Of a stretch of DNA of 64,000 bases, positions 1 to 64,000 are shown in pieces. Source of the DNA: Chiloscyllium plagiosum (Eukaryota). The notes below the pieces were generated by a model. That model was given only the letters and a program-made list of their open reading frames with translations, was not told the origin of the DNA and made no database searches. The stretch is taken from positions 24,519,593 through 24,583,592 of the forward strand of contig NC_057745.1 in assembly GCF_004010195.1 (NCBI RefSeq), given 5' to 3'. How positions within the stretch are numbered: the stretch's first letter is position 1; every line of letters starts with the position of its first letter. Position numbers and translations under genes: made by a program.

Positions 1-343
1 TGACAGGACTTAAGTACAGTTAAATTATATTCCATGCAGATTTCCGGTTAATACAAACTATAACTATTGTGGATGTGATTACTTCTAAAACTCTGCCCTG
101 GCAATAATTATAGTGCCCTGAAGTCTGTTAGGTTTTAATAGCGAAAGGCAGAATGGATTGCTACAAGGTGGACTGTGTTATAAACAATCGGTACGTTATT
201 TAACGCTCTCCCTGTCATTGCAATGGAAATACTTGTCCACTCGAAGCGACTCAGTCTTGCATCCATGTGTAACAGATTCCATCTCCAACCTTGGCTAAGA
301 AAAGTCAAGGGGCGTAACATCAGAGGATAATAAACTTACTCAC

Positions 344-1045
344 ATGTCACTTCCTCCTAAACAGGTTAGATTATCAGGGCTCTATATGTGCATGCGGGTC
401 TGGCTCAGGCGACTGATTACTGAGCCAATACATTTCCTGTGACTTACATTTATTGCCACAGGACTGATAAACTACAGTCTGTTAACAGCACTGTGTAGCC
501 TCATCTTACTTTCAGAAACATGCTGAGAGCGAAATAAGATCAATTGTGTCCATTGATGTTCAGTTGCATCGCACCAGTTGATCAACGTGGCAATATTCTT
601 CCTCGTCAGTAAATAGGGACACGCGGGAAACTTCTTGAGGCACCCATTCTCAACGTGCTCTAGATAATAATCGTCAAGAAGTTTTGCATTTTACAGTTTT
701 TTTTCTCTCGCCAAGTTATCCGATAGGTCAGTTGTTATCGGAAGCTAAAGCACCTTTTGCATTCTCAGTACTCACTGTGACACGTCCTTTTACTGATAAC
801 GCTATGTACTGCCATCTAGGTACAGTAATTCACACACACATCTGGTGTTTGTCTTTCGATGTTTTTTCATGACAAGAATGTTTGAAAGGCTCCAGGAGGT
901 CCATAAGTTCACCGGGAAAACATATCTATCAGCCTAAGTACACACCGCTCAGAGAAGGCGTCATGGCATGTATAATATTGACGTATGACTCAGTGTAGAC
1001 AGGGTGCAAAGTCGTACCAAGGTGAACAAAGGGGCAGGTATAGAC
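344..1045 (-). pseudogene. Pseudo-exon region (one large exon, or two)
   Basis: Acceptor tgtatcag|GTC; reads VYTCPFVHLGTTLHPVYTESYVNIIHAM...ICFPGELMDLLEPF, then in another frame KLLDDYYLEHVENGCLKKFPACPYLLTRKNIATLINWCDATEHQWTQLILF...GGSD; donor AT|gtgagt at 343; several stops. Confidence 0.55.
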
Positions 1046-1507
1046 CTGATACAGTCAACCAGGTCAACGAATGTTGTTTAACGCAATTATAGAATTAGCT
1101 ATTAATAATTTTGATAATAATTAGGAGATAATAAAGAAAGGACAACAAGTCTAATCAGACTTTACCCACCTGAAGATAGTTATGAAGTATTTTAACGAGG
1201 TTCTGGTTCTGTTTGTTGACTGGCTTTGTGTTTGCATTTTCACATTATGAATCAAAGTACTGTATTTGGTAGATAACACAGGCTGTTAAAAGCAAGAAAA
1301 AGGTTATGGGGGTATGTGAGGGCAAGGGCATGGGTATGGTTATCTCTTAGTTAAAGCAGCATAGAAATATGGTTAAAGTCAGAGTCTAAAAACAACAGTT
1401 CAATTGACTTTTGAGAGCAATTGAGTTTTTATATATGATTCATACATAAACATATATAACTACAAATCACTCATGAATAGGTCTGTTGAACCAAAGATAT
1501 GGTTAAC

Positions 1508-1741
1508 CTTTCATGCTTTATATGGAATTACTACTGATGACACATGTGAACAGTAATGTTGGCAACCATTGGCAGAACAGGTTTTGTTAACAGAAGTTTT
1601 TTTTATCAGTAATATAGGCTGCAGAGGTATGTAGTTGTTACATGAAGCTGAAAGGACAGCCGAGAGTAAGGCAGTAAAGTGGGTTCTTGCTCTCATCATT
1701 ATGTCTGCTTGTAACAATTACATCAGTTCCACACGTGTCAG
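1508..1741 (-). pseudogene. Pseudo-exon (234 nt, phase 0-0)
   Basis: ttcttagtag|CTG; LTRVELM*LLQADIMMRARTHFTALLSAVL...; AAG|gttaac; length is a multiple of 3; two stops. Confidence 0.5.
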
Positions 1742-1984
1742 CTACTAAGAACATGTTTTTCTAATGGGGATTGATGGGCATTATCCAAAGTTTAATTTAG
1801 TTTTAAAAGTCCTTCTCCCCCTACCATCATGAGAAAAACAGCTGCTATTGCAGATTAGAGTCAGCACCCCTAGTGCTGAATGGGTTTTATTGACTGCCAA
1901 CAGAAGGCACAAAAACCTCATTCAAAAGAAATAATCATTAAGTTTTTGTAAGATTGATCCACCAGAAGAATGTATGATAAAGCT

Positions 1985-2195
1985 AAAGTTGCCACAATCC
2001 CACTGGACTACAGGCTGCTCTATCATTAGAGTGAGACAATTACTGGTGGTTTAAACTGACGGTCACATTACCTCAAACAGGAGGAGAGGTTGTGAGGAAG
2101 AGTTCTGCATGGTAACCTCAGTGCATACAGGACTTGAACCCATGTTGTTTTGTATCACACGGTGGTGCAAAACAGTCACTCAGCCAACTGAGCTT
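1985..2195 (-). mobile_element. Old tRNA-derived SINE
   Basis: Minus strand starts agctcagttggctg (A-box-like) and later has gggttcaagtcc (B box). Confidence 0.6.
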
Positions 2196-2429
2196 ATTAT
2201 AAGGCTAGATTTGCCACAAGCAAGAACACCAGATGACCCTCAAGGAATATAGCAGAGTAGCAAAAGCAAAGTGATAGAAACATAAAACTGGGATAGAATC
2301 TGCTATAAATCTCACAAACGTTTACATTTGAATGTAGAAGGCCTCTTTCAAAATCATGTTCAAAATATTTTGTTTTCCTAATATATTTTCAAAGACCAAA
2401 TAAATACAGTTCAACTAGATGGTATTATT

Positions 2430-2913
2430 TGCCTAGTTCCATTCTTAGCTGTCGAATTATGGAGAGATGATCACTAGGAATCATTTCTCTTCTTTCTCCA
2501 TCATCATTGTCTCTGGTGTTCCCCAAGCATCTATTCTTAATCCCCTCATATTTCTCATCTGTACCATCATCTGAAATCACACCTTTTGTATACGGTATTT
2601 GCAAATACTCAACTCTACCTCAACACTATCTTTCTTTTACTATGATAAAGTATCAGATTGTTGATCTAATGATCTGAGTGAATAAGCAGAAATTACACAC
2701 TAACTAAGTATTAGGAAGACTAAAGTCATTATTCTAACTTGCCTCTCGACACTTCATTCTGTGCCTACCAAATGCATCCATCTCCCTGTCAAACTGTCTG
2801 AGAATAAACAAAATTCTTTGCAACTAACTGTCATTTGATACCAAATGAGCTTCTCAGCACAGATTCAGGTATCACAATAACTGCTTATTGTCAGCTATTT
2901 AATATCACTAAGA
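2430..2913 (+). mobile_element. Old L2-like LINE fragment; appears to continue at ~4335-4420 with a tail at ~4825-4885
   Basis: Degenerate L2-type RT DNA (aactctacctc...ggaagactaaagtcatt) and an L2-type tail (gtgccttgggaca...taaaggtactacataaa). Confidence 0.45.
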
Positions 2914-4332
2914 TTGTGGAAAAGGATATGGAAGATATAGACTGTAGGGAAATAGATGGTGACATCTTGCAAAATGTCCAGATTACAGAGGAGGAAGTGC
3001 TGGATCTCTTGAAATGGATAAAGATGGAAATATCCCCAGGACCTGATCAGATGTACCCAAGAACTCTGTGGGAAGCTAGAGAAGTGATTGCTGGGCTTCC
3101 TACAGAGATATTTGTATCATCGATAGTCACAGGTGAAGTGCGGGAAGACTGGAGGTTGGCAAACGTGGTGCCACTGTTTAAGAAGGGTGGTAAGGACAAG
3201 CCAGGGAACTATAGACCAGTGAGCCTGACCTCGGTAGTGGGCAAGTTGTTGGAGGGAATCCTGAAGGACAGGATGTACATGTATTTGGAAAGGCAAGGAC
3301 TGATTCGGGATAGTCAACATGGCTTTGGGCATGGGAAATCATGTCTCACAAACTTGATTGAGTTTTTTGATGAAGTAACAAAGAAGATTGANNNNNNNNN
3401 NNNNNNNNNNNNNNNNNNNNNNNNNNNNNNNNNNNNNNNNNNNNNNNNNNNNNNNNNNNNNNNNNNNNNNNNNNNNNNNNNNNNNNNNNNNNNNNNNNNN
3501 NNNNNNNNNNNNNNNNNNNNNNNNNNNNNNNNNNNNNNNNNNNNNNNNNNNNNNNNNNNNNNNNNNNNNNNNNNNNNNNNNNNNNNNNNNNNNNNNNNNN
3601 NNNNNNNNNNNNNNNNNNNNNNNNNNNNNNNNNNNNNNNNNNNNNNNNNNNNNNNNNNNNNNNNNNNNNNNNNNNNNNNNNNNNNNNNNNNNNNNNNNNN
3701 NNNNNNNNNNNNNNNNNNNNNNNNNNNNNNNNNNNNNNNNNNNNNNNNNNNNNNNNNNNNNNNNNNNNNNNNNNNNNNNNNNNNNNNNNNNNNNNNNNNN
3801 NNNNNNNNNNNNNNNNNNNNNNNNNNNNNNNNNNNNNNNNNNNNNNNNNNNNNNNNNNNNNNNNNNNNNNNNNNNNNNNNNNNNNNNNNNNNNNNNNNNN
3901 NNNNNNNNNNNNNNNNNNNNNNNNNNNNNNNNNNNNNNNNNNNNNNNNNNNNNNNNNNNNNNNNNNNNNNNNNNNNNNNNNNNNNNNNNNNNNNNNNNNN
4001 NNNNNNNNNNNNNNNNNNGGTCGGGGAGTCCAGAACTAGAGGGCATAGGTTTAGGGTGAGAGGGGAAAGATATAAAAGAGACCTAAGGGGCAACTTTTTC
4101 ACGCAGAGGGTGGTACGTGTATGGAATGAGCTGCCAGAGGGTGTGGTGGAGGTTGATACAATTGCAACATTTAAGAAGCATTTGGATAGGTATATGAATA
4201 GGAAGGGTTTGCAGGAAATGGGCTGTGTGCTGGCAGGTGGGACTAGATTGGGTTGGGATATCTGGTCGGCATGGACAGGTTGGACCGAAGGGTCTGTTTC
4301 CATGCTGTACATTTCTATGACTCAATGACTCT
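2914..4332 (+). mobile_element. CR1 LINE, 5'-truncated ORF2 plus 3' UTR, with assembly gap 3392-4018
   Basis: ORF reads SPGPDQMYPRTL...PGNYRPVSLTSVVGKLLE...QHGF...SCLTNLIEFF and ends ESRTRGH...FFTQRVV; (ctatgact)-type tail. Same family as 45597-48611. Confidence 0.93.
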
Positions 4333-5096
4333 ATTTGTTCCTGCTTCACATAATCTACAGGTGAAAACTTTAATCATCATTTTGTTCACTCTAGACTTGT
4401 TTATTGCAATGTATTTCTGGCTGATCTCCCATATTCAGACCACCATTTTTAATTTATTTATAAGATGTGAACATCACAATGTTTATTTCTCAACTCTCAT
4501 TGCAGTTTAGAAGCAAGTAGTGAGCTGCCTTCTTGAATCATTACAGTTGATTTGCCGTAGGTCGGGCCACAATGCCATTAAGGAGAGAGTTCTAGTATCC
4601 ATATTTACTAAATGAACAGTGACATATTTCTAAGTTAGGAGAGTTCTAAGAGTGGCTTGGAAGGGAAACAGTACCTGGTGTCCTTGTTCTTCTAGATTTG
4701 GAAAGTCTCAGGAGCCTTGGAAAATTTCTACAGTGCATCTTGTAGATGGCACATATTGCCCATTACATTTGAAAATTTGATCTAATTTCTCCTTATTTGC
4801 TATTATATTTTGTTTCATATTTTTCCTGTGTGTGCCTTGGGACATTTATTACTTTAAAGGTACTACATAAACACAAGTTATTGTCGTGTCATCTTTTAGC
4901 ATTTTCTTTGAAGTAAATAACTATTTGCCATCAATGCAAAATATCAGCAACTGAGTATATCACTGTTAATCCTGAATCATCCTGATAGCTTATCTAATAT
5001 GCCAATCATGGATAAAATGCAATATCTAAATGAATAGTGCATTTCTCACAAACTGCAGTTTGATACATTAATTCCCCTGATATATGAAAGTGGCAA

Positions 5097-5430
5097 GAAC
5101 ATAAGAAATAGGAACATGAAAACGTCATTCAACGTTTCAATCCTGCTTGCTCTATTCAGTCAGCTCATGGCTGGTCTTAATATTGTCCACTCCCCTGCTT
5201 GATCCTCATAAATCTTGATTCTCCTTTAGCTCAACAATCTGACTATCTCAGTTTTCAATATATTCAATGACTAAGCATCTACAGATCTCTGAAATAGAAA
5301 ATTTGAAAGATTTATGACTGTCTGAGAGAACAACTTCCTTCTCATCTTTATGTTAAATTATTCTAAAATTCTGCCTTCCTAGTTCTAGAGTCCTCCTCTG
5401 GAGAAAACATGCTTTCAATATCTGTCAAGC
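5097..5430 (-). mobile_element. Old CR1 3' fragment
   Basis: gaacataagaaatagga terminal motif followed by degenerate CR1 3' sequence. Confidence 0.6.
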
Positions 5431-5449
5431 CCTACATTTAATTAGTTCA

Positions 5450-5542
5450 TGGATTAGTGGTGCTGGAAGAGCACAGCAGTTCAGGCAGCATCCAAGGAGC
5501 TTCGAAATCGACGTTTCGGGCAAAAGAGTTTTTACCTCGTTG
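5450..5542 (-). mobile_element. Penelope-derived short repeat (family C), truncated in hammerhead loop II, with a small inverted end piece
   Basis: Matches the 18393 and 21950 repeats; TSD atttaa(t/c)tagttca at 5436-5449 and 5543-5556. Confidence 0.75.
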
Positions 5543-5604
5543 ATTTAACTAGTTCAGTCCACAGATGCGATAAGTTGTTCTGCTCCGATATCAAACTGTT
5601 AGGA

Positions 5605-5715
5605 GGTTCTTGTGGTGCAGTGGTAGCATCCCTACATCTGACCTAGGATGCCCAGATCAATGTCCCACATGCTCCAGAAGTGTATAATAACATTTCTGAA
5701 TTGGTTGATCAGGAA
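5605..5715 (+). mobile_element. Short tRNA-derived SINE; same family at ~40105-40220 and ~44930-45275
   Basis: gtggtgcagtggtag A box, degenerate B box, shared tail tgctccagag...tctgaacaggttgattag. Confidence 0.65.
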
Positions 5716-5856
5716 GAGCCAAGTCTGTCTCTCTGTCTCTCTCTCTCTCTCTAACTCTCTTCAAACCATTAGGCATAGATAAGATACTGGTTTAATAATC
5801 AAAGTTAACCTGATGGAGTCAAAATGTTCCTGTTTTGCTTTGTTTTTATGTTTTAC

Positions 5857-6015
5857 CATAATTATGTTCAAACAAGGTTCAATGACTTCTCTGGCTTTTG
5901 GCACTCTAAGTTCTCAGACATTTTCAGTCCTGGCGGGTAGGAAGTGTGAGAGAAGAGAAGCAGGATTTACATCCAGCAAGGTCCAATACACTTTGCGAAC
6001 AGCTAATATTGCTGT
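5857..6015 (-). pseudogene. Pseudo-exon (159 nt, phase 0-0)
   Basis: Strong acceptor (T-rich tract ...cttgtaatag|ACA); TAILAVRKVYWTLLDVNPASLLSHFLPARTENV*ELRVPKAREVIEPCLNIIM; donor ATG|gtaaaa. Confidence 0.7.
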
Positions 6016-6204
6016 CTATTACAAGAAAAAACAAAATCTGCATGAGGAATGCATCCCAACTGTTGATTAGACTAAAATATGAGATAGACTTTAGTATATT
6101 CTTGGAATTTTGAACAAAGATTATTGTAAATATTTGATCATGACCTTCTGGTTCATTTAGCCCATTTCACACATTAGTGATATCACAAGATATCACTATT
6201 ACAT

Positions 6205-6647
6205 ATCATAAGATGTAAATTCTCCTGCCAAAAAATAGTAACAAAAGTACTGGTCAGCGTGGGGTAGAATATGTGGGGCATTCCTCCCATACTCATCCAG
6301 ATGATCAAACTAGTCCAAGTGATCTCTCTGTCCATAATTTCCTGAAGTGTGTATGTTTTCTAAGAGTGAATGTCTATACAAACCAAGAACAGGTCCAGAA
6401 GTTGCATGAAGGAATAGGCTTTCATTGCATAACAGATCACCTTGTTCCTGAGGTCCAATGTTATTCTTGTAAAAAGGCACTTACTACATTAAACATAGAT
6501 CTTTTCTTCTGCAACTACAACTCTGGTTCTTCGTAACATGTTTGGGGAAACAAATTGCCAGCTAGAATGCAATATATTCTTAGTATCATCTTCGAGATCT
6601 CAATCAGATTACTTTGCATCTAGCCAACTCTTTTAGGCTGGGACGTT
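6205..6647 (-). pseudogene. Pseudo-exon, 3' boundary uncertain
   Basis: ctaactaaactgcag|A; TSQPKRVG*MQSNLIEISKMILRIYCILAGNLFPQTCYEEPEL*LQKKRSMFNVVSAFL; phase matches the preceding block. Confidence 0.45.
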
Positions 6648-7189
6648 CTGCAGTTTAGTTAGTGGAAATTACAAAGGACTCACCTTCAAACCTAAAATGT
6701 GGGTAGTGCATGGAATACCCACCCCCACTAGCTTAATCCAATATTGGCTCAGAAGCCATGTTATTATTTGACTGAGTTGCCAGTGTATATTATGCTTCAA
6801 TGGGGATCTTGTCTATTTTCTTAAGTTTATCATCTTACATTTAAGTCTGTTTTTCATAGAGTGCTAATAAATTAATGGAGCAAATGGAAAAATTTTAAAA
6901 TACTTCTAAATTATTCAATAATTTTCCATTTCCATAAGAGACTGCTTCCATGCTGTCCGTTTGTCTGACTCTATGCCTCTATTTTCAGAGCTTCTGTTTT
7001 CCTTGTTACTAATTCTATGCCTGGTTTTTTTTTATTGTTGATTTCTGAATCACATCTATTACCTGTATTGTTAAATAATATTCCCTTCCTTCACCCCTTT
7101 CTTCTGGAGGACAATAATTTACCCTGTCACGAAAATTAGTCCAGGATTTATTGATTTGATTCTCGTTCATTTTTACTTTTCCTGAGAAG

Positions 7190-7858
7190 TCAGAGGTAGG
7201 TAGATAGGATAGTGAAGAAGACGTTTGGTATGCTTGTCTTTACTGATCAGTGATTTGAGTACAAGAGTTTGGAGGTCATGTTGTGACTGTATAGGACAGT
7301 GGTGAGGCCACTTTTGGAATACTTCATGCAATTCTGGTATCCCTGCTGTAGGAATGATGTTGTGAAACTTGAAAGGATTCAGAAAAGATTCACAAGAATA
7401 TTGACAAGTTTGGAAGGTTTGAGCTATAGGGACAAGCTGAATAGGCTGGGACTATTTTCCCTAGAGTGTCGGAGGTTGTGGGATGACCTTATAAAGGTTT
7501 ATACAATCATGAGGGGCATGGATAGGGTAAATAAACAAGATCTTTTGGGTGGGGAGTCCAAAACTAGAAGGCACAGGTTTAAGGTGAGAGGGGAAAGATT
7601 TAGAACGGATCTAAGGGGCAAGGTTGTCATGCAGAGGGTGGTGCATGTATGGAATGAGCTGCCCGAGGAAGTGGTAGAGGCTGGTACAATTACAACATTT
7701 TAAAAGCATCTAGTTGGGTATATGAATAGGTCGTGTTTAGAGGGATATGGGCCAAATGCTGGCAAATAGGACTAGATTTATTTAGGATATATGGTTGGCA
7801 TGGATGAGTTGGACAGAAGAGACTGCTTCCATGTTGTACGTTTCTATGACTCTATGCC
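7190..7858 (+). mobile_element. CR1 LINE 3' fragment
   Basis: ORF VRPLLEY...LERIQKRFTR...SKTRRHRFKV; ctatgactctatg tail. Confidence 0.9.
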
Positions 7859-7877
7859 TCTATTTTCAGAGCTTCAC

Positions 7878-8393
7878 CTATTATAGTCGTAGTGCAGAGT
7901 AAGCCAAAACAGTTGAGATAAAACATGCCAAGCTTTGTAACTAATTTTCCTGGGAGAACATTTGCTGAACAGCTCAGTACAAGGATATGATGACATGGTC
8001 TGTTTCCAACTAAGGAGACTCAAAGCATAGCAAAGATCCTTAATTTTCTCCTTCTTTCAACTTTCTCTTCCCTCAAAGAAATTTGTACAAGATTGGAATC
8101 TTCTGGTCTAATCTTGAAGGACTTGAAGTCATGCCTTTCTATATCTTATGGGGTGAAGAGATTCTGAATTGAGTTCTGAAAAAATGTTTTAGTTTAGGTG
8201 GCTGAGCTATATGTTGATGAGACCTGCTAATGACCGTTCCATGACTTTTTAAGGAATACATATAAAAGGGAATTGTTGGCACAATATCAAGGCCCACACA
8301 TCTATTCCATTCTGGACCAAAGTTCAGAATGGTAAAGAGTAATTAGCAGGAGTAAAGTGGAAAGAGATATCCCATAGTATTGCAGTTTGTGAA
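7878..8393 (-). pseudogene. Pseudo-exon (~516 nt, frameshifted)
   Basis: ttgttctccatacag| acceptor; MGYLFPLYSC*LLFTILNFGPEWNRCVGLDIVPTIPFYMY ... KEKIKDLCYALSLLSW...SYKAWHVLSQLFWLTLHYDYN; AG|gtgaag donor. Confidence 0.5.
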
Positions 8394-8629
8394 CTGTATG
8401 GAGAACAATTATAGGTTTCTAGGATTTAGGATTATGAGAACAAGAGTAGCATGTCCATCCTCTCATGTAAATTAGATCTCCCTTCCATTTAACAACTTTG
8501 ATCCATGCCTCTTGAGATACTACTTACTTTATAAAAATGTGACAATTTCAGTTTTGAAGACTTCAATTGACCAGGCATCCAGTATGTTAGCTACATTAGT
8601 AGAACAGACATGTACATAATTTATCTCAC

Positions 8630-8783
8630 ATGAACTGAAAGCTAAGTGACTTGATTGCAGGTACCATGCTGTTGAGACATAGTACAATTGATACTTCATG
8701 AACTGGTCACAATAAGAATTTAACAAAAGGCTTTCTACACCAGTGAAGTTTGACCCTTGTATCTCCTTCATAAGTGGGCTAAC
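8630..8783 (-). pseudogene. Pseudo-exon (154 nt, open frame)
   Basis: gattcacag|GTT; VSPLMKEIQGSNFTGVESLLLNSYCDQFMKYQLYYVSTAWYLQSSHLAFSS; T|gtgaga. Confidence 0.55.
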
Positions 8784-9117
8784 CTGTGAATCATTATTGA
8801 ATCATTTTCATCTTTCCTACTCATCTGGTCCATTTTGTAAAACATTTTTCCATATATATTTACTCTTTTGAATATACGTATTAAATTTCTTCTTCTGTTC
8901 TTTGTCTGAATGTAAGTCTAACCCACAGTGTCAAAACAGAACACAGTGATGGGTCATCAATCTACCTCAGCCAGAACGGAGATCAGACCACATTCTCTTG
9001 ACACCAGCTTGATCCGACTGTCCAACACCCAAGATTGGTGAGTTGCTGTGACACATGCATGTTGTACATTGGAGCAACAAATGGTGATGATAGAAGTTCC
9101 AAATTTCCTTATATTAC

Positions 9118-9295
9118 ATTCTATTGTTCAGGAATCTCTCCTAGGTAGACCACCAATGATGCATGAAAGAAGGATTTGCAGATTGCTGCTCAAACTTGTT
9201 CAATTGCATTATCAACACACCTTCCTTGGTTATCAAGTCTTGATGTCGGATGTGATCCCACAGCATCTGGTTCACAGGTAGTGGTGCTACTCAAT
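9118..9295 (-). pseudogene. Pseudo-exon (may extend to ~9050)
   Basis: cttgtggcag|AT; *VAPLPVNQMLWDHIRHQDLITKEGVLIMQLNKFEQQSANPSFMHHWWST*ERFLNNR. Confidence 0.6.
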
Positions 9296-10755
9296 CTGCC
9301 ACAAGACCATGTACTTATTTTAAATTTGCTTTTCACTATTTTTAATTGCTGTTCTCCACTCCTACTTTCTTGTTTCCTGGATTATTCTGGATTTAATTAT
9401 ATCATTTAAAATCATAAATAACTGCACAGTCCTTCACAATTAACATGAATTTATCTTTCTTTTTGTCATAATTCACATCAGCTTCACATTTAATATGTTA
9501 CGTTGCTCTTCTCCGTGTTCTTTCCAAAGCATACATTGAATATCTTTTATGTGACATGGTATTCAGAACTGAACACTGTACTTCAGATGTGCCCTGATCA
9601 TTGTTAAACCTTACAGTGGATTTGCACTGCCCTTCAGTATTACTGCAAAGTGCTTTCCACTTTACATCAAAGCTAAAGATACAGTACAAAACTGAAGTAG
9701 AGCTTAATCACCAGTCAGGCAACATCAATGTGTGCCCCTTAGCTGGAAGTCATTTCACATTTTTCAAGTTTGGCATTGAATAGAATTGTGGTCCAATGTA
9801 ATGTTCATCTTGACTTAAGATGTATATATGACAGTGGTCCTTTGGTGCCAAGAACACCTTATAACAATCCAGAGTTGATGAAGAATTGTATGGCTCAGCC
9901 CTCAAATCTTGCCTATGTCCTGGCATATGCAAGGTCCCATATGGACAGAGAACTGGGACCTCCTAATGTTGAGAGATTCCATTCCTGCCAGCCTACCTCC
10001 CTCCCCAGTCCACCACAGCAGTTGTAGATTATAAAATAGGGGAGAGACTCAAACACTTACATGACTGAGTAGGAGTTTCTAGATCAGATTTGGAGTTAAT
10101 ATATCTTGATCTTGGTCTCATTCCAAAATATTGCCTTGGATTTCCTTTGGAATGTATTTAGTTCAGTGTGTTCATATCCATCTCCTCAAAACCTCAGCCA
10201 TTGTTACTTAATTGCCTTCAAAAATACAATTTCACAAATTTCTCCTCATTCTTCTTTAACATCCTCAAGTGTATCATATCAGGGCCACATCCAAAGTAAA
10301 TCATGCAACTTTGTGATCCTGGCCTTGACAATAGACAGTTTAAATCCTTTATTCTTTTGTGGAATGGAGGTGTCACTGGTAAGGCCAGTATTTGTTGCCT
10401 GTCCCTATCTGTCTTGACCTCAGTGGCTTTCTAGGCTATATCGGAGGGCAGTTCAGAGTCAAACACATTGCTGTGAACCTGTAGCCACATGTCCAGGAAA
10501 GATTTCCTTCCCTAAAGGACATTAGAATATTTTTTCACAATGTTATCAACATGCTTTCTAATGAATCCAATTATAGTATCTTCACTGACTATGTAGACTT
10601 TTCTTTTCTCTTTAACTTTTCCATCACTTTAAGAACTTCGAATTGACCTCCAACAACTTTAACTATTGAGATACTGAAGAACGTTTTTTGTGTAACTGAT
10701 CCATTTCATGAATCTTTTTGCTGCAAAACTACATTTCAAAACCTATTATAACTAA

Positions 10756-10970
10756 GTTAAAAATCACACAACACCAAGTTATAGTCCAACAGGTTTAATT
10801 GGAAGCACACTAGCTTTCGGAGCGACGCTCCTTCATCAGGTGATTGTGATGAAGGAGCGTCGCTCCGAAAGCTAGTGTGCTTCCAATTAAACCTGTTGGA
10901 CTATAACCTGGTGTTGTGTGATTTTTAACTTTGTACACCCCAGTCCAACACCGGCATCTCCGAATCATGA
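10756..10970. mobile_element. Penelope pseudo-LTR (pLTR) fold-back insertion (family A)
   Basis: ~85-bp arms (10754-10838 and 10847-10931, one mismatch) around an 8-nt loop; 13-bp TSD ctattataactaa (10743-10755 and 10971-10983); matches the leader of the Penelope ORF at 63717. Confidence 0.9.
10807..10842 (-). ncRNA. Minimal hammerhead ribozyme motif, intact core
   Basis: Minus strand CAC CUGAUGA A GGAGC GUC GCUCC GAA AGCU A/GUG: helix I CAC/GUG, 5-bp stem II, palindromic AGCU helix III. Confidence 0.8.
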
Positions 10971-11704
10971 CTATTATAACTAATTTATTTACCTTTTCCA
11001 AAGGCCCTCTTTCCTCATTTTTCAGGAGCTTTGAATTCATTTCTAATTTCATTTTAATTGACCTATTGTCATATTAAAAGAACAATTGTTTTATGATGTT
11101 TCATAACTTGCATTGTCTATTCAATAACTGAATTAAACTATATGTTATTTCACCTCAATACATATTCTGAGTTTATTTCTTTTTCAGATTGTAACTCATT
11201 TTAAAATCTTGTTTTTTTAATCTGTGAGCTATAGAATCTCGAATGATGTATGATGTTCTAAGAGGCAAAGGACCACCATTGTATATACATCTTAAATCAA
11301 GACAAACATCACACTGGACTTAGACTTTTCTTTTAATAATTTAGACGTTTTAAAAAATTTAAAATTAATCAAATTGTGGTTAGTAGTCCATAAAGGGTGT
11401 CACTATGACCATATCATGGATACAACTTTCTCCCTGTAGAGTTTTCAATACAATAATTTTTTTAAAAATCTGTCTTTGCATTCACTAGTTCGCATTCTGA
11501 TGTTTTACTTCGAATTGCCTTCCCAAATTATATTGAGTTGAATAAGATCACTTACTGGCATACCTTGCCATCTGTTCATTGTCTTCATGTTTGAAGAGAC
11601 TGAATATTGTTGTATTACTTATAACTCTTTATTCCTATCTACTTAGCTCCCCAATAAGAGCTTAGAGATTTTGGTTTTGCCTTAACGTACTGTCACAATC
11701 TTTC

Positions 11705-12000
11705 TTGCTGTGGTTTTGTGGGTAATGTGCTCTTCTCTTGGTCAGCGATTAGTTTATTCAATCCTGCTCCAAAGACAGGAGCACAAATCCATTTGGATAC
11801 CTCAGTGAGGTACACTGTTGGAGGTGTAATCTTTCAAATGAATATTGAACCTATTTGCCCTGCCAGGTGGTGAGCAGCAATGTTTTCCATGGTATCCCAG
11901 ACAGTATTTAAGCCTCAGTATGTAAGTCAACAACAGTCTGTCAAGTCACTATTTCATTGTAATTTCTGAGATCATGCTGTATACAATCTGACCTACCCCT
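11705..12000 (+). mobile_element. Old SacSINE1/DeuSINE-like SINE
   Basis: Degenerate Deu-domain-like text (cactgttggaggtg...tctttc...gccctgccaggtgg), recalled from the SacSINE1 consensus. Confidence 0.55.
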
Positions 12001-12687
12001 CCTCATATTTTTTATGTTCTTATTATGTATGTTATGTTTAGTATAAACCATTGAGGATATTTTCTTTCCGTTCTCTCACACATTTCCACACTCTCAGCTA
12101 AAGACTTCATCTGTCATAGCATAGAATTCCTTGGCATTTATTTCAAACAGTGCATTGTAGATTACATGTTAAAGGTTTATTCTTGCTGTAACTTTGCCAC
12201 AAATATCCCCAAGGAATGGAATACTGCTCGCTCAAATGTGTTGATTTCATGACCACCTCAGGACACACAGTGACAAACAACAGTAAAGGAAGATTCACAT
12301 GATTCTACTTAAGATCTGGAGCTAAGCTCAGAGCAAGGAGCACCAAGTTTAATGCAGATCACGAGTGAAGAAAAACACACACCAGTGGCAAAGAAACCTT
12401 TTCTAGAAGGTGATTTCACATGCAGGTCTTGCTGACTAATAAAGAATGTTGCTTTCAGAATGCCTCTAATTCATGCAAACATTTGAGAGAGTGCTTATTA
12501 TATTTTCTGGACTATCAATGGCTAAATCTCTTTAAAATAGACCCCAGCACGGGCATAAATGCTCTTTGAAAAATGCTGGAGCTATGGAGATGTTAGAGAT
12601 CGCTGTTCATAAATGTTTAATGTTTGGATACACTTTGCTGGGAAGTTGGTTGGACAGCATCCTGACACAGACCTTCACTTACCTTAC

Positions 12688-13190
12688 TGTGGTCGTTGCT
12701 CTTACAGTGGATTGAAAGTTATTGCCTAATGATGAGAGATGATCAGAATTACTCCAGGCCAGTTAGCTGGTGACTCTTCTTGGCATGCAGCTAGTCCAGT
12801 TGAAACTGATTAGCAGGTTTCAAGCACAGATCAGGTAAGGGTAATGTGTTGCAGACGTTTCGTCCCCTGTCTAGGTGAAATCCTCAGTGCTTGGGAGCCT
12901 CCTGTGAAGCACTTTTGTGATGTTTCCTCTGGCAGTTATAGTGATTTGTCTCTGCTGCATCCGGTTGAATGCCAGAGGAAACATCCCAGAAGCGCTTCAC
13001 AGGAGACTCCCAAGCACCGAGGATGTCATCTAGACAGGGGACGAAACGTCTGCAACACAAATTCCCAACTCGGCGAACAGAACCACAACAACAAGCACCC
13101 GAGCTACAAATCTTCTCACAAACATTGAAGGGTAATGCTGGTGCCAGAAGTTGCCTGCTGCCAGAGGTTTGGTAGAATTGTTCCTTTCAC
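12688..13190 (-). pseudogene. Pseudo-exon interrupted by the Penelope insertion at 12847-13127; coding-like sequence may continue to ~12150
   Basis: gattttgtag|GTG; VKGTILPNLWQQATSGTSITL[insert]T*SVLENLLISFNWTSCMPRR; frame is continuous once the insert and one TSD copy are removed. Confidence 0.6.
12847..13127. mobile_element. Penelope pLTR fold-back insertion (family B) with a hammerhead motif in each arm
   Basis: Inverted arms ~12845-12934 and 12970-13059; TSD aagggtaatg (12837-12846 and 13128-13137); arm consensus GCA CUGAGGA U GUCACCU AGAC AGGGGAC GAA ACGU C/UGC; both arms carry point changes. Confidence 0.85.
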
Positions 13191-13605
13191 CTACAAAATC
13201 TAGAGGTTGATGCTGACGAAGTTGATGGGGCAAATATCACAAAAATATAAAGTTCTAAATTCCAGTTTAAAGCAAAAGTGGAAATTTGAGCAGGGCTAGG
13301 TCATGAGGTCCCTCAAGTCTTCTCCACCACTCAATATGAATGCATCTGATCTTTGGTTTCAATTCCACTTTCCTGTCTGCTGCCCAAGTCTTGTCAAACC
13401 TTGAGAGGCCAAAAGCCTGTCTCAACATTAAATATGTTCAGCGATGGAGTATCTCCAACCCTCTGGGGCAGAGTATTCCAAAGAGTCATGATGCTCTGAG
13501 TGACAAAATGCCTCTTCATCTTAGTCCCAAATGATTGCTCCCTTATGAACCCACGCTAAAGTAGATCCACAAAATAGGTAGCCTTATTTATTGCAAAATA
13601 CATAC

Positions 13606-13813
13606 TGGAATTATATAGTTCAGATCCACTATTGGATTTCAAGATTTTCTTTGATCACAGATAACATTTCCAATCCATTGATCTTCTGAAAATATTGACC
13701 ATGCATCAATTGGTTCAAACAGTTGAGGAGTAGTTTTCACACCAGTTGTTGAACTGATCGATGTTCACATATCTCGGATATCTCTGATATGTTAACAAAG
13801 GATTGGGAGATAT
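13606..13813 (-). pseudogene. Pseudo-exon (208 nt, phase 2-0)
   Basis: ttttccctcccacttag|A; YLPILC*HIRDIRDM*TS...PQLFEPIDAWSIFSEDQWIGNVICDQRKS*NPIVDLNYIIP; |gtatgt; phases fit both neighbours. Confidence 0.65.
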
Positions 13814-13957
13814 CTAAGTGGGAGGGAAAAATCCTCATAGATTAATATGATTAATGGCTTGCTCTTAGGAAACTCCAACTCAGGCAGAATTCTGTGGTTT
13901 GCATCCTACTTTGTGCTGCACACTCATCATTCTTGTCCTTTATGACCTTCTGTGAAT

Positions 13958-14262
13958 CAATAGACAATAGACAATAGGTGCAGGAGTAGGCCATTCTGCC
14001 CTTCGAGCCTGAACCACCATTCAATATGATTATGGCTGATCATCCTTAATCAGTATCCTGTTCCTGCCTTATTTCCATAACCCTTGATTCCACTATCCTT
14101 GAGAGCTCTATCCAACTCTTTCTTAAATGAATCCAGAGACTGGGCCTCCACTGCCCTCTGGGGCAGAGCATTCCACACAGCCACCACTTTCTGGGTGAAG
14201 AAATTTCTCCTCATCTCTGTCCTAAATGGTTTGCCCCGTATTTTTACGCTGTATCCTCTGGT
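13958..14262 (-). mobile_element. CR1 3' fragment
   Basis: (caatagac)n tail and FFTQKVVAVWNALP-type coding on the minus strand. Confidence 0.85.
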
Positions 14263-16999
14263 TCATTGTTCATCAGTGCATTGATTTCAAAATCCTCATC
14301 CTTATCTATAAAATCCTCCATTATCTTGAAGAATGCAGCCTTTCTAGCCCAATGTTCTAACATACTCTTGTGTACACCTCCCATTTTAAGTAACCTTTAG
14401 ATACCACTGTCTGTCACTCTGAAAATATCTTCCTAAACCTTTCAACAGGCTTGTTTCAAGAATTTCATGAAAATATGCCTCATTGAGTGAATCTTCAAAC
14501 TCTTCCCTGAGCTTCACACTCATTCCTCCATGATACCCTTGGCTCCTCCTATAAAATGCTTTGATATGAGATTTCTTTTATATAGGTGCAAGTGTTTGTT
14601 TCAAGGGTGATTTTGTGTGATAGTGTAAAATGGGTAATAAGAAATTGACAACATGGTTAATGTTTGGGCTGATTTTCAATTCTTTTACCCTGTATGGAAA
14701 CTAAATTCACTGACAATGTAAAGCAGTGACAACTCACTATCACCCAATTTTCATTATACCAACTAGCCAAGATTGACCCCAATATATTTTACAGTCAAAC
14801 AAAGAAAAGTTCTTCCATTGTAGTTAAAATTTGGAGTGCTTAAGGATAAGGTTGGTAAAATATTACAGCATGAGATTTTACAATACTTGGAGAAGATACT
14901 GATGCTGATCATAATCATCAATGATGCCAGGATCAGAATAAGCTGCAGTAGTGATAGAGGGCTGTCCTGCTGTTAGGCCTTTCAGTACAATTTCCCCAAT
15001 AGTAAATATACAACCTGAATGCTGCATTTATATGAGGAAACATGCAATCTGATTGTAATGACGAATCACTGAGTACTGAATAAACTTCCATGACCATTTA
15101 CTAATAGCTAAGAGTTTCCCATTAAAGTGTAGTAATATTGTACAATTATTCTCTTTCTATGCCTTGATGTTTTTAAGGTGGCTGTGTTATGGTGTAATAT
15201 TTGGTATCCAGGAGTTGAAAAGTCAAAGTAATTGGAAGGTCAGAGTAAAAATAAAGGAGTGGAGTAATAAAGAAAGGATAGAAAAGAAATGATTGAAATT
15301 TATGAATCAGATGAAGGAACAGAGTGATGAATAAATACATAATCATGAAGAGATGGATTGCTACTAGGGAAAAATATATTTTTACTATCTGCTTCAGCTT
15401 TTTAACTGACAGTTTTATTATTCTGTAATAAATATACATGGGTTATGTAAAAGCAGTGTTCTTTAAATGTTCCATTCTAGTCAGAAAAATTTATGAAAAC
15501 CCTCAATTTTGATTTACGGTTGAGGGCTATTCTAATGCCGTGTTTTCCTTCAAGCACCACTGATTAAATCTTAAAACATTAAATGCTGATGGATGTGAAA
15601 TAGTGCACCTGCACTGTTAAGTGATGGGAGGTTAGAAGCCTGCACTCACCAGGCTGAGTCACTGACTCCTAAGACCTCATCTGTCTCAATCTCTGCTGCC
15701 ACTGACATTGTACAAGCAGGCACAATTAATAATGGTGTTATCCACTAACACCACTACAGACATCCTGATGAAGAGATTCTAACCCTTACTACAAAAGCAC
15801 TTCAGTGAAGGCCAGACAGTCACCTCCCCGCCTTTAAATTCAGGACTCCACCTTTGCCACTAAGTCTCATCAGACCACATTCTCACAGCAAAAATAAAAG
15901 ATCAAGTGCTACTGGTTATTATGTTATTTTTCCTCCTTGTCCACGAGGGAAGGCTGAGACCGGTTATGGATTAACAAATGATCAATAGTTCCTTGCTGCC
16001 TTTCTCGGCAGGGGAAAATGAACTCCAAACACAGTCAAACTCTTATTGATCAGAAGATAGCTTTCACTTTCATTACCACTGTCTCCTGATAACCCACAAA
16101 TAATGTGATGAGCTGGTAATCTCTCTGATTTTCAATGGACCCTTCACCCTCTCATCTCTGGCAGGGCTTTCATTTTTTTTCCCTGATAAATCCTTTCACA
16201 TAATTTATGCAGGAGCTCTTCACCAGTTTTATCAGACTGTGCCACTCAGAAAACACTAATTTTTGCCTGGTGACCATCTATGATTTGCAAATGTACTTAT
16301 ATTTTTCATTTTGAATGTCTTCACACTGTCATAGCTCTACACTAATAAACAGTGATTGATTAACAAGTCAATAATCAATCAGGTTGTCATGAAGCATGTG
16401 AAGCAGATTTGACTTTACACATGAGAAATGCAAACACTGTTAAATTATTCAAAAGTAAGGCACTAAAAGTCACAATTATTGTTGCACAGCCTGATTATAA
16501 GTACTTTTTTTGGAAGACTATTTTATATTTTGGATATATCACCACCTTTGCAACAACCCAGGCATATTTGCAGTTTAAGAATGAGCCCAATGAAATACAT
16601 TATATTTTGATTTATTCAGTTTTTTAACTGCTTTATAAAGCAAATACATCTTCCTCATAACATGGAACTTCATTGAAGGAAGGAGCATTCTTAAAATAAC
16701 TGGGCGTGTTTGTTTGTGTATGTAAAAAAAGGAATGTGTGCGTGCACACATTGACATGTACAAAGCAACTTGTCAGTGGTCTATTAAAGTACTTACATAT
16801 GCTACAGATATCTCCAATATTTTACAGCATGTCAGCTAGGAGCAGTAAAATCTTACCAGTAGTGTTGAGTGTTTGCTTTTATGGAATTTTAGTGCAGTAA
16901 AAGTATAGAGAATTGAGGACTGCATCAGCATATAAACTTGATGATTGGCACTTTGATGCACTCATAATAGTAACAATATTTCTCTGCATGAATCTTTAC

Positions 17000-17136
17000 A
17001 GCACTCTGAAGCTGGTATTGCCATAGATAGTGAAAAAATCAGCAGAGATTTCCGAGTCAAGAACTGCTAGGGACTTATCACTTGCGACCACAATTGGATG
17101 TTTTAATATTTACTCCTTACATCTCAAAGTTCTTTG
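17000..17136 (-). pseudogene. Pseudo-exon (137 nt, phase 0-2)
   Basis: QRTLRCKE*ILKHPIVVASDKSLAVLDSEISADFFTIYGNTSFRVL; CT|gtaaag; weak acceptor. Confidence 0.55.
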
Positions 17137-17789
17137 CTGGTGCCATTTCATTAAAATGTTATTAAAGGTATTGACATTCTTAACATAAAGTGCATAAGGG
17201 TCCCACATAATTGCTGTAATTGTTAATTAGATTTATGATAAGAGGAAGGACTATGGTGTCATAATTGCTTTTCAGATGTTGGTAATGGTGGTGGTCCTAA
17301 TCCCCAATGCCTAGTTTATGTGGTGGGACTGCAGCTGAAAGACATATAAGATAACTGTGTCCATTGCCAAACATCTGTTTGTTGCAGCTACTTAAAATGG
17401 CTAAATAGAAAAACAGGCAGGAGGTTTGAAGCACAAACAGGAGGGGCACATGCCCTTATCAGCACATACTTTATTAGTCCACTTTAAGGATTACATTTTA
17501 ATGAAATGTTCCTATGCTGCTAAAGCTGAAAAAAACATCATTTTTGAAATATTATTACCTACTTGGAGCATAACAAAGAATATAAATTCAAATTGTTATG
17601 ACTTAACCATTGCATTGCATGTACACTTAGCAAGTGCCATGTTTAATAACTAGCCATTGACCAATCAGATCCTAGCATTTCATTTAATCCATATGATTAC
17701 ATTCAGTTAATGTATTCATATATTTCTGCTCAGTCTGACTATTGTTTTAAATTCTATTTAAAGACGCTGGATGTATTGTAATAACTCAC

Positions 17790-17917
17790 CTCAGTGGTAC
17801 TAATCAGACCATTCTATCTTATGTTTTTTTTTCCATGAGTGAAGCTTCAGAAAAAGTTATAAGTCACAATTTTAAAAGTAAACCCTCATGACTGGATTTA
17901 TTAGGGACCAATTGCAC
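17790..17917 (-). pseudogene. Pseudo-exon with a probable A-run frameshift
   Basis: aacaacag|GTG; VQLVPNKSSHEGLLLKL*LITFSEASLMEKK; strong GAG|gtgagt donor. Confidence 0.5.
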
Positions 17918-18135
17918 CTGTTGTTTAAGTCATAACAACAAAGGATTTAATTTATTCGGTGAGTCAGTAGAAAAATATTGATTAAGCACATATTATTGAG
18001 GACTACATTTGAGAGTTTGTGGAAAAGTATTGAGACATTTGAACTTTCTAATAAAACCAGATTGACAACATGAAGCTTTCAATATCATAGGTGTCACGTG
18101 GAATGACAATGGATGCGGATAATAAGAAACCATAC

Positions 18136-18299
18136 CCAAGGATGTCCATGGCTTAGAAAGCAGATCTTTCAGGCTCTGTACTTCATCTGGCACCAAGCAG
18201 GCTACACACATCTCAGTTACGTTGGCGTCACCACAGATTAAGATATGTGTTTCAACAAAAATGAAGCCTTTGGTTGGTGTCAGTTTTTGGCAAGTTCAC
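18136..18299 (-). pseudogene. Pseudo-exon (frame stays open to ~17996)
   Basis: aaagcag|G; *TCQKLTPTKGFIFVETHILICGDANVTEMCVACLVPDEVQSLKDLLSKPWTSLG; phase fits the 21282 donor. Confidence 0.65.
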
Positions 18300-18344
18300 C
18301 TGCTTTGTATAAATGGCATTCATTAGTGAAAATTACCACTGCAT

Positions 18345-18705
18345 GGGGAGGCTCGGCTATTAATCCAGAAACTCAGCTAATATTCTGTGGAGGTAAAAAC
18401 AATGACTGCAGATGCTGGAAACCAGATTCTGGATTAGTGGTGCTGGAAGAGCACAGCAATTCAGGCAGCATCCGAGGACAGGCAAACTCGGATGCTGCCT
18501 GAATTGCTGTGCTCTTCCAGCACCACTAATCCAGAATAATATTCTGTGGAGCCGGGTTCAAATCCCACCATGACAGCTCCTCCAAGATTGATACTCAACT
18601 ATCCTCTGAAATGACCTAGCAAGCCTTTCAGTTCAAGAGCAGCGAGGGAGGGGCAATAAATGCTGGCCAGCCAGCCGCGCCCATGTCCTATGAATGAACA
18701 AAAAA
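18345..18705 (+). mobile_element. tRNA-derived SINE with LINE-like tail (family of 57886-58225), host of the Penelope insert
   Basis: gggttcaaatccc B box; tail gggcaataaatgctggcc...tgaatgaa. Confidence 0.7.
18393..18536. mobile_element. Penelope-derived family C fold-back lacking the hammerhead core
   Basis: Perfect ~51-bp inverted arms around a ~10-nt loop; 15-bp TSD taatattctgtggag (18378-18392 and 18537-18551). Confidence 0.85.
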
Positions 18706-18788
18706 GATTAACCACCTTCCAAGCACCAGCTGGGGACATCAATGGAATTGCTTACCATGGCATTAAAGAGACAACAGGTCTCGTATAA

Positions 18789-20551
18789 GAAAAGGTAGCA
18801 GTACTCCTACTGATGATGAGAAGGCCAGTTTTAAATCCTTCAATCATTTTTTTTTGCTTTCTGTGTTTATGTGTGCTGAAGTTCGCAATGATAACATCAT
18901 AGAATATTCCATGCCAACTTCAGCACACATAAACACAGAAAGCAGAAGATAATGACTGAAGTTAGCAGTCTATCAGCACATAGACAGTGAATGCATCTAA
19001 AATATAATTTCCAATTGTATTATGTATGTTGACAACCCAGAGCTAGCATGTGGCTTGCAACTCAGTCAGTTTCTACAAATGGAAGGAGAAGCTGAAAGGT
19101 TTATCTATGACATCTGTTAGACTATTGCTGGCTTACTTTCTGGAAAGTCCACATTACACTGAGGCAGTTGAATCACAAGAAAATCTTGGGGTGGATGGGG
19201 AAGTGTGGCTTTTCAGGAATTCACCACCTCTGTCCCTTCAACAAGAACATTGATGCAACACAGATTAGGGGTAAAGAGAGAGCAACAATGTATCATAATC
19301 ACAATTTGCTCTCATTGTACATACACAATGAATACTATCAAGGTTACGAACATTGTGTTATGTACTTATGCTGATGAGCTGCACCTTATTATGTAATTAA
19401 ACTCCAGTGCAGCCTATAAAATGGATGCTGGAAGTATTAATAACAAAATGATTTATTTACTTCAGTTTGCAGACAGTAATAGGTGTCAATGCAATCGCCA
19501 TCAGAGATATTTGAAGCAAGTCTGGACTCAGGATGAAGATCATCCTAACACTTCCTTCCACTTCACCTTTTCTTATGGCCTGTCTGGCTCTGGATCCTCT
19601 TTTCCAAATCTGTTGTTATAATAATCTACATATTGCATTATCTACACTATTAGCCTGAATCAATTCAATGTATTAGGCACTCCTCCAACAGTCAACATTC
19701 TTTTAATAATCCAAAGCTCTACTCCATTTTATTTTTTCTCCTTCAGTGGTATGATCAAAATCTCTCATAAGAGGGGTGAGTGCTGGTTTTGGCAGTCCAT
19801 TGTGCAATCAGTCTTCATTCCAGAATAGTTATTAAATTCCTGACACCATACAAAATGAACATGTCAAAGCTATTGCCTGAAAGCACATATTCATATGTTT
19901 CTACTCAATGTACATAAGCAAGCATCAGTATTTTTCTATTCACCAAATACATGGAATTGATGTTTTGCTCACAGAGAGCTACAAGAGTATCGTTGTCACA
20001 CTTGAATAAAATGTATCTGCTTCTGCAACTCTTGTTGCATGACGTTTCTGAACTGCCACCATATGAAATGTCATTACCCCTAATCTGTGTTGCATCAATG
20101 TTCTTGTTGAAGGGACAGAGGTGGTGAATTCCTGAAAAGCCACACTTCCCCATCCACCCCAAGACTTCCTTGTGATTCAACTGCCTCAGTGTAATGTGGA
20201 TTTTCCAGAAAGTAAGCCAGCAATAGTCTAACAGATGTCATAGATAAACCTTTCAGCTTCTCCCTCCATTTATAGAAACTGACTGAATTGCAAGCCACAT
20301 GCTAGCTCTGGGTTGTCAACATACATAATATAACTGGAAATTATATTTTAGATGCATTCACTGCCTATGTGTTGATAGACTGCTAACTTCAGTCATTACT
20401 TTCTGCTTTCTGTGTTTATGTGTTGGCATAGAATATTCTATGATGTTATCATTGCGAACTTCAGCACACATAAACACAGAAAGCAAAAAATAATGATTGA
20501 GGGATTTAAAACTGGCCTTCTCAACATCAGTAAGAGTACAGCTACCTTTTC
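18789..20551. repeat. Long inverted repeat: arms 18789-19274 and 20074-20551, ~800-bp spacer
   Basis: Arms are near-identical reverse complements; the ORF track shows twin peptides at 19050(+) and 20298(-). Confidence 0.95.
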
Positions 20552-21281
20552 AGTCACCATGCCAGAATCCATTGACCATATTAATTGTTCAGTGGTAATC
20601 TGCACAGTAAACAACACCAAAATGACAAACTGTGTGGTGGAATCTGATGTGGGAGCCATCTTGGCTTACTTTGAGGTGAGAGACTGGTTCATGTACATGA
20701 AGATCAGTAGGTTTTATGACGGCTCTGCACATTTAGACTTACAAAGCAAAGCAGGAAGGTGCTAAATATCTTGAAAGGCAAGGCTGAGCTGCTGTGAACA
20801 TCAACATAGGCACAAACTGTGTAAGCAGTAAGAAAGCAAGTGAAGAGACATCGAGATGCAGTTTGTCCAATGCATGAGATGGGGATGTGCAAAGCAGTCT
20901 AGCAGCAGCATTGCAATGAAAGGTCTTGGTGCACTCCAAAGTACATTATGAAAGTAGTGAACTGTTTTCTAAGTTAGTTAGGGATTTGCCATGGTGAGGT
21001 GGTGAGGCTGGCGTTTGTCAGATGCCAACCTCTGTGGACAGGGGTTGCCCATGAGCATCCCTGGAAATGTCAAAGACTTCTGGTCCAGATGGAGACCTGG
21101 ATTAGTGGGCTGCAACAACGAGGTACCTACTCTGACTTTCATGTTGGTAATTATCGCTGTCTAGCTTCTCTCCACCAAAGGGAATAATAGCAAATTGTAT
21201 ATAAATAAAGCTCAAACAGACAGTGATGAGAACTTGTTGCCACCAAGTAGACCTCTTCCCACTCACTAGTAAGCTTCTTAC

Positions 21282-21423
21282 CTTGTTGTTAAAACCTTAG
21301 GTGAAAAATCAGACTTTTGTTTCTTATCCTCGGAAATCTCATTTGTCCAATCCCACCACATTTTCCCAGTTGACTCACCATTGAGAAAGTTCAGCCTACT
21401 GTCATTTCCCTTCTTTCTTTACT
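21282..21423 (-). pseudogene. Pseudo-exon (142 nt, phase 1-2)
   Basis: ctcaaccatag|AG; *RKKGNDSRLNFLNGESTGKMWWDWTNEISEDKKQKSDFSPKVLTT; AG|gtaaga. Confidence 0.7.
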
Positions 21424-21949
21424 CTATGGTTGAGACAGGGTAGAATGTATAGCAAGTGGACCATGCAATGCCACCTAAGATGAAGTCTTAACTCATTATT
21501 TTCAACTGGCTGGATGTTTCTTTTTTCCTTGAAACAAGGCAAGAAGATTGTCAAGGGTATCTGCATTCCTCAGAATTACAACATGGATCACAATATACTC
21601 CATCACCCACTTTACCAGAAATTATAATGGCCCTGCAATAAGTACTGCAGAAGATAAAGTAAGCTTAATGAGGGTAAGTAATTGATCATGAGGAAAGAGA
21701 AAAAAAAGATGGGAAAAAGGGCAAAATTTTACAATCAAAAGGTCAAAATATCCCTAATTATTACAGGCTGAGGAGTGAGCTGCAGTTAGGCCTGCAGGGA
21801 CTCGGGAGTGGTGGTAAGTCAGTCATGGAACTGCATAAAGATCAGTCAGGAGTCTGGGCACTCTCTAGTCAGAGCTGTCCTTCCAAATTAGTGAGGGGGT
21901 GGGTGCCCTGAAAGTCGACATGAGTTAGTAGGGATCACTACTGTGCTTG

Positions 21950-22078
21950 GAGGAGAAAGTGAGGGCTGCAGATGCTGGAGATCAGAGCTGAAAATGTGTT
22001 GCTGGAAAAGCACAGCAGGTCAGGCAGCATCCAAGGAAGAGGAGAATCGACGTTTCGGGCATAAGCCCTTCTTCAGGA
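21950..22078 (-). mobile_element. Penelope-derived family C repeat with an intact hammerhead motif
   Basis: 16-bp TSD atcactactgtgcttg (21934-21949 and 22079-22094); minus strand UC CUGAAGA A GGGC UUAU GCCC GAA ACGU C/GA. Confidence 0.88.
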
Positions 22079-22424
22079 ATCACTACTGTGCTTGACAGTT
22101 TAGGAAGTAAATTGGAGGCAGCATATTGGGACATAGAGGGGATAATAATTGTGATGGAAAGACAAGCCAACTCATAAGGATGATCATGCTTTGGAGGGAA
22201 TGAGAGACTATGGAGTGGAGGTGGATCATCAATGGTTGCTACCACCCTGATTTTGATGGGAGAACAGTGCGACATGAGGGTCGGTGTGACTAAGCTGTAG
22301 GCTCAGGGCTCAAGGCTAATGTTCAGAGATGAAGAATTGAAAAAATATATTTGGATGGGAATGTGTGGAAGCTCATAACTTTTTATGTCAAGGACAAAAG
22401 GAAGGTGAAGATTTGAGCAGTCAC

Positions 22425-22538
22425 CTTCTTTAGTAGACTGGGCCTGCTGCTCAATCCACAATGTATGATCAGTATTACCTTCTATTTTTATCCAAATCAC
22501 AAATGCACAATGTAAATGAGAAATGGGTGCTACCACAC
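22425..22538 (-). pseudogene. Pseudo-exon (needs a 1-nt frameshift)
   Basis: tctgtccatgccag|G; CGSTHFSFTLCICDLDK / EGNTDHTLWIEQQAQSTKE; G|gtgact. Confidence 0.5.
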
Positions 22539-24084
22539 CTGGCATGGACAGAATAAGTAAGTTCATTTCTGCATGAGGAATACCTCGAACAATATGAAGA
22601 CCTTCAAGAAGCAATTGCATTAATTAGGCATTTACACAATACAGGTTAAAAGCATTGATTTGAATAGAATTTTGCATTTGTAATTCAAATCCTGACCACA
22701 AGAAAACTTGATCATTACAAGCTGACCATCGCCACTTCTTTGAAACAGAAAGAATCACAGATGACCTTAAAAAGTGTCAACTATAGATCAATAAGACAAT
22801 TTAAGATCTCATAAGCTGCACAAGGGAGCAAAACTGCTTTTTCTCACACTGAACTGTTAAGTACTAGACAGTGTGCTCTTATATGCATTTCTTCCTTTAT
22901 TTGGGGATGTGGGGTGGTGCAGGTGAATGTAGGAAAGGTTTAAGTAATCCTGCCACACTTAGAATCTCCTATTCTATTGTGGAGCATGGCTTGAGCTACA
23001 TACATCAGAATAAAGTCCACTATATCAAAGGTCCATATGCTGGCATTCCACATGTCTCCTTGTCAGAGTGCTCCATGTCCACTTCATCAAGGACTCTGCT
23101 AATCTGTCATTTGCAGGTGATGTCAATGCTGATTGCTCATATTATTAGCGATCTGTTCTGTTCCTGATTTTTGCCACAGAGGTTCATTGGAACTCTGACC
23201 AGTGGATCCAGCCACTGGATCCAGTCATTATCACTGTGGCTGTGGTGCAATGAAGGTGCAAAGAAATGAAAGAAGGACAAATGTGCCAGCAAGCCCTGGA
23301 CCAGCAGCAACCCTTAAAAGCTGCCAAGCAGCCTCCACATTTAGAAACCGCAACTGAAGATGCTGTCAGGAAATGGAGCAGGTATAGAAGGCCCAGAGTC
23401 GGTTGTCTTTCATGCCATGCTTTCCAGGCGAGCAAGGAGCATTGACACTGCAGACGAGGATGATCCAGGACACTGTCACAGAACTGTGTCATTTACTGGA
23501 GCAGAGCTGCCGTACTGGGATTGGCAGGACATAACAGTTTAGATTTGATTTATTAATTGTGTGAATGTTTGGCTTTTTTGTTGTATGCTGATTCCACTGT
23601 TTGGCATTGATGTGGCCCTGTGTTGCTGTTTCACCAGGTTGACATCTCATTTATAGCCAGGTCTGCACCCTTCATTAAACCAGATTGGACTTTCCAGTAA
23701 TGGCAGATATCAGGTTTTGAAGTTACATATTGTGCTTGCGTATTGTTCTGATGCTGCTGATGGCCCACACCACCTCACGAAGGTTCAGATTTGAGTGGTG
23801 AGATTTGTTTCTTAAACATTTTCAGTTTCAGATTTAGTGTTTAGTTGTGAAGCAATTCTTTATCTTAAGAATTGTCTTCTTCAAGATGTCAAATCTTGTG
23901 CTCTCTTTGGCCAAACACTGACATTAAATTGCTTTGTGAATACTTATTCACTTAACATTTTGTTCTTTAATGCTGCTTTAAATATATAGCATTGATATTC
24001 TACTCTTTTTTTATGTTTGTACTCATTAAATCGATGCTGTTTCAACTTCTGCTGTTTTTAAGCTTCTTCAAAGTTTTGAACTTT

Positions 24085-24520
24085 GATTAGATTACTTACA
24101 GTGTGGAAACAGACCCACCCAGACCCATCCCCTTACATGTATCCCTTCACCTAACACTACAGGCAATTTATTCACCTAACCTGCACATCTTTGTGACTGT
24201 GGGAGGAAACTCACACTGACATGGGAAGAATGTGCAAACTCCACACAGACAATCTGCCTAAGGCGGGATTTGAACCCGGATCTCTGGCGCTGTGAGGCAT
24301 CAGTGCTAACCACTGTACCACCGTGCCACCCCTTTTTAATGCACTTAACACTGTGGGCAATTTAGCCTGGCCAATTCACCTGACCTGCACACCTTTGGAT
24401 TGTGGGAGGAAACCCACTCAGACACATGTGCAAGCTCCACACAGACAGACGGGAATCAAACCCAGGACCTTGGTGCTGTGAGGCAGCAGTGCTAACCTCT
24501 GAGCCACTGTGCTGCCCATG
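24085..24520 (-). mobile_element. Two tandem HE1-like V-SINEs
   Basis: Minus-strand heads gtggcacggtggtacagtggttagcactg...gggttcaaatccc; V-domain-like core; (taatc)n tail. Confidence 0.85.
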
Positions 24521-25889
24521 CATTCAGACTTTTCAACTCCATGATAGCAATGTTGCAGTGTCTTCCTTTTCTACAAATTTTCAAATTTTCTATTATGACA
24601 ATAGTCTATTAACTTTCCAATGTGGTGTTAAATTTTGCCAGTGAGCAAACTGCCTTCCATTTCTTCCTTAAGCTTCCAGCTGCATTAAATATCAGTTCTC
24701 TACCTTTGTGCTGATAATTGAATTTTTTCTTCCAGTTTTAACAATTAAAATGGTGGCTTCCATGTTATGGAGTGTTTTCCTGCCTTCTGCAGCCAAGGTG
24801 GAGGTTTCCCATTTCTTCACCAGCAAACTGGATGTTTTCCACGCTTTCACAGCTCAAAACAGAACACATCCCATAGCAAAGTTCTTTAAATAAACTTCTG
24901 TGACTGCATCCTTAATAAGTTTTTCAGCCAACATTTCAGTTTAAATTATGAGTGTTCCAGTCTTCAAAAAGTCTTAAAATTCTTCCATTTTTTCCATTTC
25001 TGTTAAATTCAGTCTTTCACATTTGCATCTCCTTAAATTTATTCAATGAATTTTCAAATATTGTAGCCTCAGTTTAACTTTTGGACCCTTACTCTATCTG
25101 CTGTAGCGTTGCCTCATGGACCCTACTTGAAATGGTAGGAATGCTGGTTTTGAAAGGTGACAACTCTGATTAATTTATTTTGTCCTAGTCTGGTCTTTTG
25201 TGCTTTAGTTAAAAAAAAAGCTTGTCACTTTGCACTGTGAGATCTCTCAATTAACTCCCAGTTCTTCCCCAAGAGCCTTCTTCTCTAAGACATCTAAGTC
25301 TTCCCAGTATGGCTAGCATTTACTCTCTTTCCAACCTTCTCTATTTCTCCTGCACTTCTTGCCAGCTCTCAGGTGAAAATTTTCTTTTGGAATGTTGTTT
25401 TCATATTGTTGCTGTTCCCAGGAATTCTGGATTTGGTTTATGCATTTCAGCTTCTAACTGACTATGTTGTTTTAAAGTTGCAATGTTCTTAAAGTAGCAA
25501 ACTCACTTTTGTAAATTTTCTTTCCCCTGGGCCGAATAGATTGTCTCCACTATTGTTACCTTAACAGCAATGGTGTCCACTGCTGATCAGCATGTCCTTT
25601 TGAACTCTTGCACTAACCATTAGTGGCTTCTGGCTAGAGTAGAGTAGTACCACTAGTTTCCTTCTTATGCTAAGTGTAGAGGACTGTCTAATTATCAGTG
25701 GTAGAGGATAAATTACTTAGAGGATTTTAGCAAGGAAAGTCTTTGTTTTGCATGATAGCAATGTGTACAAATAACACTAATGAGTTACATATAATGACAA
25801 CTATTAGGAGGCAGAGATGGCATGTCAGTCTGCACTGGGAAATTATGCTAGACTGCCTGATTCTCCACCCAAAGACTATTTTTTTTGAA

Positions 25890-26205
25890 TGAATTAGATT
25901 CGATTCCCTGCAGTGTAGAAACAGACTCTTCAGCCCAACAAATCCACACTGACCCTCTGAAGGGTAACCCACCCACATCCATTTCCCTTTGACTAATGAC
26001 CCTAACATTATGGGCAATTTAGCGTGGTCAATTTGCCTGACCTGCATAATATTTTGGACTGTAGAAGGAAACTAGAGCACCCAAAGGAAACCCACACAGA
26101 CATGGGGAGAACATGCAAACTCCGTGCAGACAGTCATCCGGGGCTATAATTGAACCTGGGTCCCGGGTGGTGTCAGGTAGTAGTGCTAACCACTGAGTCA
26201 CCCTA
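25890..26205 (-). mobile_element. HE1-like V-SINE
   Basis: Same head, core and CR1-type tail as 24085-24520. Confidence 0.85.
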
Positions 26206-26259
26206 ATCATCTTTCTTAGACTTTGCGGAGTAAATGCAACTTCAACATGAATTTTTGCA

Positions 26260-27215
26260 AAACCATTATCCTATGCAACAATGAACTTCCCACCTCATTC
26301 TTGTGCCATCTTTAAGATTACTTATTTCTATCTCCGTAACGTCACTTCACTTCACCCCATCTTAATTTATCTGCTGCTGAAACTTTCATCTAAGCCTTCT
26401 TTACTTCTTAGATTCAATGATGGCAATGTGGTCTTGGCCAATCTCCCACATGCTCCCCTGTGTAAACTTGAGGTTATTCATAACTCTGCTGCCTGTGTCT
26501 GAACTTGCATTGAATCCCATTCCTCTGTCACAACTGTGCTTGTTGACCTACATTGGTTTGCAGCCAAACTACATTGTGATCTTAAAATTCTCATCATCAT
26601 TTTCAAATCCTCCTGTGGCTTTACTCCTCTCTATCTTTGCAATATTTTCCAACCCAAAACCTTTCTGAGATATATTTTATCTTCTAAATCTGCTGTCAGT
26701 GCACTCCCAATGAGAACTGCTCTAAAACTGGTTTGACACAATTCTAATTTCCAGCATTTTCTTGGTTCACCACTGCACTCTCCACTTCACTTTCCTCGTT
26801 TAAGATACATCTTATCTCCTCCCCGAGAATGCACATTCTCCCCGTGTCTGCGTGGGTTTCCTCCGGGTGCTCCGGTTTCCTCCCACAGTCCAAAAATGTG
26901 CAGGTTAGGTGAATTGGCCATACTAAATTGCCCGTAGTGTTAGGTGCATTAGTCAGAGGGAAATGGGTCTGGTTGGGTTGCTCTTCGGAGGGTTGGTGTG
27001 GACTTGTTGGGCTGAAGGGCCTGTTTCCACACTGTAAGTAATCTAATCTAATCCAATCTTATCTTACAATGAAGCTCCTTGACTAAGATTTCAACCATCT
27101 ACCTAACATCTCCTTCCACGACTCAGTGTCACACTTTGGTATACAATGCTCCTGTGAAGTGCCTTGACAGATATTATAATGTTAAAGGTGCTATATAAAT
27201 ACAAATATGCTGTTC
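26260..27215 (+). mobile_element. Old L2-like LINE 3' part, host of an HE1 copy
   Basis: Degenerate L2 RT C-terminal DNA; tail cctgtgaagtgccttg...aaaggtgctatataaat. Confidence 0.6.
26818..27055 (+). mobile_element. Young 5'-truncated HE1-like V-SINE
   Basis: CpG-retaining core gtctgcgtgggtttcctccgggtgctccggtttcctcccaca; TSD atcttatct (26809-26817 and 27056-27064). Confidence 0.9.
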
Positions 27216-27717
27216 TAATTGTGAGTTCAGATTCTTATAGGCCAAATGGTGTAGCTACTGAAGGATGAAGCATTTTTGAATCTAGGGTGATTACAATGCA
27301 TGCTAAGTTCCAGGGTCATGCTGGACAAAGGAACCTTGAATGAGGCCAAGCATTAAAGTTCCTCTGATCCTTGAGTTTACCAAGAAACAGCTATGTAGAG
27401 CTCCTGCTTAATATCCTCTTGATTATCAAAATTACTCTTTAAAGAATGTAAATGTCTGATATATTCCTACAAAATTTATTTATATGATACTTTAGCAGAG
27501 TTGTTAACTGGTTTATTTCACATCTCCCTAGGATAAGGATAAGATAGATCTCAGTGCCTCCTGAGAAACTTTAATGTGCTATAGGATATCTTTCACAAAT
27601 GTGCTTTTAACTGCAGAACCTGGCTTCTGCTGGCTAATATATGGGGGACTAGCCAGCTTATGAAATGAGTTTTAAGAAACATTGAAATCACATCAACAAA
27701 ATAGTCTAGGTGCTCAC

Positions 27718-27949
27718 CGGCTGTCAAGAGGAACAAGTGAGTAAACAAAGTCTCCATTACAGCTGATTGCAGGGTCAAAGGTGAAACTTGCCCTTATTGA
27801 AATACAATGGCAGCGTTAACCTACTGTCCCTATTTTGTTTGCCTGTTGACTTTGCTTTCTCCTTTAGACATGCGAAGGAGATACAGAGACAGTTTTATGC
27901 TGCATTGACTTTTAACACTGCATCTGAAGTTGAAACCCTGACCCAAATT
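27718..27949 (-). pseudogene. Two pseudo-exons (27843-27949 and 27718-27792) separated by 50 nt
   Basis: NLGQGFNFRCSVKSQCSIKLSLYLLRMSKGESKVNR | ASFTFDPAISCNGDFVYSLVPLDSR; final donor CG|gtgagc; phases 0-2 and 2-2. Confidence 0.6.
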
Positions 27950-28389
27950 CTATGTATACAAAGGGCTCTATGTGTTGGTATTAGGACAGGTTTTGAGAAT
28001 CCTAACCAGTATTTGTATTATTTGTGGGATTTTAAATTCACAATGACATCAAAGAGCAATGATTTATGAAAGATTAAAAATTATTGAACTGAGAATCTGA
28101 TGAGGGCAAAATAGAAGTTTTGATTATATCTGTCTCAGCTGTTAAAAAAAGCGTGTAAGGTCTTAAGATGAATGGTTACTTGAGAAACCAAAACAGAATG
28201 TGAGCAAGCTTTTTGTTATCTAACCCTTTGTGTTGCTGACAGACCAAGTGAATTCTGATTTTCAAGCAGTTCTGAGCATAATGAGCTTCTGATATAAACC
28301 TTAATACTAATGTTTTACCTATTCATAGCATGACATTAATGTTCTTCAAATAGTAATGACATATTCAAAGTTGAGGTCAAACAAAACAA

Positions 28390-28780
28390 CTGCAGCTAAA
28401 ATAAGTGTTCCTGCATTGAAATTGAGCCTGTATTCTTTCAAGTTTTGAAGAATGAGGGGTGATCTCATTAAATCTACAAAATACTTAAGGGGATAGACAG
28501 GGCAGATGTAGGTAAAATGTTTCCCCTGGTTGATGAGACAAGAACCCAGTGACACAATTTCAAAATAAGGTGCAAGTTGAGGAGAGTTTATTTTCACTCA
28601 GAGCTGTGAAGCATGGATGTTTTCTAAAGGGCTGTGGAAGCTCAGTTATTCTAAATATCAATGATGTATATCGATAAGGGGATAACCTGGATAAAGTAGT
28701 ATTGAAGTGGGTGATCAGATATGATTGTGTTGAATGATGCAACGGGTTTGATGGGCTGAATGGCTTTCTCCAGCTCCGAG
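28390..28780 (+). mobile_element. Old CR1 3' fragment
   Basis: gaatgaggggtgatct...ttttcactcagag...gatgggctgaatggc, degenerate CR1 3' end. Confidence 0.7.
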
Positions 28781-29179
28781 CTTACTAATTGTTTATTTAA
28801 AAAAAAAGTTAGGCTTTTAAAATGTATTACAGCATATTCTACTAATCAGTTTTGTTTTGTCACTATTTCTTCTACAGCTTCCTGAAAATTTTAACTTTAA
28901 TTTTACTGAATTTTACTTGTTTTTTTTGTTCTTTTAGTTTAAACTTAAAGCACTTGTTTATTTTTCTGTGTCTCTATTGGTGGTGGAGCCCGGATTCACT
29001 TTTGAGTTTCAAAATCAATGGTTTGCTCATGGGTTGCAATCAGAACTGGCCCACCCACTGAAATCACATTCCATGAGAAAATAACTGACTTCAAGTATTA
29101 TTCATTCAGCTATTCGTGATCAACAAGCCTATAAGATTTACCTAGTTACCACTAGACTGACTCAGGTCCCTAAAAGACC

Positions 29180-29800
29180 AGCCATTGGTTGGCTGGTAGA
29201 TTTCCTACTTCTGAATCAGAAGATGGGAATTCAGAAATGAACACATAACATAGGCTGATGCCTACATGCAATGCTGAGAGAGGGCTGTACTGATAGAGGT
29301 ACCAATTTTTGGATAAGACATTAAATTGAGGGCCCACCTACCTCACATCCTTATATGAACGAATCCATCACGCTATTTGAAGAATCGCAAAGGATGTCTC
29401 CCAATCTTTAATCCTTAGCAAATATCACTGAAAATAGATAAACAAATCACTATTTCATTGCTGTGTTCAGATTAGCTGTCATATTTACAAAAGTGAACTA
29501 TACAGTCTGGTCGGATATAGCATGATAGCTCTGTGCCTGTGTGATCCCACATTATAAGGAAATTGCATAAGAACAGCACCATTTAAACTAATAGGACATG
29601 AATTGCATTGTATTCAATACAGGTAAGCAAAGTTCGTGTTCTACAAATACTGTCTAAATTCTTCAATAGTGTTATAGCTAATTCACGTTGAAGAAGTGCG
29701 TGTTATAGTAGAACCGACTGTGCTTCAAAGTATTTCATTGGTGGTAATTCCTTTGAGATGCCATGAAAGGCATTTTATAAATTAAAATGTTCTCTGTTTC
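29180..29800 (+). mobile_element. SacSINE1/DeuSINE-like SINE split by a MITE
   Basis: Deu-like core and L2-type tail (cttcaaagtatttcattgg...tgaaaggc) resuming after 29722. Confidence 0.6.
29503..29720. mobile_element. Tigger/pogo-like MITE
   Basis: Imperfect 22-bp TIRs beginning CAGTC (15/22 match), flanked by TA and TG; interrupts the SINE cleanly. Confidence 0.6.
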
Positions 29801-31909
29801 TTTATAACCAAGAGGCAAATGGCAGACAAGTTGGGGATGATTTAAAACATCCACCCAGAGCAGGAGGGAATTGGGTGGAGCTGAATCACGTTTGGGAGAG
29901 GCCTGTGCCATTCTTTTGATTCATGTCACTGGTGAGTGGCTTGCGCACTTGGAGGTTTTGAGCATTCAATGTTTGGATCTCGCCCATGAAAGATTAAGTG
30001 AGCAAACTGTGAAGAGACAGGGGCCACCAGGGATTGGGTGTTGCCGAGGTCAATTTTTGACAGATTCCTCCCGATCTTTCAACGAGCACTGCTACCCTAA
30101 AACCTATCCATCTATGTGTGACATAGCATGTTTCTTTTAAGGCAGAAAGGCCCCTGCATGCTCTTTAGACCAAATAACAAACAGGTGCCAGATATAGCTC
30201 AGGAGCAAATGGATTTCATTGTGCAGGAATCTAGTCTGCAGTCTGTGAGAAAAGGAAAAAAAATGCAAAATCTTCTCTCACACTTCTGAAATTACTTTGA
30301 ACTTTCAGCTTCTCTTTGAATGATTTTATGACAATCAATCTGCCAGTTTAATAGCTAATGGATATCTTACATCCATGAACATTACGAGCATTAACCACAA
30401 GTGACATTGATGTGGCTGAGCATTTCAGGCTCGTTTTAAATCAGTCAGAAGTGCAAGTACTGGAATGGCAGTGGAACAGAAATGGGAATTGAATCCCAGT
30501 ACAGCAGAACTACAGTTAAGAACCAGAGCCAGAATCTGAGCATGTGTCCAGCATGGATTATTGAATGCTTTCTCAAGACCTAGAGGTTAAAAAGGATCAT
30601 GCAGCTTTCTGGATAAGAAAGCTTGAGTCAATGACAATGATCTTTCTTTCACCATGGCTTATGTACAACAAACATGGTGCTTTCAAAAACCCTTTGCTCC
30701 AAGTTATAGCATGCAATGCCCACACTGGACTTTCGAAAATTCCATCCATTTGTATGAAATTCTTCCATGGACTATAGAACTGACTTGTTACTATGTTTTC
30801 ATTAAATGAGTTAACAAATATGTTGAAATAGAACAGAGAGCAATTTCACACAGATAATAAAGCTTTTGTTCAAATATGTTTAAGTTTCTTTTTTATAATA
30901 AATAAAAGCTGCAGAACCTACTGTAAAATGAATCTTGTTAGGCATTGTGTCTTTTTGGATTATTTTCTTTGCCTGCACCTCCTCTCCAAGAAGTTCCGGG
31001 ATGTAGAATTACAGAATCATTACTTGCAAAAGGAGGCCATTCAGCCAATCACATCTGCACATTAGGACAAAACTTATTTTGCTGCAAAACTAGAAAGCAT
31101 CTTTCCAAACACTGTCCCTCTTTAAGATACATAAATACCAGTGGGCATCTGTGTGTTTGTAACTGCTCCCATTTTCCTGCTGAAACTTTAATGGAAAGCC
31201 TGCAAAATCTTTAACTGGGTATGCCTTTGGAGCTTCCATTGCACGTCCAATGAAGTCATGATGGAGGAGGGAGATCAACTCCAAGAAAATTCCAAACCCA
31301 ATCTGACACTTAAAAGTGGATGCCATTTTCTATTGTGATCAACATTCATAGGAGCAGTTCAAATAGACAATAATGAATTAAGCAGTTGGTCAACAGATAA
31401 CTAAAAATAATTGTAAGCTTGCAAGTAAGTAGTTTACCATCCATGGTTAGTTATCCTATTCCAATAGTTGAGACAATATTTTCTCTTGGAGTTTTGTACA
31501 ACTTTAAACATAATGATTAGGATATATTTGTGTTGCTCACAATCCGCAGAATGTAAAGTTTCTTCTAAAATGGTAAACCAAATAAACTATTATCCCTCAA
31601 AAGGATTGCGTTTTGCATCAATGTGTGATTCTGTCACAATAAATGAGGTTACATTCCATCTGATTGGGTGTGTCACTCTCATACTGGGTAGATTTACAAT
31701 TGCATTATGTTGACAGGAAGTCACTTTTGTATGAACCCCTTATTCCAAAAACTTCTTCACTTTCCTTTTGTTCATCAAACCTTTATATGCCTGAACAGTA
31801 TTTCTGGCATTTTCTGATCTTGTTTAGGTTTCCCAGCCTCCGATATTTACTTTTCCATTTGCTTCATATGCCATTGTCTCATTTTGAATCACGTTTGATG
31901 CATAATTAC

Positions 31910-32150
31910 CGTAGCACTGACATAAGGAAAATGTGTGAATATATTATGCACTGGTGCGTGTCGACTTCTCACATCTGCAGGTTGAAATCCACAATATGCT
32001 AGATGTTCCAATGTGTCTGTACGTCTGATGATTCTCTTCAACTCTTGGGTCAGTAGGTGGGGTGTTTGACCTTGAGCAAATCCTTCATTCACTTCAGCAG
32101 GTTGGATGCAAGGAGTCAGACTCAGGAGCATTGAGATATTATTGTCTGCT
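31910..32150 (-). pseudogene. Pseudo-exon (241 nt, phase 2-0, frame fully open)
   Basis: tgtttctgtttag|A; ADNNISMLLSLTPCIQPAEV...LLTQELKRIIRRTDTLEHLAYCGF...IFTHFPYVSAT; ACG|gtaatt. Confidence 0.75.
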
Positions 32151-32734
32151 CTAAACAGAAACAGTTTTTAGTAGTAATTTGTAGGTAATCTGCAGAGACT
32201 TTGGTTTTCATTTTGTATAGAGGGATGCTGCAAAAGAGACAGATGCAAAGACAAAATGAGAATGTTGCAAGAAATATTTTTTCATCTTGCTTTATTCTAT
32301 TTCTATACATTTGAAACCTGATCATTTCTATTGTGTGGCTGCCTACTCTTTCTGGACTAGCTCACAAAACCATCAATTTCATAAACAGGCAACCATGTCG
32401 CTCAAAATGGCTCAGTCCTTATGATATTAAAAAACTAACATTACTCAAAGAATTACTCATCAGGCATCTTATCAAATGTCTTAGAAACCTGAATGAAATT
32501 GTATGTTGTCACATGTCCACAGCCCACAATGCTTTAAGCATGCAGACAAAAGAGCTTGAAAATGAAAGGATTAGGGCCTCTTGTTAAAACAGCGGACAAA
32601 GGCATGTCAATCAAACTTGCTGAGCATCTGACCACTAATATCGAAAAATAATTATCAGGCAGCAATAGAACATCCTAAAGATTGCAAAGGTATCATGCAG
32701 TTTTTGTTTTGTTTAGTATTTTTCTCATTTTCAT

Positions 32735-33560
32735 AGAATCTTAAAATCATAGACTGAGTTCTGTAGAGAAAGAGGTCATTCAGCCTGTTGTGTTTTTGAC
32801 ACTGTCTGGAAGAGCAATTCATTTCATCTTACTCCCCCAACTCTTTTCCATAGGCCTGCTATTTTGTTTTGTATTCAGATAATTATCCAATTCCCTTTGA
32901 ATGCCATGATTGAATCAAACTCCACCACATGCTCATGCAATATATTCCAAATCCCAACTAATCGCTATGTGAAAATAATTTCCTTATGTCATCGTTGTTT
33001 TTTTCTGTAAATCACTTTAAATTAGCCCCTTTTGGTTCTCAACTGTTTTGCCAATGGAAACAGTTTCTCCCTCTCTACTCTATCTAGACCCCTTACGATC
33101 TCATGCATCTCTATCAAATCTCCTCAAAACCTCCTTCCCTCTAAACAGCACCAGCTTTTCAAATCTATCCATATTACTGACTTCTCTCATCCCTAAAACC
33201 ATTCTCATTCTTGTAAATCTTTGCTGCAATCTGTCTTCACATCCTTTCAAAAACATAGTGTGCAGTATTGGACAAAATATTCTACTCGAGGCTGACCTAG
33301 CATTTTATAAATGTTCAGCAAAATTCCTTCTCTTTTGCTTGTACTTTATGCCTCCGTTTATAAAGCCCAGAATCTCAAATGCCTTACAAAGCCTCGTATA
33401 TCCCTTACATGCTTTTTCAATCCTGTACCTCCTTCAACATATACATGTACATTTGCACGTTTACCCCAGATCTGTTTGCTCCTGCACCTTCTTTAGAATT
33501 GTATCCTTTATTTTATATGATCTCTTTACAATCTTCTTATGAAAAGGTATCACTTCATAC
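32735..33560 (-). mobile_element. Old CR1 fragment
   Basis: catagaatc tail motif and degenerate CR1 ORF2 C-terminal DNA. Confidence 0.6.
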
Positions 33561-34296
33561 CTTAGATTATTTAATTTTCCACATGCATCCAAACAGACCA
33601 AAACATATCCTCATAAAGTCTATCATTAGACTCATCAGATCTCCCAATATTTCTAAAATCTGTTCCACCAATAAAGTTTTGCCTTATTTTTTACCCATTT
33701 TGTCTCAGTTATCCTTATTTTTCTTGTTGAGTTCAGACATGTTAGGCATAAGACGATATATTTTGCAAATTTTGACTGCAGCTTTATGAGGAGAAGGTAT
33801 CAAGATTTCAAAAATTGAGGTGACAAGAACTACAGGACTTTCTGTTCATGGGCAGAAACTTATAGATGCCTCACTCAATGTCAGGACAAACTAGCTGCAT
33901 CCTTTAATTAAGTTCCAGATGCCAAGGCCAGATTCTCAGTAGGCAGCAGCAAATTGCTTGTTAAGGGGGATAATTGCTTGTGAATAAGCTTATTAATGGT
34001 AAACCTTGCCTTGGTAATATACAGCTTCCTATTGTACCATATAGTATGATCAAAATAAATGGTGAGGTACAAGTCAGTGAGACATACAAGTCAGAGCAGT
34101 TACTTGGTGATGTGAGCTCATCATTTCCTTCAAAGGACCTCCATGTTGGACACCAGGCACCAATTTCTCAGGGTATACTTGATTGGCATCAGTCATAAGC
34201 TTCCCATGTCCATAAGACCATAAGACATAGGAGTGGAAGTAAGACCATTCGGCCCATCGAGTCCACTCCAGCATTTAATCATGGCTGATGGACATT

Positions 34297-36810
34297 TCAA
34301 CTCCACTTACCCGCATTCTCCCTGTAGCCCGTAATTCCTTGTGACATCAAGAATTTATCAATCTCTGCCTTGATGACATTTAGTGTCCCGGCCTCCACTG
34401 CACTCCGCAGCAATGAATTCCACAGGCCCACCACTCTCTGGCTGAAGAAATGTCTCCACATTTCTGTTCTGAATTGACCCCCTCTAATTCTAAGGCTGTG
34501 CCCACGGGTCCTTGTCTCCTCACCTAACGGAAACAATTTCTTAGCGTCCACTCTTTCCAAGCCATGTATAATCCCAGGATCCTCAGCCGTTCCTCGTATG
34601 TTAGACCTACCATTCCAGGGATCATCCGTGTGAATCTCCGCTGGACACGCTCCAGTGCTAGTATGTCCCTCCTGATGTGTGGGGCCCAAAACAGGACACA
34701 GTACTCCAAATGGAGCCTAACCAGAGCTTTATAAAGTCTCAGTAGCACAACTGTGCTTTTATATTCCAACCCTCTTGAGATAAATGACAACATTGCATTT
34801 GCTTTTTTAATCACGGATTCAACCTGCATGTTTATCTTTAAAGAATCCTCGACTAGCACTCCCAGATCCCTTTGTACTTTGCTTTATGAATGTTCTCACC
34901 GTTTAGAAAATAGTCCATGCTTGTATTCTTTTTTTTTTTCCGAAGTGTATTACCTCGCATTTGCTCACATTGAATTCCATNNNNNNNNNNNNNNNNNNNN
35001 NNNNNNNNNNNNNNNNNNNNNNNNNNNNNNNNNNNNNNNNNNNNNNNNNNNNNNNNNNNNNNNNNNNNNNNNNNNNNNGATAGACCACATCCACTGGGTT
35101 TCCCTGGTCTAACCTACTAGTTACCTCTTCAAAGAATTCCAACAGGTTTGTCAGGCACGGCCTCCCCTTACTAAATCCATGTTGACTTGTTCTAATCCGA
35201 CCCTGCTCTTCCAAGAATTTAGAAACCTCATCGTTAACGATGGATTCTAGAATTTTACCAACAACTGAGGTTACACAAATTGGCCTATAATTTTCCATCT
35301 TTTGTCTTGATCCTTTCTTGAACAATGGGGTTACAACAGCGATCTTCCAATCATCCGGGACTTTCCCTAACTCCAGTGACTTTTGAAAGATCTCAACCAA
35401 TGCCTCCGCTATTTCCTCAGCCACCTCCCTCAGAACTCTAGGATGTAGTCCATCAGGGCCAGGAGATTTGTCAATTTTAAGACCTTTTAGCTTTTTTAGC
35501 ACTATCTCTTTTGTAATGGCAACCATACTCAACTCAGCCCCCTGACTCCCTTTAATTGTTGGGATATTACTCATGCCTTCCACTGTGAAGACTGACGCAA
35601 AGTACTTATTAAGTTCTCCAGCTATTTCCTTATCTCCCATCACTAGCCTTTCAGCATCAGTTTGAAGTGGCCCAATGTCTACTTTTGCTTGTCGTTTGTT
35701 TCTTATGCATTGAAAGAAACTTTTACTATCATTTCTAATATTACTGGCTAGCCGACCTTCATATTTGATCCTCTCCTTCCTTATTTCTCTCTTTGTTATC
35801 CTCTGTTTGTTTTTGTAGCCTTCCCAATCTTCTGATTTCCCAGTGCTCTTGGCCACTTTATAGGATCTCTCTTTTTCTTTGATAGATTTCCTGACTTCCT
35901 TTGTCAGCCATGGCTGTCTAATCCCTCCCCGGATAATCTTTCTTTTCTTGGGGATGAACCTCTGTACTGTGTCCTCCATTAAACCTACAAACTCCTGCCA
36001 TTTTCGCTCTACTGCCTTCCCCGCGAGGCTCTGCTTCCAGTCGATTTTCGTCAGTTCCTCTCTCATGCCCTCGTAATTACCTTTGTTTAATTGTAACACC
36101 ATTACATCCGATTTTGCCTTCTCTCTTTCAAACTGCAGACTGAACTCTACCATATTATGATCGCTGCTTCCTAAGTGTTCTCTTAATTTAAGATTTTTTA
36201 TAAAGTCTGGTTCATTACATAGCACTAGGTCCAAAATTGCCTGCTTGCTTGTGGGCTCCATGACAAGCTGTTCCAAAAAGCCATCCTGTAAGCATTCCAA
36301 GAATTCCCTTTCTTTGGATCCACTGGCAACATTATTTACCCAGTCCACCTGCATATTGAAGTCCCCCATGATCACCGTGACCTTACCTTTCTGACATGCC
36401 TTTTCTATGTCCCGGTACATCTTGCACCTCTGGTCCTGACCACTGTTAGGAGGTCTGTACATAACTCCCATTATGGTTTTTTTGCCTTTGTGGTTCCTCA
36501 ATTCCACCCACACAGACTCCACATCATCCGACCCTATGTCATTCAGTGCCATAGATTTAATTTTATTCTTAACTAATAAGGCCACCCCGGCCCCTCTACC
36601 CACCTCCCTGTCTTTTCGATAAGTTGTAAACCCTTGGATGTTTAACTGCCAGTCCTGAACCCCCTGTAACCACGTCTCTGTGATGCCTAGCACATCATAA
36701 TCATTCACGATGACCTGTGCCGTTAGTTCATCTACTTTGTTACGAATGCTACGAGCATTCAGGTAAAGTGCCTTAATGCTAACATTCTTATCATTAGAGA
36801 TATTGGAAGT
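34297..36810 (-). CDS. CR1 ORF2 (endonuclease + reverse transcriptase), disrupted toward the C-terminus
   Basis: YLNARSI, GITETW, YRPP, MGDFN, SDH, SPGPDG, NYRPI, QHGF, CLTNLLEFF motifs; frameshifts after the gap. Confidence 0.9.
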
Positions 36811-36989
36811 CATAAGATGTCCTAAGTTATCCTTCCTTTTTGGTGCATTCCTAATCTGCCTCAAGGTTAAATCCACCTGCATACATGCTGGACTCCTGCT
36901 TATCTTTCCATTTAACTCCATACACCCTGTCGCTTTCACTTTCCCTTCCCCCCACCTCAGAAGTCCTACTAACCACCCCATTTATCCTC

Positions 36990-37737
36990 TTCACTAGAAC
37001 ATTGGCACCAGATTGTTTCAGGTGGAGACTGTCCCAACGGTACAGATCCCCCCGGTTCCAAAACTGATGCCAATGCCCCATGAAATGGAATCCCTCTTTC
37101 CCATACCAATCCCTTAGCCATGTGTTTACTTCCCTAATTTTCTTATCCCTATGCTAATTGGCACGTGGCTCGGGCAGTAATCCAGAGATTATGACCATTG
37201 AGGACCTGTACTTCAATTTCCTTCCTAGTGCTTGATAATCCCCAAACAGGTCCTCCACCCTAGCTTTGCCTATGTTGTTAGTCCCAACGTGGACCACAAC
37301 AACTGGATCCTCCCCCTCCCGCTTCAATATCCTTTCAAGCCGGTCGGAGATGTCCCTTACCCTGGCACCGGGCAGGCAACACACCATGCGAGACTCCCGA
37401 TCCGGCTTGCATAGGATACTATCTGTCCCCCTAATTATAGAATCCCCTATAACAACTACTTGTCTTTTTGCTCCCCCCTCTTGAATGGCCTTCTGCACCA
37501 TGGTGCCGTGGTCTTACTTAATCTCCCAGGTGTGACTGCCTCCTGAAACAAAGCGTCCAGGTAACTCTCCCCCTCCCGGATGTGCCGCAGTGTTTGAAGC
37601 TCAGATTCCAGATCATCAACTCTGAGCCGGAGTTCTTCCAGCAACCAACACTTGCTGCAGATGTGGTCACTGCCATTCACAATGGGATCAGCCAGCTCCC
37701 ACATCATACAGCTACAGCACATCACCTGCCCAGCCAT
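36990..37737 (-). CDS. CR1 ORF1 (zf/lz + SGNH esterase), frameshifted
   Basis: CCSC...CSKC...LEELRLRVDDLESEL; VVVIGDSIIR; CCLPGA; VHVGTNN; DSLHL. Confidence 0.85.
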
Positions 37738-38949
37738 CTCTGCTTAGTTAATTACTTTATTACTTTGTATAGGTTTGAGTTAAAATACTTTCTGATACTT
37801 CTCTGCTATAGTCTTTTTCTAAAAATCAATTAATAGATAAACCATAAAAAGTAACTTTTTAACCATTCACCGATAAAGAAATAGAAAATCCTTACTTTAA
37901 CAAACCAGAGTCCTATTTTTGGTTAGAGGAGGGGGAGACACAACACGTGTAGTGTCTCGGGTTCAGCCACTGCCCAGATATATTACCGGCAGTCCCCGGT
38001 CGTCACTCCCGCCCTTCCTGCTTATTAACTAGGTTAGAGGAGGAGGGCAGGTGGGAGACACTACAGTAGTAGAGTCTCAGGTTTAGCTGCCTTGCTGATA
38101 TATATGGTCACTGCTTTCCTTCCCGGCTGCCCCTCCAGTCCACGTCACTTCTTCCGCTGCTCCCGCTCCTTTTCCGCTGCTGCTCACACTTAAAATGGCC
38201 ATTGGCGTCGAAGGGTGAGTATTTACACTCACTGCTTACCTTCCCAGCTACCCCTCTGGTCCCCGTCACTTCCTCCGCTGCTCCCGCTCCTTCTGTGAAA
38301 GAGGAAAACACCGCTGCCCGCTACCGGTAAGTAATTTTCATAAAAACTGCCTTACCTTATCTGCGGTCTTCCGAGTTCGTCTTACCTCTGCTGCTGCTCG
38401 CATTTTCAATGTCTATTGACATTGAAATCTGACATATGCCAGATTCTAAGTATCATGGTACATCTTCAATTTACTCAGATTGTTCTTCTGCACTTCAGTG
38501 ATGCATTTTGGGGCATACAGATGTGCATCATTAATGCTGTAGTGAGGACACTGTGCAGTAAAGGACACACACCCAGCTCATGGACTGGACCAGGTTGCAT
38601 CTCTGGGCTGTTTAAATGCTCACTCAGTACTCACTCACTTTATGCCCAGCTGAATGCTTACAGCTACCCTGTCTTGGTTTGCTTTGCATTGCCATTTTGG
38701 ACCTTACTCCTTAACTGAAGGTATCAGGCTCACAGTAATTGGTGTTGCTTTATTGTTAAGTGCAGAACAAGGCCAGAAAGCTGGGCATGACTGTCAGCAG
38801 TCCTTCAGTGAAGGGAGATAGTATTCTGTCAGTGTCCCGAAGCAGTAAATAAAGTGCAACCTTCAATACAAGTCCCAGTGGGTTGGACATTGTCAGTCAA
38901 TCACTCTGTTGTTGGACTAGGGGCCAGTGCAGGCAGACTAGCTTGTGAG

Positions 38950-39252
38950 CCCAGTCAGACCACATGTGGAAGCCCCTTGCATTGATCTAATGCAGGCCTT
39001 TTATAGAAATACTGTAATGTTTATCTTTTTACTTTTATTTCTTATTTTTCTAACTTATACAATGAATAGCTGTAAGGTAACAGAACTTATTTTCTTTATT
39101 TCTTTATTCTGTATCTAAGATTTGTAATTAGGCACTTTGTACATAAGGTGGCATGGTGTAGGGCAACATTGTAAACGTTTCACTGTACTCCTGTAATTGA
39201 GTACATGTGACAATAAACCTAATTCTAGTTCTAATTCTGATTCTGATTCTAT
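38950..39252 (+). mobile_element. Rex/Babar-type 3' tail fragment
   Basis: tttcactgtactc...gtacatgtgacaataaa followed by a (ttctga/ttctaa)n tail, like the end of 54680-55818. Confidence 0.5.
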
Positions 39253-39619
39253 TCAGGGCAGTAGAGTCAGGATGTTGTCCTCATAATGGGTGATCAGCTG
39301 AATGCCAGGCAGCTCACCATACATTTTGACTCTTTCTGCCCTATTGTGAACTGTTTCCCTCCTGGAATGAGAAAGGCAGATATTAAGGAAGGTGAACTTG
39401 GGTGAGCGCTCGGCTGCAGGTGGGAATGTGTACCAGGCGAGTGAGTAGGCAGTGGGAAGAGTGAGCAGGATAGCAGTGTTGGGGGTTGAAGTGGATTGGA
39501 GCAAGTGAACAAAAAATGTTATAGGAATTAGCAAGAGCAAGTGCTTTAGTGGAAGGCGGATACAGCAACAGACGTTCAGTGAATGTGAGTTATCAGAGAG
39601 AAGATGGCAGTACTTATAC

Positions 39620-39842
39620 TTATGGAGTGAAAAACTGTCATTGACCTTCTTCCTACATTGCTGGTCATTCCTCCAGATGGCTGAGACTGCACTGACCCAA
39701 GTGGCAACTTCAGACCAGATTTGTTTGGTCTGATGTCATGGCCTCCTCTGCTGTCTGTGGGGGAAGTGGACATCCTACTGTACAGCAGGGCATCTAGGTG
39801 CCTGTCTGTAAAGTGCGACAGTATTTTTTTCTTCTTTGTCAT
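39620..39842 (-). mobile_element. PIF/Harbinger ORF2 relic (Myb/SANT-like DNA-binding domain)
   Basis: MTKKKKILSHFTDRHLDALL / frameshift / DVHFP...HQTKQIWSEVATWVSAVSAIWRNDQQCRKKVND. Confidence 0.7.
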
Positions 39843-40394
39843 GCCTGTAACAAATATCAGGAAGCTTGCAGGGCAGCTCTGACAGACAGTGCTTATCAGG
39901 CTTTGCAAAGATGGTGCCGGGGTGTCCAGGTAGTGGCAAGTTGTTCTTGGTACAGCAAGTAGTAGAATGGTGCTGGAATCAGACAAGACTGATATCACGG
40001 GAATGGGGTAAATAATCAATGAGGCAAATTTGGTAAGTTGTGGCAACAAAACCCATTAGGCTTCATGGAGAGAAATCATCCATCAAATTTGATAAAAGTG
40101 AGATCTTCTTGTGGCACAGTGGTAGTGTTCTTACCCTTGGACCAGGGGGCTTGGTTTTAAGTCCCATCTGGTCTAGAGGTGTGTAACAACATCACTGAAC
40201 AGGTTGATTAGAAAAATAGGTAGTTAAAAAAAAGTAACATTCAACCATTTGTGGATCTACAGGAATCTCTATTCAACCAACACTTGCAGGATTCTATACA
40301 GATGGACTGTGTAGGACTCTCTCTCCATGTGAAGGTGGAACATCTTGTGTTTTTTTGAAATTTTCTCACTTTCTTGATTATATTAAAATATAAC

Positions 40395-41200
40395 CATGAA
40401 GGCTAGGAGCAGAAGCAGGCCATTGAGTCTGCTCCAACATTCAATGAGATCATAGCTGATCTAATAATTCTCAACTCCATTTCATCCTTGATCCCCTTAC
40501 TGATTAAAAATCTGTCTGTCTCAGCTTTCAATATACTAAGCAACACAGACTTTACATCCTCCTGCGGTAAAGAATTCCACAGATTCACAACTGTGAATTC
40601 CTCCTCATCTCTGTCCTAACTAGGAGATTCCCTTGTTCTGAGATTGTGCCCTCTGGTCCTAGAGTCTCCCACAGTGGGAAACAATACCTCTACTTCTACT
40701 CTGTGAAGACCCCAACAATCTTACACATTTCAATAAGGTCACCTTTCAGTCTTCTAAACTCTAATGCATACAAGCCCAGCCTCCTCAGCCTCTCATGAGA
40801 AAATCCCTCCATACCTGAGATCAAACTGGTGGACCTTCTCTAACTGCCTCCAATAGCAGTATATTTTCTCAGAGATAAAGGGACTAAGATTATTGTCAGT
40901 GTTCGAGGTGTAGTCGAACATTGAACTAGTGCCTTGTATTGTTTTGGCATGACTTCCCTATTTTTATGCTAATTTCCTTTGAAATAAAGGTTTACATTCC
41001 ATCTGCCTTCCCAATCACCTGGAGAGTTAGCTTTTTGTGATTCATACACTAGGTCTCCAAAATCCTTATGTGTTGTAGCTTTCTGCAATCTTTCTCCCTT
41101 TCAGTAACATTCAGCTCCTCTATTCTTCCCACCAAAGTGCATCACCTCACATTTTCCCAAACTGTATTCCATCTAACAAGTTTTTGCACACTTTGCTGTC
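40395..41200 (-). mobile_element. Old CR1 fragment
   Basis: NLWNSLPQE...KAETDRFLISKGIK on the minus strand. Confidence 0.8.
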
Positions 41201-41381
41201 AATACACAGACCCACCATATAATGAACTGCACTGAAAACATGGATTACATACTTCATCCTGTATTTTAAATTGTTTTGATAATCATCAAGAGCATGGGAA
41301 CTCAGTGACATGGATAAAGAGAACATAGAACAATTTTCATTAACTGACACCTGCCTTTGGATTGATAGGCAGAATTCTTAC

Positions 41382-41700
41382 TCCAGGAACAAATGGAGAT
41401 TGGACGTTCAATTGAATTTGGCATTGCTATCCAAAAAAGTAATCACATCAGTTTGGATTCCCACTGGCTTTGCTGAATGTGCTGTGGGAGTCCATCAGAC
41501 TGTTTTTCCATAAAGATGAAGAACTATTGGCTGCTAAACAAAAGTGAATAATTCCATTCAATACAGCCTATTAATTCTTCTAATCCCTTCAATATCTGAT
41601 CTCTAAAGGAAGGTTATGGAACTTAGAACACAACGATATCCTAAAAATACAGCACTTGCCACCAAAGCTGTATTGGACATGATCCTCCAAAACTTATCAG
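41382..41700 (-). pseudogene. Two pseudo-exons (41660-41700 and 41382-41533)
   Basis: ccatctacag|(S)DKFWRIMSNTALV|gcaagt; cttttgtttag|QPIVLHLYGKTV*WTPTAHSAKPVGIQTDVITFLDSNAKFN*TSNLHLFL GA|gtaaga; phases fit neighbours. Confidence 0.65.
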
Positions 41701-41819
41701 CTGTAGATGGATACAATCAAAACAGGAGCACTTCAAGTGTGAAAAGGACACACATATCAGAAGACACTTTACATCAATAATAGCATACACATAACAAGCT
41801 TTGCATAACTTGCCAGATT

Positions 41820-42408
41820 ATAGAGTCATAGAGTCAGACAATATGGAAACAGACCCTTCACTCCAAACAGTCCATGCTGACCATAATCCCAAACTAAACT
41901 AGTCCTACCCTGCCTGCACTTGGCCCATATCCCTCCAAATCTTTCCTATTCATGTACTTCGCTCAAGGGCTTTTAAATGATGTAACTTTACCCACATCCA
42001 CCACTTCCTCTGGAATATCATTTCACGCATGAACCACTCTGTGTAAAAAAGTTGACCCTCATGTCCTTTTAAAATCTTTTTCCTCTCGTCTTAAAAATAT
42101 GCTCCCTAGTATTGAAATCCCCCACCTTAGGGAAAATACACCTGCTATTCATCTTATCTATACCACTCATGATTTTATAAAGCTCTATAAGATCACCTCA
42201 ACCTCCTATGCTCCAGTGAAAAAAGTCCTAGCCTATCCAGCCTCTTCTTGTAACCCAAATCCTCCATTACTGGCAACATCCCAGTAATTCTCTTTCGAAC
42301 CTCCTCCCGCTTAACAATATCCTTCCTGTGACAGGGCAACCAGAACTGATCTCAAGATTCCAGAACTGGCCTCATACAACATCAACATGACATCCCAACT
42401 CCAATAGT
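41820..42408 (-). mobile_element. CR1 3' fragment
   Basis: tagagtcatagagtc tail; CR1 C-terminal DNA. Confidence 0.8.
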
Positions 42409-42409
42409 C

Positions 42410-42665
42410 AAAGGTCTGAGGTGATGAGGTTCTGTATGGTCTGGGAGATGATGGTTTGGTGATGAGGGGTGGGGTCATGATCGAGGGGGTGGTAGGAAAA
42501 GGTGTCCTCGAGTTGGCGTTTGGCTTCAGTGGTGTAGAGCTGAAAATGTGTTGCTGGAAAAACGCAGCAGGTCAGGCAGCATCCAAGGAACAGGAGAATC
42601 GCCGTTTCGGGCATAAGCCCTTCTTCAGTGGTGTAGAGGTCAGTGCACCAGACCCTGTCTATATG
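42410..42665 (-). mobile_element. Penelope-like RT ORF fragment containing a nested family C repeat (42540-42622)
   Basis: VWCTDLYTTE[insert]AKRQLEDTFSYHPLDHDPTPHHQTIISQTI; 16-bp TSD cttcagtggtgtagag (42524-42539 and 42623-42638). Confidence 0.8.
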
Positions 42666-43268
42666 TGATATAAACTTCAAAGAATTATGTCCCTGAACCC
42701 TTAGGTCTCTTTGTTCTAACAGCTGTTATAATTATGCACAAAGAGTGAAGCAAGCACACTGCTCTGCCAAGGTAAACTCTGCAGACAAAAATACTTTATG
42801 AAGCGCTATTGGTCTAAATTGTTATGTTTCACAGGATTGAACACAGATTCTTAAGAATGTTACACACATCAGAATGGAATGAATAAGTGTAACCAGAGAT
42901 TAATCAATTTAAATGACTCCAATTCATCCAACACTTAAATTGTGAATGTATTTGCTGTTTACCTTACTCAAAATGAATGATAGCACAATAAACCACCTTC
43001 AATACTGTTGTAAAAATAATGCTAAGCTCGGCATGGGTATAAACCTAATGAATATAAATGCCTTTGCCATGTCGAAAGAATGCATATCTCCCAGTTATCT
43101 AACAAATGTTACTGAATCCAAAGACAATAAAAGCATGTGCAACATTCTGTGTGATGAAAAGAAAAATGGATCATTATTAAATAGTTGTATCATAAATCTA
43201 AATGCTTCACTCCTTCATTTTAGACTTGGCAATGTAAAAACAATAGCTTGGAATTTTCATGATCTTAC

Positions 43269-43380
43269 AACTCTGTGGCAAAGAATTCCCCTTTATCAAC
43301 AAAAGACTTCCTTCCAGCATCAAGTAAAGGGGATTTCTAGGATCCAGCAACAGTGGTATCACAGCCTTGATATTGCTCAC
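43269..43380 (-). pseudogene. Pseudo-exon (112 nt, phase 0-1, open frame)
   Basis: VSNIKAVIPLLLDPRNPLYLMLEGSLLLIKGNSLPQS; T|gtaaga; weak acceptor next to an old CR1. Confidence 0.6.
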
Positions 43381-43399
43381 CTCTCAATGTTAGAGTGTG

Positions 43400-43970
43400 G
43401 GACAAATGAGGTATCTCCAGGACAACAACGTGTAACCAGTGGAATGCCATATGGATCAATGCCAGGATCACAACTATTTACAAGATATATTAATGACTGG
43501 ATGAAGAAAGTGAATACACTGTCATTAAGTTTGCAGATGAGCATAAAAATAAATGGGAAGGCAAGTGTCGAGGAACACACAAAAAGCTTATAGTGGGATG
43601 TAGACAGGTTAAACAAATGGGCAAAAACTTAACAGATGGAATATTAAATGGAAACTGTGAGGTTCTGCACCTTGGTGGGAAGAATAGAGATGTTGAAAAC
43701 TATTTCAATTGAGAAAATTGCAGAAATTGGGATTTGGGAGTCCTCCTGTGTGAATCACAAAAAAAGCGGCACCCAGATTCAAGGGGTTATAGGAAAGCAA
43801 ATGGAATTTTGGCCTTTATTAATTTCAAGGAGAATGGAGTGCAGTATAACAGTAGGGCTAAAGGCACAAGACACTAATCAAACCATAGCTGGAATACGGT
43901 GAACAGCTTTGGTTCCCTTATCCATGACAAAGTTCACTGGCATTGGAGGCAGTCCCCTGAAGAGGGGTTG
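43400..43970 (+). mobile_element. Old CR1 RT fragment
   Basis: VTSGMPYGSMPGSQLFTRYIND (degenerate [13 protein letters not shown]) and FAD motif. Confidence 0.75.
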
Positions 43971-44494
43971 ATATTTATGCCAGTGAACAGTGAGCTGACA
44001 GGGCAGAAGGAAACTCACACCACAGCCATAACATGCAGTGATTTCACCATATTGTCTAATTATCACCTACCCATTTTTGCCTACCTTCTCACACTAATTA
44101 TATGGGCAGTATATTATCAGGGTCAATATTGAGCTTTTGACCAATGTCAGCAGTTTCCCAACTTGCATGTTATTGAAGTGAGCTCAGGGTGTGGTCCAGA
44201 CACCCATCCTAAGTTCTGTGCCTAGAGCCAAAAGTACACCGAGCATGTGTGTGCAAGAGCTAAACCTTAGTCTCAGAGCTCTAACAGAGATTCCTGTGCA
44301 TTGAAACTTCAGACAAGGGTTGTAGAAACTGCACCTGCATTGGCAAAAGTCAATTGTATGGAATTCGTCTACAGGGGCCATCACATGTAGTTAACATATT
44401 TTGAGAAAAGTTTCAACCTTACAAACAGCTTAACAAATGGTAGTTTCATAACTGTAAACAACCACTTAAGGAAAGCAAGCGAGGGAAAATGATA

Positions 44495-44725
44495 GAGCCA
44501 TAGAGTCATAGGGATGTACAGCACAGAAACAGACCCCTCGGTCCAACTCATCCATGCCGATCAGATATCCTAAATTAATCTAGTCCCATTTGCCAGCATT
44601 TGGCCTTGATCCTTTTAAGCCCTTCCTATTCATATATCCATCCAGATGCCTTTTAAATGTTGTAATTGTATGAGCCTCCACCACTTCTGCTGAAAAAGTT
44701 GCCCTTTAGATACTTTTAAATCTTT
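44495..44725 (-). mobile_element. CR1 3' UTR fragment
   Basis: catagagtcatag tail; reverse complement of the 4200-4330 type end. Confidence 0.8.
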
Positions 44726-45024
44726 ATTTACAGGCAATGGCTTGGGAATCACAGCTTCAAAAGATTCCAAACTGCTTGATGAAACTTAAAGTTGATCATG
44801 AAAAAGAGCTTGAACAAATCAATGTTAAACAAGAATTGGCGTTTCCTTACCAGCTCAAAGATACTACTAATCTAAATGCTCAGCTTCTAGTCACCACTCA
44901 ACAAAATCAAGCATTGGAAATTGTGACTCTTGTGTTGCAGTGACATTTTCACCTATCTCTAAGCCAAGAGACCCAGGTTCAAGTCCCACCTGCTCCAGAG
45001 GTATGCAATACTATCTTTGAACAG

Positions 45025-45241
45025 TAGAATTAAAACAAAGAACTGCAAACGTTGAATATCTGAAACAGAAATCTCAGTAGTTCTAGCAGGATCTGTGGAG
45101 AGAAAGCAGCATTAACATTTTGAGTCCAGTGACCCGTCTTCAGAAATGAAGGCTACTGGACTCAAAACATTAACTTTGCTTTCTTTCTTCCCACAGATGC
45201 TACCAGAACTGTTGAGTTTCTCCAGCAATTTCTGTTTTTGC
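45025..45241. mobile_element. Older Penelope-derived fold-back (family D) inside a short SINE
   Basis: Inverted arms; minus strand CUGAAGA C GGGUC ACUG GACUC AAAA UGUU (CpG-decayed hammerhead); TSD tac(t/c)atctttgaacag (45009-45024 and 45242-45257). Confidence 0.75.
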
Positions 45242-45527
45242 TACCATCTTTGAACAGGTTGATTAGGAAAATATTAAAACATTAGAGACTGAAAACTAAA
45301 AGGTCACAGACGATTTTCAAATATACTGTGCAGAGACAACTGGCATGCTCATACATTTGACATATCAAAGTACAGGTAATCTTGACTTGCGAATGATCAT
45401 ATTTATGAATGAGATTTCATATTACTATTAATTCTAAGGATCTGACTTGCAAACATTTGCTTGTACTTACGAATAGTTACTTTATATTCTACTGTATTGT
45501 GTTCCAACTTATTACAAATTGACTTAC

Positions 45528-48500
45528 AAATGTACTCAGGAACAGAACTCATTCATAACGCAGGGACTGTAATAGATAGAGTCTCTCTCTTTCAGCAAAA
45601 AACAACAGAATTGTGTGTTGCTTCCCTGGTGCCGGGATCAAGGATGTCTCAGAGAGGGTGCAGAATGTTCTCATGGGGGAGAGGGGCCAGCAAGAGATCA
45701 TTGTCCACGTTGGAATCCATGACATACGAAGGGAAAAGGTTGAGATACTGAAGGGAGATTACAGAGAATTAGGCAGAAATTTAAAAAGGAGGTCCTCGAG
45801 ATTAGTAATATCTGGATTACACCTGGTGCTATGAGCTAGTGAGGGCAGGAATAGGAGGACAGAGCAGATGAATGCATGGCTGAGGAGCTGGTGTATGGGA
45901 GAAGGATTCACATTTTTGGATCATTGGAATCTCTTTTGGGGTAGAAGTGACCTGTACAAAAAGGACGGATTGCACCTAAATTGGAAGGGGACTAATATAC
46001 TGGCAGGGAAATTTGCTGGAGCTGCTCGGGAGGATTTAAACGAGTAAGGTGAGGGAGTGGAACCCAGGGAGATAGTGAGGAAAGAGATCAAACTGAGACG
46101 GGTACAGTTGAGAACAGAAGCGAGTCATACTGCCAGGGCAGGCAGGGACAAGGTAGGACTAATAAATTAAACTGCATTTATTTCAATGCAAGGAGCCTAA
46201 CAGGGAAGGCAGATGAATTCAGGACATGGTGAGGAACATGGGACTGGGATATCATAGCAATTACAGAAACATGACTCAGGGATGGGCAGGACTGGCAGCT
46301 TAATGTTCCAGGATACAAATGCTACAGGAAGGATAGAAAGGGAGGTAACAGAGGAAGGGGAGCGACATTTTTGATAAGAGATAGCATTACAGCTGTGCTG
46401 AGGGAGGATATTCCCGGAAATACATCCAGGGAAGTTATTTGGGTGGAACTGAGAAATAAGAAAGGGATGATCACCTTATTGGGAATGTGGATGTACCTAC
46501 TGGAGAAGGTGCAAAACTTGACCTACTCTTGGGAAATAAGGCAGGGCAGGTGACTGAGGTGTCAGTGGGGGAGCAATTTGGGGCCAGCGACCATAATTCT
46601 AATAGATTTAAAATAATGATGGAAAAGGATAGACCTGATTTAAAAGTTGAAGTTCTAATTTCGAGAAAGGCCACTTTTGACGGTATTAGGCAAGGACTTT
46701 CAAAAGCTGATTGGGGGCAGATGTTCATAGGTAAAGAGACGGCTGGAAAATGGGAAGCCTTTAGAAATGAGATAACGAGAATCCAGAGAAAATATATTCC
46801 TGTCAGGGTGAAAGGAAAGGCTGGTAGGTATAGGGAATGCTGATGACGAAAGAAATTGAGGGTTTGGTTAAGAAAAAGAAGGAAGCATATGTCACGTATA
46901 GATAGGATCAATCGAGTGAATTCTTAGAAGAGTATAAAGGAAGTAGGAGTATACTTAAGAGGGAAATCAGGAGGGCAAAAAGGGGACATGAGATAGCTTT
47001 AGCAAACAGAATTAAGGAGAATCCAAAGAGTGTTTACAAATATATTAAGGACGAAAAGGGCAACTAGGGAGAGAATAGGGCCCCTCAAAGTTCAGCAAGG
47101 CGGCTTTTGTGTGGAGCAGCAGAAAATGGGAGAGATGCTAAATGAGTATTTAGCATCAGTATTTACTGTGGAAAAAAATATGGAAGATATAGACTGGAGG
47201 GAAATAGATGGTGACATCTTGCAAAATGTTCAGATTACAGAGGAGGAAGTGCTGGATGTCTTGAAATGGTTAAAGGTGGATAAATCCCCAGGACTTGATC
47301 AGGTGTACCCTAGAACTCTGTGAGAAGCAAGAGAAGTGATTTCTGGGCCTCTTGCTGAGATATTTGTTCATCAATAATTACAGCGCTGGAAGACTAGAGG
47401 CTGGCTAACGTGGTGCCACTGTTTTAGAAGGGTGGTAAGGACAAACCAGGGGACTATAGACCAGTGAGCCTGACCTCGGTGTTGGGCAAGTTGTTGGAAG
47501 GAATCCTGAGGGACAGGATGTACATGTATTTGGAAAAGCAAGAACTGATTAGGGATAGTCGACATGGCTTTGGGCGTGGGAAACCATGTCTCACAAAATT
47601 GATTGAATTTTTTGAGGAAGTAACAAAGAGGATTGATGAGGGCAGAGCGGTAGATGTGATCTATATGGACTTCAGTAAGGCATTTGACAAGGTTCCCAAT
47701 GGGAGACTCATTAGCAAGGTTAGATCTCATGGAATACATGGAGAACTAGCCACTTGGATACAGAACTGGCTCAAAGGTAGAAGACAGAGGGTGGTGGTGG
47801 CAGATTGCTTTTCAGACTGGAGTCCTGTGACCAGTGGAGTGCCACAAGGATCGGTGTGGGTCCTCTACTTGTTGTCATTTACATAAATGATTTGGATGCG
47901 AGCATAAGAGGTAAAGTTTGCAGATGACACCAAAATTGGAGGTGTAGTGGACAGCGAAGAGGGTTACCTCAGATCAGAACAGGATCTGGACCAGATAGGC
48001 CAATGGGTTGAGAAGTGGCAGATGGAGTTTAATTCAGATAAATGCGAGGTGCTGCACTTTGGGAAAGCAAATCTTAGCAGGACTTATACACTTAATGGTA
48101 AGGTCCTAGGGAGTGTTGCTGAACAAAGAGACCTTGGAGTGCAGGTTCATAGCTCCTTGAAAGTGGAGTTGCAGGTAGGTAGGATAGTGAAGAAGGCGTT
48201 TGGTATGCTTTCCTTTATTGGTCAGAGTATTGAGTACAGGAGTNNNNNNNNNNNNNNNNNNNNNNNNNNNNNNNNNNNNNNNNNNNNNNNNNNNNNNNNN
48301 NNNNNNNNNNNNNNNNNNNNNNNNNNNNNNNNNNNNNNNNNNNNNNNNNNAAAGATATAAAAGAGACCTAAGGGCCAACTTTTTTCACATAGAGGGTGGT
48401 ATGTGTATGGAATGAGCTGCCAGAGGAAGTGGTGGAGGCTAGTACAATTGCAACTTTTAAGAGGCATTTGGGTGGGCATATGAATAAGAAGAGTTTGGAG

Positions 48501-48706
48501 GGATATGGGCCGGGTGCTGGCAGGTAGGACTAGGTGGGATATCTGGTTCGCATGGACAGGTTGGACCGAAGGGTCTGTTTCCATGCCGTACATCTCTATG
48601 ACTCTGTGACTAAATAGTAGAGCTTCAAGATCACACCAAACTGTAAATTGATGAGAATCTTCTATACAATTAATCAAAGATGATCTTGTACTTTAAGAAG
48701 AAAATC
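45528..48706 (-). pseudogene. Pseudo-exon split by a 3-kb CR1 (pieces 48612-48706 and 45528-45596)
   Basis: ttccctctctcag|GA; FSS*STRSSLINCIEDSHQFTVWCDLEALLF[CR1]AERERLYLLQSLRYE*VLFLSTF|gtaagt; joined length 164 nt fits phase 1-0. Confidence 0.7.
45597..48611 (+). mobile_element. CR1 LINE, 5'-truncated in ORF1, many frameshifts, gap at 48244-48350
   Basis: CCFPGA...VHVG esterase, APE and RT fragments (VTSGVPQGS, FADDTK), ctatgact tail. Confidence 0.95.
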
Positions 48707-48844
48707 CTGAGAGAGGGAACAAAAATCTTTGTTTAAGTTCACAAAGGTATACAGTGGAGAAACAAGCCCTGGTTAAGGACAGAGATCACTACAAGAATAA
48801 AGGATTAAATTTTTATATAGATTTAGAAATTCATGGTGTCAAAC

Positions 48845-48878
48845 CTATGCGGTGTGCTGGAAATCCAGCCACACTATT
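48845..48878 (-). pseudogene. Candidate 34-nt pseudo-exon (phase 0-1)
   Basis: gattcacag|NSVAGFPAHRI G|gtttga; bridges the phases of both neighbours; weak donor. Confidence 0.4.
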
Positions 48879-49234
48879 CTGTGAATCATGCCAAATATAT
48901 AACTGACCAATTTAATCATGAATGTGGTTAATTTCTCTGTTGACTACTATCTGAGATAAAGGAAGCTCACACCAAGTTTTATTAATAAACAAGGAAATCA
49001 AAACTTTTTAATTATAACAAATTTTCCCTATATTCTTTTTAAATCCAGACATGCAAAATTCATTTGCAAATGGAATGGACAAGACAGATAGTTTGCTGAA
49101 ATATCATATGTGGAAAAATAAGCAACAAAGAACAAATTCCGTGGATCAAGAGTCTAAGCCACAAGGATGGAGTGAAGTGACTTTCTCACAGTTCTTTTTA
49201 GAATATTGTTTTTTCTTCCACTCACCAAGAAATA

Positions 49235-51090
49235 GAGAGTGACAGAGAGACTTGGAAGATGCAGAACGTGGGGAAATAAATAGTGGTATCTTAAAAAATG
49301 TCCATGTTATAGAGCAGGAGCTACTGGATAACTTCAAGTGTACAAAGGTAGATAAATCCCAGGGACCTGATCAGGTATACCCTTGAACTCTGTGGGAAGC
49401 TAGGGGAGTGATTGCTGAGCCTCTTGCTGAGGCATCTGAAATATCAATAGCCACACGTTAGGTGCTGGAAGTCTGGAGGTTGGCTAATGTGGTGCCAGTA
49501 TTTAAGAAAGGGGTAAGGAAAAGGCAAGAAACTATAGACCAGGGGGTGAGCCTGACATCGGTGGTGGGCAAATTGTTGGAGGGAATCCAGAGGGATAGGA
49601 TTTACATGCATTTGGAAAGGCAAGGACTGATTAAGGATAATCAACATGGCTTTGTGTGTGTGGGAAATTGTGTCTCACTAAATTGAGGTTTTTGAAGAAG
49701 TAAAGAAGAGGATTGATGAGAGCAGAGCGATAGACATGATCTAAACAGACTTCAGTAAAGAGCGATAGACATGATCTAAACAGACTTCAGTAAGGTTCCT
49801 TATGGTAGACTGGTTAGCAAGGTAAGGTCTCATGGAATACAGGGAGACTCGCTATTTGGATACAGAACTGGTTCAAAGGTGGAAGACAGAGGATGGTAGT
49901 GGAGGGTTGCCTTTCAGACTGGAGGCCTGTGACCAGTGGTATGCCACAAGGATCGGTGCTGGGTCCACTACTTTTCGTCATTTATATAAATGATTTGGAT
50001 GTTAACACAGGAGGCATGCTTAATAAATTTGCAGATCACACCAAAATTGGAAGTGTCGTGGACAGTGAAGAAGATTACCTCGAGTACAATGGAATCTTGA
50101 TCAGATCAGCCAATGTGCTGAAGAGTGGCAGATGGAGTTTAATTTCGATAAAGGTGGGGTGCTGAATTTTGGAAAGGCAAATCAGGATAGGACTTATACA
50201 CTGAATGGTAAGGTCCAGGGAAGTATTGCTGAACAAAGAGGCCTCGGAGTGCAGGTTCATAGTTTCTTGAAAGTGGAGTTGCAGGTAGATAGGTAGGATA
50301 AGGCATTTGGTATGCTTTCTTTTATTGGTCAGTGTATTTAATATAGGAGTTGGGAGATCATGTTGCAGTTGTACAGGGCATTGGTAAAGCCACTTTTGGA
50401 ATACTGCATGCAAATCTGGTCTCCCTCCTTGAGGAAGGATGTTGTGAAAGGGATCAGAAAAGATTTACAAGGATTTTGCCAGGGTTAGAGGGTTTGAGCT
50501 TTAGGGAGAGGCTGAATAGGCTGGGGTATTTTCTCTGGAGTGATTGATGCTGAGGGGTGACTTTATAGAAGTTTATAAGATCATGAGGAACATGGATAGG
50601 GTAAATAGACAAAGCCTTTTCCCTGGGGTGGGGGAATCCAAAATTAGAGGGCATAGATTTAAGGTAAGAGTGGAAAGATATGAAAGGCACCTAAGTGGCA
50701 ATGTTTTCAAGCAAAGCTTGGTGCGCGTTTGGAATGAGTCACCAGAGGAAATGGTGGAGGCTGGTTTAATATATTGCTTCAGTTACATGACACTGTAATC
50801 TTTTACTATAAATTCTGTCTCTTATGATCCTGCTGCACAGCTACCTGATGAAAGAACAGTGCTCTGAAAGCCAATGCTTCCAAATAAACCTGTTGGACTA
50901 TAACCTGGTGTTGTGTGATTTGTAACATTTAAAAGGCATCCGGATGGGTACATAAATAGGAAGATTTTAAAGGGATATGGACCAAATGCTGGCAAATGAG
51001 ACTAGATTACTCTAGGGTATCTGGGTCAGCATGGATGAGTTGGAGCGAAGGGCCTGTACCTGTGCTATCTAACTCAGTGACTGTATGACT
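49235..51090 (+). mobile_element. CR1 ORF2 fragment with a Penelope family A insert (~50765-50925)
   Basis: [27 protein letters not shown] motifs; the insert contains cctgatga...gaaagc and aacctgttggactataacctgg. Confidence 0.9.
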
Positions 51091-51169
51091 GACGTCTTTG
51101 CAGCCTTTGGCAAGTCTAAGTGTAGATTTTCACTCAGACAAACTACAAATTAAAGTTAATCTGAGAGCT

Positions 51170-52600
51170 GTTGCTTGGCAGTTTTCTTTCAGTCCAATGG
51201 TGTCATCTTGTCTTATAAAAATATCCAACCCAGTTCTCCAGATGTTACATGCCCTTAAGAAACCAATAAATCAATGCTGCACAGTTGCACGTTTTCTTTG
51301 AGTTGTAAAAAATATCCAGTAATTCAATCTTCCACTTTTAAGATCTGACTGTAACTTTGGTAACACTGAACCTGCTTTCTAAGCATCAGTTAAAGAAGAC
51401 ATGCGTTTTTGAATTGCCCCATCCATTACAGGGACTGAAACATCTGCTACACTATTACTTTTGACCTCTGTTGATGCATTTTGCTGAGTCATTGCTATGG
51501 CCACCACATGCAATGGAAAAATACCTAGAACTTGTTCTTTTAACTGTTCCATCTCTTTAACTTACTTGGACTTCCTCTGATTATAGGTGAAGCTACAGCT
51601 TTTACTCCAGTCAAATCATTACCTATGATATGTCAACTCTGCCCATGGGCAATTTCTGAACCACTCCTACTTCCACTGTTCCAGATAGCAAGTCACATCC
51701 TAAGTGGCCTTTGTACAAAGAAAAGGGTATATATTCTTCACTTATCCAATTTATTAAACTTCATCTTTCAAAGTTTTCTCTGGAGGAAAATCTGTGTCAT
51801 TCTCCAGCAAATGAGTTTGAGTAGCTCTTGTATCACTTAATATCGTCATGTGCCATTTGAAGAAAAATAGGTTACCTTTCCTTTCAAAAAAATGCTTTGC
51901 ACCTTTCATCTAATTTATCAATCTGTCCTTCACTCACAGTAGCATAGTTGTAATTAAAGTTACAATTTGATCCATTACAATTCCTTTTGAATTCTTTTTT
52001 CAGCTTCATTCTTATGAGTGGACAGCCTTTGGTGACTGTCTGTGTGGAGTTTGCAATTTCTCTCTGTGTCTCTGCAGGTTTCCTCCCACAATCCAAAGAT
52101 GTGTAGCCAGGTGAATTGGCCATGCTAAATTGCCCATTGTGTTCAGGGATGCGTAGGTTAAGTGTATTAATCAGGGGTAAATGCAGAATAATGGTAATAG
52201 GTTTGGCTGGGATACTGGTCAGTGTGGACTTGTTGGGCTTTAGGGATTCTACTCCATAACCCCAATATATTTCATGGGCTTCCCTCATAGTTTCCAGCAT
52301 ACTGAACCAATGTATTTCACTTTGTTAAAAATCAGAATAGTGAAGCCTATGATTTTCACTTTCACCCTCAGCACATTCCTTGCTGGATAAGTAAACAGTG
52401 GAACATTCCCAGTTGTCCCTCCTCTACCCTGGCTTCTTGCCTCCTTTTCATTCTCCCCACCTTCAATCTTTTTTGAGCTTATAGGATGACAGAAAAAAAT
52501 GTTTAATTTCCTGGATCAGCTGATAATTGTCAGCCATTCCTTTTGCCTGTCTCGGAGTTGCAGCATCCTGGCCTTCAATGAGATAAATATTCATGTTTGA
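51170..52600 (-). mobile_element. Gmr1-like Ty3/Gypsy gag-protease relic, split by an HE1-like SINE (~52030-52250, +)
   Basis: Degenerate DTRATQTHLL (cf. DTGATQSLL), GVVQKLPMGRVD..GNDLTG (cf. LLGNDLAG) and MADNYQL motifs. Confidence 0.6.
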
Positions 52601-52671
52601 ACAAGGTAACATCAAACAAACTTGGGCAAGTAAAGTGTAATTATATCTCTACTCTAAATATAGCTACTGAC

Positions 52672-52972
52672 CTTGTGCAGAAAGAGCTATGTCTCGAGGA
52701 CATCAGGTGACATGAAATGGGAGTTCTGAGGAAGGGTCACTTAACCCAAAACATTAACTCTGAATTCTCTCCACAGATGCTGCCAGGCCTGCTCAGCTTT
52801 TCCAACAATTTCTGTTTCTGTACATGAAACTGGAGCCTGAGGGTGTAGAGCTCCAGAAGATGTCCTTTGTTATAATTCCTTGTATTGAGTTATGGTAATA
52901 AAGCCCATTAATGTTCACTCGCCTGATTGCAGAGCTCATCTTACTACAGTTGCAAATATTTTGGAGCACAAC
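52672..52972 (-). pseudogene. Pseudo-exon interrupted by a Penelope family D repeat (52724-52821)
   Basis: ttgcatttag|VVLQNICNCSKMSSAIRRVNINGLYYHNSIQGIITKDIFWSSTPSGSSFM[insert]SPDVLET*LFLHK|gtcagt; 189 nt after removing the insert and one TSD copy (acatgaaa..ggag, 52710-52723 and 52822-52835). Confidence 0.75.
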
Positions 52973-53474
52973 CTAAATGCAATTAAGTGTACAGAGTAGG
53001 AATTGAGCTTGAATCAAATGGCTGAGGAAGGTTATTGTTGAACAGTGTGCATATTTTCCGAAGCAACATTTTAGCTGACATCGTCCCTTTGGCTTAAATA
53101 TTTTCCTGACCTACTTGCTTCAAAGTGTTTTCCTGAAACAGACCATTAGAATCATAGAATTTTACAGTGTAGAAGGAGGCCATTCAACGCATCATGTCTG
53201 TACCAGCTCCTGAATGAGCTACCTAGCTAGGCCCATTCTAAAGCCCTACCTAGCTAGGCCCATTCTAAAGCCCTATCACCGTAGCCCTCAAAATTAATGA
53301 TATTCAAGAAACCTGAAACCTCATATGGAATCCACCTGCTCCACTTTCACAGGTAAGCACATTCTACATTCTGACAACTTTCTGAGTAAAGAAATTTACC
53401 CTCATTCAACTCTTTGCTCTCTTGTTCAGACAGTGCTCTGAAAGAAGCTGAAAAGAAATGCTTATCCAATATGA

Positions 53475-56400
53475 ATAGAGTCATAGAGTCAAAGAGTCAT
53501 ACAGCTTGGAAACAGACCCTTCGGTCCAACTCATTTACTACATTGTCTGTGTTTGGCCCATATCCTTCTAAATTTTTCCTATCCATATACCCGTTCAAAT
53601 GTCTTTTAAATTAAATTGTAAGCATGTCTATCACTTCCTCTGGCAGCTCATTCCATATACACACCACCCTTTATGTGAAAAAGTTGCCCCTTAGGTCTTT
53701 TTAAAATGTTTCCTCTCTCACTTTAAACCTATGTCCTCAAGCTTTTGACTCCCCTATCCTCGGGAAAAGGTCTTGGCAATTTAACTTATCTATGCCCCTC
53801 ATGATTATATAAACCTCTATAAGGTCCCGTCAGCCTCCTATACTCCAAGTTTGGTGACATCTGCAAACTTACTTGTCACGCCTCCTGTATTCTCATCCAA
53901 ATCATTTATATATGACAGTAGATCCAGCACCGATCCATGTGACACACCACTGGTCACTGGTCTTCAGTCTGAACAACAACCCCCTGTTTCCTACCTTCAA
54001 GCCAATTATGTATCCACCAGTCTCTGTAATATGCTTCTAAATCTTTTTTACACTCTTTCCAGTTTAAAAACAACCTTTCCATACAGGGCAACCAGAATTG
54101 TATGCAGCATTCCAAAGGTGGCCTAACCAATTTCTTGTGCAGCCATAACATGCCAATACTCAATGCTCTGACTGGTGAAGGAAAGTGTTCTAAAGGCCTT
54201 CTTTGCAGTCCTGTCTACCTGTGACACCACTTTCAAGAAACTCTGTACCTGCAAACCTGTTCAACAACACTCCCCAGGGCCCTACCATTAACTATATAAG
54301 TCTTGTCTTGGTTTGTTTTACCAAAATGCAACACCTTGTATTTATTTGAATTAAACTCCACCCACCATCCCTCAGCCCATTGGCCCAGTTGATTAAGATC
54401 CTATTGTACTCTTAGATAACCTTCTTCACTGTCCATTTTACCACCAATGTTGGTATCATCCACAAACTTATTAACCATGGCTCCTATCTTCTCACCCAAA
54501 TCCTTTGTGTAAATGATGAACAACTGTGGACTCAGCACTGATATATTTGGCACACTGCGGTCACAGGCCTTCAGGCAGAACAACAACTCTAACACCACTT
54601 CCTGTATCCTACTGTCAAGCCAATTTTGTATCCAATTGGCTAGCTCTCCCTGGATCTCATTTGCTCTAAGCTTACTGATGGATTTGATTTATTGTCACGT
54701 GTACCTAAGAATAATGAAAAGCTTTATTTATGAGCAGTACAGACAGATCATAGTCAGCAAAGGCATTCAGATCATAAGGTGGTTAAAAAAAGCTAGGACA
54801 GAGGCATACAGGTTATAATGCACAGGGTGTGCACTAGGCAAGATCAACATTAGCAAGATCAACATTAGTTGAATTTAGAGAATCCATTCATCAGTCTAAT
54901 ATCGGCAGGAAAGAAGCTATTCTTGAACCTGCTGATCGTGTGTCCAAGCTTTGGCATCTTTCACCTGACAGAAGAGGTTGTAGGAGAGTATTACCAACAT
55001 GGGATGGGTCTTTGATGATGTTGGCAGCCTTTTTGTGGCAACAAGAAGTATAAATGGAATCCATGGATGGAAGGTTGGCTTCTGTGATGGTCTGGGCCAT
55101 ACACACAATCTTCTGTAGTTTCCTATAGAGCAGTTGCCATACCAAGCCGCTATGCACCTAGATAGTATGCTTTCTGTGGTGCATCTGCAGAAGTTAGTGA
55201 GGGCCCTTGTGGACATGCCAAATTTCCTGAGCCTCTTGAGGATGAAGAGGTGTTGTTGTGTCTTCTTGACCATCGCATGTATATGGGAAATCCAGGACAG
55301 GTTCTCATCACTCGGAGGAACTTGACACTCCCAACTCTCTCAACCTCAGCTCTGTTGATGTAGTTGGAGGTGTGTTCTCCTCCTTTCTTTCTGAAGTCAA
55401 TGATCAGTTCTGTAGTTTTGCCGAAGTTGAGAGAGAGTTTGTTCTCATTGCACCACGTCATCAAGCCCTCTATCTTCTTTCTGTATTCTGCCTCATCGTT
55501 GTTTGAAATCCATCCTACCATAGTGGTGTCATCAGTAAATTTGCAGATGATGTTCATTTGAAATTAGCAACACAGTCGTGAATATACAGGGAGTTCAGTA
55601 GGGGATTGAGAATGTATCCTCGGGGGGATCCAGTTTTGGGTGTTTTCGTGGATGACGTGCTGTTGTCTATCTTCACTGATTGTGGTCTGTCAGTCAGGAA
55701 GCTGAGGATTCAGTTTCAGAGGGCGGAATTGGCACCTAGGTCTTGGAGTTTTGAGGTCAGTCTGGAGGGGATAATGGTGTTCAAGGCAGAGCTGTAGTTG
55801 ATGAGCTCGTCTGACATAGTCTAACCAGGCTACCATGAGGAACCATGTCGCAAACTTTGCTGATGTACATGTCAACTATGTCTACCACTCTGCCTTCATC
55901 TAAACTTTCGGTCACCTCTTTAAAAAACTCATTGGGCTCACCGGTCTGTAATTCCCTGGCTTTTCCTTGCAGCCTTTCTGAAATAATGGCACAACATTAG
56001 CTGCCAACATTATCTAGTCTTCTGCATCTCATCTGTGACTGTTGATAGTACAAAGATCTGTTAGAGGCCTTGTAATTTCTTCCCTAGCTACCCACAATGT
56101 CCTTGGATACACTTAACTAAGTACCAGGAATTTATCAACCTTTATGCATTTTAAAACTTCCAGCACCTATTTTCAAGACATCTTTCTTTATTTTCCGAGT
56201 TCTCTAGCTTCCATGTGTTTCTCCACAACAAATACTGAGTGAAATATTCGTTTAGGACCTCACCCATCTCCTATGGTTCCACACATATATGGCCTTGTAG
56301 ATCTTTAAGGGGCCCCAAACTCTCCTTAGTTACTTTTGATATACTTGTAGAATCTCTATGGATAATCTTTAATCTTATCTGCCAAAGCTATCTCATGTCC

Positions 56401-57780
56401 CCTTTTTGTCCTCCTAATTTCACTCTTAAGTGTACTCCTACACCTCCTGTAGGAGTTCACTTGATTCTAGCTGTCCATATCTAACATATGCCTCCTTCTT
56501 TTTCTTGATCACAACCTCAATATCTCTAGACATCCAATGCTCCCTACTCATACTGGTCATGCCCCTCTCACTAGCAGGAATATGCTCTCTCTGAACTTTC
56601 AGTTCATAGCTTTTGAAAGCCTTCTATTTTCTAGATGCCCTCTTTCCTGCAAGAAACTGCCCCAACCAACTTTTGAAAGTTCCAGTCTAAAACTACCAAA
56701 ATTGGCTTTGCCCGGTTTAACACTTTAACTTGTGGATTACCCTTATCCTTTTTTCAAAACTAATTTAAAACTAACAGAATTATGTCCACTGGTCCCAAAG
56801 TGTTCCCCAACTAACACCTCAGTCACTTACCCTGCCTTATTTCTCAAGAGGAGGTAAACATTTTCCCTTTCTCTGGTGGGGCTATCTACGTATTGATTCA
56901 GAAAGTTTTCTTGAAAACACTTAATAAATTCCTCCCCATCCAAGTCCTTATACTATGGCAGTCCCAGTTTATGTTTGGAAAGTTAAAATCTCCTACTATC
57001 ACAACATTATTAATATTACCAGCTATTTGCAATCTCCCTACATATTTGCTCTATAGTTTCCCATTGATTATTCGGGGGGCCTATAGTACATTCCCAGCAA
57101 AATAATTAGCCCCTTCTTCTTTCTCAGTTTCATCCATATAGCTTCACTGGACAATTCCCTTGGAATATTCTCTCTAAGTACTGCCATGATGTTTTCCCTA
57201 ATCAAAAGCACAACACCCCTCCTCTGTGCCCCCTATTCTATCCTCCCTATTGCCTCTGTACCCCAGATCATTGAGCTGCCAGTCCTATCCTTTCCTCAGC
57301 CATATTTCTGTAATAGCTATGATATCCCAGTTCCTATGTTTCCATCCATGCCCTGAGTTCATCTGCCTTACCTGTCAGGCATCTTGCATTGAAATAAATG
57401 CATTTTAATTCATCCGTATTCTCTCATTCTCTGCCATGCTCTTGCCTGTCTCTTTAGCTTCTGTAACAGCCTCAACCTTCCCTGTTGTCTCACTACCAGT
57501 TAGGATCCGATCCCCTACCAGACTAGTGTAAAGCATCCCGAGTAGCTTGAGTAAATCTCCCTGCCATGGTATTGGACTCCCTCCAGTTCAGGTACAACCT
57601 GTCCCTCTTGTCCAAGTCCCCTCTGCCCCAGAAGATGTCCCAATGATCCAAAAGTCTGAATCCCTGCCCCCTGCAGCAGCTCCTCAGCCACTCACTCCTC
57701 TTTTTCCTCCTGCTCTATCCTCCTATTCCGACTCTCACTAGCATGTGGCGCCGGGAGTAATCCAGAGATTACTATCCTTG
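53475..57780 (-). mobile_element. Rearranged, decayed CR1 (3' end to ORF1) hosting a Rex/Babar LINE
   Basis: tagagtcatagagtc tail; KFVDDTNIGG; APE and esterase DNA at ~56900-57780. Confidence 0.8.
54680..55818 (-). mobile_element. Rex1/Babar-type LINE 3' fragment
   Basis: KFTDDTTMVG...LSLNFGKTTELIIDFRK; KKTQQHLFILKRLRKFG...ESILSRCIAAWYGN; tail acacgtgacaataaatcaaa. Confidence 0.85.
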
Positions 57781-57885
57781 TAAAAGTTGGTGAAATCAAC
57801 AAGGTGACTAACTTGTACTTGACCATTCCACTTGGCCGTTCCTGATGATTTCAATCAATTGCATATTTATTTCAAACAGTTGCAA

Positions 57886-58225
57886 GGGGGCAATGGCCTA
57901 GTGGTATTATCACTGGATTGTTGGCTCAGGTATTGCTCTGTGGAACCTGTGTTCGAATTTAGCCACAGCAGATGGTGGAATTTGAATTCAATACAGATCT
58001 GGAATTGGGAGTCTAATGATGACCATGTTGATTGTCAGGAAAAACCCATCTGGTTCACTAATGTCCTTTAGGGAAGGAAGCTGCCATCCTTACCTGTTCT
58101 GGCCTACATGTGACTCCAGACCCACAACAATGAGATTGACACCTAACTGCTCTCCTAACTCCCAATTAAGGATGGGCAATAAATGCTGGCCTAGCCAGCA
58201 ATGCCCCATCCAAAGGATTTTAAAA
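57886..58225 (+). mobile_element. tRNA-derived SINE with LINE-like tail
   Basis: tggcctagtgg A box, gttcgaatt B box, tail gggcaataaatgctggcctagccag. Confidence 0.8.
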
Positions 58226-58798
58226 ATGTTACTCATCTGGGTTAATACTCAGTGACCTTTTGATTCTCACATTTTCAGCACACAGTGCTAATTCCTTTGA
58301 ATTCCATCTCATGCTGAGTCTAATGTCACCAAGCACTTCATTACTGAAACACATCATTGTCACTGATTGCACCCAGTTTCTGATCATTAATTTGCATTAC
58401 CATGGTGATTTAACACATTTTCAACACTTTGGATCAGTCTCCTGGAGCAATTTCCATTGATTGAACCTTGTTACCCATTATTGATCCACTGATCTCTCCT
58501 GTGTCTTTATCACTTGCCTACTCTCACTTTCCTTGGCCAGTTGCTGTGAATCTGTCACTTTTCCCCATCCTCTTAGACATTCTCCCTAATCTATTGCTGA
58601 GGAGCAAGTTATACTGTTGAAACTTTTTACACTGCACTCATCAGGACAGGCTCAAGAATGCCAAATTTCAAAGGGAGCAACAATTTATACTGTATGAGAA
58701 AAAGGTGCTGATTGGCAAGCTGACTCTGATTAATTAGGGCATTGCCACAAAACTATTGTCCCGAATGTTTTTGATTATCATTTCATCAAGTAAATTAC

Positions 58799-61372
58799 GT
58801 TGACTTTTCCAGCGTGGTTTTGTTGACAGTATCTTTTATAACACAACTCTTGAAGTTTGATTTTGACTGCTCCACCTGTTTCCATAATTGCTCCCTGGGC
58901 CAGTTAAGCTGATTTCATCCTTCAGTTGGAAAGATTTTTCCATTCTAACCTGCTGAAGGAGAGTCATGGAAACCAATAACTTATCTCACAGTCACTCACC
59001 TATCCATCCACCTCTTCCAACTCCTATCATCTCTAGTCTCCTTTACACACAGACCGCAGCTGACACAGAACCTTTTTTTTAGACAGTTGATTATGAAGCT
59101 CTGGCCACACGGTAATCTATTAAAGATGAACTTTAATTATAAAAGATATATTTCAGCTCTTCTAATCTTGATGCTGTAAAAAAGGCTTGCTGTGGGATGT
59201 TTATATTTTCCTTCAGTTCAAGATTTTGGTGTCTGGAAGTATTTCTCAACCATAAACAGTTTTAAAAATAAATGTTTTTTAACATTAAATGCTAACTTAA
59301 CAGTGCTCCTTCATTCTCTACATACTATCTTCTTGAATGAAATCACTGGAAACATAATAACAATTATAGAGTAATTATTTTCTTCATGGTTGCTTACAGA
59401 TACACAATGAGACCATTCACTTCCTTGTCCAGATTCTATAATCTACACATCACACTATGTATGACCAATTCATCAGAAGACACTAATTTAGTAATATGTG
59501 CGACTCCTCAATCTAATTTTGTGAATTTTATTGCAAATAAAGAACAAGAATTTACTGTGAATGAAACCTGTAGTGTATGGATTGATATTCCAATTCAGCT
59601 GCTGTACTAATATAATTGACTTCACCCGATGAAGAGGCAGCTCTTCAAAAGCTTGTGATTTCAAATAACCTGTTGGACTATAACCTGGTGTTGTGTGACT
59701 TTTGACCTTGTCCACACTAGTCAAACACCAGCACCTCCACATCATGATATAATTTCCAGTATAACTATTTAATCTTTGGACTATTTGGCTTGCTCGCTAT
59801 AATACACAAAGGAGCAAACAGACAAGAGAAAGGCTGTAAAAATACAATCACAACTGAACATCCTTTCATCATGATATGTTTCAGGATATTATGATGATTA
59901 TAGTGTAGCTATAATTACAAAGTAAATCTCCAGCATTTTCTTTTCAATAATCACTTTCCCACTACAAAGTGACTAAAGAGAAAAGTTATTGACGTGTAAA
60001 ATTTTACAAGAAGGTGATCAATGGGTAGCACCAAAAATATTTTTGAAAACCCACACTGAGACTTAAATAATAACAGTTATGATGTATAAATAAAATGTTC
60101 ATTCTCATTGCTTTCACAAATCATATTATCCTTCCTTGATGCTCCAGGACTGCATAGCAGCCATCCACACTAATTAAACCCTGCAGTGCACATATTCCTT
60201 TATCAAAGGCTGTTTATACTTTCATTCTGAATTCTCCTAAACATATATATAATTCACTGGTTCCTTTATCTTCCTTTTAACTGAGCGCTGCATTTTTGTC
60301 AATAACTGTTGTCATTCATTTAGGAAAGAAAATTGGCTTCATCTGAGGTCTCTATCAGAGTTCCAACAAATCAGGTTAATTGGCGATCAACAGCATCTTT
60401 CTCTCTTTAATGAGGCAGTGTAGCCCAAGGCAAAAGACCCATCCCATGATGAGAGACATTCCTCTCTCCTTCTCCAGCTCTTTGATCACTTCTGGTATGA
60501 GACAACAGTAGGGAATAGCATTGTTTTTAATTGCCTTATTACTAAGTGGACAATATCGGTACTAATAATTAATAATTTTTTCATATAGGTTATTACCACA
60601 AGACTGATTAGAATCCAGCAACTCCTGTTTTTACATTAGACCTTAAATTTTGAATGGATTGGTAATTAAACCTGTTTTTAGAATGTTTCTAAAATGTAAA
60701 TCCATTCCATGACAATGTATGTGCACGTGTTGCATGAGGAGAAATACTAATGTTCTCCTTCATTCTCTAAAAAATTAATTACTGAATTACAGAAGACCAA
60801 AACAACTAATGCCAAAAATTACTGAAATTATATAAATATGTATATATAGCCCTGATATGATACGCTCTATATATATTGCCCTGACGTTACCACTGACAAT
60901 ATGGACAAATGCTTAGCATGTTCTCATAACATTTCTTACCATTTTAACAATTGAAGTTAACCCATTAATTTAAAGTTACCACTTCAGCTCAAAATAATGG
61001 TAAAGGAATGCTGTGTGAAGTTATTAACCTGCTAATATTGTGAATATAAATGTTTGAAAATGTCACTGTTTTGGCCATTTGATCAGAGCTGGAAAGTGAC
61101 AGATGTCTCTTCTATGTGGCAAAATGAAGGGCAGCAGAAAAAAGGGTTGTCTAGGAGACACTTGAATGACAGATGCCACCATGTGATTGCAGACAAGCTG
61201 CAGTGGATGTCTGAGGATGACATAAGACAGATGAATGTGGCATACCCTGACAGACGTTTCCCTTCTTGGATTTGCTACAAGCAACAGCAGCAATTTTTGA
61301 TTGCATTTCTTTTCGTGTTCAAGTCTTCAAGTTGCAGTTCAATGTGATCTCAACAGTACAGATTTGGCAATT
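58799..61372 (-). pseudogene. Three candidate upstream pseudo-exons (58799-58949, ~60350-60491, 61246-~61372)
   Basis: NGKIFPTEG*NQLNWPREQLWKQVEQSK; VIKELEKERGMSLIMGWVFCLGLHCLIKERKMLLIAN*PDLLEL; *DHIELQLEDLNTKRNAIKNC...*QIQEGKRLS; splice sites partly visible but the phase chain is not closed. Confidence 0.45.
59618..59746 (+). mobile_element. Penelope family A pLTR copy with a decayed hammerhead
   Basis: cacccgatgaag...aaaagcttgtg; ends at catcatg; TSD atataatt (59610-59617 and 59747-59754). Confidence 0.75.
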
Positions 61373-62960
61373 CTTGGAAGGTGATCATCACCTCTCCGTT
61401 CGTTAAAACATTTGAAAGGATGGCTGTGATTGGCCTTCTTGAACTACTTGAAAGTCCATGTGGTGTAAATACTGCAACTGTGGTCATGGAATCATAGAGA
61501 TGTACAACACGGAAACGGACCCTTCGGTCCAACTCGTCCATGCCAACCACATATCCTAACCTAATCCCGTCCCATTTACCAGCACTTGGTCCATATCTCA
61601 CTAAACTCTTCCTATTCATACACCCATTCAGATGCCTTTTAAATGTTGTAACTGTACCAGCCTCAACCACTTCCTTTGGCAGTTCATTCCCTACATGCAC
61701 CACACTTTGTGTGAAAAGGTTGCTCCTTAAGTCCCCTCTAAATTTTTCCCCTCTCATCTTAAACCTATGCCCTCTAGTCTGGAATCCCCCAACCCAAGGA
61801 AAAGACCTTGTCTATTTACATTACCCATGCCCCTCAAGATTTTATACACCTCTATAAGATCACGTCTCAGCCTCTGACACTCCAGGGAGATTTGTTGGAG
61901 GGAGTTCCAGGACTTTGAACCAGAGATAGCAAAGGGGTGATGGTGTGTGATTTGGGGAGGAGAATTTGCAGCCAGTAGTGTCCCATGTTTCTACATCCCT
62001 TGTTGTTTTATTGGTGAAGATCATGAGTTTGGAATGTGCTGTCAGAGGAGCCTTGGCAAATTATTGCCATGCATTTTGCAGATGATATTCATTGCAGCCA
62101 CATACACCTTTGGTGGATGGAGGAAATGCTTCAGGTGGTGGAGGCTTCTCCCTTGCAGATGACAAAAAATCTTTGGGGAGACCAGAGATGAGTAATATTA
62201 CTGCAAAGTTACTGACCTCATTAATCCCAGTATTTACATGCCTTGTCAAGTAAAGTTTTAAGTCAACAGCAACTGCCAAAACGTTGATGATGGACTATTA
62301 AGTGATGGTTACTCCATTGAATATCAAGGGTAGAAGGTTAACCTCTCTCTTGTTGGAGAAGCACATTGCCTTGTGCAGATGTTATTTGCCACTGATCACT
62401 TCAGGCCTGAATATATGTTCCTTACACACAGTCATGGACTATTTCATAAATTGAGATTTGTGAAAATAACTGAATAATGGGTAATTATTAGTGAGCATTC
62501 CCAGTTATGGCCTTGTTTTGGAGGAAGGGACATTTATGAAACAGCTGAAGATGTTTAGTTCTATATGACATGAACTAAGGAGTGCCTGAAGTTATGTCCA
62601 GGGACTGATACAATTGCTCTCCAACAATTACAGTCATTTTCCTTTGCGGCTCAATATGACTCCAATCACTTGATAGCTTTCCTCTGATTCCTTACTGATT
62701 TTCAATTGCTGGGGCTCCTTGATACCAGACTTGGTCAAATGCTACCCTGATGATCAGGATTGTCACTGTCACCACTACAGTTCAGCTCTCCTGCATGTAT
62801 TTACACCAGGGCTGTAATGAGTAAGTGACACTTGACAGTGCTGTCAATAATACCTTCAATCACGCTGCTAATGATTGATAGTAGACTGGTGGGTTAGTGA
62901 TTAGTTGGATCAGACTAATCCTACTTTTTGTGGACAGCACATACCTAGGAAAATTTCCAC
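61365..62960 (-). mobile_element. Old LINE with a nested CR1 3' fragment (61488-61888)
   Basis: The CR1 piece reads RGEKFRGDLRSNLFTQSVV; the host resembles ~4450-4760. Confidence 0.65.
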
Positions 62961-63594
62961 TTTTTCTCAAAGATACTAGTGTTGTGGCTATGCTATAACT
63001 ACTACTTCCACCAATTTTTGTTGTATCAATCCTTGAAGAAATTTACTAATAAGGTATGTGTTTTGACTATATTTATTTTTAGACCAAATGACTATTAAAC
63101 ACTCCTTGCAACCTAAATAATAGATAATCGATGTTGGTTCAGGTCCTGCATAACTGCTGAGTTAAATGAAAAATGTACAGATGTAAAATTGGATTAATAT
63201 GTTTTGCTTAATAAATTTCCATGTTTACCATGACTCATATTAAAAACACTTCATTGAGCATGTTTATGGTCGTTTTTGTTGTTTATGTTTATGTTTTGTT
63301 GTGTTGTTTCATTTAAGTTTGCATCTACTTTTTAAAAACTTAATGCGCCCATTCTGATGATCAGCAATGTCTCCCTTATCAACATGGCCACCTTGTCGCA
63401 TCCATAGAATAGAAATAACTCACAGGTGTCCGTATCCCTATAAAAAACCCATTATTTCACCAAAATGAGATAAATTGAAATAAAGATTCCCTCTAATGTT
63501 AAGTTTTATCAAGTGGTACATGTACAGAATCCCCCAAAAATTATACATTGAGGATAAATTTCCTCAGTAATCCAGGATGTTACCATATACTACT

Positions 63595-64000
63595 CCATGG
63601 ATGAAGGAGCAGCGCTCCAAAAGTTAGTGCTTCTAATTAAACTTGTTAGCCCATAACCTGGTGTTGTGTGATTTTTAACTTTGTACTTCCCAGTCCAACA
63701 CCGGCACCTCCAAATCATGACTACCATCGACGCCACTAACTGCCGGCTTAAAGTGGAGAGGATCTCCAAGAAGATCGCACATATAGACACAGACATCAAG
63801 TTTCTACAGAAATGCAGGCAAGCCGGAAAGATCCCAAAAGGATTACAGATCACGAACCCGCTCAAATCGACCTATAACAGACTACGCAGAGAAACTTTGC
63901 CACCGCATCTCACGCAAACTCCTCAATCATTTTGTGCACCAACTCTACAGCAGGTGCCACAACCTTGATATTCAGATGGAGTCCACACTCTCAGCCTGCG
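63595..64000 (+). mobile_element. Penelope-like element 5' end (pLTR + ORF start at 63717), running off the window
   Basis: Family A pLTR followed by MTTIDATNCRLKVERISKKIAHIDTDIKFLQKCRQAGKIPKGL, a PLE-type N-terminal FL..C....IPKGL pattern; frame is lost near 63880. Confidence 0.8.

Follow-up and report, generated by a model that had tools for sequence, protein, structure and literature searches.

Short inserted repeats with minimal hammerhead ribozymes in Chiloscyllium plagiosum are very probably 3' ends of several Penelope-like element families

The window analysed here is a 64,000-nt stretch of Chiloscyllium plagiosum DNA. A first-pass annotation had placed about eleven short repeat insertions in it and sorted them into families A, B, C and D; all 11 are present, with positions that are exact or off by no more than a few bases, and self-BLAST recovered the same grouping. 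The insertions consist of 15 repeat arms, ~14 to ~160 nt long, and five of the 11 (5450, 10755, 12847, 18393 and 45025) are head-to-head inverted pairs. BLAST searches with 8 arms as queries found no further copies in the window. The description as short units holds for most insertions and fails for 63595, which extends into the ORF of a Penelope-like element (PLE) up to the window end. Families C and D are related through a common 33-nt block (BLAST, E 4e-5), and family C is divided into two subfamilies (21950/42540 and 5450/18393).

The inverted family A insertion at ~10755-10970 (10743..10982) has an arm without tail (10755-10848, minus strand) and an arm (10847-10970, plus strand) with a ~36-nt tail that runs up to the ATG of the ORF. 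An intact minimal hammerhead lies at 10808..10842 (minus strand) and is made up of a 3-bp stem I, CUGAUGA, an extra A, a 5-bp stem II opened by G10.1-C11.1, GAA, and an AGCU palindrome; its predicted cut falls between 10811 and 10810 on the same strand. The poly(A) region follows at 10799..10779 (minus strand), with AUUAAA at 10799-10794, addition points at 10782 and 10779, and then a GU/U-rich stretch. An older family A arm sits inside a CR1 fragment (50766..50925, plus strand), with ~79 nt 5' of the core and an altered U16.1. The arm at 59618-59746 (59608..59754, plus strand) has a decayed core and a tail up to the ATG, while 63595..64000 (plus strand) is a family A pseudo-LTR (pLTR) joined to a PLE ORF, with a decayed core at 63598, an ATG at 63717, a frameshift near 63878, and a reading frame open to the window end. 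The family B inverted insertion at 12847-13127 (12837..13137) pairs an arm at 12847-12970 (minus strand) with one at 12970-13127 (plus strand) whose 3' end is 68 nt longer. It is also found in organisms B and C, and each arm has a single private core or stem change.

Two family C copies had been called core-deficient, and both belong to subfamily 2. In the 5450-5542 insertion (5436..5556) the main arm (5450-5527, minus strand) is cut inside stem II and has no CUGANGA, and the second piece (5529-5542, plus strand) is a ~14-nt inverted fragment of the tail end; in the inverted insertion 18393-18536 (18378..18551) the arms start 3' of the core, so that no ribozyme is present, and a ~35-nt tail is found on the left arm only. 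The tailed copy at 21950-22078 (21934..22094, minus strand) retains an intact core at 22076 with a 4-bp stem II, ACGU and a GUC triplet, preceded by only 2 element bases. The copy at 42540-42622 (42524..42638, minus strand) has no tail and an altered U16.1, and a copy of its target-site duplication (TSD) provides the first core letters by microhomology. It splits, in the same orientation, a ~150-bp PLE ORF fragment located just after the DKG motif (42411..42652, minus strand), with 85-90% identity to three Chiloscyllium punctatum proteins, two of them with RVT_1. This reverse transcriptase (RT) fragment is the target of the insertion and no ORF link for family C. Family D comprises an inverted insertion at 45025-45241 (45009..45257), with a tailed arm at ~45030-45145 (minus strand), an untailed arm at ~45146-45241 (plus strand) and decayed cores, and an arm at 52718-52821 (52710..52829, plus strand), also with a decayed core.

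The repeats had been described as TSD-flanked. Among 10 testable insertions (63595 was left out) this is clear for seven, with variable lengths of 10-16 bp as in PLEs: 5450 (5436-5449/5543-5556, 13/14 bp), 10755 (10743-10754/10971-10982, 12 bp), 12847 (10 bp), 18393 (15 bp), 21950 (16 bp), 42540 (16 bp) and 45025 (15/16 bp). The flanking repeat is fair at 59618 (8 bp exact, 9/10 overall), weak at 52718 (8 bp), and absent at 50766, where ~6-8 target bases are lost relative to four other CR1 copies. With fixed boundaries, repeats of at least 10 bp occurred at 1 of 391 random sites and of at least 8 bp at 32 of 391, a null to be read with the fact that some insertion boundaries were chosen with the TSD in view; a loose search gave at least 14 bp at 2 of 291. 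A contig of organism B (record 17) has the empty site and omits exactly 228 bp (10757-10984), which confirms the 10755 insertion.

The shared core of CUGANGA, stem II, GAA and palindrome proposed for all families is complete in only 2 of 15 arms (10839 and 22076, both on the minus strand) and defective in the other 13. These two arms carry every part of the PLE-type motif (CUGANGA, one extra base, a stem II opened by G-C, GAA, the palindrome and UH), and the earlier assignment to minimal type I hammerheads with palindromic helix III is supported. Helix I is 2-3 bp long and there is no helix III stem. Majority letters of family B in sequencing reads give a complete minimal hammerhead; they restore G10.1 and U4, so the defects of the B copy in the window are private. 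Family D occurs in decayed form only, and all three D arms lack G12 and the ACGU palindrome, losses consistent with CpG decay. Relative to the young family A arm, CpG sites differ at 8 of 18 positions, against 31 of 230 elsewhere. An RNA run (X21, poly(A)-selected, 2% of reads taken) had no pile-up of read ends at the predicted cut, although a library of this kind would not retain a 3' product of ~30 nt. Cofolding two copies of four arms did not predict the active dimer fold as the lowest in energy, the helix being too short for this to inform.

Tails are ~35-38 nt long in families A, C and D and 68 nt in B, and four of the five inverted insertions have two long arms with the tail on a single arm. 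Inverted truncated copies with a one-sided tail of 30-40 bp are a described PLE feature (PMC8557442, PMC3846280). The inverted family A pair (10751-10934) is predicted to fold as one long hairpin of -158.9 kcal/mol. Since the two arms of a pair are on opposite strands, we rejected the idea that the inverted pairs are ribozyme dimers.

The link to a PLE ORF comes from family A, whose arms at 10970 and 59746 end on the same ATG as the 63717 ORF, 119 nt 3' of the core. The peptide of 63717-63878 was matched by 12 of 13 candidates at E<=1e-3 with 72-87% identity, the named matches all being from sharks (75-87% for the shark proteins related to P0017), and it aligns from residue 1 to P0017 (52%, E 3e-16). 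P0017 has 881 aa with RVT_1, a DKG-like motif, a C-x4-C-x2-C linker, and a C-terminus judged by eye to be CCHH and GIY-YIG-like; Pfam gave no GIY-YIG match for P0017 itself and assigned the domain to the more distant relatives P0107 and P0100. The family A pLTR adjoins an ORF whose RT and endonuclease lie beyond the window and are seen only in relatives. The CX2-5CxxC linker of the Neptune clade is present in P0017 and not visible within the window. A structure search found no solved structure for P0007. Neptune-clade PLEs were reportedly treated by Arkhipova in 2006. P0017 resembles Neptune in its DKG-like motif, RT, linker and CCHH endonuclease (Craig et al., 2021, PMC8557442); the linker also occurs in Nematis, and the placement of family A is from features, not from a tree. 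For family B, a reading frame gave no homologue in the protein search and no Atlas lead. With no ORF link obtained for B, C and D, their PLE assignment rests on architecture. Pattern scans for the repeats gave 0 hits in viral contigs and 0 in GTDB genomes, and searching viral contigs for PLE proteins likewise gave 0; 48 metagenome and 4 viral candidate loci were dropped (match to the window of 25-30 nt at most, no PLE protein). None of these collections yielded shark DNA.

Family A junctions cluster at 10929-10934 in three DNA runs and also at 10968 in two of the three, with unrelated, AT-rich flanks. They match the two RT start sites and AT-rich targets of the Poseidon element PAc of Anolis (Frangieh et al., 2024, PMC11167929), which likewise has two 3' ends one tail apart, a hammerhead near the pLTR-ORF junction, and a cut site where RNA-seq reads do not end. 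The PAc ORF begins at stem II, with reverse transcription starting 111-118 nt into it, whereas the family A ATG lies 3' of the core and coincides with the distal 3' end. In one RNA run, poly(A) addition at 10782 and 10779 was seen in 480 and 390 of 2777 reads, which come from family A copies genome-wide and not from the 10755 locus; the used site is ~30 nt after the predicted cut. Such transcripts end before both 3' junction sites and thus cannot template insertions. RNA reads extend upstream of 10848 with common sequence. For 20600-24000 no RNA run was listed, which argues neither for nor against transcription. A transcript start deduced from a 16-nt median overhang past 10848 was rejected, the overhang being the remainder of a 150-nt read after a 67-nt poly(T) end.

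We concluded that the repeats are very probably the 3' ends (pLTR, with tail or none) of several endonuclease-bearing PLE families, with A probably of Neptune type, and the insertions are best read as 5'-truncated PLEs rather than retrozymes. Support comes from their structure, the TSDs, one empty site, the two-tier 3' ends and the ORF link for A; varying lengths and 5' ends are as expected for truncated insertions. As extrapolated from PAc, the RT/GIY-YIG protein of the element would place nicks in the two strands of AT-rich DNA at a spacing of 10-16 bp, and cDNA would start within the RNA at either of two sites located immediately 3' of the hammerhead and separated by ~35 nt. Most cDNA would end after 50-160 nt, and where both nicked strands prime, two short cDNAs could join head-to-head, which would leave an inverted pair tailed on a single side. 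Because only 50-130 nt separate it from the RT start, the hammerhead would be carried along. It is presumably retained at family level for a function in the full element, probably through protein-assisted or dimeric cleavage, and it decays after insertion, so most copies here are dead.

Minimal hammerheads in the pLTRs of metazoan PLEs were described in 2014 (Cervera and De la Pena, 2014, PMC4209133). The repeats share with them CUGANGA, one extra base, G10.1-C11.1, palindromic 15.2-16.2 and a short helix I, as well as several sequence families per genome, mostly lone motifs from truncated PLEs, opposite-strand pairs, and thousands of copies per fish or amphibian genome. Stem II is 4-6 bp here compared with 7-8 bp in Schistosoma (PMC4209133), and supplement file 2 of that paper has no shark, Callorhinchus or Leucoraja entry. 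Neptune-clade PLEs show the same 5' truncation, inverted pLTRs, one-sided 30-40 bp tail and variable TSD (PMC8557442), from which the 68-nt family B extension differs.

It is unlikely that some families are instead non-autonomous mini-elements derived from PLEs, SINE-like and fixed in length, that are self-transcribed and moved in trans by a PLE protein. Trans-mobilisation by pLTRs and non-autonomous PLEs has been published (PMC3846280, PMC8557442), and copy abundance is very high, with 60,000-93,000 contigs matching a 3-kb stretch that contains families A and B, in agreement with the earlier term abundant. In ~8 of 15 arms, as read off the arm alignment, the 5' end lies at most 10 nt from the first C of the core, which suggests a clustering tighter than plain random truncation; read depth at some inverted joints is 445-1670 versus ~15 for single-copy DNA (run X5) and may reflect secondary amplification. 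Against a fixed, self-transcribed unit, however, are the varying arm lengths, the continuation of family A into the 63717 ORF, the RNA reads upstream of 10848, the drop in family B depth in the bin 5' of the ribozyme, as for 5' truncation, and the poly(A)-ended A transcripts that stop short of both junction sites. Within the PLE reading, some short units may have been independently re-amplified.

The first-pass annotation had regarded the repeats as retrozyme-like units. Non-LTR retrozymes, in which tandem hammerhead repeats are cut to monomers, circularised and reinserted, are also short, non-coding and pLTR-related and carry a type I hammerhead (Cervera and De la Pena, 2020, PMC7229834; Li et al., 2026, 10.64898/2026.07.22.740005), and Li et al. 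report them in one chondrichthyan genome; a unit size of 85-290 bp would fit them as well. They are defined by circular RNA and by head-to-tail tandems in which two or more ribozymes are complete (same sources), while the window has no tandem array with a period >35 bp and no head-to-tail tandem with two complete hammerheads, so the defining feature fails. The paired copies are inverted and hairpin-forming, the ribozymes are minimal rather than canonical (6-bp helix I, loop 1-loop 2 contact) and mostly defective, and family A continues into a PLE ORF of autonomous type. The RNA run X21 gave no begin/end pile-up. We gave up this interpretation as highly improbable. On circular RNA, no backward joint was found among 15 joints listed (710 more unlisted) in one poly(A)-selected run with 2% read. 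Least credible of all is a chance likeness within ordinary SINE/LINE debris, for which one could cite that Rfam (window, E<=10) gave no hammerhead family among 16 matches, all under gathering score, with the miRNA-like ones reflecting only the inverted hairpins, that most arms fail the strict descriptor, and that predicted free folds of six monomers reach stem II at best and never the full active fold, but against which stand the two strict descriptor matches versus a mean of 0.025 over 40 block-shuffled windows (six with one core mismatch, four within repeats and two unrelated, versus a mean of 0.95 and a maximum of 3), four distinct stem II sequences, each of which in the best copies is base-paired and begins with G-C, two-sided changes in 3 pairs among five family A arms (a small set; 11 of 500 shuffles equally high), and a location in the element as in published PLE hammerheads.

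The ribozymes belong to a class known since 2014, and what is added is more shark PLE families. The insertions also illustrate cleanly, at the genomic level, the priming from two starts and on two strands that in vitro work had led others to propose. A minor further point, open to checking, is the poly(A) site of the family A pLTR. Since transcripts that stop at this site contain no RT start site, insertions can be seeded by read-through RNA only, and this requirement would explain the need of PLEs for partial tandems. A more speculative and unlikely extension is that the family A pLTR acts as a coupled switch of hammerhead, poly(A) site and RT starts, with remnants serving as host poly(A) sites clipped in trans and short units re-amplifying themselves. 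If so, a dimer- or protein-dependent hammerhead would precede a functional Pol II poly(A) site by ~30 nt, and this site would itself lie upstream of both RT start sites; host and read-through transcripts would be polyadenylated at many thousands of dispersed remnants, the PLE protein could separate such transcripts from their tails in trans, and some short or inverted units with 5' ends at the ribozyme would multiply anew as a separate non-autonomous lineage. Large-scale termination of host transcripts by the remnants, if it occurs, would be of consequence for the annotation of shark genes and for poly(A) sites derived from transposons.

The short insertions of the window are real, mostly decayed hammerheads (predicted ribozymes) from the pseudo-LTRs (pLTRs) of Penelope-like elements (PLEs). 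The first-pass annotation had listed about eleven of them in sequence families A to D. All 11 were recovered, and a BLAST search using 8 arms (strand-specific repeat copies) turned up no others. Five (5450, 10755, 12847, 18393, 45025) are head-to-head inversions, which brings the total to 15 arms. The insertions had been described as TSD-flanked, and this stood clearly for seven of the 10 testable ones (10-16 bp) and fairly at 59618, but the TSD is weak at 52718 and absent at 50766; the insertion at 63595 is untestable and lies outside the 10. At fixed boundaries at least 10 bp was duplicated in 1 of 391 sites, a null that flatters the TSD result since some boundaries were picked with a TSD in view. 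Independent support for the TSD at 10755 comes from a 4885-nt contig of organism B (DNA run X9), which joins 10450-10756 to 10985-12874 unbroken and skips 228 bp, the TSD offset. The family B insertion (12847) also occurs in organisms B and C. One arm is 3'-longer in each of the four two-armed inversions (by 36-38 nt in A, ~35 in C and D, and 68 in B), and such one-sided tails on inverted copies are described for PLEs in parts of PMC8557442 and PMC3846280.

Both strands were scanned with a minimal-hammerhead descriptor that required CUGANGA, a stem II of 4 bp or more, GAA, the palindrome and UH. In its strict form it gave two matches, 10839(-) and 22076(-), where 40 dinucleotide shuffles averaged 0.025; allowing a single core mismatch raised the count to six (four in these repeats, two unrelated), with 0.95 as the mean of the shuffles. 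The core proposed to be shared across families is complete in those two arms, but the other arms are damaged: each family B arm has one private change, arms 42628 and 50845 have lost U16.1, arms 59626 and 63598 several core bases, and G12 and the palindrome are gone from each of the three D arms. The C arms at 5450 and 18393 are without the core; the annotation had noted two C copies lacking all or part of it. Compared with the young A arm, the old A arms are changed at 8 of 18 CpG positions and 31 of 230 others, a CpG excess as for neutral decay. Majority letters over family B reads and contigs restore G10.1 (12879) and U4 (13018), so that the core is kept by the family and lost by single copies. 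Among five A arms three pairs show two-sided change, which is suggestive only (equally high in 11 of 500 shuffles). No hammerhead family of Rfam matched at E<=10. Hammerhead-like cores fitting the family C pattern also occur in viral contigs L049-L052 (around 3000), which are unrelated to PLEs; a real helix III is present in at least L052.

The A copy at 63595 continues into an ATG at 63717; of 13 candidate proteins compared with the 54-aa product, 12 matched it, with 72-87% identity. The matched proteins contain the PLE motifs GLNFCPT, KPADKGG, LPKIHK and GTAMG. A search with one homologue, P0003, led to P0017 (881 aa, 56% identity), whose alignment with the window peptide begins at residue 1 and continues beyond a frameshift near 63878. 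P0017 carries RVT_1 (Pfam), and reading by eye shows a C-x4-C-x2-C linker and, at the end, a GIY-YIG-like part with the CCHH pattern; a Pfam score for GIY-YIG was obtained only for more distant matches (P0107 above the cut-off, P0100 below). According to part of Craig et al. (2021; PMC8557442), a cysteine linker marks Neptune or Nematis PLEs. The A arms 10970 and 59746 stop at the ATG equivalent to 63717. Two shark gene models (P0002, P0010) have the family A ORF start fused to a chitinase-like or immunoglobulin-domain gene, the result either of faulty annotation or of exonisation of PLE pieces. For families B, C and D no ORF link was obtained in protein homology and sequence-collection searches, and they are assigned to PLEs on architecture. 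The C copy at 42540 is inserted, in the same orientation and with microhomology at both junctions, in an isolated fragment of another PLE ORF (42411-42652, minus strand; ~150 bp, internal RT part) that abuts CR1 sequence.

The window is non-coding (39% GC) with much CR1-type LINE debris, and named protein matches come from sharks (Heptranchias, Mustelus and, at 85-90% identity, Chiloscyllium punctatum), which points to a host close to the bamboo sharks. A near-complete CR1-type LINE (34300-37743, minus strand) includes an open stretch of 634 aa (35080-36981) that covers the endonuclease and the beginning of the RT, is preceded by an ORF1 weakly matching GDSL esterase, and contains an N gap at 34981-35078. 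The LINE RT fragment at 54920-55563 (minus strand) looks unlike the CR1 copies by eye and has no Pfam match. An inverted repeat (18789-20551; 489 bp, 94% identical arms, 793-bp spacer) encloses a smaller hairpin at 18858-18941, shows no obvious TSD, holds two ORFs without a Pfam match, and is possibly a non-autonomous DNA transposon or fold-back duplication. Several copies of a dispersed SINE-like family lie in both orientations (24170-24512, 25887-27058, 52025-52146), with no tRNA gene called. Units of 35 bp (49724-49793) and 27 bp (53219-53275) each occur as two perfect copies in tandem.

In about 2% of the poly(A) single-cell run X21, all 2777 matching reads fell on the repeats, leaving the flanks uncovered; being mostly 90-99% alike, they derive from other copies. 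Poly(T) precedes 10779 in 480 reads and 10782 in 390, 12-15 nt after AUUAAA (10799-10794, minus strand) and ahead of a GU-rich stretch, and A(A/U)UAAA is kept in three of four A insertions. True polyadenylation is most likely, since the template is not A-rich and these positions are absent from the DNA junctions listed; PCR duplicates and few source loci are possible. Counted from the predicted cut, the site comes 28-31 nt later, and both 3' junction tiers lie downstream of it. Read-length arithmetic suggests that the 710 reads extending upstream of 10848 are the same poly(T) reads, spanning the cut site uncleaved, and no pile-up of read begins or ends was listed in this 2%. Family B reads are mostly ribozyme-sense (about 5-7 to 1), provided that the first mate is antisense. 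A poly(A) site may be known for Drosophila Penelope. Our literature search, which included parts of PMC6765202 and PMC2377424 and few subscription papers, found no description of a pLTR poly(A) site.

Among the top 24 of about 1900 loose ends, three DNA runs show family A junctions by the hundreds, flanked by unrelated AT-rich sequence, that concentrate at 10929-10934; two of the three runs have a second cluster at 10968. Between 60,320 and 93,424 contigs matched in each run, and the depth summed across A and B exceeded that of the flanks 10^4- to 10^5-fold, which is not a copy number. Frangieh et al. (2024; PMC11167929, in part) demonstrated that a PLE protein nicks AT-rich DNA on both strands and extends each of them, with cDNA beginning inside the RNA at two sites separated by one tail. 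Two-strand nicking with two RT starts would account for the single short arms, tailed or tailless, as well as for inverted pairs whose 3' ends both face out and of which one bears the tail. We infer that the two cDNAs would be joined head-to-head. Its closeness to the RT start would explain why the hammerhead is copied along. Fixed-length mini-element units or re-amplification, instead of plain truncation, are quite unlikely, even though about 8 of 15 arms (e.g., 22078, 42628, 45145, 10848, 59618, 52718) have their 5' ends no more than 10 nt from the first C of the core, joints in the sequencing runs also end at 10841-10844, and a few inverted joints reach depths of 445-1670 in DNA run X5. Candidate causes of the 5'-end clustering are a start site, splice site or RT stall. 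The earlier reading as retrozyme-like units is not supported, as retrozymes need head-to-tail tandems of complete ribozymes and the window has none.

RNA across an inverted pair (10751-10934) is computed to form a single hairpin (-158.9 kcal/mol), which rules out such pairs as active dimers; the published ribozyme role in the full element is weak, dimeric or protein-assisted cleavage (parts of PMC11167929, Frangieh et al., 2024, among sources). The motif is as in the PLE hammerheads of Cervera and De la Pena (2014; PMC4209133), which by that account fall into numerous families within one genome and occur both singly, left by truncated PLEs, and as pairs on opposite strands. A literature search for hammerhead, Penelope-like and shark returned only a review, and the one supplement file searched from the 2014 paper has no shark row. 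The motif class itself was already described in that paper; shark families A to D may be previously unlisted, but the retrozyme survey of Li et al. (2026; 10.64898/2026.07.22.740005, in part) does take in one chondrichthyan.
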